From: a virus
DNA: 42,203 bases
Strand: one strand, 5' to 3'
Virus record (IMG/VR): IMGVR_UViG_3300012837_000001
This document shows, in pieces, positions 1 to 42,203 of the stretch (the first letter of the stretch is position 1; every line of letters starts with the position of its first letter). The translations under genes and the position numbers were made by a program. The notes beneath the pieces were generated by a model. That model had not been told where the DNA came from. It saw nothing but the letters and a program-made list of their open reading frames with translations, and made no database searches.

Positions 1-123
1 CAAAGAGGCCTGACATGGCCGCTCGTAAGCAGCTCTGGCACCCTGATGCGGTGCGCGAAAAAATCCAGGCAAGTCAGCTCATCAACCGCCTGACGAAGCA
101 CGCGCTTTCCGACAAGCCAATAA
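1..123. repeat. Direct terminal repeat, copy 1 (identical to 42081..42203). The window is a circularly closed or terminally redundant 42,080-bp unit.
   Basis: Bases 1-123 (caaagaggcctgacatggccgctcg...gacaagccaataa) recur exactly at 42081-42203. The ORF ending at 42093 and the ORF starting at 15 (also 42095) read across the junction. Confidence 0.95.
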
Positions 124-278
124 TGGACGCATCGCAGGTCACGGCTGCCACGAAGCTGCTCGGCAAGGTTCTGCCTGATCTATCAGCGACCACGCTGTCA
201 GGCGGCCTCGACGTGACCACGCAGACCAAGGAACAGCGTGATGCCGCAGTCGCAGCGGCTGCAAGAGCTGACCGCTGA
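15..278 (+). CDS. Putative small terminase subunit (assigned by position only)
   Basis: 87-aa ORF with AGAGG upstream of the ATG, lying directly 5-prime of the large terminase. No diagnostic motif recognised. Confidence 0.45.
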   Translation: MAARKQLWHPDAVREKIQASQLINRLTKHALSDKPIMDASQVTAATKLLGKVLPDLSATTLSGGLDVTTQTKEQRDAAVAAAARADR

Positions 279-362
279 GGGGGATGACATGACCGTATCA
301 CTCAGGATGGCCAAGGCCGGCGTCGTTTATTCCCATGACGGCCACGGCCGCGTGACCAAGGC

Positions 363-1850
363 ATGGAAGCTCTCATGGCTGGAACGGCTAGTGCTGTCGC
401 GCTTACAGCAGAAGATTACGCGTTCTCCCGCCTGATATCGTATGCGGCCTACCAATGGCCGGGCTATCGGGACGCTCCACATCATAGGCTGATCGCAAGG
501 CATCTGGAGCAGGTTGAGCGGGGCGAGATCAAGCGCCTCATGATCACAATGCCGCCCCGGCACGGCAAGAGCATGCTGGCGAGCGAGTTTTTCCCGGCTT
601 GGTATCTCGGCAGGAACCCGGATCACTACGTTGTCACGGCCACATACGCGCAAGAGCTGGCTGACGATTTCGGGCGCAAGGTCAAGAACCAGATCGAGGA
701 CGCCGCCTTCCGGGCTGTGTTCCCTGGCGTTGGGCTTGCGGACGATAGCAAGAGCGCCAAGCGCTTTCACATCGAAGGCGAGGCTGGAGGCTACGAGCAT
801 TCGACAAGCCAGCGCGGCGCCTTCTACGCGGTAGGCGTCGGTGGCCCGCTGACAGGCCGAGGCGCGCATCTGCTGCTGATCGACGACCCGGTCAAGAACC
901 GGGAGGATGCGGAATCCGAGGTCATCCGGCGCAAGACAAAGGACTGGTACACGTCCACAGCCTACACGCGGCTTATGCCGGGCGGGCGGGTGGTCATCAT
1001 TCAAACCCGCTGGCACGAGGACGACCTGTCCGGTTGGCTGCTCGCAGACCACCAACATGAAGGCTGGGTGGTTCTCAATCTTCCGGCCATTGCGGATGAT
1101 GGGACGGCGCTCTGGCCTGAGCAATACGACGTGGCGGCGCTTGAGAAGATCAAGCTAGCGGTTGGGCCTCGCGATTGGTCAGCGCTCTATCAGCAGAGGC
1201 CAACGCCAGAGACCGGCGATTATTTCAAAAAGGAATGGATTCACCTCGTCGACCACCTCCCGCCGCTCGCTTCAACGATGAGGTATGGCGCGAGCGATTA
1301 TGCCGTGACCGCAGATGGTGGCGACTTCACCGTCCATGCCGTGTGCGGCTTAGACCAGTCCGGCGACCCCTGGCTTCTCGACCTTTGGCGGAAGCAGGCA
1401 AGCTCTGACAAGTGGGTGGACGCTTTCTGCGACCTTGTCCTGAAGTGGAAGCCTATCGGCTGGGCTGAAGAGACAGGCCAAATCAAGTCGGGTGTCGGCC
1501 CGTTCCTGTTGAAGCGGATGATGGAGCGCGAGGCCTACGTGGCCCGCGAGCAGTTCGCGACGAGAGGCGACAAGGCCGTACGGGCTCAGTCCTTCCGGGG
1601 CCTGATCGCAACGCGAGGGCTGCGCATCCACAAGGACGCGCCGTTCCTCACCGATTTGATCAACGAGATGATGAGCTTTCCGGTCGGTGTGCATGACGAC
1701 CAGGTCGACGCGCTTGGACTGGTTGGCCAGCTGATCGACCGGATGAGCAACGGCAACAAACCCAAAGCCGAGAAGCCCAAGCCCATTTACGCGGTTGAGG
1801 ATGGCTATGTCCTGGCTCCCGCACTTCCGGGTCAGAGAAGGCGGTATTGA
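363..1850 (+). CDS. terL: Terminase large subunit
   Basis: Walker A-like MITMPPRHGKS, Walker B-like HLLLIDDP, and C-terminal nuclease-type acidic motifs (QTRWHEDD, GVHDDQVDAL). Typical size of 495 aa and a position ahead of the portal. Confidence 0.92.
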   Translation: MEALMAGTASAVALTAEDYAFSRLISYAAYQWPGYRDAPHHRLIARHLEQVERGEIKRLMITMPPRHGKSMLASEFFPAWYLGRNPDHYVVTATYAQELADDFGRKVKNQIEDAAFRAVFPGVGLADDSKSAKRFHIEGEAGGYEHSTSQRGAFYAVGVGGPLTGRGAHLLLIDDPVKNREDAESEVIRRKTKDWYTSTAYTRLMPGGRVVIIQTRWHEDDLSGWLLADHQHEGWVVLNLPAIADDGTALWPEQYDVAALEKIKLAVGPRDWSALYQQRPTPETGDYFKKEWIHLVDHLPPLASTMRYGASDYAVTADGGDFTVHAVCGLDQSGDPWLLDLWRKQASSDKWVDAFCDLVLKWKPIGWAEETGQIKSGVGPFLLKRMMEREAYVAREQFATRGDKAVRAQSFRGLIATRGLRIHKDAPFLTDLINEMMSFPVGVHDDQVDALGLVGQLIDRMSNGNKPKAEKPKPIYAVEDGYVLAPALPGQRRRY

Positions 1851-2077
1851 TGCAAGTCGCATGGGAAATCATCAAATCCGCTCCGAAGGACGGGGCTGGG
1901 CGTGGGCCTGAGGGCGAGCGCGGGCCGTTTGTGTTGCTTACAGACGGAAAAGCCGTGTTCGTTGCCTTTTGGAATGGGGAGTATTGGTTCGACGGTTATT
2001 TCCGCAGGATCAGGGGGTTGACCCACTGGGCGCCTCTTCCCGATTTGCCCAAGCGCGGGGGTAAGCCGCGTGGCTGA
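1847..2077 (+). CDS. Small hypothetical protein, DUF551-like
   Basis: 76 aa. The C-terminal ...THWAPLPDLP resembles the DUF551 signature (THWMPLPEPP). Start and stop overlap terL and the portal gene (coupled). Confidence 0.45.
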   Translation: MMQVAWEIIKSAPKDGAGRGPEGERGPFVLLTDGKAVFVAFWNGEYWFDGYFRRIRGLTHWAPLPDLPKRGGKPRG

Positions 2078-4526
2078 CATCGATCAGGAAGACGCCGACA
2101 CGCTAGAGGTAGAGGGCGATACCAAGTCCTCCGCTGGCGTGCTCGCGGCTATCAAGAAGGCGGAAGGAGCCCTCAACGACTGGCAGGGTCTGTGCGACCG
2201 CATCGACGACGTTTACAGCCGGCGCGAGGCCTATTCCGAGGTCTGGCTAGACCCGGATTACGATCTCTTCTGGGCCTCAATGGAGATCATGAAGCCGGCT
2301 GTCTATGCCCGGCCGCCTGAGCCTGTCGTCTCACCTCAGTTCAAGGATCGCCGCCCGCTCCAGAACACCACAGCGGAGATGCTGGAGCGCACGGTCAAGT
2401 CGGCGTTCGACCGGTCAGCCATCGACGAGGGCATGGTCTGCACCCGCGATGACCTGATCTTCTACAACCGCGGCCAGCTTTGGCTCACCTACGAGAGCGA
2501 CGACGGGCAGAAGGTCTGCGTCGAGCACCTGGACCGCAAGGACTTCATTTACCCGCCGGCTCGCAAGTGGTCGGAACTTCCTTGGGTAGCGCGTCGCGCC
2601 TGGATGACGCGCAAGGAGCTTCGCAAGCGCTTCCGCAAGCATAGCGGCGATGCCTACAAGGACGCCATCACAACGCAGCCTGCGCATCGCGACGATGACG
2701 GGGCCGCGGATCATTCCCGCAAAGCCGGCGTCTGGGAAGTCTGGCACCGCTCCGACAAGCGCGTCTATTGGGTGACCGAAGGCGTCAGCGTCATGCTCGA
2801 CGAGGACGAGCCTCACCTGAAGCTGCGCGGCTTCTTCCCGTGCCCGCGTCCGGCATTCGGGACCATGCGCCCGCGCACCCTTGTGCCGGTGCCCGATTAC
2901 ATCCGTTACGCCGGCCACTTCCGCAAGATCAACAGCCTCACCAAGCGCATCTACGACCTTCTCGACATGGTCCGCATGAAGGGCCTGATCCCAGCCGGTG
3001 GCGACATCGGTGATGCGGTCGAGCAGGCCATGAAGGATGACCTCAACGCCTCGCTGTTGATCCCTGTCCCCGCCGCTGCGCTCATCTCGGGGGCCTCTGG
3101 CGGCTTCGTCCAGTGGATGCCTCTGGAGCAGATCGCCGCCGCCATCACCGGGCTTATCGAGGCCCGTCGCGAGTTGTTCAGCGACTATGACCGGCTGTCG
3201 GGCATCTCCGACATCATGCGCGGTGAGACCGAGGCTGACGAGACGCTGGGAGCCCAGCAGCTCAAGAGCCAGTACGGCAGTGTCCGTGTGCGAGAGAAGG
3301 TCGAGGAGCTACAGCGCATCGCCTGCGACGTGACGCGAATTGCCTCGGAGATTATGGCGGAGAACTTCTCTCAGGAGACGTTCCTCGAAATGTCTCAGAT
3401 GGAGATACCGACCAAGGCTGACATCGAAAAGCGGGTCAAGGCGATCGAGAAGGCGGCCGAGGGCGAGCTTAAGAGCCTGATGGAGAAGGCCAAGGAGATG
3501 GCGGCGGAGGCTCAGCAGGGCGGCGAGCAGGTCGACCCCGCCCAGGCCAAGCAGCAGTTCGAGCAGGCCCAGCAGCAGATCATCCAGAAGTACAGCGCCC
3601 GCCTCAAGATGGAAGAAGAGGTCGTGCCGATCGAGGACGTGATGAAGCTGCTGCGCGATGACAAGGCGCGGGGCTTTGCGTTCGAGATCGAGACGGACAG
3701 CACGATCCTTCAGGACGAGGCGCAGGAGAAGGCCTCGCGCAACGAGTTCTTGACCACCTTTGCAGGCGCCACGCAGGCGCTGACGCAAATGGCTGCGATG
3801 GGTGAGGAAGGGGCGAAGCTGGCCGGCGGCGTGCTGAAGTTCACGCTTCAGCCTTACCGCGTTGGCCGCGACCTGAACGCTCTGGTGGACGACTTCATTG
3901 ATGCCGCTCCCGCCATGGCTGCTCAGGCAGCAGGCGGTGAAGGCGAAGGCACTGCCGAGTTGGCCGCGGCCCAGAAGATGCTTGGCGAAGCGGAAATGCA
4001 GAAGGCCAAGGCCCAGACGATGAAGGTCGAAGCCGATAGCCGCCTGAAGGAAGCCGAGTTGCAAGGCAAGATGCAGGAGATGCAGGCAAAGGCCCTCAAG
4101 GATCAACGAGATTCGGAGATCAAGATCGGCCAGTTGCAGATGACCATGCACCAGCAGGAGCAGGACTTCGCTGCGAAGCTCGCGCTCACCGAGGCGCAGG
4201 TCAACAAGCTCCAGGCGGATACGGCCAAGATACTCAACTCGATCGGCCTCGATGTCCGCAAGCAGGACCTGGAGGAGTATCGGGCCGCTGAGGAATCGCA
4301 GGCCCGCGCGGTCGACCAGTCTCTTGCGGTCGAAGGCGCTGCTCGCGACGCTGACCTGGCAGAGCGCGGCGAGATGCGCGCCGATCGTCAGCAGGTTGTC
4401 GGGGAGCAGCAGGGCGCCCGGTCGGAAGAGCGCGCAGACCGCCAGCAGGACTTTAGCGAGCGCACCGGAGAGCGTCAGATGACGCTGGCCGAGCGCGAGG
4501 CGCAGCGGGAGCGGACAGATGCCTAA
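2070..4526 (+). CDS. Portal protein with a long C-terminal coiled-coil extension
   Basis: 818-aa ORF (GTG start) immediately after terL. It is acidic, and the last ~200 aa are E/Q/A/K/R-rich heptad-like sequence. Called from position, size and composition. Confidence 0.8.
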   Translation: MADIDQEDADTLEVEGDTKSSAGVLAAIKKAEGALNDWQGLCDRIDDVYSRREAYSEVWLDPDYDLFWASMEIMKPAVYARPPEPVVSPQFKDRRPLQNTTAEMLERTVKSAFDRSAIDEGMVCTRDDLIFYNRGQLWLTYESDDGQKVCVEHLDRKDFIYPPARKWSELPWVARRAWMTRKELRKRFRKHSGDAYKDAITTQPAHRDDDGAADHSRKAGVWEVWHRSDKRVYWVTEGVSVMLDEDEPHLKLRGFFPCPRPAFGTMRPRTLVPVPDYIRYAGHFRKINSLTKRIYDLLDMVRMKGLIPAGGDIGDAVEQAMKDDLNASLLIPVPAAALISGASGGFVQWMPLEQIAAAITGLIEARRELFSDYDRLSGISDIMRGETEADETLGAQQLKSQYGSVRVREKVEELQRIACDVTRIASEIMAENFSQETFLEMSQMEIPTKADIEKRVKAIEKAAEGELKSLMEKAKEMAAEAQQGGEQVDPAQAKQQFEQAQQQIIQKYSARLKMEEEVVPIEDVMKLLRDDKARGFAFEIETDSTILQDEAQEKASRNEFLTTFAGATQALTQMAAMGEEGAKLAGGVLKFTLQPYRVGRDLNALVDDFIDAAPAMAAQAAGGEGEGTAELAAAQKMLGEAEMQKAKAQTMKVEADSRLKEAELQGKMQEMQAKALKDQRDSEIKIGQLQMTMHQQEQDFAAKLALTEAQVNKLQADTAKILNSIGLDVRKQDLEEYRAAEESQARAVDQSLAVEGAARDADLAERGEMRADRQQVVGEQQGARSEERADRQQDFSERTGERQMTLAEREAQRERTDA

Positions 4527-4689
4527 CGGCTTTCCCGTCGTCATCGTCGAGAGCGGCGGAATCCCTGTTGTTCAAGTCGACGCAAATGCTCCGCTCGCGA
4601 CGATCGCATCTAACGGCCTCGGTGTTGCAATCACCCTCGTTGAAGCGAACGGGACCCCGCTCGTTATCCAAGAACCCGAAGGAGAATAA
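4519..4689 (+). CDS. Unlisted small ORF, 56 aa (MPNGFPVVIVESGGIPVVQVDANAPLATIASNGLGVAITLVEANGTPLVIQEPEGE)
   Basis: Its ATG overlaps the portal stop (ATGCCTAA). Its stop lies 2 nt before the next ATG at 4692, and the ORF fills the gap exactly. It is below the 60-aa cut-off of the track. Confidence 0.4.
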   Translation: MPNGFPVVIVESGGIPVVQVDANAPLATIASNGLGVAITLVEANGTPLVIQEPEGE

Positions 4690-4691
4690 CA

Positions 4692-4970
4692 ATGGCTGCG
4701 AATGCCCAGCGACTCGTTGAATTGAGCATGGTGCCTGAGTTGGCGAAAGAGGTCGCCAGCCAGATGAACACCGGCACGCTCCAGATCGGCACGACCGGCA
4801 CAACCGCGATGGCCGGAAACCGCACCCCGACCGCTACGATCCGCGGCGGCGTGCTCCAGCAGGCGACGATCGCTGATCTGGCCGGCGGCGCCGATGCTGC
4901 GACCATCGTGACCAAGGTCAACGCCCTGTTGGCTGCGCTTGAAGCGGCCGGCGTGCTCGCGTCGAGCTAA
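4692..4970 (+). CDS. Hypothetical head-module protein
   Basis: 92-aa ORF with GAAGGAG upstream of the ATG, in the head-gene series. No motif recognised. Confidence 0.55.
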   Translation: MAANAQRLVELSMVPELAKEVASQMNTGTLQIGTTGTTAMAGNRTPTATIRGGVLQQATIADLAGGADAATIVTKVNALLAALEAAGVLASS

Positions 4971-4973
4971 TCC

Positions 4974-5309
4974 ATGTCCTACGCCTGGGTCGATCTTGGG
5001 GACGGGCGTTCCCGCTTCCGCAAGGTACGGGAAGCCGCCCCGTCGCAGCGATCCGATCTCCCGGCCCCGCTCGTCATGCGCGACACCTTCGACGAGCCCG
5101 TGCAGTCGATGGCGGACGGCAAGTTCTACACCTCCAAGCGCGGGCTCTCGGCATCGCACAGGGCTGGCGGCTTCGTCGAACTAGGCAATGAAGAGTTGCC
5201 CGTTGTCGAGCACAAGACCTGCGAAAAGACCCTTCGCGATGACATCCGCGCCGCGATGGCTGACGTGAAAGCCGGCAAGCTGCCGCACGTCGTCACCCTC
5301 GACGACTGA
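4974..5309 (+). CDS. Hypothetical head-module protein
   Basis: 111-aa ORF tightly packed after the previous gene. Confidence 0.55.
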   Translation: MSYAWVDLGDGRSRFRKVREAAPSQRSDLPAPLVMRDTFDEPVQSMADGKFYTSKRGLSASHRAGGFVELGNEELPVVEHKTCEKTLRDDIRAAMADVKAGKLPHVVTLDD

Positions 5310-5343
5310 CCCTCCGCCTCCTTCTCAGACAAGGAAATCTGTC

Positions 5344-6594
5344 ATGGACTCCACGGCTCTTCAGCCGGGGACGCCGGCCGCTGAGCCGTCGTCTACCGTC
5401 GTCAATCCCAGCACCATCGAGCACATCAGCGGCGGCGGCAAAACCGCCCTGACCGAGAAGGACGAAAGCGGCTCTGTCGAGTCCGTCCTTGAGGCCGAAC
5501 TGGCAGATATGAAGGCAAAGGAAACCAAGGCCGACAAGCCGGCCGGCAAGACCGAAGACGATGGCAAGGAGAAGCCTGAAGCCAAGGCGAAGGACGAGAA
5601 GGACGAGGATAAGCCGGCCAAGACCCGCGCTGAAGACGGCAAGTTCGCCAAGGCTGAGAAGGCAGAAGCCGACCCTGACGCCAAGGCTGAAAAGGGCGCG
5701 CCTGCAAAGGCCGCAACCGGGCAGGAGGGTTCGGAGCGCCGAACGTCTGAGGGGAGGCATCCCGAGCCGCCTGCCCGGTTCCTGCCGGAAGCCCGCGCCA
5801 AGTGGGCAAACGTGCCCAACGAGGTCAAGGCGGAGATCCAGCGCGTCTCGCAGGAGATGGAGCAGGAGAACCAGGGCTTCAAGGCCTCGCATGAGCGCTA
5901 CACGCAGCTCAAGGATTATGACGACCTCGCCAAGTCCAATGGCCGCGACCTTCGCGAGAGCCTGGCCAAGGTCAACGAGATCGAGAACGCCATTGCCCGC
6001 AACCCCATCGAAGGGCTGGACGCCGTTCTTCGAGAGATCGGGCCGCGCAAGCAGGATGGCTCGCCGCTCACCATCATGGACGTGGCGCAGTACCTGACGC
6101 AGAACCCGCAGGCTTACCAGGCTCTCGCCGCTGCCCAGCACATGCCGCAGCCAGCCGCACCGCAGGCCAATCCCGAAATCGAGCAGCTACGGGCACAGGT
6201 CAACACCCTGCTTACCAAGCAGGCCACAAGCGAATTTCTTCCCGTCGTCGAGAAGTTCTCCGATGGGAAACCAGACTTCGAAGCCGTCGCAGAGGCGATG
6301 GAAACTATCCTCAAAGAGGGCTTCGTTGAGAAACTCTTCGGCTCCGGCTTGTCGCAGGAACAGAGGATGTCGGAAGCATATCGGATGGCTGGCGGGCAGT
6401 ACCTGTCTTCACGTTCCGAGGCCGACCCTCTCCCCGCGCACTCCGAGGCCCCGCCTCCGCGTCCTGTCAATCCTGACGCCGGCAAGAAATCCGTTCGGGG
6501 CGCTCCCGCTGATGGCACTGACACCAGCGTGGACGATACCGATTCCGACGACATCCGCGAGATGCTCCGCAAGCAGTTGCGCGCGTCCGCATAG
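5344..6594 (+). CDS. Putative scaffolding protein
   Basis: 416 aa, with a very K/E/D/A-rich N-terminal half (KAKDEKDEDKPAKTRAEDGKFAKAEKAEADPDAKAEK). It lies immediately upstream of the major capsid gene. Confidence 0.65.
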   Translation: MDSTALQPGTPAAEPSSTVVNPSTIEHISGGGKTALTEKDESGSVESVLEAELADMKAKETKADKPAGKTEDDGKEKPEAKAKDEKDEDKPAKTRAEDGKFAKAEKAEADPDAKAEKGAPAKAATGQEGSERRTSEGRHPEPPARFLPEARAKWANVPNEVKAEIQRVSQEMEQENQGFKASHERYTQLKDYDDLAKSNGRDLRESLAKVNEIENAIARNPIEGLDAVLREIGPRKQDGSPLTIMDVAQYLTQNPQAYQALAAAQHMPQPAAPQANPEIEQLRAQVNTLLTKQATSEFLPVVEKFSDGKPDFEAVAEAMETILKEGFVEKLFGSGLSQEQRMSEAYRMAGGQYLSSRSEADPLPAHSEAPPPRPVNPDAGKKSVRGAPADGTDTSVDDTDSDDIREMLRKQLRASA

Positions 6595-6613
6595 CCCTTG
6601 AAAGGGTACCCCT

Positions 6614-7627
6614 ATGGCAATCGTTGAGGACCGCAATTATCGTCAGCTCCTGACCGCCGCTGTCGCCAAGCGCCAGAAGCAGATTCAGGACATCGTCTAC
6701 AACGCCACGCCGCTGACCAAGCTCCTGCGTGATCAGGGTCGCATCCAGGTCAAGCGCGCGGGCGGCCCCGAGCTTCGTATCCCGATCGAGTTCGACAAGC
6801 TCCAGGCGCAGTGGTTCACCGGCTACGACAAGATCGAGATCACGCCCAAGGAGCTGCTCAACTCGGCAGTCTTCAACTGGTCGCGTGTCGTCTCGATGTT
6901 CTCGCTGACCGGCACCGAACTGCTCTATACCCGTGGCGAGGAAGAGATCATCGACCTCATGGCGTTCTACGTCCGCTCCGCGGAAAAGAGCGTGAAGGAG
7001 GAGTTCGAGACTTCGATCATCGGTGACGGCACCGGCTCAGGCGGGCGCCAGATGATCGGCTTCGGCGGCGCGATCCCGATCGTCACGAATACCGGCGTCT
7101 ACGGCGGCATCGATCGTGCGGACGTGGCCAACTGGCGCACCTCCTACTTCAACGCCACCACGGACTTCACGGACATCGGCACGACCTGGGACAGCACGAC
7201 CGCTCGCGCTATCATCAATCGGATCACTCTGAACCGTTCGCGCAACGGACAGTATGCCGACCTGCTGATTGCCGACGCTCTCGCCTACCAGGCCATCGAC
7301 AGTTCGATCGTCGCGCATCAGCGCATCGTCTCGGAGCGTCTCGGCAAGCTCGGCTTCGCCGGCCTGACCTACATCACCCCGGCCGGTCCCGTCGACATCG
7401 TGGCCGCGGGCGGTGTCGGCAACGTCATGACGCCGAACACCATCTTCGGCATCGATACGTCCTCGCTGTCCATCTACGAGTTCCCCGGCCAGTCCTTCGT
7501 GCCGTTCCACCCTGGCGACGGGATGCGTCCCATCAACCAGGACGCGGTCGCGCAGGGCATCGTCTGGTCCGGCCAGCTCGTCCTTGAAAACCCGCTCTTC
7601 ACCTGGCGCCTCAAGACGGTCGCCTGA
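6614..7627 (+). CDS. Major capsid protein
   Basis: 337-aa ORF after the scaffold gene, with typical size and position. A strong terminator follows the next small gene. Confidence 0.8.
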   Translation: MAIVEDRNYRQLLTAAVAKRQKQIQDIVYNATPLTKLLRDQGRIQVKRAGGPELRIPIEFDKLQAQWFTGYDKIEITPKELLNSAVFNWSRVVSMFSLTGTELLYTRGEEEIIDLMAFYVRSAEKSVKEEFETSIIGDGTGSGGRQMIGFGGAIPIVTNTGVYGGIDRADVANWRTSYFNATTDFTDIGTTWDSTTARAIINRITLNRSRNGQYADLLIADALAYQAIDSSIVAHQRIVSERLGKLGFAGLTYITPAGPVDIVAAGGVGNVMTPNTIFGIDTSSLSIYEFPGQSFVPFHPGDGMRPINQDAVAQGIVWSGQLVLENPLFTWRLKTVA

Positions 7628-7651
7628 GCGTAACGAGAAAGGAGAAGCAAC

Positions 7652-8020
7652 ATGGCAAACTCTGTCCCCTTCCGCACCACGCCGCAGCTCGGCCCGCAGC
7701 TCGACGACGTGTTCACCGGCTTGCCCTACTGGGACATGACCGGCGTCACCGATGGCGGCACGGTCGTCAGCGGCGTCACGTCACCGTCCTACAAGCTCGG
7801 CAACGTCGAGATGGGCGATGATGGGCGCGAATATTACTGGGTCCAGGCCTCGGCCGACATCGCGGCCACGGCCACGACCGGCACGCAGGTCACGATGACC
7901 GTCCCGGCCTTCACGGTCGCGACGGGTGCCGGCGGGTTCTACACCCCCGTCAACACGGCGATCGTCAGCGGCCAGTATTTCCACGTCAGCCGCGGCGCGA
8001 AGAACGCCGTCCCGGCCTGA
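7652..8020 (+). CDS. Hypothetical protein, possibly a capsid decoration or cement protein
   Basis: 122 aa with GGAGAAG upstream of the ATG. It lies directly after the capsid gene and before the terminator at 8047. Confidence 0.5.
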   Translation: MANSVPFRTTPQLGPQLDDVFTGLPYWDMTGVTDGGTVVSGVTSPSYKLGNVEMGDDGREYYWVQASADIAATATTGTQVTMTVPAFTVATGAGGFYTPVNTAIVSGQYFHVSRGAKNAVPA

Positions 8021-8046
8021 TCGGCTTCATAGCCTAACGACAACGA

Positions 8047-8075
8047 GGGTCGCCCTAACCGGCGGCCCTTTTTCG
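8047..8075 (+). terminator. Rho-independent terminator after the capsid genes
   Basis: GGGTCGCC-ctaacc-GGCGGCCC: an 8-bp stem with one G-U pair, followed by TTTTTCGTT. Confidence 0.75.
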
Positions 8076-8097
8076 TTCCCCTCAGAGGAGAATTCCC

Positions 8098-8811
8098 ATG
8101 GCCCTTTCGGTCCCGATCGATACCCGCGACATCACCATCACGCCCGTCTTCAAGCACATCACCGTCGAGGACGTGCCCGCCTCAGAGCGGGAGCAGCGCC
8201 CGGTGATGAAGACGCTGGAGGTGGTGGAAGTCCGCTTCGCCGGCTCCAAGCTTTATTCGCCCGTCTTCCCGACCGATGCCTTCTGGAAGCGCGATGGTCA
8301 CAAGATCATCACCTATGCCGAGCGCTGGTCCGAGCAGTACCGCGAGTTCCTGGAAGGCCGCGACCAGAAGGCCACCGGCACGCCGCTGGAGATGCTGAAG
8401 ACCTACGGCATTTCGGATTCACAGCTCTCTCTCTGCCGCGCGCTGAAGATCTACAGCATCGAGGCGCTGCACCATCTTGAAGGGACCAACCTCAAGAGCC
8501 TTCAGATGAACGCCAATCCTTTGAAGGAGATGGCCAGGAGCTACATGGCAGACCGCGCGACGGGCGCGTCTGTCTCCAGCGAGATCGAATCTCTGCGGGC
8601 CGAGGTGGAGCGCCTCACCAAAGCAATCCCCGCGGCGGAGCCGACGCCGGCCGAGATCGAGCAGGCCATCGCCACGGCTGATGCCGAGTTCGAGGCGATG
8701 GACGATGCCGCGCTGAAGGCCTTCATCAAGGCGAAGACCGGCCGCGCCCCGACCGGGACGCCCGGCCATGATTGGCTGGTCAACACTGCTCGTGAACTGG
8801 CGGCCGCCTGA
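8098..8811 (+). CDS. Hypothetical virion-module protein
   Basis: 237-aa ORF with GAGGAG upstream of the ATG, in the head-tail joining region. Confidence 0.65.
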   Translation: MALSVPIDTRDITITPVFKHITVEDVPASEREQRPVMKTLEVVEVRFAGSKLYSPVFPTDAFWKRDGHKIITYAERWSEQYREFLEGRDQKATGTPLEMLKTYGISDSQLSLCRALKIYSIEALHHLEGTNLKSLQMNANPLKEMARSYMADRATGASVSSEIESLRAEVERLTKAIPAAEPTPAEIEQAIATADAEFEAMDDAALKAFIKAKTGRAPTGTPGHDWLVNTARELAAA

Positions 8812-8813
8812 CC

Positions 8814-9515
8814 ATGACGGTCCTCAGCGCGTGCCAATCAGCGATGGTGAGACTAGTGGGGCGCAAGCCCCAGACGGTCTTCTCGTCGACGCAGCAGATG
8901 GAGATGGAACTTGCCGACCTTGCCACCGATGTGGCGGTCGACATCATGGGCTCCCATGATTGGCGCGCGCTGACCAAGTTCGAAACGCTGACGGGCGATG
9001 GGTCACAGACGGAGTTCGACCTTCCTGACGACTACGACCGCATCGTCCTCGCTCAGGGCGTCACGGACACCAACAATTGGCTGTGGGGCTACACCCCGGC
9101 CGCCAGCCTCCAGGATTGGATGGTCATCACCAGCAGCGGCTTCACCGCGGTCACGCCGGGCTGGTGGATCATTCTCGACGGCAAGATGCAGTTCTCGCCG
9201 GCCCCGTCCAGCGGGAGCCCTGCCAAGTTCTCTTATATCAGTCGCAACATCGGGAGGGCAGCCAACGGCTCGACGCCGATCTCTGTGTTCTCGGATGATG
9301 GCGACTCCTTCGTTCTCGACGAGCGCCTTCTGACCCTTGGCGTCATCTGGCGCTGGAAGGCTCAGAAGGGCATGGAGTATGCGGAGGACATGGCCAACTA
9401 CGAGAAGGCCTTCAGCGAAAACGCCGCCCGTGACAAGGGCTCTCAGGCCATCCGCAAAGGCTTCCCCAATCGGATGCCGGGCACGCATCTCGCCTGGCCT
9501 TGGGCATTGGGGTAG
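8814..9515 (+). CDS. Hypothetical virion-module protein (possible adaptor or tail tubular A-like, by position)
   Basis: 233-aa ORF packed between neighbouring structural genes. Confidence 0.6.
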   Translation: MTVLSACQSAMVRLVGRKPQTVFSSTQQMEMELADLATDVAVDIMGSHDWRALTKFETLTGDGSQTEFDLPDDYDRIVLAQGVTDTNNWLWGYTPAASLQDWMVITSSGFTAVTPGWWIILDGKMQFSPAPSSGSPAKFSYISRNIGRAANGSTPISVFSDDGDSFVLDERLLTLGVIWRWKAQKGMEYAEDMANYEKAFSENAARDKGSQAIRKGFPNRMPGTHLAWPWALG

Positions 9516-9518
9516 GCC

Positions 9519-11417
9519 ATGCGAACGCCCGCTCGGTCCTATCGTCCGAAGCCCCGAAAGGCTGAGCCATTTACGTTCCCGGCCCCGACGCGCGGCTGGG
9601 TCGCCAACGAGAACCTGGCTGATCCGACGCCTGGCGGCGCTGCGGTCCTGGAGAACTGGTTCCCGACCGCAACAGGCCTGCGCGTTCGATCCGGTTCCGA
9701 GCTGTATGCGACCCTCGGGAGCGAGGGCGAAACCGTCCGGTCGCTCTTCAGCTATGTCAATGGCCTGAACCGGCGGCTGTTCGCCTCGAACGATACGACG
9801 ATCTACGACATCACCAACATCGTCTTTGCCGATAACACGCTGCTGATCGACGAGGACGCTGATAAGCTCGTCACGGATACAGGCGACACCCTCGGCTGGA
9901 ACAGCACCGAAGGGCACGAGGTATTCACCGGGTCGACAGGTGGAAACTGGTCTGTCGTACAGTTCGCCACGGCCGGCGGCGTGTTTCTTGTCGGGGTCAA
10001 CGGCGAGGATGACGGCTTTATCTACGATGGAGAGTTCTTCTACCCCCTTGGATCGTCTGGCAGCTCGCGCCTTGAGTACGACGCAGAAACCGCGCCCTTT
10101 ACGGTAGGCGAGACGCTGACCGGCAGCACGTCTGGGGCAACCGCGACGATCCTCCACATCGTCGACAATGGCACGACCGGCACGCTCATCCTGACGGGCG
10201 AGACTGGTGGACCGTTCGATGACAACGAGGCGATTACAGACGGAGACGGCGGGGCGGCTGTAGCGAATGGCGCAAGCGTCGTCGTGGTCGCTCCGCTCAT
10301 CGGCATCGAGGCCAGTTCGTTCAATTTCATCTGGGTCTACAAGCAGCGGCTTTGGTTTGTCGAAAAGGAAAGCTTGAACGCCTGGTATCTGCCGGTGGAC
10401 CAGATCTCGGGCACCGCTGTGAAGTTCCCGCTCGGCCCAGTGTTCGGCCGCGGTGGCTCCCTTCTCTTCGGGCAAACATGGTCGCTTGATAGCGGCGCCG
10501 AAGGTGGCCTCTCCGAGCAGAACACCTTCACCAGCACAGAGGGCGAGGTCGCGGCTTATCAAGGCATCGACCCTGGCGCTTCTGACGGCTCATGGTCGAA
10601 GGTCGGTGTCTATCGGATCGGACGGCCCATGGGGAACAAGGCCTTCATCCGCGCTGGTGGCGATCTCGTCATTGCAACGGATATCGGCTTCATCCCGCTC
10701 TCTCAGGCCATCCAGCGCGACGTGGCAGCGCTATCGCCGGCGGCGGTATCCTACCCGATCGAGACAGCTTGGAACGAGCGCGTGAGCGAACGCCAATCGC
10801 AAGCTTGGCATTGCGAGCTTTGGCCTACGAAACAGATGTCGGTGGTGGCGCTGCCGACTGTTTCGTCCAGCCGCCCGGAAATGCTGATCGCGAACGCCCG
10901 CACAGGGGCTTGGGCGCTCTACACCGGCTGGAGCGGCACCTGCCTGGAGGTATTCTCCGAACGCCTGTTCTTCGGGTCGACAGACGGCAAGATATTTGAA
11001 GCCGAGGTGACCGGGTCTGACGATACCGCGCCCTACACCGCAACCGTTGTTCCGCTCTTTTCGGACATCGGATCGCCCTACGCGCTCAAGTCCAGCACCA
11101 TGGCCCGCGCCGTGATGCTGTCGCCCTACACGGTCAATGCTCAGGTTTCGCTTCAGGCCGATTTCTCGATCAACCTTCCGTCACCTCCCGACGCGGCCGT
11201 AGGGGCCAGCGGGTCGGTTTGGGGGGCTGGCGTTTGGGGGCAAAGCATCTGGGGAGCCAAGGCTGAAAAGAAGCCCTTCCAGGGCTGGTATAGCGTCTCA
11301 GGCAGTGGTTACGCGCTTGCCCCGGCTTTGCAGATTACCAGCGGCGCTGTTCCCCCACCGGATATCGACCTGGTGAGGATGGAGATCACTGCCCAGACCG
11401 GAGACGTACTGTCTTGA
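9519..11417 (+). CDS. Large virion structural protein (possible tail tube or nozzle, by position)
   Basis: 632-aa ORF, G/S/T-rich, in the tail module. Confidence 0.65.
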   Translation: MRTPARSYRPKPRKAEPFTFPAPTRGWVANENLADPTPGGAAVLENWFPTATGLRVRSGSELYATLGSEGETVRSLFSYVNGLNRRLFASNDTTIYDITNIVFADNTLLIDEDADKLVTDTGDTLGWNSTEGHEVFTGSTGGNWSVVQFATAGGVFLVGVNGEDDGFIYDGEFFYPLGSSGSSRLEYDAETAPFTVGETLTGSTSGATATILHIVDNGTTGTLILTGETGGPFDDNEAITDGDGGAAVANGASVVVVAPLIGIEASSFNFIWVYKQRLWFVEKESLNAWYLPVDQISGTAVKFPLGPVFGRGGSLLFGQTWSLDSGAEGGLSEQNTFTSTEGEVAAYQGIDPGASDGSWSKVGVYRIGRPMGNKAFIRAGGDLVIATDIGFIPLSQAIQRDVAALSPAAVSYPIETAWNERVSERQSQAWHCELWPTKQMSVVALPTVSSSRPEMLIANARTGAWALYTGWSGTCLEVFSERLFFGSTDGKIFEAEVTGSDDTAPYTATVVPLFSDIGSPYALKSSTMARAVMLSPYTVNAQVSLQADFSINLPSPPDAAVGASGSVWGAGVWGQSIWGAKAEKKPFQGWYSVSGSGYALAPALQITSGAVPPPDIDLVRMEITAQTGDVLS

Positions 11418-11815
11418 TCGTTTCTGGCAGCAAGGTCGCGGCCTATGTAGCGGGCCGGTTGGAGACGAACTTTTATCCGCCGTTCACGGCCCTCGGGGTC
11501 GAGCAAAATGGCGAGATCGTCGCTGGCATCGTTTTCAATTGCTGGACCGGGCCGGACGTTCAACTGACGATTGCAGCCGAACCGACCGGTATGACCCGCC
11601 GATTCCTGCGTCGGGTCGGCCTCTACATCACCAAGGAACTCGGCTGCATCCGAGCCACCATCGAAACCGAACAGCCGCACGTCATTGAAATGGCCATGCG
11701 GATGGGCGGACGGGTCGAAGGCGTCAAGCGCGACCTTTACGGCGAAGGCCGCGATGGGACCGTGATCGGCGTCCTTCGGCGCGATTGGTTTCTGACGACA
11801 GGAGGCGACCATTAA
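11414..11815 (+). CDS. GNAT-like acetyltransferase-fold protein
   Basis: 133 aa with a TTG start overlapping the upstream stop. The C-terminal pattern ...ITKELGCIRATIETEQPHVIEMAMRMGGRVEGVKRDLYGEGRDGTVIGVLRRDW resembles the GNAT core (N..a.r...r.GF..EG..R). Confidence 0.5.
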   Translation: MIVSGSKVAAYVAGRLETNFYPPFTALGVEQNGEIVAGIVFNCWTGPDVQLTIAAEPTGMTRRFLRRVGLYITKELGCIRATIETEQPHVIEMAMRMGGRVEGVKRDLYGEGRDGTVIGVLRRDWFLTTGGDH

Positions 11816-11831
11816 AGCGCCAAAAGCACCG

Positions 11832-12818
11832 TTGCCGCCTGATCCGGTTGCCACTGCCTCCGCGCAGTCCGGCGCTAACCGCGATACGGCCATCTCTCAG
11901 GGCATCCTCAACATGACCAATCAGGTCGGTCCCGATGGGAGCCTGACCTACGACAAGATTGGCGACGAGACGCTGACGGACAGCCTGACCGGCCAATCCT
12001 ATACGGTCCCGCGCTATCAGGCGACGACCACGCTTTCTCCGGCTCAGCAGGCGCTTCAGGGCGTCACCGACCAGACCGAGATGAACCTTGCCTCGATCGG
12101 GCGGGATCAGTCCGCGAAGATAGGCGGCATCCTCGGGACGAACGTCGACCTGTCGAACGAGGCAGTCGAAGGCCGGCTGATGGAGCTTGGCTCCAAGCGG
12201 CTCGACCCCCGGTTCGCCCGCGAGGAAGAGGCCTTGCGCACACGGCTCGTCAACCAGGGTCTCCGCCCTGGCACGGCTGCTTTCGATGCCGAGATGTCCA
12301 ATTTCTCGCAGGGCCGGAACGACGCCTACAACCAGCTTGCGTTGCAGGGCCGCGGTCAGGCGGTTCAGGAAATCCTCACCGAGCGCAACCAGCCCCTGAA
12401 CGAGATCTCCGCCCTGATGAGCGGTTCTCAGGTGAGTGCGCCGAACTTCATCAATACGCCACAGTCTCAGGTTGGCGGGACCGATTATCAGGGCGCCGTC
12501 TACAACTCCTATCAGGGCCAGATGGACGCCTATAAGCAGAAGGTGGCCAGCAATAACGCAATGATGGGCGGGCTCTTCGGTTTGGCTGGCACCATCGGCA
12601 CGGCCGGCTTGAAATACTCCGACCGCCGCCTGAAGACCGATGTTGAGAAGGTGGGCACGCTCGACAATGGCCTGCCGGTCTACTCCTACCGCTACAAGGG
12701 CAGCGATGCGCCGGAGATCGGCGTCATGGCTCAGGACGTGCGCAAGCATAACCCTGATGCCGTCCATCGTCAGCCCAGCGGGTATGATGCGGTTGATTAC
12801 GGCAAGGCGGTGCAGTGA
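11832..12818 (+). CDS. Tail or virion protein with a C-terminal peptidase S74 intramolecular chaperone domain
   Basis: The C-terminus SDRRLKTDVEKVGTLDNGLPVYSYRYKGSDAPEIGVMAQDVRKHNPDAV matches the S74 auto-cleaving chaperone signature (SD.RLK...). The start is uncertain: TTG at 11832, the frame is open from 11796, and an ATT at 11811 lies 5 nt after GGAGG. Confidence 0.75.
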   Translation: MPPDPVATASAQSGANRDTAISQGILNMTNQVGPDGSLTYDKIGDETLTDSLTGQSYTVPRYQATTTLSPAQQALQGVTDQTEMNLASIGRDQSAKIGGILGTNVDLSNEAVEGRLMELGSKRLDPRFAREEEALRTRLVNQGLRPGTAAFDAEMSNFSQGRNDAYNQLALQGRGQAVQEILTERNQPLNEISALMSGSQVSAPNFINTPQSQVGGTDYQGAVYNSYQGQMDAYKQKVASNNAMMGGLFGLAGTIGTAGLKYSDRRLKTDVEKVGTLDNGLPVYSYRYKGSDAPEIGVMAQDVRKHNPDAVHRQPSGYDAVDYGKAVQ

Positions 12819-15193
12819 TGGCGGAGGAGGCTTTCACCTGGGGCTCTGGCGGTAACAAGCTGACGGCGGCCGACCGCAACCGCCGCCTTGCTGAGGCTCT
12901 GCTGACGAAGGGGACAGACACGTCGCCCGTCCAGCATTGGACGCAGGGTCTTAACCGGGTGGCTCAGGCTCTCCTCGGCGGAATGTATATGCGCGATGCT
13001 GACGCCGCGGATAAAGCCGGTGCCGCTGCCGTGGCCTCCGATGCTGCGTTGCTGATGGGCGGCGCCCCAGCGGCCTCGACGGTTGCAGCGGTTCCAGCCG
13101 CTGCGCCTTCGATGGCCGGCGGCGGCTCTACTCGTAACATGGCGATGCCGAATGTCTCTCCCGAGATCCGCGACGGCATCGTGCAAACAGCCAGCGCGCT
13201 CGGCATTTCCCCGGTCGATCTAGCGACGACGATTTCCTACGAGACCGGCGGCACCTTCGACCCGACTAAGGCTGGCCCAACCACGAAGTGGGGCCAGCAT
13301 CGGGGCCTGATCCAGTTTGGTGAGCCGCAGGCCAAGCAGCACGGCGTTGACTGGTCCAACCCCGTAGCATCGCAGCTCGGGGCGAATGGCGCGGTTGCCT
13401 CCTATCTCAAGACCGCTGGCGTCACGCCAGGCATGGGCTTGCTTGACATCTATTCCGCGATCAATGCAGGAGCCCCTGGCCTCTACAATCGATCGGATGC
13501 GGCGGCCGGCGGCGCTCCAGGAACCGTCCGCGACAAGGTCGAGCAGCAGATGGCCGGGCATCGCGCCAAGGCTCAGCGCCTCTTCGCTGAAGCCCCTGCG
13601 CCCGGCGCTTCGCCTGTCGCGATGGAAACCGGCCAGCCTGGCTTCGTCATCCCTGAAGGGCAGAGCCCCGTGGAAAGCATCCCCGGCGATGACCCGGCCC
13701 GACTTCGCGCTGAAGCGCAGGCTTATGCCCAGACGAACCCGGAAGCGGCTCGCCAGATGCTGGCCCGTGCGGACGCCGCAGAGGCCGCTGCCGCTCCGAC
13801 CGCGTTGCCACCCGCCCGCCCTGCTGGTTTGGCCGTAGCGCCCGCTCCAGCGCCTGCCATGACGGGGCAGAACTTCAACGCCATCACGTCGGGCGCCCCG
13901 CCGCTCGACCCCGTCTTCCAGACCGAGGGCGTATCTCAGCCGTGGATGGGAACCGCGCTTCCGACCGCGGCTCCTGTCGCCCCGCAGGTGGCGCAGACTC
14001 CCCTCCCGCCCCCACGCCCGGCCGATCTCGCTATGCCGCAGGCTGATCTCCCTGCGCCCGGTGCTGTGCCTGCCATAGGCCAGATGCCGCCCATGACTGC
14101 GCCCGTCGTCGACCCCAACTCCCCGGACGCTGGTGTCAGGGCGCAGATTGCCGCCGACGCTCAAGGGCCTGCCCAGTCGCCCTTCGCTCGGATTGCGGCA
14201 GCCCTTGGCGGACAGAGCGCCCCAGAGCAGGCCGCGCCGGCTCCGAGCCCCGCGGTTCAGACGGTTGCTGCTGCGATGCCGGCGCAGAGCGCGACGGCCG
14301 CCGCTTCGCCTGCTCCTGTTCCGCCCTCGGCCGGCGTCGATCGCGTCGCCTCTGCCATGCGCGTCCTCAATTCGCCCTACGCTCGGCCAGGGCAGCGCGC
14401 CGTTGCCACCATGATCGTGCAGCAGGCGTTCAAGGACCCACAGGAAACCGAGATGAAGCGCCTGGCGGTTGAGAAGGCACGGCGAGAAGCCGAAGGCGCT
14501 CCGCTTGATGCCGAAGGCCGGAAGCTCGATATCGAGACGAAGCGCAAGAACCTAGGCAAAGTGGAAGCCCCCAACGTCCAGCGCATCAAACAGCCGGACG
14601 GCTCCGAGGTTGCTGTCGAGTGGGACCCGACTGCCAAGGCATGGGTTCCGCTTCGGGCGCCTCAAGGTGGTAACGCCGTGTCCGGCTCGCCGGGGAATCC
14701 CTACGCTCTCCCCGGCAAACCGACTGAAAGCCAGAGCAAAGATGCCGGCTTTGCTGGCCGTATGGTCGAGAGCCACAACCTTATCAACGGGCTGGAGAGC
14801 GTCGGGATCGACAAAAAGCAGGCGGCAGCTGGCGCCGTGCCTTACGTGGGCAATGCTCTCTCGTCGCCGGATAAGCAGAAATTCGAGCAGGCGAAACGCA
14901 ACTTCGTCACTGCGGTGCTGCGTAAGGAATCAGGTGCGGCTATTTCGGCCGGAGAATTTGAAACCGAGGAAAAGAAGTATTTCCCGCAGGTTGGAGACAG
15001 CCCCGAGGTCATCAAGCAGAAGCGTGATGCCCGCGAACTGGCGATTGAAGGCGTCATGGCCGGGGCCGGCAGCGGGTACAAGGTGCCGGAGGGCTATAAG
15101 CCTCAGCGCGGCAAGACCGCCGCGTCGCCTGCCTCTACTCCTGACCGCTCTGCCTTGGAAGCCGAAGCGCGTCGTCGAGGGCTCATTAAATGA
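12815..15193 (+). CDS. Internal virion or ejection protein with a lytic transglycosylase (SLT-like) domain
   Basis: SLT-like motifs SYETGG...HRGLIQFG...IYSAINAG within aa ~130-230, followed by a ~280-aa Pro/Ala-rich low-complexity linker and a C-terminal domain. 792 aa. Confidence 0.7.
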   Translation: MMAEEAFTWGSGGNKLTAADRNRRLAEALLTKGTDTSPVQHWTQGLNRVAQALLGGMYMRDADAADKAGAAAVASDAALLMGGAPAASTVAAVPAAAPSMAGGGSTRNMAMPNVSPEIRDGIVQTASALGISPVDLATTISYETGGTFDPTKAGPTTKWGQHRGLIQFGEPQAKQHGVDWSNPVASQLGANGAVASYLKTAGVTPGMGLLDIYSAINAGAPGLYNRSDAAAGGAPGTVRDKVEQQMAGHRAKAQRLFAEAPAPGASPVAMETGQPGFVIPEGQSPVESIPGDDPARLRAEAQAYAQTNPEAARQMLARADAAEAAAAPTALPPARPAGLAVAPAPAPAMTGQNFNAITSGAPPLDPVFQTEGVSQPWMGTALPTAAPVAPQVAQTPLPPPRPADLAMPQADLPAPGAVPAIGQMPPMTAPVVDPNSPDAGVRAQIAADAQGPAQSPFARIAAALGGQSAPEQAAPAPSPAVQTVAAAMPAQSATAAASPAPVPPSAGVDRVASAMRVLNSPYARPGQRAVATMIVQQAFKDPQETEMKRLAVEKARREAEGAPLDAEGRKLDIETKRKNLGKVEAPNVQRIKQPDGSEVAVEWDPTAKAWVPLRAPQGGNAVSGSPGNPYALPGKPTESQSKDAGFAGRMVESHNLINGLESVGIDKKQAAAGAVPYVGNALSSPDKQKFEQAKRNFVTAVLRKESGAAISAGEFETEEKKYFPQVGDSPEVIKQKRDARELAIEGVMAGAGSGYKVPEGYKPQRGKTAASPASTPDRSALEAEARRRGLIK

Positions 15194-16866
15194 GCGACCC
15201 TAGCAAGCTCTCAGACGCGGAACTGCTTGCGGCTCTGAACGGTCCTCAGCAGCCTTCTGGCGCAGCCGGCATGTCCGATGCGGACCTGATGAAAGCTCTC
15301 GGACAGCCGGCGCCGGCGTCGGCCCCTCAACCGTCAATGGTCGGTGACCTCGCCAAGTCGGTAGGCTCTGGGTTGGCGAAAGGCGCCGTAGGTCTGGCCG
15401 GCAGCATCGGTGATATGGCTACCGGGTTGGGCTACATCTCTGATCTTGGCGGCGATTATATAGCTCGTAAGCTTGGCTTCGCTGGGCAGACGCCCTTGCC
15501 TAACGCCGTCGCAGAAACCATCGGCGCCAAGAGCATAGGTGGCGCTATAGATAGCGTCGCAGGCGCACCGGTCACCACCTACAAGCCCGAAACGACCGCA
15601 GGTCGATATGCGCAGACGGCATCTGAATTTGTACCAGGCGCACTGTTGGGGCCGGGTGGCGTAGCTCGGAATGTTATCGGCTATGGCATCGTGCCGGGCC
15701 TCGCCAGTGAAGCGGCGGGGCAGGCAACTGAAGGCACCAAGATGGAGCCTGTGGCGCGCATCGCCGCTGCGATGGCGGCCGGCACACTGCCGGGTCTCGC
15801 CAGCCGAGCCGTAACGCCTATGCCCATCAGCCCCGACCGACAGAAGCTTGTCGAGACCCTAGCCCGCGAAGGGGTCCCACTCACCGCGGGGCAGAAAACC
15901 GGCTCGACGCCGCTTCGGTATGCCGAGAGCATCTTTGGAGAGAGCCCCGGCGCTGGCGGGCAGACTAGCCGAGTAATGGAAGCCCAAGGAGAAGCGTTTA
16001 CAAGCGCCGCGATGCGCCGCGCGGGCGCCGATGGGCTAGCCACCCCCGATGCTCTCCAAGCAAACTACAAGCGCTTGGGGAACGAGTTCGAAACGCTATC
16101 CGCACGAAATACGCTGACAGCAGACACCGCTTTAGGACAGGACATTGGCAAGACGCTTCGCGAGTACGACAAAATACTGCCGAGCGAGCAGCGCACGATC
16201 ATTGGCAACCTCGCCACTGAGATTGTAGATCGGTTTGCGGCCGGCGGCGGAAAAATGTCTGGCACGGATTATCAATCGATCCGGTCCCGGTTGAGCAAGC
16301 GTGCTCAGAACGCGCGCGGCAAGGACGACGATTATGCGGACGCTGCGCGCGGCCTTCGCGATGCTCTCGATAAGGGCATGAAACGCTCGATCACTCCTAG
16401 CGACGCGGAGGCGTGGGATCTCGCCCGCAAGCAGTGGGGTGCGCAAAAGGTTCTGGAACGGGCAGCGTCCGGCGCGGGGTCTGAGGCGGCGCAAGGTCGG
16501 ATTTCACCCGCTCAATTGCGTGTAGCATCAGCCTTGGGTGACAAGAGCGGGTATGCACGGGGACAGGGCGATTTTGCAGAACTCGCCCGCGCTGGGTCAG
16601 CTCTCATGACGCCTTTGCCGAATAGCGGGACAGGCCAGCGGCTGAACTTGGCCCAAATCCTAGGGGCTGGGGCAGGCGGAACAGCTGGGGGAATACCTGG
16701 CGCTATCGTAGGCGCGGCTGCCCCCGGAGCCGCTGGCCGTGTGCTGATGTCAGGCCCTGTCCAGGCCTATCTAGGGAACCAGCTTCTGTCGGGACGGAGC
16801 CCCGGCGTCGACCGGGTCTCTCAGGCGTTGCTTGCGCTCCGCGCGACGGGCCTTCCAGTCCAGTAG
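15190..16866 (+). CDS. Internal virion or ejection protein (hypothetical)
   Basis: 558 aa, G/A-rich, with an N-terminal duplicated SDAELLAAL / SDADLMKAL motif. ATGA-coupled to the upstream gene. Confidence 0.6.
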   Translation: MSDPSKLSDAELLAALNGPQQPSGAAGMSDADLMKALGQPAPASAPQPSMVGDLAKSVGSGLAKGAVGLAGSIGDMATGLGYISDLGGDYIARKLGFAGQTPLPNAVAETIGAKSIGGAIDSVAGAPVTTYKPETTAGRYAQTASEFVPGALLGPGGVARNVIGYGIVPGLASEAAGQATEGTKMEPVARIAAAMAAGTLPGLASRAVTPMPISPDRQKLVETLAREGVPLTAGQKTGSTPLRYAESIFGESPGAGGQTSRVMEAQGEAFTSAAMRRAGADGLATPDALQANYKRLGNEFETLSARNTLTADTALGQDIGKTLREYDKILPSEQRTIIGNLATEIVDRFAAGGGKMSGTDYQSIRSRLSKRAQNARGKDDDYADAARGLRDALDKGMKRSITPSDAEAWDLARKQWGAQKVLERAASGAGSEAAQGRISPAQLRVASALGDKSGYARGQGDFAELARAGSALMTPLPNSGTGQRLNLAQILGAGAGGTAGGIPGAIVGAAAPGAAGRVLMSGPVQAYLGNQLLSGRSPGVDRVSQALLALRATGLPVQ

Positions 16867-17031
16867 GTTCAGAATCAGATTGACGCCGCCGGTGTAGGCC
16901 GCTGCGAGGAGGAGCCCCGTACCAGCCATGCCGTATCCGCTACTGCCCGGCGGCAGCGCTTGGCTGGCGAGGAAGACGCCGCCGAAAAACAGCACTGCTT
17001 GAGGCAGATACCAGAGGAAGAGGTTCTTCAT
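16771..17031 (-). CDS. Small membrane protein (2 predicted TM segments), opposite strand within the tail module
   Basis: MKNLFLWYLPQAVLFFGGVFLASQALPP...GTGLLLAAAYTGGVNLILNLL followed by a basic tail. Its ATG overlaps the upstream stop (ATGA). Its 3-prime end overlaps the convergent plus-strand gene by 96 nt. Confidence 0.5.
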   Translation of the reverse strand: MKNLFLWYLPQAVLFFGGVFLASQALPPGSSGYGMAGTGLLLAAAYTGGVNLILNLLDWKARRAERKQRLRDPVDAGAPSRQKLVP

Positions 17032-17306
17032 TCTACCGAGCTGGCCTTCTTCCCTTTGCCCCTCAATATGTCGAGCCCGAACAACATAGCCGAAGCTATC
17101 GCCCGGTATGGCCAATCCCAGAAGTTCAACGGGCCGCCGTTCGCATTGCCAAACGCAGACGCCCAGATCCCAGCTAGAGCCGCCGCAGAGTGTACCAGGA
17201 ACAACTTGGCAACGCCGCCATCTCTCCATTTCTTCAGGATGAGATGAAGTAGCGCGGCCAAGGCGAACTGTGAAACGACCGCGCCGACGAAATAAGCGAT
17301 TTCCAT
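17028..17306 (-). CDS. Small membrane protein (about 3 hydrophobic segments), opposite strand within the tail module
   Basis: MEIAYFVGAVVSQFALAALLHLILKKW...AAALAGIWASAF...AIASAMLFGLDIL. An alternative upstream start at 17399 exists. Confidence 0.5.
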   Translation of the reverse strand: MEIAYFVGAVVSQFALAALLHLILKKWRDGGVAKLFLVHSAAALAGIWASAFGNANGGPLNFWDWPYRAIASAMLFGLDILRGKGKKASSVE

Positions 17307-17399
17307 CCCCAGGCCCCCGCATTGGTTGCGGCAATCCTGCCTGACGACCTGCGCGCCGTCTACGACATTTCCAGCCAATAACCCGGACATTTCATCCAA

Positions 17400-17431
17400 G
17401 CCTCGCCCTCACACGGCGGGGCTTTTCTTTT
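17400..17431 (+). terminator. Rho-independent terminator 10 nt upstream of the tail-fibre gene
   Basis: GCCTCGCC-ctcacac-GGCGGGGC (8-bp stem with one G-U pair) followed by TTTTCTTTT. Confidence 0.7.
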
Positions 17432-17442
17432 GAGGAGAGGCC

Positions 17443-18321
17443 ATGCCTCGCGATTCATCCGGCGTATTTACCTTGGTGGACGGCTACCTTGCGGTAACAG
17501 GCGAGGTCATCCAGCCCTCCCAGCACAACCCGCCTCTGGAAGACATCGCCAGCGCGTTGACAGGCTCCGTGCCGCGCAATGGGTCTGCGCCGATGTTGGC
17601 GCCGCTGAAGATGCCTGACGGCTCCGCGGCAGCCCCTTCGCTGACCTTCAACGCTGAGACTGGCACGGGTTTCTTCCGCGTATCAGCGGGCGTCATCGGC
17701 GTGGCAATCGGCGGGGCTGTGGTTGCTCAGTTCACCGCGGGGGGCGTCGCTGGCGTCTCTCCTTTGGGCACGCCGATCCCGGTTCTGGATGACGTTCTGC
17801 CGCCGCTCTGTGTCTGGGCTGACGGTCGCAACATCAGCCGCTCAGCCTACGCCGCTCTGTTCACCAAGTGGGGTACGAAATACGGGGCCGGAGATAGCTC
17901 AACGACATTCGGCGTTCCAGATATGAGGGGCACGGGCTTCATCGGCCGCGATAACATCGGCGGGACGGATTCGAGCCGACTTTCTGGCGTCCCGGTCATT
18001 ACGGGGAGCCGCCTGACCACGGGCAGCATCCTGGGCACAAACCTATATTCCCTGCTGCTAGCCCACATGCCGGCGCATAACCATCCGGGTGGCACAACGG
18101 ACCTTCAGGGTCTGCACACCCACGGCTATCTTCAGAACCCGAACGCCTCGAACTACGGACCCGGCCCAGGGCTTTCAGGCGGCACGCAGGTCAGCGGCAA
18201 CACAGATGCCGGTGGCATCCATGGGCACAACGTCAGCCTGCCGGTTCAAGGCAGCGGGACGGCCCACAACACCGTTCAACGATCGATGGTCGGCAATTGG
18301 GCGATCTACGCCGGAGCGTAA
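17443..18321 (+). CDS. Tail fibre protein with a phage tail collar domain
   Basis: TTFGVPDMRGTGFIGRDNIGG matches the tail-collar / MdpB signature (.PDLRGRF..G). GAGGAGAGG lies upstream of the ATG. Confidence 0.8.
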   Translation: MPRDSSGVFTLVDGYLAVTGEVIQPSQHNPPLEDIASALTGSVPRNGSAPMLAPLKMPDGSAAAPSLTFNAETGTGFFRVSAGVIGVAIGGAVVAQFTAGGVAGVSPLGTPIPVLDDVLPPLCVWADGRNISRSAYAALFTKWGTKYGAGDSSTTFGVPDMRGTGFIGRDNIGGTDSSRLSGVPVITGSRLTTGSILGTNLYSLLLAHMPAHNHPGGTTDLQGLHTHGYLQNPNASNYGPGPGLSGGTQVSGNTDAGGIHGHNVSLPVQGSGTAHNTVQRSMVGNWAIYAGA

Positions 18322-18324
18322 TTC

Positions 18325-18807
18325 ATGACATTGCGAATCCCTAAGTCGCAGGCCGATGCGCTCGGTCTGGATCTCACCGCGGCTGTTCGCAGCTTTGGGG
18401 CTGCGCTGGCGGCTCATGCGAGGACGGTCAACAAGCCGGCTCCTAGCGCTCATCCGATCGTCGAAGAGATCGTGAGGATGCATGCGGGGGCGTTCGAGGT
18501 CTTCGATGATCGGACCCCGGCGGACCATCGACAGGAAGCTCAGAGCGCTATTTCCGCGACGGCCATGTCGCTGGCGAACGAAGTGCTTTCGCCGGCCCGG
18601 CAACAGCTCGCGGCAATCGATCAGAACATGCTCGCCTCGAAGCCCAACCGCACGGCGCAGGAAGAGCTTCGTCTGGCGGAGATCGAGCGCCAGTTCGCGG
18701 CCCTCTTCGCGATCCAGCGTCGCGCCGCGGTGCTCGCGGTCGAACTCGACGAACTCCCCGAAAACCAGATTGCCACCTGGCAGCCTCACGGCTGGCCGGC
18801 GCTTTAG
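18325..18807 (+). CDS. Hypothetical protein (possible fibre assembly factor, by position)
   Basis: 160-aa ORF between the two fibre/spike genes. Confidence 0.5.
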   Translation: MTLRIPKSQADALGLDLTAAVRSFGAALAAHARTVNKPAPSAHPIVEEIVRMHAGAFEVFDDRTPADHRQEAQSAISATAMSLANEVLSPARQQLAAIDQNMLASKPNRTAQEELRLAEIERQFAALFAIQRRAAVLAVELDELPENQIATWQPHGWPAL

Positions 18808-18821
18808 GCTGGAGCTGATCT

Positions 18822-20429
18822 ATGGCGAACATAAGAATAAACCAGCTTCCCGAGGAACTGGCGCCGATTGCGACTGACGTGCTTCCTGTGGACAGCACGC
18901 TAGGCGGGACGACGCGCAAGGTTCCACTGCCCAATCTGGCGGACATTATCCGCCCGGTTGCATCGGAGCCCGAAGCCGAAGCCGGCGCCGACAACACCAA
19001 GACGATGACGCCGCTGCGGGTGAAGGAGAGCATCACCGTCAATGCTGAACAGGGAAACTTCACGCCGCAGTCCCCGTTCATTGCAACGCGAACCCTCGGG
19101 GAGAAGGCCGGCGAGGTTATCTCTATCCGCGATGTTGGGGCGCCAACGACCAGCGGCGGCCAGCCTGACTACACGTCGGTCCTAGCCAACAATGAGGCGA
19201 ACCTGTCTTTCAAGACGGTCGAAATTCCTGACCCGGTTATTCGCCTGACAGGCATCTCCCTGACTGCCAACAACCTCAAACTACGCGGGAAAGATGGCGG
19301 CCAGACGGTCATATATAATCCGGATAGCACGGACACCCTGGTCCTTGAGGATTCCGGGTTTTGCCGCCTCGTCGATCTTTCGTTCCAACGCGACGGCTCC
19401 GCAACGGATGGTCGCGGCCTCGTCCTTAAAGGGGCGAGTTCTGCGAACAAGATGGACAACCTCTTCGTGGTCGGTAACCCAGGGGGCGGCATCGCCTTCG
19501 AAGGTGATATCGCTAATCAGCAGTCCGAAAACCAACTTCTCAACAGCCTGGTTATCGACAACGAAGGTGGAGGCTTGACCCTGACGTACAGTCAGGATTT
19601 TGGCATCGTCAATAACCGTTTCGGCCGGCAAACTTCCGGCCCGTATCCGGTGCATGGTACTCGGTTGGACAACTGCGGGATGGGGACCTACACCCAGAAC
19701 AAGCATTGGGACCAGGTCAACGCGTTCTTGTCGTATGACGGCATCGGTCTGCGCATCTTCGGGAACCGTTTCGAGCAAAGTCGGAACGAGAATGTCATTT
19801 TCGACGGAGGGTATGAGAACCTCTTCGAGATGAACCATTCTCATACCGCGTCGCGCTCTTCTTCAGGCACCTACAGCAATATCAAACTCGTCGATCTCCT
19901 AGCCTCGAAATTCCTAGGGAATGGTCTGTTTAGCGAGAATGATGCACTTTGGCAGGTTCTGAACGGCTTTGATATCAGCAATAGCTGTTCTGATCTTGAT
20001 ATCCAGTTCAACCGGATCGCGAATTTTACCAACGTCGCTATCAATTCGGGTGCTGCGACTAGAATCAGCCGAGAAGGCAACACTGGTGACACCTATGCGA
20101 TGTACCGCGTTCTTCGGGGTGCTTCCATCTCTGAGTTTGCCACGCGAGTCGATAACCCAACCACCGTTGACTGGGCTCAGGTCATCGATGATCGACTGAT
20201 CGCGGGCGGTATTCGCGTCAGGTTGATTTCGTCCCGAGTTGGCTCGGGTAGCGGGGGGCAACTGCTGGTGCAGATCGCGGACAGCAGCGGTACGCTCCAA
20301 ACTCGGTTCATTCTCGCGCAAGACGGCAACGTGGCATTGCCCGGCCTGCCTACAGCGGCAACCGGTCTGGGCAGCGGATACCTCTGGCGAGACGGGGCCG
20401 GGAGCAACGTCATCAAGCAGGTTCCGTGA
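18822..20429 (+). CDS. Tailspike with right-handed beta-helix repeats (possible depolymerase)
   Basis: N-terminal MANIRINQLPEE...KVPLPNLADIIRPVAS...AEAGADNTKTMTPLRVKESI is typical of phage fibre N-termini. The central part has repetitive N.F/G..N segments like PbH1 repeats. 535 aa. Confidence 0.65.
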   Translation: MANIRINQLPEELAPIATDVLPVDSTLGGTTRKVPLPNLADIIRPVASEPEAEAGADNTKTMTPLRVKESITVNAEQGNFTPQSPFIATRTLGEKAGEVISIRDVGAPTTSGGQPDYTSVLANNEANLSFKTVEIPDPVIRLTGISLTANNLKLRGKDGGQTVIYNPDSTDTLVLEDSGFCRLVDLSFQRDGSATDGRGLVLKGASSANKMDNLFVVGNPGGGIAFEGDIANQQSENQLLNSLVIDNEGGGLTLTYSQDFGIVNNRFGRQTSGPYPVHGTRLDNCGMGTYTQNKHWDQVNAFLSYDGIGLRIFGNRFEQSRNENVIFDGGYENLFEMNHSHTASRSSSGTYSNIKLVDLLASKFLGNGLFSENDALWQVLNGFDISNSCSDLDIQFNRIANFTNVAINSGAATRISREGNTGDTYAMYRVLRGASISEFATRVDNPTTVDWAQVIDDRLIAGGIRVRLISSRVGSGSGGQLLVQIADSSGTLQTRFILAQDGNVALPGLPTAATGLGSGYLWRDGAGSNVIKQVP

Positions 20430-20569
20430 TGCAACCCCATCTTTGCCCCGTCGAACGGGCCTTGATCTGGGTCGGGACAGGCGAGCCCTGCAACTGGTGC
20501 GACGAGCATATCCCTATCCGATGCGATGAGCCCGGCCCGCCTCGGGTCGTTGAACCAACTGAAGACTGA
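20429..20569 (+). CDS. Unlisted small Cys-rich ORF, 46 aa (MQPHLCPVERALIWVGTGEPCNWCDEHIPIRCDEPGPPRVVEPTED)
   Basis: Its ATG overlaps the tailspike stop (GTGATG) and its stop lies 2 nt before the terminator stem. The four Cys residues are spaced C-x14-C-x2-C-x7-C. Confidence 0.4.
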   Translation: MQPHLCPVERALIWVGTGEPCNWCDEHIPIRCDEPGPPRVVEPTED

Positions 20570-20571
20570 TC

Positions 20572-20598
20572 ACCCGCCCTGACCGGCGGGTTTTTTGT
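20572..20598 (+). terminator. Rho-independent terminator after the tail genes
   Basis: ACCCGCC-ctgacc-GGCGGGT followed by TTTTTGTT. Confidence 0.75.
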
Positions 20599-20613
20599 TG
20601 CGCCGAGGTATCC

Positions 20614-21204
20614 ATGAAAGTCAGCTCTGCGGGCCGGAAGGCCATCGCGGCCCATGAGGGGGTGCGCCTGAAGGCCTACCCTGATCCTGCAACGGGTGGC
20701 GAGCCGTGGACCATCGGCGTTGGGCATACTAGCGCAGCGGGCCTGCCCAAGGTCTACAAGGGCCTGACCATTACGGCGGACGAGTGCGACGAAATCCTGT
20801 CGCGCGATCTGGCCACGTTCGAGCGCGCGGTCGAGACGGCGGTCAAGGTTCCGCTCAATCAAAACCAGTTCGATGCGCTGGTATCGTTCACGTTCAACGT
20901 CGGCGCCGGGAACCTCCAGAAATCCACGCTGCTGAAGCGCTTGAACCAAGGCGACTATCGCGGCGCGGCCGAACAGTTCGGCGCCTGGAACAGGGCCGCC
21001 GGCAAGGTAATGAAGGGGCTCGTCACGCGGCGGGCTGATGAGCGCGCGCTGTTCCTGCGCCCTGCCGCCGCCAACACGCCCGACGCCGTCCCTGTCGAAG
21101 CGCTCCCGACGACCTCGGCCAAACCGATGGCGTCGATTCCAGAGCCCGCGCCGCAACCCAAGCCCAACCTCTGGGCGCGCCTCTCCAACATCTTCCGGAG
21201 CTAA
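20614..21204 (+). CDS. Endolysin, GH24 (T4/lambda-type) lysozyme with a Pro/Ala-rich C-terminal tail
   Basis: N-terminal SAGRKAIAAHEGVRLKAYPDPATGGEPWTIGVGHT carries the canonical E-D-T catalytic pattern of GH24 lysozymes. Confidence 0.9.
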   Translation: MKVSSAGRKAIAAHEGVRLKAYPDPATGGEPWTIGVGHTSAAGLPKVYKGLTITADECDEILSRDLATFERAVETAVKVPLNQNQFDALVSFTFNVGAGNLQKSTLLKRLNQGDYRGAAEQFGAWNRAAGKVMKGLVTRRADERALFLRPAAANTPDAVPVEALPTTSAKPMASIPEPAPQPKPNLWARLSNIFRS

Positions 21205-21207
21205 CCC

Positions 21208-21771
21208 ATGCTGAGCATCATTCTGGCCGCGCTCCCGATCCTCGGGAAGCTCATTCCTGATGGCAAGACGGCCGATATCGTGGCGGCTGGGACGAAGGTG
21301 GCGCAAGAGGTCTTCGGCACCACCGACGAAGCGTCAATCGTCGCCAAGATGGAGGCAGACCCCAAGCTCGCGGAGCAGTTCAAGGCCAAGCTGGAGGCCG
21401 AAACTGCCACCCTCCGCATGCAGATCGAGGACACGCAGGATGCGCGGGCTACCACTGTGAAGCTGGCTGAGGCCGGCTCCAGCATCGCATGGGGAGCGCC
21501 TGTCATCTCCGTCCTGATCGTGGTCGGGTTTCTGGCCCTCGTCTTCGCCCTGATCTTCAAGCAGGTTCCGGACAGCCAGGTTGCACTCGTGCTGTTCGGC
21601 TCTCTGTCGGGGGCCTTTGGCACTGTCGTCGCGTACTGGCTGGGTAGCTCTGCCGGATCAGCCCGAGCCGGGGACACGGTCCGCGCCATCGCTCAGCAGG
21701 CGACGACGCCAACGGCTGGCCAGGTTGCCGGCAAGGTCATCGACGCCGCTGTGAACGCTGGAAAGCGCTAA
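21208..21771 (+). CDS. Putative holin, GTA-type 3-TM family (DUF3154-like)
   Basis: It lies directly after the endolysin. Architecture: N-terminal hydrophobic segment, charged helical region (KLAEQFKAKLEAETATLRMQIEDTQDAR), then two TM segments (VISVLIVVGFLALVFALIF; VALVLFGSLSGAFGTVVAYWL). Confidence 0.6.
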   Translation: MLSIILAALPILGKLIPDGKTADIVAAGTKVAQEVFGTTDEASIVAKMEADPKLAEQFKAKLEAETATLRMQIEDTQDARATTVKLAEAGSSIAWGAPVISVLIVVGFLALVFALIFKQVPDSQVALVLFGSLSGAFGTVVAYWLGSSAGSARAGDTVRAIAQQATTPTAGQVAGKVIDAAVNAGKR

Positions 21772-21791
21772 CTGTCCGTCAGGAGCCCTCC

Positions 21792-22340
21792 ATGCCTGGG
21801 ACTAATCGCCTGATGTCGGAAGAAGCTACCGTGAACATCGGCGCGCTCCAGCAGCGCGTCTTCGGGCTTGAACAAGCCGTCAACAACATCTCGCAACAGC
21901 TCACGTCGATCTCTCAGCAGATCACGTCAGGGGCAAAGCCCAACTGGAGCGTTCTGGTTAGTACGGCGGGTTTCTGCCTGTTGTTCGCGGGCGCGATCGG
22001 CGGGCTGGCCTATGCCCCGATCCGGGAGAACCAGACGGATCTCAAGGCGGCGCTGATCGATGTGACCAAGGCCATAGGCTCGCAAGGTGAGAAGTTCGTG
22101 TCCATCCGCGAGCTGGACGGTCGCAGCGGCCGGACGCGTCAGGAAATGGAGCGCCTGAACCTCGACTTGAACGCGCAGGAGGTTGGCCATCGTCGCGAGC
22201 TGGAGCAGACCGCTGCCAATCTCCAGCGTCAGATCGATGATGTGAAGCGATTTAATCAGGGCCTCGTCTCAGCGCCCGACTTTCTCAAGAATCTCGACGA
22301 ACGAATGCGGACATTGGAGCAGCGCCGCGCTCCGCAATAG
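21792..22340 (+). CDS. Membrane-anchored coiled-coil protein (possible atypical i-spanin or lysis accessory protein)
   Basis: 182 aa with a single TM segment (WSVLVSTAGFCLLFAGAIGGLAYAP) at aa ~52-76, flanked by heptad-like regions. Last gene of the lysis cassette. Confidence 0.45.
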   Translation: MPGTNRLMSEEATVNIGALQQRVFGLEQAVNNISQQLTSISQQITSGAKPNWSVLVSTAGFCLLFAGAIGGLAYAPIRENQTDLKAALIDVTKAIGSQGEKFVSIRELDGRSGRTRQEMERLNLDLNAQEVGHRRELEQTAANLQRQIDDVKRFNQGLVSAPDFLKNLDERMRTLEQRRAPQ

Positions 22341-22440
22341 CTCGCGTCATCTCGCGAGGCGCGTGCGGCCGATCATAGCCGGCGCGCAGACAACGTACAG
22401 GGACCCTTAAGATCGTCCTGTAGTTCCCCCCAAACTCGAC

Positions 22441-22674
22441 TTAGCCGGCGGCTCCATTCGTGGGGTCGTCGGCTTCTTTTTGCGTTTCCGCATCCGTCAG
22501 CAGTCGCGCGATTTGCTTTGCGATGGGCTCAGCTTCTTCCTCCGACATGAGGTTTCGAATAGCCCGCTCTCCGGGGTTTCCCTTGTCGAAATAGACGTAG
22601 CAGATCGTGAGGTCATTCGCGTCTCGGATGCCGAAGCTGGCTTTGTAGCGAACTATTCGGAGAGGGAGTTTCAC
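22441..22674 (-). CDS. Hypothetical small protein (last gene of the att-proximal operon)
   Basis: 77 aa. FGIRDANDLTICYVYFDKGNPGERAIRNLMSEEEAEPIAKQIARLL resembles a small uncharacterised family common in Rhizobiales (from memory, not searched). Confidence 0.6.
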   Translation of the reverse strand: MKLPLRIVRYKASFGIRDANDLTICYVYFDKGNPGERAIRNLMSEEEAEPIAKQIARLLTDAETQKEADDPTNGAAG

Positions 22675-22889
22675 CGACGCGGCATCAGTATCTCCATACC
22701 ATTGATGCGGTTTTCGGCCCCGGCATGCTGAGCGGCGAGGATCGATGTCGAGAGCGCCGCGAGCCTGAACGGGTCATCAACGCCGTTGAGCTGGATTGAC
22801 GGCTCTTTTAGCCCGGCCTCTTCGAACGCGACCTGAAGCTGGTGGATAGCTCTCGCAATCGCTGAAATCTTGTCCATTGATATCCCCAT
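22671..22889 (-). CDS. Hypothetical small protein
   Basis: Starts at MGISMDKIS... (ATG 22889; alternative ATG 22877). Its stop overlaps the next start by 4 nt. The longer track ORF (to 23000) would overlap the upstream gene. Confidence 0.55.
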   Translation of the reverse strand: MGISMDKISAIARAIHQLQVAFEEAGLKEPSIQLNGVDDPFRLAALSTSILAAQHAGAENRINGMEILMPRR

Positions 22890-22899
22890 GTCGATTATA

Positions 22900-22949
22900 G
22901 GTTCTGGCTGGAGCCTAGCGGATGCCACCCCATCATCTACTCCCCCCCC
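22900..22949 (+). repeat. Junction element, copy G (long form, inverted relative to the surrounding genes), ending in a C8 tract
   Basis: GGTTCTGGCTGGAGCCTAGCGGATGCCACCCCATCATCTACTCCCCCCCC, between the start at 22889 and the stop at 22937. Confidence 0.8.
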
Positions 22950-23632
22950 GCCCGTAAGGCTGCGGCAATGGCCCTGGCAGCACGCTCGGCGCCACGGCAC
23001 TCCGCCACATGAAGATCGCCGTCATTTTCGAACGCGCGGGCATCTTCGCGCTCTGCCGCCATATCGGCAATGTCTGCGCACCGCTCCCTCTCCGCAGCGA
23101 GCGCGGCTTCTGCGGCTAGGGCGCGGGCTTCGGCGGCATTCACTGCGGAAACAGCGACATCGATCTGTTCGCGCGCCCAGCCTCTGCCCCACTGCGCCTC
23201 CTGCAACTTGATCTCAGTCGCCTCCCGCTTCTTGCGCTCGTCAGCAAGCATCGCGAGCAGCGCTTGGCTGTCCTTGAAGTCGCGGTCCATCCGCTCGCGC
23301 GGCGTCTCGCCCTCCTTCAGATAAGGGGCGCAATCTGTGGCCTCCCGCTCCTTCTCCGCCAGGATCGGGGCGAAGAGGGCCAGAACGGCGCGGGCCATGG
23401 GGTAGACGCGCAGATCGACCCAGGCCCCGCCATAATAGGCTGAGACGCGCGTCTTGGTTTCGTCTTCCTCGACCGTCGTGAAGCCGGTGTTCTCGACGAA
23501 ATGCGCGATCAACGCCCGCGCGATCTCCTCGACCCCCGGCAACTCGGCAGGGGCTTGAAACGCGGGGTGCTCGGGTAGCCGAGCGTCGTGCTCAGCCTGC
23601 ATCACGTCGCGCGGATCCTTCTCACCGGTCAT
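22937..23632 (-). CDS. Hypothetical protein
   Basis: 231-aa ORF whose start overlaps the upstream gene end by 11 nt. The C-terminal half is A/E/R-rich and helical. Confidence 0.65.
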   Translation of the reverse strand: MTGEKDPRDVMQAEHDARLPEHPAFQAPAELPGVEEIARALIAHFVENTGFTTVEEDETKTRVSAYYGGAWVDLRVYPMARAVLALFAPILAEKEREATDCAPYLKEGETPRERMDRDFKDSQALLAMLADERKKREATEIKLQEAQWGRGWAREQIDVAVSAVNAAEARALAAEAALAAERERCADIADMAAEREDARAFENDGDLHVAECRGAERAARAIAAALRAGGE

Positions 23633-23825
23633 GGGTGGCCTCGTCGAGGGCGCGGCTGGAGAGGAACGATTGCAACACAGCGCGCATTCGCTGGCGAGCG
23701 TGACCCAGGTTCGCGGCGGCTTCAGTTATTTGATGCGGCAGCGCGTTCCCGATCTTCTGGGCAGCGCTGTCCATCTCGTCCCACGCCTCGCAAAGCAGAA
23801 GGGTGTCGATCATCTTCTCAGCCAT
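23622..23825 (-). CDS. Hypothetical small protein
   Basis: Starts at MAEKMIDTLLLCEAW... (ATG 23825), preceded by GGAGG and junction element copy A. Confidence 0.55.
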   Translation of the reverse strand: MAEKMIDTLLLCEAWDEMDSAAQKIGNALPHQITEAAANLGHARQRMRAVLQSFLSSRALDEATHDR

Positions 23826-24234
23826 GCTCTGCCTCCGGGGGATTTTTAGAGTGCGCATCCGCGAGTGTCCGAGCTTCCTGAAGAGCGCGCAGGAAGGCGG
23901 CTAGGAGGGCGCGGGCGGGTGACGCTGACACGCCGTCAGCGCGCTTGAGCCCTGCATAGGCGACCGTTCCTTCGGAGCCGCCCTCATTGACAGTGAGGCG
24001 GCACCTCCAACCCGGCAGCTTCTGCTCGATCAGCGAGACGACGGTATCGAGGCTGGCGGTGTACCTGGGCAACCATTTCGGATCGGGGCTGGTGTGGACA
24101 ACGATGTGCTCAGCGCTCACCGACAGCCCCGTCGAGAGGAAGTCGTAGATCACGCCATCAACAACCCGGTCCACGCCCGTGCCGCTTTCGACGCGCTCGA
24201 CCAGATCGTGAGGAATCTCGCGGATGCCAACCAT
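23818..24234 (-). CDS. Hypothetical protein
   Basis: 138-aa ORF. Its start ATG overlaps the upstream TAA (TAATG), and the gene is flanked by inverted junction-element copies. Confidence 0.65.
   Translation of the reverse strand: MVGIREIPHDLVERVESGTGVDRVVDGVIYDFLSTGLSVSAEHIVVHTSPDPKWLPRYTASLDTVVSLIEQKLPGWRCRLTVNEGGSEGTVAYAGLKRADGVSASPARALLAAFLRALQEARTLADAHSKNPPEAEHG
23837..23866 (-). repeat. Junction element, copy A (short form, in gene orientation)
   Basis: The minus strand reads ACTCGCGGATGCGCACTCTAAAAATCCCCC, then GGAGGCAGAGC-ATG. It encodes the tail ...TLADAHSKNPPEAEHG of the upstream gene. Confidence 0.75.
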
Positions 24235-24248
24235 TATTCGCCCCTCCC
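24214..24248 (+). repeat. Junction element, copy H (inverted relative to the surrounding genes)
   Basis: AATCTCGCGGATGCCAACCATTATTCGCCCCTCCC on the plus strand, spanning the 24234 gene boundary. On the minus strand it encodes MVGIREIP. Confidence 0.75.
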
Positions 24249-25190
24249 GGCAGAGGTGGACTGAGACAGGGCGGCGCGGAGAGCGCGACGTTCCAACACG
24301 TCAGTTTCGGGGTCCTTGTCCTCTGGAGCGCAGTCCGCGATCTCGGGACACTGGAGGAAGCCGACGACAATTTGGCGGAGTTCGATGCACTCGCGCTGCA
24401 CATCGAGCAGCATCGAGCCGGCACCATCAGCCATCGCCTTCAGCAGGACCACATCCCCGCCCGCAGTCGAGGAGGCGGGCTTGGCGAGGGCTGGCGTGCA
24501 ATACGGGCACTTCGCCGCGTTGTGATGATTGGTCGGATCGAACCCGAGCGCTTCACAGACCCGCCGCATGTCAGCCTCGCCTTTAGCCTCAGACACGGGC
24601 GTCGCGGCCGGGGAGAGGCTGTCGAGCAATTCAAGGACAGCCTGCGCGGCCTTGGCCTGATTGCGCCAGCCGTAATGCCAGCGTGTATCGTAGGGACGCC
24701 CGAAGTTCTCGCGCGGCTCGGGCCAATTCCCGTCCACGGTTCCGTCGCGCGCAGCGCCTTGGTTCTGGCAGTCGGGGTTCAGGTCTCGGCCCCGGCAGAT
24801 CGCCCTCGCGATTTGCTCGACGGTCGGCTTCACCGCCACCGCACCCACCCCGCCGCTCGCAGGGGCTGGGGCGGAGGCGCGCTTGACGAACCACGTCACA
24901 ATCCGGTTGAGCGAATTGAAGTTGATCGCGCCGACGATCTGGTGACCGGGGTAGAACTCGGGATCGAACTCGTAAGGCTCGGGCGCCCCGAACTGAGCCG
25001 CCTTGACGGCTGAGCCAAGCTCGCTGAAAGGCAACTCGCCGTAAGCGGGGAACGGCACCGCCTCATCGCGCGTAGGGGTGGTCTGGGTCATGGGTGGGCT
25101 CCGGAGAAAATCGGCCAGAGCACCAGGCTCCAAACCACGAGGGCCATCATCAATTCGAACCGGGATGAATTCGGTCGTTCGCTCAGCCAA
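24234..25190 (-). CDS. Hypothetical protein
   Basis: 318-aa ORF from the TTG at 25190 (TGATTG junction). An alternative ATG at 25091 has GGAG 8 nt upstream and is preceded by a degenerate junction-element-like stretch. Confidence 0.6.
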   Translation of the reverse strand: MAERTTEFIPVRIDDGPRGLEPGALADFLRSPPMTQTTPTRDEAVPFPAYGELPFSELGSAVKAAQFGAPEPYEFDPEFYPGHQIVGAINFNSLNRIVTWFVKRASAPAPASGGVGAVAVKPTVEQIARAICRGRDLNPDCQNQGAARDGTVDGNWPEPRENFGRPYDTRWHYGWRNQAKAAQAVLELLDSLSPAATPVSEAKGEADMRRVCEALGFDPTNHHNAAKCPYCTPALAKPASSTAGGDVVLLKAMADGAGSMLLDVQRECIELRQIVVGFLQCPEIADCAPEDKDPETDVLERRALRAALSQSTSAGRGE

Positions 25191-25769
25191 TCACGCATCG
25201 GCCCCATCCTCCCGGCTGCCAGAAACGAGGGCGGCGTGCAGTTCGCGGAGCTGCTTCACTACAGCTTTGCGCCACCCGTAGGTGGATGCGCCAAGGCAGA
25301 TGTTCTCGTGCCCAAGCGGGACAAGCTCAGTCTTCTCATCGTAGGCTTGCAGAAGCATCTCGACCTCCGCCCCTTTCCGCAGTGAGGAGAGGTCGGGGGC
25401 GGGGGATTTTGTGTTGGCATCCGCGAGCACGGCTGGGCCGTTCTCCAGAGCCTTGCGAGCACGGCGAAAGTCACCAGTCGTGATTTCGACGCGGTTGATC
25501 CCGTAGACGGCACGGTCGTCTGGGTCGTTCTCGTGGGACTCGCGCCACTCACCGGGCCGCGTCTCGTATCGGTAGAAATACGAGTTCGCAAGCCGCACGA
25601 ACGGCTCCAGCGCGTCCCTAAGCCTCCCAATCTCTTCCCTCGCCTCCGACAAGGAGAGGGACTGAGACGAGAGGGCGGGCTGATACGAGCGCAGTTCCTT
25701 GGCGGCCTCGGCAGGATCGCAGCCAGCTTCAAGCCAGGCGATAACAGCGGTCAGGTCTGTCCCCCTCAT
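25191..25769 (-). CDS. Hypothetical protein (possibly a fusion of two ancestral cassettes)
   Basis: 192-aa ORF. It contains junction element copy B internally, followed by GGAGG and an in-frame ATG at 25358. Confidence 0.6.
   Translation of the reverse strand: MRGTDLTAVIAWLEAGCDPAEAAKELRSYQPALSSQSLSLSEAREEIGRLRDALEPFVRLANSYFYRYETRPGEWRESHENDPDDRAVYGINRVEITTGDFRRARKALENGPAVLADANTKSPAPDLSSLRKGAEVEMLLQAYDEKTELVPLGHENICLGASTYGWRKAVVKQLRELHAALVSGSREDGADA
25401..25428 (-). repeat. Junction element, copy B (inside a gene)
   Basis: The minus strand reads GCTCGCGGATGCCAACACAAAATCCCCC, translated as VLADANTKSP. Confidence 0.75.
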
Positions 25770-26131
25770 GACCTCTCCCTCCCTTCAGAGAGGGGATTTG
25801 TTGAGTTGGCATCCGCTAGGTTCGTGAGCCCCGCTTTTGCGAGCGCAGCCCTGATTTGCGCGGTGACATTCGCGACGACGCCCGGCTTATAGGCGTCATC
25901 CTCTTCGGCGCATTCGATGTACGGGAGCGCCGTCAGCAGCGCCTCGAACATGTCGGGAGCCGCCGCAATCAGGCGGGCGTTCGCCTCGATACGGTCCATG
26001 GCGTTCGGGGAAGACCCCGGCGTCGCCATGAAGCAAATGCGCCAGTCGTCGCCGGCATGAACGACGAGGCTATCGCCATCGCCGTATTCGCGGACCTCCC
26101 AAGTCCCCTTCGTGCTTGCCCGCTCAGACAT
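25766..26131 (-). CDS. Hypothetical protein with the ANARLIAAAP motif
   Basis: 121 aa. ...EANARLIAAAPDMFEALL... is a motif seen in many small phage proteins of unknown function (from memory). The C-terminal tail NLADANSTNP is encoded by junction element copy C. Confidence 0.65.
   Translation of the reverse strand: MSERASTKGTWEVREYGDGDSLVVHAGDDWRICFMATPGSSPNAMDRIEANARLIAAAPDMFEALLTALPYIECAEEDDAYKPGVVANVTAQIRAALAKAGLTNLADANSTNPLSEGRERS
25792..25820 (-). repeat. Junction element, copy C
   Basis: The minus strand reads CCTAGCGGATGCCAACTCAACAAATCCCC, then ...GGGAGGGAGAGGTC-ATG (25769). Confidence 0.75.
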
Positions 26132-26369
26132 GGGGGGAGGCCTTCGGAAGCGCGGCTTCGAGCTTCTGGATCGTGACGGCGAATTCCTGAGACGTGCCGT
26201 CGTCGTTCCCTTGGATGCAGTCGATGTAGCCGTGGATGACCACAGGGATGCGCATCGACTTCGGACATTTACCGAAGCAGGGGCGGGTCTCGAAATGCTT
26301 GGCGAGAGCCTTGCGGCCCTTCTTCACGTCGAGGATCGCGAAGTCGCTGGTGATCGACCGCTCACCCAT
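26124..26369 (-). CDS. Hypothetical small protein (first gene of the att-proximal operon)
   Basis: 81-aa ORF whose stop overlaps the next start by 8 nt. Confidence 0.55.
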   Translation of the reverse strand: MGERSITSDFAILDVKKGRKALAKHFETRPCFGKCPKSMRIPVVIHGYIDCIQGNDDGTSQEFAVTIQKLEAALPKASPHV

Positions 26370-26661
26370 GGCGAGGGGCCTGGGTGAGAGAGCGGGGTAT
26401 AATTCCGGGTAGAGTTTTTAAGAGGCTTTTCGAGAGGCAAACGACATCAATCGCTTGCCTCTTCTCTTCGGCGGACGCCCTGTCCGCCATCGCACTTTTC
26501 GCCATCATTCGCTCCGTTCCAGAGATAGGCTTGAAAAGGCTGGCAAATTGCGCGGCCGCGCTTCGCTTAGTTTCGCTTGACGCCGCTGCGATCCAGTAGA
26601 TTATCGGGTATCGTCCCGGGTACAGCAAGAGAAAAACCGGGTATCGAACCGGGAATTTGCG
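26370..26661. other. attP-containing non-coding region upstream of the integrase
   Basis: A 292-nt gap next to a P4-type integrase gene. It contains two hairpins/inverted repeats (26434-26461; GGCGGAC-gccct-GTCCGCC at 26470-26488), TTCGC(T/C) repeats, and two 16-mer direct repeats. Confidence 0.6.
26605..26653 (+). promoter_or_regulatory. Two 16-bp direct repeats, CGGGTATCG[T/A][C/A]CCGGG, 33 bp apart and just upstream of the int start
   Basis: cgggtatcgtcccggg (26605-26620) and cgggtatcgaaccggg (26638-26653). Candidate arm-type or autoregulatory sites. Confidence 0.5.
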
Positions 26662-27891
26662 ATGCTGTCCGACGCCGCGATTCGTAAGGCGAAGCCCGCT
26701 GACAAGGGCTACAAGATCACAGACGACGGTGGTTTGCACGTTTTCATCAGCCCTGCGGGCGGAAAATCGTGGCGATACCGCTACGAGTTCGCCGGCAAGG
26801 AGAAGCTTTTGACGCTTGGCCAATACCCGGTCATGGGTCTGGCCGATGCCCGCAAGGCGCGTGACGAAGCGAAGGAGGTTCTTCGCGCCGGACGCGACCC
26901 CAGCATCGCAAAAAAGCAGCGCCGGATACTCGCCGTGCAGCAATCCGCCGAGACATTCGAGGTCGTCGCCCGGGAATGGCACCGCGTCAACAAGTCCCGT
27001 TGGTCGGAAATCCACCAGGCAGACATTCTCGAATCGCTCGTGCGAGATGCCTTCCCGGGTATAGGCCAGTACCCGGTTCGCGACGTGACGGTGGCTGACG
27101 TTCTCGCGGTTCTGCGAGACATCGAATTCCGGGGCGCCAATGAGACGGCCCGGCGCGTTCGCCAGCGAATCTCCAATGTTTTTTCGTTCGCCATATCGGC
27201 GGGCATGGCCGACCGGAACCCGGCCGACACAGTTGCTGGCGCTATGGCGCCCGTCGTCCGCAATCGACAGCCCGCCATCACGAACTTGCTCGAAGCTCGC
27301 AAGATCATGCCAAGATGCGAATTGATGCCGGCTCACCCGTTGACCAAGCTGGCGCACCGACTGCTGGCTCTCACCGTGGTTCGCCCGGGCGTCATCCTGA
27401 ACCTGCCATGGGCCGAATTGCCGCCCGGGGCGGATACATGGGTTATTCCGGCGGCGCGCATGAAGCTGGCCAAGCACATCAAGCAAGCCGGGCAGCGCGA
27501 TCATGTCGTGCCACTTTCTCGCCAAGCCATTGAAGTGATCGAGGCAGCCCGTACGATGTCTGGCCTTGGCCCCCTCGCCTTCCCCAATTACCGGAATGCG
27601 CACCGGCCGATGACCGAGGGCGCGATGCGCCTCATGCTGACCAAAGCTGGGTTTCAGGATGAGCATGTTGCCCATGGGTGGCGCTCGACTTTCTCGACAG
27701 TGATGAATGAACTCTACCCGGGCGATCGGCACATCATCGACCTGATGCTGGCGCATAAAGCCAAGGACGAAGTGGAAGCGGCCTACAACCGTGCTCTGCA
27801 CCTTGGCCGTCGCGCCGAGCTGGCGCAGCTATGGGCCGATCTCATTTGTCATGGTCTACAGCCGGCGGCGAACTTGCTGCCGGCCCGTTAG
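26662..27891 (+). CDS. int: Tyrosine integrase, P4-type (DUF4102 N-terminal domain)
   Basis: The N-terminus LSDAAIRKAKPADKGYKITDDGGLHVFISPAGGKSWRYRYEFAGKEKLLTLGQYPVMGLADARKARDEAK is the canonical P4-integrase arm-binding domain. The C-terminal ...HGWRSTFST...LAH...Y catalytic residues are present. Confidence 0.95.
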   Translation: MLSDAAIRKAKPADKGYKITDDGGLHVFISPAGGKSWRYRYEFAGKEKLLTLGQYPVMGLADARKARDEAKEVLRAGRDPSIAKKQRRILAVQQSAETFEVVAREWHRVNKSRWSEIHQADILESLVRDAFPGIGQYPVRDVTVADVLAVLRDIEFRGANETARRVRQRISNVFSFAISAGMADRNPADTVAGAMAPVVRNRQPAITNLLEARKIMPRCELMPAHPLTKLAHRLLALTVVRPGVILNLPWAELPPGADTWVIPAARMKLAKHIKQAGQRDHVVPLSRQAIEVIEAARTMSGLGPLAFPNYRNAHRPMTEGAMRLMLTKAGFQDEHVAHGWRSTFSTVMNELYPGDRHIIDLMLAHKAKDEVEAAYNRALHLGRRAELAQLWADLICHGLQPAANLLPAR

Positions 27892-28088
27892 GACGCTTTC
27901 GCGTCGAGCGTAGCGATCCACGCATCAATCTCGGATTCCCGCCACCGTACGCAGCGGTCGGAAAGCTTGATCCCTTTCGGGAACTTGCCGAGCTTGATCA
28001 GCTCGTAGATCCAGGTGGTGCCGAGCGAGGTTTTCTTCTTGACCTCGGGCAACGCGAGAAGACGATCCGACATGACAGCCCTACTCAT
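27888..28088 (-). CDS. AlpA-family excisionase / transcriptional regulator
   Basis: LLALPEVKKKTSLGTTWIYELIKLGKFPKGIKLSDRCVRWRESEIDAWI matches the Phage_AlpA winged-helix signature. Start at ATG 28088 (alternative 28073). Convergent 4-nt overlap with int. Confidence 0.85.
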   Translation of the reverse strand: MSRAVMSDRLLALPEVKKKTSLGTTWIYELIKLGKFPKGIKLSDRCVRWRESEIDAWIATLDAKAS

Positions 28089-28156
28089 GGTGAAGCCGGG
28101 GAATTTGAGTTGGCATCCGCGCACTTCCGGCCAGAACCTACCAGCGGCGCGCTCAT
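28085..28156 (-). CDS. Unlisted 23-aa mini-ORF (MSAPLVGSGRKCADANSNSPASP) made almost entirely of junction element copy D
   Basis: It has ATGA overlaps at both ends, with the AAA+ stop and with the AlpA start. Translation is unproven. Confidence 0.3.
   Translation of the reverse strand: MSAPLVGSGRKCADANSNSPASP
28098..28138 (-). repeat. Junction element, copy D (long form)
   Basis: The minus strand reads GGTTCTGGCCGGAAGTGCGCGGATGCCAACTCAAATTCCCC, then GGCTTCACC-ATG (AlpA). Confidence 0.8.
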
Positions 28157-29421
28157 TGGAGCGTCTCGCCAAAAGAGATCGACGAAACCTCCCCCATGAA
28201 TTCCTGCATGGCGTAGGAGTGGTCCAGCCCGGCGTTCTCGCGCAGAACCTCGTCGATCGCGGAGAGCAAGTCCTGCTCCGTGATGCCAGAGCGCTCCCCG
28301 GTCGCCATGTCGCGGCGGAAGGCGATGCCCTTGGCTCGACCAGCAAGACCGACGATCATCGCGCCGCTGATGATATGCCGCAGCAGGAACTTGACGCTGT
28401 GCTTGTTCTGCCCGGCCTTGATGTCAAAGCCGCTGATGACGCGATCCTGGCTGAAGAAGTAATCGACAGCCTTGAGCGTGATATCGGCGTCAGAGCCCGC
28501 GACAGGGGTATCACGCAGCGCCTTGGCGAGAATGGAGAGTGCAGCGTCGCGCGTCGGACGTTCAACGCGGATTTTCCGGTCGCACCGGCCGTCACGAAGG
28601 AGAGCCGAATCGATAGCCTCCGGGCGGTTGGTCGCCAAAATGACGAACGCGCCAGAGGTTTCCATACCATCCATCTCGGCGAGGAAAGTGGCGACGTTCG
28701 ATGCCTCCCAAGGAGCCGAGCGGCCTGAGCGCGCCGGCAGGATGGCGTCAGCTTCGTCGATGAAGACGGTCAACGGGTGGCCGTGCTGCTTCGCATAAAG
28801 GCGAGCGAACCGGAAAATGTCGCGGATGATCTCTTCGGTTTGACCGACATACGGCGTCTGGATTTCAGGGCCGTTGATCTTCAGCAGCATAGCCGATTTC
28901 CCATGCAAGCGCCCGATAACGGAAGCCGCCGCCTTGCCGAACATCGTCTTGCCGCAGCCCGGAGCGCCGTGCAGAAGTACGCCCTTCAAGGGCTTCATGC
29001 CGTAGTGGCGGTAAAGCTCCGCATGGCTGATCGGGTGCTCGATTGCCTCGATCAGAGCGACCCGCGCCGCTTCGTTCCCAACCACGTCGTCCCATTGCAC
29101 ATCATGACTGGTCTGAAGAAGGTACTTCTCGACCTTCTCTTTAGCAGCGCGATACTCACGGCTGCCGTCTTCGCGCTGTGTCGTGATAGGGTTGCTGAAA
29201 GGGTCCATCGAAAAGATCCGATCGCTCATCATGCGCCGTAGCGCCTCCATCTCAGCAGCTCGGTCACCGCCCCCCGTTCTCGTATCTCCTCTGCGCCCGT
29301 CGCTGGGCAGGCAAATCTGGCAAGTCGGATCACCGCATCCGGTGACGCTGTTGTGTTCCTTGCGGGCCTCGAACTTCATCTCGCGAGGAAGCATTCCACG
29401 GCCGAAATCGTACTTGCTCAT
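28153..29421 (-). CDS. Classical-clade AAA+ ATPase (FtsH/Cdc48-like ATPase module with no protease domain)
   Basis: Walker A GVLLHGAPGCGKT, Walker B TVFIDEADAI, second region of homology ILATNRPEAIDSALLRDGRCDRKIRVERP, and an N-terminal CGDPTCQIC motif. The start is set at MSKYDF (ATG 29421), 35 nt after the upstream stop; the track's TTG at 29475 would overlap the upstream ORF. Confidence 0.85.
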   Translation of the reverse strand: MSKYDFGRGMLPREMKFEARKEHNSVTGCGDPTCQICLPSDGRRGDTRTGGGDRAAEMEALRRMMSDRIFSMDPFSNPITTQREDGSREYRAAKEKVEKYLLQTSHDVQWDDVVGNEAARVALIEAIEHPISHAELYRHYGMKPLKGVLLHGAPGCGKTMFGKAAASVIGRLHGKSAMLLKINGPEIQTPYVGQTEEIIRDIFRFARLYAKQHGHPLTVFIDEADAILPARSGRSAPWEASNVATFLAEMDGMETSGAFVILATNRPEAIDSALLRDGRCDRKIRVERPTRDAALSILAKALRDTPVAGSDADITLKAVDYFFSQDRVISGFDIKAGQNKHSVKFLLRHIISGAMIVGLAGRAKGIAFRRDMATGERSGITEQDLLSAIDEVLRENAGLDHSYAMQEFMGEVSSISFGETLQ

Positions 29422-29431
29422 CTGTTCTCTC

Positions 29432-29456
29432 GGGATTTTAGGATTGCGGCCCACGG
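29432..29456 (-). repeat. Degenerate junction-element-like sequence upstream of the AAA+ start
   Basis: The minus strand reads CCGTGGGCCGCAATCCTAAAATCCC, then GAGAGAACAG-ATG. Only the A-rich/CCC half is well conserved. Confidence 0.35.
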
Positions 29457-29603
29457 TCACGGCGTCCTCTCCCAATCAGCCGTCAGCATCTCGTGCTGAT
29501 CAGGTTCGACCTTCCGAGGCCAAGCGATGCGAACAGCGATCCACACGAAGGAGCTGACGACAGTCGCCAGCAGCGAATAGCCGAAGAGCGCTAAGAGGGT
29601 CAT
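29457..29603 (-). CDS. Unlisted small single-TM protein, 48 aa (MTLLALFGYSLLATVVSSFVWIAVRIAWPRKVEPDQHEMLTADWERTP)
   Basis: Its ATG overlaps the upstream stop (ATGA). It has a clear hydrophobic helix and fills the gap before the AAA+ gene. Confidence 0.5.
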   Translation of the reverse strand: MTLLALFGYSLLATVVSSFVWIAVRIAWPRKVEPDQHEMLTADWERTP

Positions 29604-29935
29604 GCCGACACCTGCTCAGTCTTTGGCGTCAGCATGTCGGTGAAGATGCTGATATCGGTCTTGCGCTCGAAGATGGGGCGGAAGCGGAACTCTGGCCACG
29701 CAACCTCTATCAGTCCGCCTTCTGCCGGCAGGTACATCGGCTCGTTTCGAATTTCGGCCAAAGCAAGGAAGCTGAATCGTTCCTGCACTTTGCTTTTGAC
29801 GAAGGCGCGGATCGTATAAACTTCCCCAACAACCGGCTCTGCGGCGCCAAGCTTGTGGGCGGGATGGATGAAATACTCGTGCCCGTCCCCAGGGTCAGCG
29901 ATAGCGACGACCTTCTGCCCAACGTAGAACGCCAT
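29600..29935 (-). CDS. Hypothetical protein
   Basis: 111-aa ORF in the early-left operon. Confidence 0.6.
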   Translation of the reverse strand: MAFYVGQKVVAIADPGDGHEYFIHPAHKLGAAEPVVGEVYTIRAFVKSKVQERFSFLALAEIRNEPMYLPAEGGLIEVAWPEFRFRPIFERKTDISIFTDMLTPKTEQVSA

Positions 29936-29938
29936 CGT

Positions 29939-30028
29939 TCACGCTCCCCAAACTGAGATGAAGGCGGCTATCCCGCCGATGTAGAAGAGGAAGCCGGCCG
30001 TACCGGCGAGGGTGCGGGCGATGTTCAT
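29939..30028 (-). CDS. Unlisted 29-aa hydrophobic peptide (MNIARTLAGTAGFLFYIGGIAAFISVWGA)
   Basis: Its ATG overlaps the upstream stop (ATGA) and its stop lies 3 nt before the next ATG. Single TM-like segment. Confidence 0.35.
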   Translation of the reverse strand: MNIARTLAGTAGFLFYIGGIAAFISVWGA

Positions 30029-30414
30029 CCGAGCCTCCGAGGTGGCATTTGCTTGGCGATGGGTGAGGATGCGCGGCGCTGCGGAGGCGGCTTCCGAAAC
30101 CCAGCGCTCTGGATTTTCGTGCGGATGCCGAGATGCCCGGCTTCCTGGCGCTTGGCCTTGGCAATGGTCGCCACGTCCTGAGCGGTCTTCCCGCCCGGCG
30201 CGCGGTGGCAGCAATCGCGGCCAAGGGCCTTTCCGTCATCGATCGTCAGCGGCTTCGTCTTATCGACGATCAGAGCTTCGGGAATGGTGTGATCGAACTC
30301 GACGACCTTGCCGGTGATGTTGAGGCCGCAACCCTCACACCAGATGAGACCTTGCGCATCCGAAGCGCGCTTGAGCATCTGGGCTTTCTGGGAGCGGGAG
30401 AACTCGCGTCTCAT
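30025..30414 (-). CDS. HNH endonuclease
   Basis: CEGCG...VEFDHTIPEAL...DCCHRAPGGK fits the HNH Cys-His box pattern. Start at MRREF (ATG 30414), ATGA-coupled. Confidence 0.6.
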   Translation of the reverse strand: MRREFSRSQKAQMLKRASDAQGLIWCEGCGLNITGKVVEFDHTIPEALIVDKTKPLTIDDGKALGRDCCHRAPGGKTAQDVATIAKAKRQEAGHLGIRTKIQSAGFRKPPPQRRASSPIAKQMPPRRLG

Positions 30415-30872
30415 AGATGCCTCCAGCGAAGTCCACATCGGATTTTCGAGATGCACCCCTTGGACACGCCAAACTTGGCCATCAGCGCCTTGAGGTCCGG
30501 GGCTGCTGACCTGATCTCGGCAACGTCCGCCTCTGTTAGTTTAGCCCTTCCGCTCCGTTCACCCCGGTTGTGGGTGCCATGGATGAGCTTGTCCGCTACG
30601 TTCTCAGCCGGGGTTGCCCAGCGAACATGCCGGGGATTGACGCAAACCGGCCTCCCGCACCTATGGGCGGCCTCATGCCTAGGGGTCGGCGGCTCTCCGT
30701 GCGCCAAGATGCACATCCAGCGATGCGCCCGCTTCTGCACGCCGCCGATGACGGCAAGGCCATACCCGGCCGGCACCACGCGGTAGGGCCAATTCAGGCA
30801 TTCGTCGCTCTGATGGTCGACGTGGGCGCGAAGGAAGGCTTCGCTTGATCCTTTAGGGGCGATGCGCTTCAT
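30411..30872 (-). CDS. HNH_3-type homing-endonuclease-like protein with a C-terminal HTH
   Basis: ...GYGLAVIGGVQKRAHRWMCILAHG...AAHRCGRPVCVNPRHVRWATPAENVADK is the typical HNH_3 pattern. Start at MKRIAPK (ATG 30872), ATGA-coupled. Confidence 0.75.
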   Translation of the reverse strand: MKRIAPKGSSEAFLRAHVDHQSDECLNWPYRVVPAGYGLAVIGGVQKRAHRWMCILAHGEPPTPRHEAAHRCGRPVCVNPRHVRWATPAENVADKLIHGTHNRGERSGRAKLTEADVAEIRSAAPDLKALMAKFGVSKGCISKIRCGLRWRHL

Positions 30873-31264
30873 GCTGCCCTCGCTTCGTCGCCAAAGGTGA
30901 CGCCGTTCTGTGCGCCCCAAGCCAGAATGAACTCGATCAAGTCGGTCATTTCCTGCTTGGACAGATCGGATGAGGATTGCCCCCAGGGGAGGAACGTCGA
31001 TCCGTCGAGAGACGGGACGAACTGAACCTCACGCCCGCAAGCGTGCATGAACAGAACCTTCCACTGGTCCGGCGTGTAGCGTCGCCCAGCGTGCTCTTTC
31101 TGACGGGAAACCTCCGTCAAAAGGCTCCACATCATATCGTTCTGCGGAAGACTGCGCTTGCTGGCCTTGAACTCGCATCGGGTGCCATGCGGGGCCTTCA
31201 TGACCCACGACGCGGCGCGCTGGCGGGCCACCGGGCTGTCGAGGACGACGAGGGCGCGGCTCAT
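30869..31264 (-). CDS. NinB-like recombination-associated protein
   Basis: KASKRSLPQNDMMWSLLTEVS resembles the NinB/Orf-family RSL.QN..w motif. Start at MSRALVV (ATG 31264), ATGA-coupled. The longer track ORF is an upstream extension. Confidence 0.5.
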   Translation of the reverse strand: MSRALVVLDSPVARQRAASWVMKAPHGTRCEFKASKRSLPQNDMMWSLLTEVSRQKEHAGRRYTPDQWKVLFMHACGREVQFVPSLDGSTFLPWGQSSSDLSKQEMTDLIEFILAWGAQNGVTFGDEARAA

Positions 31265-31971
31265 TCCGCCGCCTCCTGACGGGCCTCTGGCAGCTCGCGG
31301 TATCGGGCGGCAGCCAAGGTGCGGATGACAGACGCCTCGTCTTCGCCAAGCTTGCGCTTCAGCTCGTCGGCGTTGTCTGTCATCCAAGCGCCAAGGTCGT
31401 CCTTGGTCTTGGCGAGTAGCATGACGGAGCGGTACGTCTCGCCAAGCTGCGTAAGGGGCGCGACCGTACCGCTGGAAGTGCGAGGAACAGCGGGGGTCGC
31501 GTTCCGGCCGGTGGGCGCGGAACTGGAATTCTTCACCTTGGACCATGGGTCCTGCGTCCAGCGCTTCCAATGGCGCTTGCCGCCGCGCTCATAGCTCTCG
31601 CAGTCGACCCAAGGGCTATCGAGGTCGTAGAGATAGCGACCGATGCCCCAGCGAACCGCAGCCCGCTTGAAAGCATCCGAGAGCGCGCCCTTTTCGGCCT
31701 CGATGTCGCTGTCGCCAGCACCGTCAGCCTTCCAGATCCATTCCTCCCCTACGCGAATGCCGATCTCGCAGACCGTCTTGCCGTTGGCGTGCGGGTAGCG
31801 GCACTGCCAGCCCTCCGGGCCAAGCACGTCGTCAAGCCGGTTCATCACGTCGCGGGCATCGATGTACGCCAGCGCCATGGCGGCGGTGCCGTCCTGCTTC
31901 AAGGACTGAGCGCGCCAGGAGATGGCATTGCGCGGGAATTCGGACCTGAGCTGTTCGAAGATGGTCATCAC
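31261..31971 (-). CDS. Rad52/Sak-type single-strand annealing protein
   Basis: ALAYIDARDVMNRLDDVLGPEGWQCRY...EKGALSDAFKRAAVRWGIGRYLY is the Rad52_Rad22 family signature. Confidence 0.8.
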   Translation of the reverse strand: MMTIFEQLRSEFPRNAISWRAQSLKQDGTAAMALAYIDARDVMNRLDDVLGPEGWQCRYPHANGKTVCEIGIRVGEEWIWKADGAGDSDIEAEKGALSDAFKRAAVRWGIGRYLYDLDSPWVDCESYERGGKRHWKRWTQDPWSKVKNSSSAPTGRNATPAVPRTSSGTVAPLTQLGETYRSVMLLAKTKDDLGAWMTDNADELKRKLGEDEASVIRTLAAARYRELPEARQEAAE

Positions 31972-32474
31972 TTCACCCTGACGGTGAGGCGCGATCCGCC
32001 ATTGCTGACGACGACGCCGGGGATTTCCTCGCCAGCCTTCACGGCGGCGTTGATGGCGGTCTTGTCGATCTCGCGCTTGATGCGGATGAACCGCTCGGGG
32101 ATCGAAGCTTCGTCCTCGATGACGACCGAGGGGCCAGCCTGGGTGACCGAGATGGTCGCATTCGGCAGCGTGACCTTCGACAGCCCGGCCGCCGCCATGA
32201 CGCGCTCGATCGCCTCGCCATAGCCATCGCCACGACGCTCCAGGCGCGCCTTGCGCTCTCTCAGGTCGCTGACAGGGACCTTGACGCCTTCGGCCATCGC
32301 ATAGGCTGCCTCACGCTCCTGAACGAGCTTGGCGAGGACGTTGTTGATGTCCGTCTCGCCTTCGAGGGTATCGGCGCGAAGGTTCTCGTCTTCCTCAAGC
32401 TCGGGATAGACGGAGAGGAGGTCGGTGATCTCGCGAACGACGCGGAAAACAAGCTGCGGGTTCATCGCCGTCAC
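31968..32474 (-). CDS. Siphovirus Gp157-like protein (recombination module partner)
   Basis: Size and pattern (DTLEGETD...coiled region...SIPERFIRIKREIDKTAINAAVKAGEEIPGVVV) are typical of the Gp157 family. GTG start. Confidence 0.6.
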   Translation of the reverse strand: MTAMNPQLVFRVVREITDLLSVYPELEEDENLRADTLEGETDINNVLAKLVQEREAAYAMAEGVKVPVSDLRERKARLERRGDGYGEAIERVMAAAGLSKVTLPNATISVTQAGPSVVIEDEASIPERFIRIKREIDKTAINAAVKAGEEIPGVVVSNGGSRLTVRVK

Positions 32475-32755
32475 TCCGCCGCCACGAGGCGCATGAGCGG
32501 CGCTCGCGGCGCATTGGCGCCAGCATTCCGAAGGTTGCGCGCCGCCGCTTCCAACTGAGCCGCCATGTCGGACATCACCGCAGCTTCGCCGGCCGTCACA
32601 TCGACATGCCGGGAGGCTTCGTAGATCGCGAGGGCGTTCTGCTTGACCTCGTTGACCATACCGGGCGCGCCCAGCAGGTGCGCCGTGAAGGTGCCGTGGC
32701 GGACGCCTTGGAGATAATCAACGGTGCTCATGACTGAATTCCCTTTCGCAGCCAT
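32471..32755 (-). CDS. Hypothetical protein
   Basis: 94-aa ORF. An alternative start at 32731 (MSTVDYLQ) would be ATGA-coupled to the upstream stop. Confidence 0.55.
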   Translation of the reverse strand: MAAKGNSVMSTVDYLQGVRHGTFTAHLLGAPGMVNEVKQNALAIYEASRHVDVTAGEAAVMSDMAAQLEAAARNLRNAGANAPRAPLMRLVAAE

Positions 32756-32910
32756 TTCAAAATGCGCAGGCAGAGGCCCTTGCGCTTGCCGTCGTTCATG
32801 CGGGAGGCGATGCCGAGGGCCTTCCGAACCAGCGCGTTGGCGTGGTCGCGGTTGCCGCCGGCAAGGGCGCTCTTGGCGCCGGACATGTGGAGGTTGAAGG
32901 CGGGGAGCAT
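32728..32910 (-). CDS. Hypothetical small protein
   Basis: Starts at MLPAFNLHM (ATG 32910), overlapping the upstream stop. 60 aa. Confidence 0.45.
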   Translation of the reverse strand: MLPAFNLHMSGAKSALAGGNRDHANALVRKALGIASRMNDGKRKGLCLRILKWLRKGIQS

Positions 32911-33137
32911 CAGAACGCCCTCCGAAGGGCTGCGCGGTTGCGAACGCGAAGGCGCTGGGAGAACCGTGCGTCCGACACCAATTGCGCGGTGATTTCTTCG
33001 ACCTGCTCGTCGGTCAGCCAAGACAGGCCGCGACGAGAGAGGAACAGAAGTGCGTAGTGGCGAGCATCACGCCCCGTCACTCCGTCGAAGCTGGAAATGA
33101 ACCGTTCCTGCCGCTTTCGGGTCGAGCGCTCCATCAC
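32910..33137 (-). CDS. Hypothetical small protein
   Basis: 75-aa ORF, ATGA-coupled to the upstream gene. Confidence 0.5.
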   Translation of the reverse strand: MMERSTRKRQERFISSFDGVTGRDARHYALLFLSRRGLSWLTDEQVEEITAQLVSDARFSQRLRVRNRAALRRAF

Positions 33138-33472
33138 AGCCCCATCCTCGCGTCTTCGCGGCGCATGTCCGCAGCCTCGTCGGCGCGGCAGTCGTCTTCC
33201 TCGCCAGCCTCGCTCAGGAGGTCAGCGTTAAGATCGGGATCGTTCTCGATGATGGAGGCAAGCCAGCCAGTGACGGCCTTGCGCTCGGTCAGCTTCTTGC
33301 CGAAGCGCCACGTCTCGATGACAGCCTCGATGGACTGGATATCGACCGAGGCAGAGTAAGGCGGGTCGACGCGGTCGCCGGCAAACCCAGGCTCGACCGT
33401 GTACTGGATTTCGACCGGCATCTCAGTGGAGCCGACGTTCAGGTAAATCGTGTGGCTGTAGGTGTAGGCCAT
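33134..33472 (-). CDS. Hypothetical protein, first gene of the early-left operon
   Basis: Starts at MAYTYSHTIYL (ATG 33472), preceded by GGGAGGG. Operators lie immediately upstream. Confidence 0.6.
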   Translation of the reverse strand: MAYTYSHTIYLNVGSTEMPVEIQYTVEPGFAGDRVDPPYSASVDIQSIEAVIETWRFGKKLTERKAVTGWLASIIENDPDLNADLLSEAGEEDDCRADEAADMRREDARMGL

Positions 33473-33500
33473 CGCCGCCCTCCCTTGTTCGTAGGGAGAA

Positions 33501-33572
33501 GTTCGCATATCGCGAACTGACGCGCAACTGTTATTTTCGCCATCTGCGAACTTTTGTTCGCGGACCACGAAC
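33501..33572. promoter_or_regulatory. Left operator cluster: three GTTCGC-N5-GCGAAC-type palindromes
   Basis: GTTCGCatatcGCGAAC (33501-33517), TTTCGCcatctGCGAAC (33535-33551) and GTTCGCggaccACGAAC (33556-33572), upstream of the early-left operon. Confidence 0.7.
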
Positions 33573-33770
33573 GGCACTGACGCCACCTGTCAGCAGTCGC
33601 GCGAAATCCCCGATATTAACGGGGCAGCTTAACCAAAAATGGGAATAAAGTCTCCTGCTGACTCCCCCTGTCAGCGTCCTGACACTAGGGTCTTGCGTAC
33701 GGTGAACGAACCGTAAACATTAAAACAAAGGGGAGGCAAATGGACGAGGACACCGAGCTTATCGATGCCC

Positions 33771-34157
33771 TTATGGCTTGGGCTTCTCTACCCCGTCAAA
33801 AGCGTCAGCGGGCGCTGGCGCACTTTCGGGCTCTGCTTCAAGAAAACGAAGATAGGACTGGACCTTGTCCATCTTCCCGCGCTTCTTCAGCTTGCGGATC
33901 AGATCCGCCGCTTCGGCAACCTCTGCGTCGTCATCGGCCGATAGGGTGACGCCAATGATTTCGGATACCTGGGTGTCGTAGAACTTCGCCACCCGCGCCA
34001 GCCAACGCGAGCTTAACGGCCGCTTGTCGCGCTCCATCTCAGATAGGTAGCCCTTGGACGTTTCGATATCAGCCGCGAGCTGGTCAAGCGTCAGGCCCTT
34101 GGCCTTTCGCCACTTTTTTAGCTGCGCTCCGAGGAAAAGCTTGTCGTCGGTATCCAT
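33771..34157 (-). CDS. CI-like repressor, XRE-family HTH, with no S24 peptidase domain
   Basis: LGAQLKKWRKAKGLTLDQLAADIETSKGYLSEMERDKRPLS is a classic XRE HTH. Start at MDTDDK (ATG 34157). Divergent from the cro-like gene. Confidence 0.85.
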   Translation of the reverse strand: MDTDDKLFLGAQLKKWRKAKGLTLDQLAADIETSKGYLSEMERDKRPLSSRWLARVAKFYDTQVSEIIGVTLSADDDAEVAEAADLIRKLKKRGKMDKVQSYLRFLEAEPESAPAPADAFDGVEKPKP

Positions 34158-34169
34158 GGCGCGAGCATA

Positions 34170-34242
34170 GTTCGCAGCTCGCGATTCTGCGTGACGCAGG
34201 TTGCGAACTTTGGGGTTGCGGTTAAGTTCGCGATATGCGAAC
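34170..34242. promoter_or_regulatory. Right operator/promoter region between the repressor and the cro-like gene
   Basis: GTTCGCagctcGCGATT (34170-34186), CTGCGtgaCGCAG (34187-34199), a GCGAAC half-site (34203-34208) and GTTCGCgatatGCGAAC (34226-34242). The last is the exact reverse complement of the 33501 operator. Confidence 0.7.
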
Positions 34243-34250
34243 ATGAGCCT

Positions 34251-34454
34251 ATGTCACCTCTTCTCGCATACCGTGCTCTCAACGAGCTGACGCTTCAGGG
34301 CCTCGCCGCCAAGATCGGCACGAGCCCCGGCTATCTGCATGACCTTGAGAAGGGACGCCGCAAGCCGTCGCCCCGCCTCGTGCTGGCTATCGAGAAGGCG
34401 ACGGGCATCCCGCGTCACACGCTGCTACCGGAAATCTTCGGGAGGGCAGCATGA
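34251..34454 (+). CDS. Cro-like HTH regulator
   Basis: MSPLLAYRALNELTLQGLAAKIGTSPGYLHDLEKGRRKPS is an XRE-type HTH. First gene of the rightward operon. Confidence 0.8.
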   Translation: MSPLLAYRALNELTLQGLAAKIGTSPGYLHDLEKGRRKPSPRLVLAIEKATGIPRHTLLPEIFGRAA

Positions 34455-34708
34455 GCGAGCCCAACGACCAGATCCGTTCCATCGTCGAGCGCATCCAGCG
34501 CCTGACCGAAGAGCGCAAGGAACTCGCCAAGGATATCGCTGAGGTTCTGGCCGAGGCGAAAGCCAACGGCTTCGACAAGAAAGCGATCAAGTGGGTCGTC
34601 TCCGAACTGGAGAAAACCGAGATCGAGCGCGAAGAGCGCGATCATATCCGTGATCTCTACATGCAGGCCGTCAACCGGCCTCGCGTGCACGTGCACGAGG
34701 CGGCATGA
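34451..34708 (+). CDS. GapR-like (DUF2312/UPF0335) DNA-binding protein
   Basis: IRSIVERIQRLTEERKELAKDIAEVLAEAKANGFDKKAIKWVV closely matches the DUF2312 consensus (L..fieRIErLeeEkk.i..di.evyaEAK..GfD.kal). Confidence 0.8.
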   Translation: MSEPNDQIRSIVERIQRLTEERKELAKDIAEVLAEAKANGFDKKAIKWVVSELEKTEIEREERDHIRDLYMQAVNRPRVHVHEAA

Positions 34709-34709
34709 C

Positions 34710-34805
34710 ATGACCACCGCCTCCCTCATCATCCTCGGCATGTTCCTAGGCGCTCCCATCGGCCTGATGGCTGCCGCTCTCTGCGTCGCAGCGAAGGGCA
34801 ACTGA
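34710..34805 (+). CDS. Unlisted 31-aa hydrophobic peptide (MTTASLIILGMFLGAPIGLMAAALCVAAKGN)
   Basis: Starts 2 nt after the GapR-like stop. Single TM-like segment. Confidence 0.3.
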   Translation: MTTASLIILGMFLGAPIGLMAAALCVAAKGN

Positions 34806-34808
34806 GCC

Positions 34809-34892
34809 ATGACCCCCTATCGCTTCATGCTCTTCGTCGCTGCTTGTCCTGTCGCGCTCTATCTGCATCGGCTTTTCGAGGTGTGGGCATGA
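34809..34892 (+). CDS. Unlisted 27-aa hydrophobic peptide (MTPYRFMLFVAACPVALYLHRLFEVWA)
   Basis: Starts 3 nt after the previous stop, and its stop overlaps the next ATG (ATGA). Confidence 0.3.
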   Translation: MTPYRFMLFVAACPVALYLHRLFEVWA

Positions 34893-35821
34893 AGGGCGTC
34901 CGCATCTCGACTGAGAATGCCGAGGTAGCTCGCTCGATGCGAGCTTCCGGCGCACTTATCAAAGACATCGCGCTTTGCACGGGAACGAGCCAAGCGTGGG
35001 TGAGCAAGGTTACGAAAGGCATTTCGCCAGGGCAGCGCTCCAGATTTCGACATCTCAACCAGATGGATGTCGGAGGCATTGTCAGAGGCCTTGTGAGTGC
35101 CGGAATAGGTGACAGTGAAGTCGCTTCCCGCCTCGGCATCTCCAGAAGCTTCGCGAGCTTTCTGCGGAGAAAATACTGCGGTCTGAAGCCCGCCTTCGCG
35201 GTCGACATTAGCATGGTCCGCTCCATGGCAGAGCACGGCGCGGGCACCACCGAGATCGCAGAAGCGATAGGCGTCTCGCCGTCCTTTGTTGGGAATATAA
35301 AGCGTGCCGCCGGCATGCGGCCTGCCCAACAAATATCGAAAGGGCGCCGATCCGCCCGGCCGCTTTTGCCGCTCTTGGTCTACGCGCAAACCTACATCTC
35401 CTATGACGCCGAAACTGGTTTGTTTTCCCGTTCTGGGAAGACGATTGGCTTCGAGAAGAATGGGTACGCCCGCGTTGCAGTGCGCGGCCGCGTCGTCATG
35501 GGGCATCGGCTCGCTTGGCTACTCCACTATGCGGAGGAGCCGCCGGAGCTAATTGACCATATCGACGGCAACCCGCTGAACAACGCTGCGGGCAATCTGA
35601 GAGCCTGCAGTACATCTCAAAACGCCTTCAACAAAAGGCGCGCTTCCAACAACACGACCGGGGTTAAAGGCGTCTCGCAGGGCGCCGATGGTTATTACCG
35701 AGTTCGCGTTCAGGCCGGGCGTCTGGCAGTCCACTGCCATGCCAAGACCTTGGAAGAGGCTCGCGAGGCGCGCCAACGCCTCGCGGCTTCGTTGCATGGG
35801 GAGTTCGCTCGCCATGATTAG
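34889..35821 (+). CDS. HNH_3 endonuclease with an AP2 domain and three tandem N-terminal HTH-like repeats
   Basis: GYARVAVRGRVVMGHRLAWLLHY...IDHIDGNPLNNAAGNLRACSTSQN (HNH_3), then NTTGVKGVS...GYYRVRVQAG...HCHAKTLEEAREAR (AP2). N-terminal repeats: ...IKDIALCTGTSQAWVSKV / ...DSEVASRLGISRSFASFL / ...TTEIAEAIGVSPSFVGNI. Start at MKGVRIS (ATG 34889). Confidence 0.7.
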   Translation: MKGVRISTENAEVARSMRASGALIKDIALCTGTSQAWVSKVTKGISPGQRSRFRHLNQMDVGGIVRGLVSAGIGDSEVASRLGISRSFASFLRRKYCGLKPAFAVDISMVRSMAEHGAGTTEIAEAIGVSPSFVGNIKRAAGMRPAQQISKGRRSARPLLPLLVYAQTYISYDAETGLFSRSGKTIGFEKNGYARVAVRGRVVMGHRLAWLLHYAEEPPELIDHIDGNPLNNAAGNLRACSTSQNAFNKRRASNNTTGVKGVSQGADGYYRVRVQAGRLAVHCHAKTLEEAREARQRLAASLHGEFARHD

Positions 35822-35935
35822 TCTGCATCATATCGTGTCGCGCACGCTCGATTATCCGCGCCACGATGTCTCCAAGCCGCTCCATGTCTCTCTCCTTCTG
35901 ACGCTCTCAGGATCGTCAGAACGGAACCCAAGGTC

Positions 35936-36370
35936 ATGGAAACCTCAGCTCACTTCGCGGAAATCTCACGCCCTCGCGTGGGTTTCGTACCCAAGGCTAC
36001 CGATATGCGTGCAGTAGAATTCAGGGCGCGAGTTGGCGCCGTTCTCGCGTTCATCTCGCCTAACAGCACGATCAAGGACGCCTATCCGAAGGCCGCCCGC
36101 TTTCTTGGGCTGGGGCCTCGTCGCGTCCGCGCTCTGCATGCCGGCGAAGCCCGCGCGATCCAGGTCGATGACGAAGAGGCTCTCTTCGAGGCCGAAGTCA
36201 AAATCTCCGAACACATGCTCATGAAGGAAATGCAGCACCATGCCGACAGGTTGGAATATGCGGCGCTCCGATACGCCGCCAAGTCTTCCGATGCGGATCG
36301 TGAACGCATTGCTCGATGGCGCGATTTGGCTCGTCGAGTGCGTCGTGTCTTTGGCGGAGCGGGTGCGTAA
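35936..36370 (+). CDS. Hypothetical protein
   Basis: 144-aa ORF after a 114-nt gap. An alternative start exists at 36005. Confidence 0.5.
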   Translation: METSAHFAEISRPRVGFVPKATDMRAVEFRARVGAVLAFISPNSTIKDAYPKAARFLGLGPRRVRALHAGEARAIQVDDEEALFEAEVKISEHMLMKEMQHHADRLEYAALRYAAKSSDADRERIARWRDLARRVRRVFGGAGA

Positions 36371-37033
36371 ATGAGCAGAGTCTACTTCATCCTCAACGAT
36401 CGTGGCTTTGTGAAAATCGGCTTCACGAAGGGGAACGCGATCGGCCGAATGAAAGAACTCCAAACCGGGTCGGCTGACCAGTTGCAGTTGCTCGCCGTAG
36501 TTTCCGGCGACGAAACGCTTGAGCGCCGACTGCATGCTGCATTCGCAGAGCGCCGGCTGACAGGCGAATGGTTTGATTTTTCAGACGGTTTGGCGCCTCT
36601 GACGCGCGAACTAGACCGCCTTGAACTAAAGACAGAGGTTCAGAAGAGTTCCGCACGCTTTGAGCCGTCTCGCTCTGTGCTTCAATGCGCGGAATGGCTC
36701 AACAAGTGCTGTTCCCATCGTTCAGTTTACCATGACCAAGGGGCGGACGACGCCCTCCTGTTCATTGCTGGCGAGCTTGGCACGGGGGTTGGCACGGTTG
36801 CCAATATCGTCCGTCGACGGGTCGCATCGGTTGATGCTGACATCTACCTAGCGATACGCGACCTCCGCCTTGAATATATTGAGCGTGAGATTGAATTGCT
36901 CGATGCGGAGCATAGCCGCCTCGCCTCGCTAGAATGCGACGGCAACCGGCCCGACGCGTCAGAATTGCTGGCTCTTCAGAAGACCCTTCAGGCCGTCCGG
37001 GAAGGACTGGCGCGAATGAGGGGGCAGCCATGA
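36371..37033 (+). CDS. T5orf172 / MUG113 (GIY-YIG-related) domain protein
   Basis: VYFILNDRGFVKIGFTKGNAIGRMKELQTGSADQLQLLAVVSGDETLERRLHAAFAERRLTGEWFDF is the T5orf172 pattern. Confidence 0.7.
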   Translation: MSRVYFILNDRGFVKIGFTKGNAIGRMKELQTGSADQLQLLAVVSGDETLERRLHAAFAERRLTGEWFDFSDGLAPLTRELDRLELKTEVQKSSARFEPSRSVLQCAEWLNKCCSHRSVYHDQGADDALLFIAGELGTGVGTVANIVRRRVASVDADIYLAIRDLRLEYIEREIELLDAEHSRLASLECDGNRPDASELLALQKTLQAVREGLARMRGQP

Positions 37034-37671
37034 CCCTCGCAGCAATCGAATACACCGACGCTGCCCAGATGCTTGCGGATTATGCCGAGCGGCGGAAAGC
37101 GTTCTATCCCGTCACTCCGCAGGTTAAGGCGGAGCCTCGCGCCCCCTTGGTCCTCGACAAGCCACCCGTCTCAGGCTCTCGGTGGACAGCCGACGAGGTC
37201 GAGGCTCTCCGCACCTTGGTAGCCGATGGCCTCTCAAAGAAAGCCATCGCTAGGCGTATCGGCCGAAGCCCTGGCGGCGTCAGTGACTATGCCGGCAAGC
37301 TGGGGCTCAGGTTCACTAGGTCCACGGCCCAGCGGGTCCGGTCGATGGCCAGGGAGGCGAAGAACTGCCGCCTCGTCTTCGAGCGGGTTCCTGAAAGCGT
37401 CCGGCGGCATGAGCAGGGCCGGTATATACTCGGCCAAGTAGCGGCCGATTGCGGGCTCCTCGCGTCAGATCTCATCGCGGATGGCCGTACGGCTGTCGTC
37501 GTCGCCGCCCGCCAGCAAGCCATGTGGCTATGCGCTCGCGACACGCCGTTATCCCTCCCGGCTATCGGGAGGATTTTCAATCGCGATCATACGACGGTCC
37601 TCCATGCCATCCGCCGAGAGAACGACCGGCGCGGGGAAAACGTGCGCGGCATGGGAGGGTACAGGCGATGA
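37030..37671 (+). CDS. Fusion-like DNA-binding protein: GcrA-like N-terminal domain plus DnaA domain IV-like C-terminus
   Basis: RWTADEVEALRTLVADGLSKKAIARRIGRSPGGVSDYAGKLGL resembles the GcrA DNA-binding domain. AARQQAMWLCARDTPLSLPAIGRIFNRDHTTVLHAIRR matches the DnaA C-terminal HTH (..R..AMyL....t..Sl..IG..f.rDHtTV.ha). Start at ATG 37030, ATGA-coupled. Confidence 0.65.
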   Translation: MTLAAIEYTDAAQMLADYAERRKAFYPVTPQVKAEPRAPLVLDKPPVSGSRWTADEVEALRTLVADGLSKKAIARRIGRSPGGVSDYAGKLGLRFTRSTAQRVRSMAREAKNCRLVFERVPESVRRHEQGRYILGQVAADCGLLASDLIADGRTAVVVAARQQAMWLCARDTPLSLPAIGRIFNRDHTTVLHAIRRENDRRGENVRGMGGYRR

Positions 37672-37841
37672 GCGTCGTAGTCCCCGCTATCCGCCTCGCC
37701 GCGGCCCGCGCCCGCAAGGCTCTCCGCGACGAGCAAGCCTTCATCGAAGCTTGTGAGCGGGCTCTTGAAACCCGCCCGAAGGATATGGGCGAACTGGTCG
37801 AGCGCGCGAAGGCTACCGTTCAGCAGGAGCGCCGGCCGTGA
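37668..37841 (+). CDS. Hypothetical small protein
   Basis: 57 aa (MSVVVPAIRLAAARARK...), ATGA-coupled at its start, with a 4-nt overlap at its end. Confidence 0.45.
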   Translation: MSVVVPAIRLAAARARKALRDEQAFIEACERALETRPKDMGELVERAKATVQQERRP

Positions 37842-38182
37842 AGTTCGCGACGCGCGCCCTTGGCCGGCTCCCGGTCGGCACGATGAACAAGACGGAAGCC
37901 GCCTATGCGACCTTCCTCGACACGCTCATTCTCTGCAAGGACGTGCTCTGGTGGAAGTTCGAAGCGGCCAAGCTGCGCCTTGCTGACAACACGTTCTACA
38001 GCCCGGATTTCCTCGTTCTCCGTGCCGATGGAGCCCTCGAATGCCACGAGGTCAAGGGCCATTGGGAGGACGATGCGCGGGTCAAGATCAAGGTCGCGGC
38101 GTCGATCTACCCCATGCAGTTCATCGCCGTGCAGGCCCTCCCCAAAAGCAAGGGCAGCGGCTGGAAGGTGGAGCGCTTCTGA
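37838..38182 (+). CDS. PD-(D/E)XK nuclease (DUF1064-like, possible Holliday junction resolvase)
   Basis: MNKTEAAYATFLD...YSPDFLVLRADGALECHEVKGHWEDDARVKIKVAA carries the P-D...E-V-K motif. Confidence 0.55.
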   Translation: MKFATRALGRLPVGTMNKTEAAYATFLDTLILCKDVLWWKFEAAKLRLADNTFYSPDFLVLRADGALECHEVKGHWEDDARVKIKVAASIYPMQFIAVQALPKSKGSGWKVERF

Positions 38183-38991
38183 TGAGCCGCTGGTTTCGCC
38201 ACTACGCCGGCCTCTGCCGCGACGACAAGCTTGTGAGCGCTGCGATCAAGGCAAAGCAACCTGTCGAGCGCGTTGTGTGGGTCTGGTGCGCCATCCTCGA
38301 AAGCGCTGCGGAGATCGATGACAATGGACGATACGAACTGGACACCGCCGAGGTCGCCTACTTTCTTCGAGCGGATGAGGCTGACGTTGTCCGCGTTGTC
38401 GAGTGCCTGGGACACATGGGCCGACTTGATGCGGGTTCTGTGGCTAAGTGGTGCGACCGTCAGTTTCAGTCGGACCGCTCCGCAGAACGCCAGAAACGTT
38501 ATCGTGACAGGCGAAAACAGGCGCAGGGGGACACTCCTGACCGTCACCAGAACGGAGAAGTGACGTCACCGTCACGTCACGGTGACTCACCAGATACAGA
38601 GACAGAAACAGATATTCAGTTAGCTGACGCTAACTGCCGGCCTGAGCCAGCGCCGAAGCCGGCCGTTTCTCTCGTCGATCAGCTTTGGACCGATGGAATC
38701 CTGACGCTTGAGACGATGCACGTCGTGCCGCCGAAGGCCCGCAGCATGGTTGGCAAGTGGCTGAAGGACACCGGCAGCGACGCCGGACGCGTCCTGTGGG
38801 CGATCAACGAAGCGTCCATCCACGGCAGCGGCGATCCCATCCCCTACATCGCCCGCGTCTTGTCGGATCGTCCTACCGGGCCTCCTCCCCACCGCCAAGC
38901 CAAACCTAACTCTCTCCTCGAAGGCCTGGAAGAAATCGAAAACCTGAGGTTCGGCAACAATGTCCAGCCATTCGCCCGCATCGCAAACTGA
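38182..38991 (+). CDS. Putative replication organiser / initiator (two domains joined by an acidic linker)
   Basis: Starts at MSRWFRHYAG (ATG 38182). The C-terminal ...GRVLWAINEASIHGSGDPIPYIARVLSDR resembles DnaD/replisome-organiser C-termini. The linker region contains the iteron cluster. Confidence 0.45.
   Translation: MSRWFRHYAGLCRDDKLVSAAIKAKQPVERVVWVWCAILESAAEIDDNGRYELDTAEVAYFLRADEADVVRVVECLGHMGRLDAGSVAKWCDRQFQSDRSAERQKRYRDRRKQAQGDTPDRHQNGEVTSPSRHGDSPDTETETDIQLADANCRPEPAPKPAVSLVDQLWTDGILTLETMHVVPPKARSMVGKWLKDTGSDAGRVLWAINEASIHGSGDPIPYIARVLSDRPTGPPPHRQAKPNSLLEGLEEIENLRFGNNVQPFARIAN
38541..38636. promoter_or_regulatory. Candidate origin of replication inside the replication gene
   Basis: Five GTCAC/GTGAC pentamers in 38560-38586 including the palindrome GTGACGTCAC (38560-38569), plus another GTCAC at 38543-38547. 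Next comes an A-rich ACAGA x3 stretch (38591-38619) and a perfect 8-bp palindrome, CAGTTAGC-tgac-GCTAACTG (38617-38636). Confidence 0.5.
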
Positions 38992-39418
38992 GGCCACCAA
39001 CGCCCTGAAGCCGCTGTTCGTCGCCTATCCGGCAGAGCGCGGCAACGGCATGGGCGGCGCCGCGACCTACCTCATGGCCGTTGAGGGCTATTCCCTCCCG
39101 GCGATCCAGAAGGCGGTGACGCGGCTCATCCGTGGCGAGTTCGACTGGTTCGGAGGCCGGTTCCTGCCGACCACGGCCGAACTGTCCCGCGCCTGCCGCT
39201 ACTGCGAGGACTTGCTCGCCCCGCCGAAGCGCCTGGCACTGCCTGCGCCCGGCGATGTCGAGCCGACCGAGGACAGCAAGCGCCGCGTGGCTGACATGGC
39301 CCGCAACTGGTCGGATCGCGCGGTTCCCTCGCCCTACGACGAATACGACGCCTGGCAGAAGGCTCGTGCGGAAATCCCGTCAGGCCTGCCCCAGAACAAG
39401 GGAGAGCGCGCGGCATGA
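38960..39418 (+). CDS. Hypothetical protein
   Basis: 152-aa ORF that overlaps the upstream gene by 32 nt. Confidence 0.5.
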   Translation: MSSHSPASQTEATNALKPLFVAYPAERGNGMGGAATYLMAVEGYSLPAIQKAVTRLIRGEFDWFGGRFLPTTAELSRACRYCEDLLAPPKRLALPAPGDVEPTEDSKRRVADMARNWSDRAVPSPYDEYDAWQKARAEIPSGLPQNKGERAA

Positions 39419-39852
39419 GTGTCGGTCGTCGAGGATTTCTCAGGCTGCTCGCTGCTGCTCCTGTTGCGGTGCCTGTGGTCGCGCGAGAAGCTGCTCAGAA
39501 GGCCGGGCTGAGCGCTGATGCTGCCGGCTCGATCTATGATCAGGCTGCCAAGAATTATGGCGGCCCGTTTGCAACCGGCTCAAGTGGGCCTGACCCCGAC
39601 TGGTGCAGAAGCTGGGCAAAGCGCGTTTTCTCCCAGGATTGGGTTGACCAGACGCGTCGGGAGATCGGTCGCCGGCATCCTTGGCCGCTAGACCCCGATC
39701 TAGCCGCCTCGCGCAGCCTGTCGCTTTCGGCGGCCATGCGCATTCAGCGCGAGCGCAATATCGCGAAGGAGATCGACCGCGAGCAGAGCGCTGCACGCGA
39801 GCAGTTCTTCAGGGCGCTCGGATTCCATTTCGATGCGGGAAGCGCGGTATGA
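39415..39852 (+). CDS. Hypothetical exported protein with a twin-arginine (Tat)-like signal peptide
   Basis: The N-terminus MSVGRRGFLRLLAAAPVAVPVVAREAAQKA fits the (S/T)RRxFLK motif plus an h-region and an AxA-like site. Confidence 0.55.
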   Translation: MSVGRRGFLRLLAAAPVAVPVVAREAAQKAGLSADAAGSIYDQAAKNYGGPFATGSSGPDPDWCRSWAKRVFSQDWVDQTRREIGRRHPWPLDPDLAASRSLSLSAAMRIQRERNIAKEIDREQSAAREQFFRALGFHFDAGSAV

Positions 39853-40031
39853 AGGCCTCCCGAAAGGTTGAAAAGACCAAGGCTCCTCCTGGCTGCATGC
39901 GTTTCGAGCGGCATACGGCGTCGGACGCGGCGGCTGCAAAGCTCCGCAAGCGCGCCATTGCCGAGCGTCTGAAAGGTTCTGGCAGTCATCTCGCGGATGC
40001 CACCCCAAAATCCAACCCCAGAGGGCAGTAG
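39849..40031 (+). CDS. Hypothetical small basic protein ending in the junction-element tail
   Basis: MKASRKVEKTK...ERLKGSGSHLADATPKSNPRGQ. ATGA-coupled start. Confidence 0.5.
   Translation: MKASRKVEKTKAPPGCMRFERHTASDAAAAKLRKRAIAERLKGSGSHLADATPKSNPRGQ
39975..40019 (+). repeat. Junction element, copy E (long form)
   Basis: GGTTCTGGCAGTCATCTCGCGGATGCCACCCCAAAATCCAACCCC, then AGAGGGCAGTAGC-ATG (40033). Confidence 0.8.
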
Positions 40032-40032
40032 C

Positions 40033-40149
40033 ATGAGATGGGGTGACTTCAGCCGCAGCGCTTACAATGGGCGTTGGCTTTCGGTGCACTCGTTTCTGCA
40101 TCGCTGGCTTCTATCAGATTTGACCACCAACGGCAGGAGCGGAAAATGA
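40033..40149 (+). CDS. Unlisted 38-aa ORF (MRWGDFSRSAYNGRWLSVHSFLHRWLLSDLTTNGRSGK)
   Basis: Starts 2 nt after the upstream stop and 13 nt after copy E. Its stop overlaps the next ATG (ATGA). Composition is not clearly protein-like. Confidence 0.25.
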   Translation: MRWGDFSRSAYNGRWLSVHSFLHRWLLSDLTTNGRSGK

Positions 40150-40517
40150 AGGTCTATCGGCTCGACGAGTTCCGTAAGCTGCCTGAGGGGACGCTGTTCT
40201 GCGAATGCGAGCGGTGGGTGTTCGGCACGCTCCACGTCAAAGGTGAGACATGGGAGCGCGACTTCCTGCTTCGCGACCTCCAGAGCATCGACGCGGAAGA
40301 CAGTGGCGAATGGGGCCGCCGTCTTGATGAGATGCTTGAGAGCGGCGCGAGCTACCCCATCAATGGCGATTACGGGCGTGACGGGTCTTTCAATGAGAAT
40401 GCCCTGTTCCTCGTCTACGAGCGCGAAGACCTGTTGGAGCTACGGCGCACAATAGACGAGGCGCTGGAAGGTTCTGGCCGGAATCTAGCGGATGCCACAA
40501 AGAAAGACACCCCATGA
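40146..40517 (+). CDS. Hypothetical protein ending in the junction-element tail
   Basis: Starts at MKVYRLDEF (ATG 40146, with GGAGCGG upstream). C-terminus ...EGSGRNLADATKKDTP. Confidence 0.6.
   Translation: MKVYRLDEFRKLPEGTLFCECERWVFGTLHVKGETWERDFLLRDLQSIDAEDSGEWGRRLDEMLESGASYPINGDYGRDGSFNENALFLVYEREDLLELRRTIDEALEGSGRNLADATKKDTP
40470..40513 (+). repeat. Junction element, copy F (long form)
   Basis: GGTTCTGGCCGGAATCTAGCGGATGCCACAAAGAAAGACACCCC, directly abutting the ATG at 40514. Confidence 0.8.
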
Positions 40518-41104
40518 ACGCTGAAACAAGGGCGAAGGTTGGCCCCGCTCCTAAGCAGAACGTCCCCCGCTATCCCAGCGGGCAGATCGTCCATTCCTAC
40601 CGCGGACCCAAAGCGGAGAAGCCGGAGAAGATCATGGCCGTCGTCCTCGCCCAGCCCCATCGTCGCGGCAACGCCTCGCAATATGCCGGATACGCCTTTG
40701 GCAGGCTCTTCATCGGCGGCCAGATCGATCAGCGCCAGCACCAGGCAGCCGAGATCTACATGACCCGAACCATCCGCCACATGAAGCACATCACCGGCAC
40801 GCTGCCGCGATTTCAGAGCGTGCTCGCCAACATGGTGAAGCTCGATCTCGAACAGCAGCGCGATCCTGTCCCGGTAGACAGCCGCATCGCAGACGAGATC
40901 ATGCAGACCGAGGACGAGCGCATCGCCAGCATCCGCTCCGACTATGGCGAGTTGCAGGACGCATTGGCAGACGCCGGCGTGCTCTACGACGGCAACCGCA
41001 TCCTCACCCGCGTCTGCGTCAGCGACCGCGATCCTACGAACGATGCCGAGCTTGGCGCGTTTCGCTGCGCCGTGAACGTCATCGCCAATCGGTTGCGGCT
41101 GTGA
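40514..41104 (+). CDS. Hypothetical protein, last early-right gene (candidate late-gene regulator, by position only)
   Basis: 196-aa ORF immediately upstream of the terminator-containing late leader. Confidence 0.55.
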   Translation: MNAETRAKVGPAPKQNVPRYPSGQIVHSYRGPKAEKPEKIMAVVLAQPHRRGNASQYAGYAFGRLFIGGQIDQRQHQAAEIYMTRTIRHMKHITGTLPRFQSVLANMVKLDLEQQRDPVPVDSRIADEIMQTEDERIASIRSDYGELQDALADAGVLYDGNRILTRVCVSDRDPTNDAELGAFRCAVNVIANRLRL

Positions 41105-41171
41105 ATGCCGAATGGCGACTCTTGACGGCCGCCCTGCCATCTGGCACTACTGATTTTCAGATTGGTTTTTC

Positions 41172-41206
41172 GCGCCCGGTTCAGAGATGGCCGGGCGCTT
41201 TTGATT
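41172..41206 (+). terminator. Rho-independent terminator 1 in the late leader
   Basis: GCGCCCGG-ttcagagatgg-CCGGGCGC followed by TTTTGATT. Confidence 0.7.
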
Positions 41207-41479
41207 CGACGAGCGGCGCTGAAGGAAGCGCGGAAGGCAAACCGAGGGTGGTTACGATCAGCTTCATCGCTGATGGCCGGCCCTCCGCCAGCAGGGATCC
41301 GAATGGTGTAACTCCTGCGGTCGCGCAAGCGGCTGGGCGCCGTAGAGCGTACAGCGGAGAAACCTCAAGCCGGTATCAAGCCCGGCCTCGTCGATACAGT
41401 TCGTGCGAAATACCTGATTGGTCGTCAGGGAGCGCTGCTGACCACAGCGCAAGGTGGCAACAGCCGCACGATCCTTCCC

Positions 41480-41512
41480 GCCCGGAGCCCCAAAGGCTGC
41501 CGGGCTTTTTCG
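41480..41512 (+). terminator. Rho-independent terminator 2, 12 nt upstream of the GIY-YIG gene
   Basis: GCCCGG-AGCC-ccaaa-GGCT-g-CCGGGC followed by TTTTTCG. Confidence 0.75.
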
Positions 41513-41523
41513 TAGGGTGACGG

Positions 41524-42093
41524 ATGTCGCGCTTCTACGTCTACGAGCTGATAGATCCTCGCACTAGCGAAGCGTTCTACGTCGGCAAGGGCCAGAAGCG
41601 TCGCATGCACCATCATGAGGCTGATGCGGCTAAGGGCACCCACTCTCGCAAGTGCGAGCGAATCCGAGATATTTGGGCCTCCGGTAAGGCCGTTGAGCAT
41701 CGCATAGTCTCCAGGCATGACGATGAGAACGAAGCCCTCCAAGCCGAGTTCGACCTGATCGCGTCATACGGGCTTCAGGCTCTGACCAATGTGATGCCCG
41801 GCGGCGTCATGGGTGCTCAAGTTTATCTTCGGCATTTGGCAGAGGCTCAAGAGCGGCGGGCGGCGCGAGATAAGGCCGGCCTCGGCAAGAGCTTCACTCA
41901 GATCGCGCCGCAAATGGCGATGGTCCTGAAGGCTAAAGCGTCCGGCAATCAAGTCGGGGCTTGGGTTGGAGGCCGCTGGCTCGATTTCACTGGCGCCTTC
42001 TACGCGCTGTTCGAAACCATGATCGACACCCTTGGGCAAGAGTTCGTGGCGAGTGCGCTCGCCCCCTATGGGGTCACATTCAAAGAGGCCTGA
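41524..42093 (+). CDS. GIY-YIG nuclease domain protein immediately upstream of the terminase genes
   Basis: MSRFYVYELIDPRTSEAFYVGKGQKRRMHHHE...ENEALQAEFDLIASYG carries the GIY-(x10)-YIG, Arg and Glu pattern. Its last 13 nt lie within the terminal repeat. Confidence 0.75.
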   Translation: MSRFYVYELIDPRTSEAFYVGKGQKRRMHHHEADAAKGTHSRKCERIRDIWASGKAVEHRIVSRHDDENEALQAEFDLIASYGLQALTNVMPGGVMGAQVYLRHLAEAQERRAARDKAGLGKSFTQIAPQMAMVLKAKASGNQVGAWVGGRWLDFTGAFYALFETMIDTLGQEFVASALAPYGVTFKEA

Positions 42094-42203
42094 CATGGCC
42101 GCTCGTAAGCAGCTCTGGCACCCTGATGCGGTGCGCGAAAAAATCCAGGCAAGTCAGCTCATCAACCGCCTGACGAAGCACGCGCTTTCCGACAAGCCAA
42201 TAA
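42081..42203. repeat. Direct terminal repeat, copy 2. It contains the last 13 nt of the GIY-YIG gene and a truncated second copy of the ORF that starts at 15.
   Basis: Exact identity to 1-123, read by eye. Confidence 0.95.

Follow-up and report, generated by a model that had tools for sequence, protein, structure and literature searches.

The window, that is, the whole 42,203-nucleotide stretch of viral DNA analysed here (IMG/VR record IMGVR_UViG_3300012837_000001), contains eight copies of a short motif, all of which lie between 22.9 and 40.5 kb. The exact core GCGGATGCCA was found seven times, on the plus strand at 22918, 24220, 39993 and 40488 and on the minus strand at 25415, 25807 and 28111, against 0.26 copies expected, and seven or more copies were reached in 0 of 100 shuffles. 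The eighth copy has the variant core GCGGATGCGC at 23853-23862 on the minus strand, a variant found again in relatives. In four copies (22900, 39975, 40470 and, on the minus strand, 28130) a GGTTCTGGC box lies exactly 9 nt upstream of the core. The region from 1 to 22.3 kb contained no copy, its sole match being a chance one with one mismatch. An earlier note on this DNA had proposed a junction element with eight clear copies, an upstream box common to four of them and absence from the ~22 kb structural and lysis half, and each of these claims holds, as does enrichment over shuffled controls. The degenerate copies that it placed at 29432 and 25092-25124 were not detected by a profile built from ~48 copies, and have only tail-like bases in common with the motif. 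The features of the window are as follows.

22899..22950, plus strand: copy G, full motif, inverted relative to the minus-strand genes; core 22918-22927; C-run overlapping the 22937-23632 gene at its end
23827..23871, minus strand: copy A, direct, with the variant core at 23853-23862; C-terminal tail (..RTLADAHSKNPPEAEHG) of the gene at 23818-24234, overlapping the start of the next gene
24208..24244, plus strand: copy H, inverted, without the GGTTCTGGC box; core 24220-24229
25401..25428, minus strand: copy B, direct; core 25415-25424; inside the ORF at 25191-25769
25792..25826, minus strand: copy C, direct; core 25807-25816; tail of the gene at 25766-26131
28085..28156, minus strand: 23-aa mini-ORF MSAPLVGSGRKCADANSNSPASP, which reads copy D in the usual frame
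28098..28139, minus strand: copy D, full motif, direct; core 28111-28120; between an AAA ATPase gene and an AlpA-like gene
30869..32465, minus strand: candidate recombination machinery, comprising NinB/Orf (30869-31264), a Rad52-type annealase (31261-31968) and Gp157 (31968-32465)
39973..40015, plus strand: copy E, full motif, direct; core 39993-40002; tail of a 60-aa gene at 39849-40031
40003..40487, plus strand: cassette between copies E and F, made up of the E tail, a short ORF, the gene at 40146-40517, and the F box and spacer
40469..40512, plus strand: copy F, full motif, direct; core 40488-40497; tail of the gene at 40146-40517

Copy H, read on the mRNA strand, gives GGGAGGGG, with a TAATG stop/start overlap and the N-terminus MVGIRE of the gene at 23818-24234. 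The stop TGA of the gene ending in copy C overlaps the ATG of the gene at 25191-25769, ATGA overlaps join the mini-ORF to the AAA ATPase stop and to the start of the AlpA-like gene, and a further ATGA overlap at copy F joins its gene to the one at 40514-41104. The C-terminal tails in a common frame, the two inverted copies with the N-terminus MVGIREIP and the 23-aa mini-ORF (28156-28085, minus strand) were all as the earlier note had described them. Its statement that every copy sits at a gene boundary is correct for all except the copy at 25415, which lies inside an ORF where two domains are fused that relatives encode as separate genes. The integrase of the phage has arm repeats of its own, unrelated to the motif.

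Approximately 73 non-redundant copies were collected from ~35 related contigs, and the carriers, which include prophages of Bosea lathyri and Bosea sp. ASV33 and the isolated phage Pam5, form a family of temperate phages whose hosts are Bosea-like bacteria of soil and water. Among 80 phages that have a related terminase, together 1.03 Mb, 78 were without the motif, and a search of 185,579 species genomes gave only four real matches, none of them in host chromosomes outside prophages. The motif is thus confined to one phage lineage.

The motif is 28-45 bases long and consists of two boxes, AGGTTCTGGCCGGA-NN-CTCGCGGATGCCA, followed by an A/C-rich tail that is poor in G over ~25 nt. The copies have a fixed polarity, with the GGTTCTGGC side always toward a variable gene body and the tail toward a stop/start junction. 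Among 44 direct copies 38 share one frame with the upstream gene, mostly ending in an ATGA stop/start overlap, and the next start follows at a variable distance of 16 to 49 nt from the motif. Inverted copies lie at the 5' ends of genes, where the ATG is 0-8 nt from the core, the motif forms the first codons and the C-run becomes a purine-rich ribosome-binding region.

The wobble bases of GAT, GCG, GCC and GGC never vary, and four-fold degenerate codon positions are fixed in ~60 copies, beside two random positions between the boxes; GAT is invariant despite GAC being the expected codon at 62% G+C. Some 40% of the 73 copies are inverted relative to the genes, and these are translated in three different frames. 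Selection therefore acts at the level of nucleotides and not of the peptide, as had been suggested from the window alone. The conserved frame of the direct copies, together with the Ala retained by the variant core GCGGATGCG, could also be read as a peptide, GSGxxLADA(T/N)xxxP, kept as a tag for degradation or targeting that the phage AAA ATPase, for instance, might read. This reading is largely refuted already by the fixed synonymous positions, by the inverted copies, which are read in three frames or untranslated, and by direct copies placed beyond a stop codon, and we consider it highly improbable.

An element acting in the mRNA, for translation coupling or processing, with recombination as a by-product, would agree with the shared frame and the ATGA overlaps. 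It could set termination-reinitiation at stop/start overlaps that have no ribosome-binding site, or inverted and direct copies around a gene pair could form dsRNA for cleavage or control of initiation. Many downstream starts do have C-rich leaders without a ribosome-binding site, and the G-poor tail and the short distance from core to ATG in inverted copies point the same way. Fifteen genes are enclosed by inverted pairs able to form duplexes of 13-30 bp, and in the consensus fold GGUUCUG is paired to CGGA(U)GCC, where the sole box changes (U to C) turn G-U into G-C pairs. However, the folding energy was no better than that of shuffles (z ~0 on both strands), compensatory changes were not seen, and in both coding uses the U-to-C changes are synonymous as well. 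For the ~40% of copies that are inverted the RNA would be a different one, in which A-C mismatches replace the G-U pairs. The motif also stands at no constant distance from the following start, stop/start overlaps are the general rule throughout these operons, motif-free junctions included, and a search of Rfam gave no family matching the motif. An mRNA function is accordingly regarded as rather unlikely. The motif as a promoter or a stable RNA hairpin was rejected, with no promoter match and no stable hairpin.

Comparison of the 40-nt flanks of the copies revealed that flanks reassort at the motif. The tail-side flank only was common to 47 pairs of copies, the box-side flank only to 5 and both flanks to 2, one of the latter being a chance non-motif match inside a homologous gene, giving 52 informative pairs with one flank in common and 1 with both. 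Junction islands, comprising motif, tail, ribosome-binding site and ATG, fall into families whose members are 90-100% identical, yet the genes to either side of them are unrelated. In the relative L007 a single junction consists of the left half of copy E and the right half of copy F, and the cassette at 40003..40487 is absent; the window therefore has one extra gene between two direct copies. Another relative, L179, has ~1.4 kb extra between copies B and C. Among the three options offered earlier, short homology blocks that permit cassette shuffling best fit this reassortment and the cassette indel exactly between two copies.

Adjacent copies at most 700 nt apart were divergent, with tails outward, in 15 cases, tandem in 6 and convergent in none. 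Each of the 15 outward-facing pairs encloses a single gene, and genes lying within motif pairs show no relationship to one another, an arrangement also expected if the motif were the terminal inverted repeat of small one-gene mobile cassettes (miniature transposons) with the transposase supplied in trans. Against this, within a cassette the arms resemble each other no more closely than random copies do, the likeness stopping with the 13-28 nt motif, and every tail goes with its own junction family. The outer ends are not sharp and no target duplication is evident, many genes have a single copy only, no transposase gene was found, and the four matches among species genomes leave host chromosomes outside prophages without the motif. 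The case for such cassettes is already weak, and we judge them very unlikely.

The explanation that we tentatively prefer, at somewhat less than an even chance, is that the motif is a lineage-specific, DNA-level cassette-junction adaptor for accessory-gene exchange, probably through the phage Rad52 and NinB proteins. Its GGTTCTGGC side is fused to the variable body of an accessory gene, and its G-poor tail runs into the stop/start junction of the neighbouring gene; at a gene 3' end, a direct copy in the one frame makes the upstream ORF stop on or next to the following ATG. One and the same adaptor is found on many genes, otherwise unrelated, in many phages, so that single-gene swaps would be possible with operon translation intact. 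We infer that recombination between adaptors, or between longer islands that hold them, leads to insertion, deletion or replacement of single genes, the likely catalysts being the Rad52-type annealase and NinB, which are encoded in the window together with Gp157. Rad52-like recombinases, acting on short diverged homologies, drive the formation of mosaics (PMC3945230), and in T4-type phages conserved intergenic cassettes mediate gene shuffling (PMC2839356). If the adaptor explanation is correct, the motif marks points of gene swapping between phages.

Several observations weigh against the adaptor explanation. The median uninterrupted identity between two copies, in the part common to all, is ~13 nt, and the 23-27 bp required for efficient Red-beta pairing is present in only 2.4% of pairs from different contigs; generic motif-to-motif homologous exchange should therefore be inefficient. 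A partner with at least 23 nt in common exists for 40 of 72 copies, and exchange would be easier within one island family. A clean indel between two copies turned up just once, long alignments show only a weak excess of ends at the motif (4 of 68 against 1.5 expected), and selection for exchangeability is a second-order effect that is hard to prove. Two near-invariant boxes around two random positions also look like a site read by a protein, a pattern that plain homology would not be predicted to give. It may be that a sequence-specific protein of phage or host recognises the motif, either a dispersed-site regulator in the manner of stoperators or the C1 operators of phage P1, or a nuclease or nickase that starts cassette exchange. 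The ~28 bp site is asymmetric and bipartite with fixed spacing, its core is intact in 27 of 29 copies when the first box is used as anchor, and its use in either orientation fits recognition of double-stranded DNA. Long bipartite sites are also what modular homing nucleases typically recognise. Among the proteins encoded in the window are HTH+HNH_3, HNH_3, T5orf172 and GIY-YIG proteins and a two-HTH DnaA-C-like protein; the HNH and GIY-YIG-type genes are candidates for the nuclease, whose action would be a step upstream of the adaptor reading and not a replacement for it. However, the immunity region (~33.6-34.3 kb) has no copy even at one mismatch, no protein is common to most motif-bearing contigs (the best cluster was found in 6 of 24, these being partial contigs), and relatives of the HNH protein also occur in motif-free phages. 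A phage with eight targets for its own double-strand nuclease would be at risk, and the polarity and reading-frame rules are left unexplained. A protein recognition site is considered possible, though unlikely.

Linker or boundary sequences belong to the modular theory of lambdoid phage evolution of Susskind and Botstein, and were reportedly described in the nin region by Clark et al. in 2001. Like the motif, these are short conserved stretches at gene borders that join unrelated genes and at which homologous recombination can act, and the lambdoid phages also encode Rad52-type and NinB functions. The motif differs in being one bipartite sequence reused at many junctions of a single genome and throughout a whole lineage, in both orientations, with near-invariant boxes that are unexpected from homology alone. 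The promoter-early stem-loops (PeSLs) of T4-type phages (Arbiol et al. 2010, PMC2839356; PMC4122927) are likewise short conserved repeats between small non-essential genes in hypervariable regions, where they bound insertions, deletions and replacements between relatives, and they resemble the motif in being portable signals for expression that also serve as substrates for recombination. A PeSL is non-coding and combines a sigma-70-type promoter with a terminator stem-loop in one orientation, whereas the motif, found in temperate phages of alphaproteobacteria, has no promoter match or stable hairpin, is usually translated as a C-terminal tail or N-terminus, and is found in either orientation, always with the same polarity relative to the gene body.

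The start-associated sequences (SAS/ESAS) of cluster K mycobacteriophages (PMC3203893), which the earlier note had named as the closest analogy, are also asymmetric repeats limited to the non-structural half and placed by genes of different families. The analogy fails, as the SAS is a 13-bp sequence, GGGATAGGAGCCC, which includes the Shine-Dalgarno core and is placed 3-7 bp ahead of the start codon in essentially one orientation. In the motif a Shine-Dalgarno core is lacking, the spacing to the following start is 16-49 nt, ~40% of copies are inverted and the sequence is for the most part coding. Integron attC sites share the association of a recombination-linked repeat at the gene end with promoterless single-gene cassettes. 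In attC it is structure that is conserved, as a folded single strand in one orientation that needs the IntI integrase, whereas the motif is conserved in sequence, with no stable fold and no IntI. Stoperators include an operator at the early promoter and are biased in orientation relative to transcription. The motif was rejected as a stoperator, having no copy in the immunity region, a 60:40 split of orientations and a distribution limited to two accessory regions. Stoperators, to which the immunity repressor binds at places throughout the genomes of cluster A mycobacteriophages, do share with the motif a 13-bp asymmetric core repeated at many gene junctions, and the repressor that reads them is a two-domain monomer, a plausible model for how a bipartite asymmetric site may be read (PMC9283540, PMC6550527).

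The 10-mer core of the motif, GCGGATGCCA, was found in seven exact copies in the 42.2-kb window, compared with 0.26 in dinucleotide-preserving shuffles, and none of 100 shuffles reached seven. When one mismatch was allowed in the core, 11 matches were obtained against 6.8 in shuffles, a difference that was not significant, so the signal resides in the exact core. The element that the earlier note had described at gene junctions was therefore enriched over shuffled sequence, and the motif finding is real and specific. The eight copies in the window are:

22918, 24220, 39993 and 40488, plus strand, exact core GCGGATGCCA
25415, 25807 and 28111, minus strand, exact core GCGGATGCCA
23853-23862, minus strand, eighth copy, with the core variant GCGGATGCGC

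In four of the window copies the sequence GGTTCTGGC was located exactly 9 nt upstream of the core. Two further "degenerate" copies, proposed in the earlier note at 29432 and about 25100, were missed by a profile built from 48 motif copies and were not counted.

The last 123 nt of the window (42081-42203) exactly repeat nt 1-123, indicating that the window is a circular assembly of approximately 42,080 bp. It represents a metagenomic phage genome, and the same phage was also present in ERZ27245283 (k141_50888) and SRR6474761. The main features of the genome are:

1-22.3 kb, plus strand, packaging, head, tail and lysis genes
22.4-33.6 kb, minus strand, gene block including AlpA-like, AAA ATPase, HNH_3, NinB, Rad52 and Gp157
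26662-27891, plus strand, P4-like integrase within the 22.4-33.6 kb block
~33.8-34.5 kb, repressor/cro pair
3′ of the repressor/cro pair, plus strand, early genes (GapR-like, HTH-HNH, T5orf172, DnaA-C-like HTH, resolvase-like, GIY-YIG)
30411-30872, minus strand, HNH_3, homing-endonuclease-like
34889-35821, plus strand, HTH+HNH_3, homing-endonuclease-like
36371-37033, plus strand, T5orf172/MUG113, homing-endonuclease-like
41524-42093, plus strand, LEM-3-like GIY-YIG, homing-endonuclease-like

Every copy in the window lies between 22.9 and 40.5 kb, confined to two accessory regions at 22.9-28.1 kb, beyond the attachment site and integrase, and at 39.9-40.5 kb, where the rightward operon ends. 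The genes of these blocks are small; they match no Pfam family and lack homologues in relatives. Four homing-endonuclease-like genes are contained in this single 42-kb temperate phage, and none of them adjoins a motif copy. Strong hairpins resembling intrinsic terminators are located at 41172-41198, ~41490-41520 and 22443-22474, at the end of the rightward early operon and downstream of the lysis genes; relatives retain the first two as short islands. Between the repressor-like and cro-like genes, which are called as a divergent pair, the gap is only 6 nt (34244-34251), too short to hold a promoter or operator, so that one of their start codons has probably been miscalled.

The 73 non-redundant copies gave the consensus (A)AGGTTCTGGCCGGA-NN-CTCGCGGATGCCA-(A/C)C.CAAAATCCCC, in which the ~25 nt 3′ of the core are nearly free of G. 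In about a third of copies the first box is missing or is present in a second version, GGCTCTTGGGGA. To avoid circularity, conservation of the core was scored by anchoring on the first box, which revealed an intact core in 27 of 29 real copies and near-random bases at positions -5 and -4, showing that the boxes are under purifying selection and that the copies are old. Four-fold degenerate codon positions are among the invariant bases, and GAT is fixed although GAC is preferred at 62% G+C. These fixed degenerate positions, together with the presence of copies inverted relative to the local genes, rule out a purely peptide-level constraint, consistent with the nucleotide-level function argued for in the earlier note. 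In a few relatives (L003, 5967-6014; L016, 1329-1378) two copies overlap head to head on a palindromic centre, GGTTCYGGCCRGAACC, giving a near-perfect palindrome of ~44 bp, TGGCATCCGC..GGCC..GCGGATGCCA.

Several known signals were compared with this consensus and rejected. The RNA hairpin predicted from the motif, a bulged 7-bp stem containing two G-U pairs, shows neither covariation nor compensatory changes and is as stable as shuffled sequence; Rfam and tRNA scans gave no match. The inverted strand contains TTGGCA with no usable -10, and inspection of the consensus in both orientations identified no -35/-10 pair of a sigma-70 promoter. The TGGC-N8-TNGC spacing fits a sigma-54 promoter, but the core persists in copies that lack the first box, the invariant bases run well past -12 and the 40% of copies that are inverted would fire antisense. 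A CcrM site was present in the spacer of only ~30% of copies, and partial resemblances to the 16S rRNA 3′ end, DnaA boxes, ops and the CsrA GGA motif were not conserved.

The orientation of the 73 copies relative to the local genes was assigned by codon-usage scoring of the flanks, giving 44 direct and 29 inverted copies, a ratio of approximately 60:40. Direct copies sit at the 3′ ends of genes, and in 38 of the 44 the motif is in the frame of the upstream gene and encodes ..GSGxxLADA(T/N)... The stop codon of this ORF lies on or adjoins the next start, mostly as ATGA, with the next ATG 16-49 nt 3′ of the core. Intergenic direct copies can form a bridging mini-ORF of their own, as in the window:

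28156-28085, minus strand, mini-ORF with ATGA overlaps to the AAA ATPase stop and the AlpA-like gene start

Inverted copies sit at the 5′ ends of genes, where the C-run reads on the mRNA strand as a purine-rich ribosome-binding region and an ATG, GTG or TTG is positioned 0-8 nt before the core. The inverted motif then supplies the first codons in any of the three frames (MxGIRE.., MWHPR.., xASASVRPEP) or is untranslated. In both orientations the GGTTCTGGC side is on the gene body and the tail is on the junction. When pairs of copies sharing a 40-nt flank were examined, the tail side alone was common to 47, the box side alone to 5, and both sides to 2; one of the latter was non-motif sequence, so that sharing was one-sided in 52 of 53 informative pairs. 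Neighbouring copies no more than 700 nt apart pointed outward around a single gene in 15 cases and were in tandem in 6, with no inward pair. The flank-sharing and neighbour-orientation counts both support a fixed polarity of the motif.

The genes contained between motif pairs are mutually unrelated. Most accessory proteins of the window have no detectable homology to those of relatives, and at their borders are islands of 30-70 nt that are 90-100% identical. The island families comprise the core, tail, ribosome-binding site, ATG and up to ~13 codons, with different genes on either side. Islands of 30-70 nt, 90-100% identical to relatives in which the flanking genes are unrelated, also make up many other gene junctions of the window (23616-23655, 25055-25102, 26105-26147, 26358-26390, 39389-39421, 40502-40538 and 41464-41536), where C-rich leaders of the CCCCATGA type, lacking a ribosome-binding site, often precede the starts. 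The related contig L007 contains a homologue of the window gene at 39849-40031 followed by a single hybrid motif, the left half of which corresponds to copy E of the window and the right half, with the downstream leader, to copy F. Compared with L007, the window therefore contains an additional cassette flanked by two direct copies, and from this one hybrid junction we infer that crossover would have taken place within the linker. In contig L179 the interval from copy B to copy C is ~1.4 kb longer than in the window and includes a further copy. The window ORF at 25191-25769 (minus strand) is a fused ORF: copy B lies at the joint between two parts, each a gene in its own right elsewhere, and residues ~40-124 and 117-189 match separate genes in L052 and L009. 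On sequence comparison the motif acts as a joint in a mosaic. The coincidence with breakpoints that the earlier note had proposed to test was clear at the L007 junction and weak for the ends of long alignments, 4 of 68 of which fell at a motif compared with 1.5 expected, the long alignments being too few.

Sites of mobile elements were also considered for these junctions. Cassette arms share the generic motif alone, with no defined ends, and no target duplications were found, so that transposon ends were rejected. A mimic of a tRNA 3′ end or attP core was ruled out on reading of the sequence. Integrase arm sites were likewise rejected, since the repeats on the attP side, CGGGTATCG..CCGGG, are unrelated to the motif. 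These repeats are found in the 290-nt gap adjoining the integrase gene:

26395-26414, 26605-26625 and 26638-26653, probable arm-type attP repeats, CGGGTATCG(T/A)(C/A)CCGGG

The distribution of the bipartite pattern was determined by exact scans, which identified it in 17 IMG/VR viral contigs and ~20 metagenome contigs. A scan of 185,579 species genomes gave four real loci, in Bosea lathyri, Bosea sp. ASV33, a Rhizobiales isolate and one MAG, each with copies clustered within a few kb in a phage-like arrangement; the Bosea genomes provide the related prophages in which the earlier note had suggested looking for the motif. The remaining matches were due to chance, having neither a tail nor adjacent copies, and the scan excluded a host-wide repeat. 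One of the four loci, L057, has the same motif copies as L012, a viral contig from IMG/VR. Among cultured phages the motif was present only in 'Pseudanabaena phage Pam5' (ON014757.1, our L210), which has one full direct copy per early arm:

36940-36982 of Pam5, plus strand, full direct copy
26009-26049 of Pam5, minus strand, full direct copy

These copies are not mentioned in the paper on Pam5. The Pam5 genome has 63% G+C, a GcrA-like gene and NinB, and the phage, in its non-axenic system, always occurred alongside Pam1; that Pseudanabaena is its host seems doubtful. The motif was absent from 78 of 80 phages (1.03 Mb) with a terminase 47-86% identical to that of the window, and it therefore tracks a host- or early-region-linked gene pool and not the virion module. 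No close cultured relative was found by megablast, which matched only 258 bp of a gene from a Caulobacter phage, and relatives sought via the proteins of genes 24234-25190 and 21208-21771 were only phages sharing short domains, all lacking the motif. Across the contigs and genomes scanned, the motif is evidently a property of a phage lineage and extends beyond the window genome.

The best-supported reading of the motif is a cassette-junction adaptor. A short shared adaptor with fixed polarity toward the gene body would join whichever gene becomes attached and would keep operon translation intact across gene swaps. Recombination genes in the window include a Rad52-type annealase, NinB/Orf, Gp157 and a resolvase-like protein, and Rad52-like recombinases are known to generate mosaics where homology is short and diverged (PMC3945230). 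A model of homology alone fits less well: between two arbitrary copies identity is uninterrupted for a median of only 13 nt, and only 2.4% of inter-contig copy pairs reach the 23-27 bp quoted for Red-beta; within island families a partner sharing at least 23 nt was present for 40 of 72 copies. The window copies share only 10-15 nt among themselves, which should guard the genome against self-deletion.

The main rival is that the motif is a site recognised by a protein, whose action may precede the exchange as an earlier step in it, and its invariant boxes, two free positions between them and fixed spacing have the look of a site read by a macromolecule. However, the largest gene cluster was present in 6 of 24 motif-bearing contigs, partial contigs being compared; relatives of the HNH proteins also occur in phages lacking the motif, the early genes of the terminase relatives are unrelated, and the 33.6-34.5 kb immunity region containing repressor and cro has no match to the motif with up to one mismatch. 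A weak lead for a motif-linked factor is provided by one early gene, homologues of which were found, among the 80 terminase relatives, only in the motif-bearing L124 and L131, and in addition in L015:

35936-36370, plus strand, 144-aa ORFan with no Pfam or PHROG match

Less probably, the motif could mark a dedicated enzyme-driven cassette system. An integron-like arrangement, in which a phage enzyme would cut or nick a 28-bp bipartite site and Rad52/NinB repair would swap genes in frame, is considered rather improbable. Candidates for such an enzyme would be the HTH-HNH, GIY-YIG-type or T5orf172 proteins or an uncharacterised protein; single accessory genes would be inserted, deleted or swapped, and the adaptor would secure translation of the captured gene.

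How single genes are swapped without damage to an operon is an old question, for which Botstein's linker model competes with random illegitimate joins followed by selection. The lineage described here is an unusually clean natural case, with one reusable, oriented adaptor at many junctions around which gene bodies are exchanged and both the reading frame and stop/start coupling are retained. It is directly testable, as cultured lysogens (Bosea lathyri DSM 26656) and the isolated phage Pam5 exist. Should the site be read by a protein, the phages would have a viral cassette system of a new kind, which might also become a tool for in-frame gene capture. The motif is a simple handle for mining cassettes in metagenomes, the cassettes being candidate anti-defence or host-takeover genes.

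When the motif was compared with known systems, it was found not to belong to the SAS, stoperator, PeSL, attC or REP families. The start-associated sequences (SAS) of cluster K mycobacteriophages are 13-bp elements, GGGATAGGAGCCC, with an AGGAG Shine-Dalgarno core 3-7 bp before the start and an essentially single orientation (PMC3203893). This analogy, offered in the earlier note, did not hold, as the consensus AGGTTCTGGCCGGA-NN-CTCGCGGATGCCA has no AGGAG, the ATG follows the core by 16-49 nt or precedes the motif if inverted, and copies are divided between 44 direct and 29 inverted. Stoperators of cluster A mycobacteriophages match the operator of the immunity repressor at the early lytic promoter, follow the direction of transcription and are bound by this repressor, which blocks elongation, while the motif has no match at 33.6-34.5 kb with up to one mismatch and is split 60:40. 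The attC site of integrons is an imperfect palindrome (R''-L''/L'-R') with extrahelical bases, folded in single-stranded form, and needs an IntI-type integrase and an adjacent attI; the motif has no stable fold, with a palindromic GGTTCYGGCCRGAACC centre in some copies only, and the sole integrase of the window is P4-like with an arm-binding domain. REP and MITE repeats are spread over the host chromosome and have defined terminal inverted repeats and target duplications, whereas the motif occurs at just 4 loci in 185,579 genomes and its cassette arms share the generic motif alone, with different tails.

Of the systems described so far, the PeSL cassette of T4-type phages comes closest (PMC2839356). 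PeSLs contain a strong sigma-70-like early promoter and a terminating stem-loop, whereas none of five promoter-like sites at 22.2-42.2 kb is at a motif copy and the motif folds no better than shuffles (z = 0.15 forward, 0.33 reverse), with no T-run on the sense strand. PeSLs cluster in hypervariable regions among small, non-essential genes; the motif is likewise concentrated in accessory regions of small genes, and indels or replacements are bounded by the repeat, as in the L007 hybrid, the 52 of 53 one-sided flanks and the extra DNA of L179. It also resembles linker or boundary sequences in being a conserved short sequence where independently assorting segments meet. By analogy, the motif would work most like a recombination joint of the linker/PeSL type. 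A literature search with the motif strings returned only unrelated matches, such as CRISPR-like repeats of Paraburkholderia, and given this and the silence of the Pam5 paper the motif appears to be previously undescribed. It differs from linkers and PeSLs in that it is translated, reversible and of fixed polarity, and is built on an invariant bipartite core.
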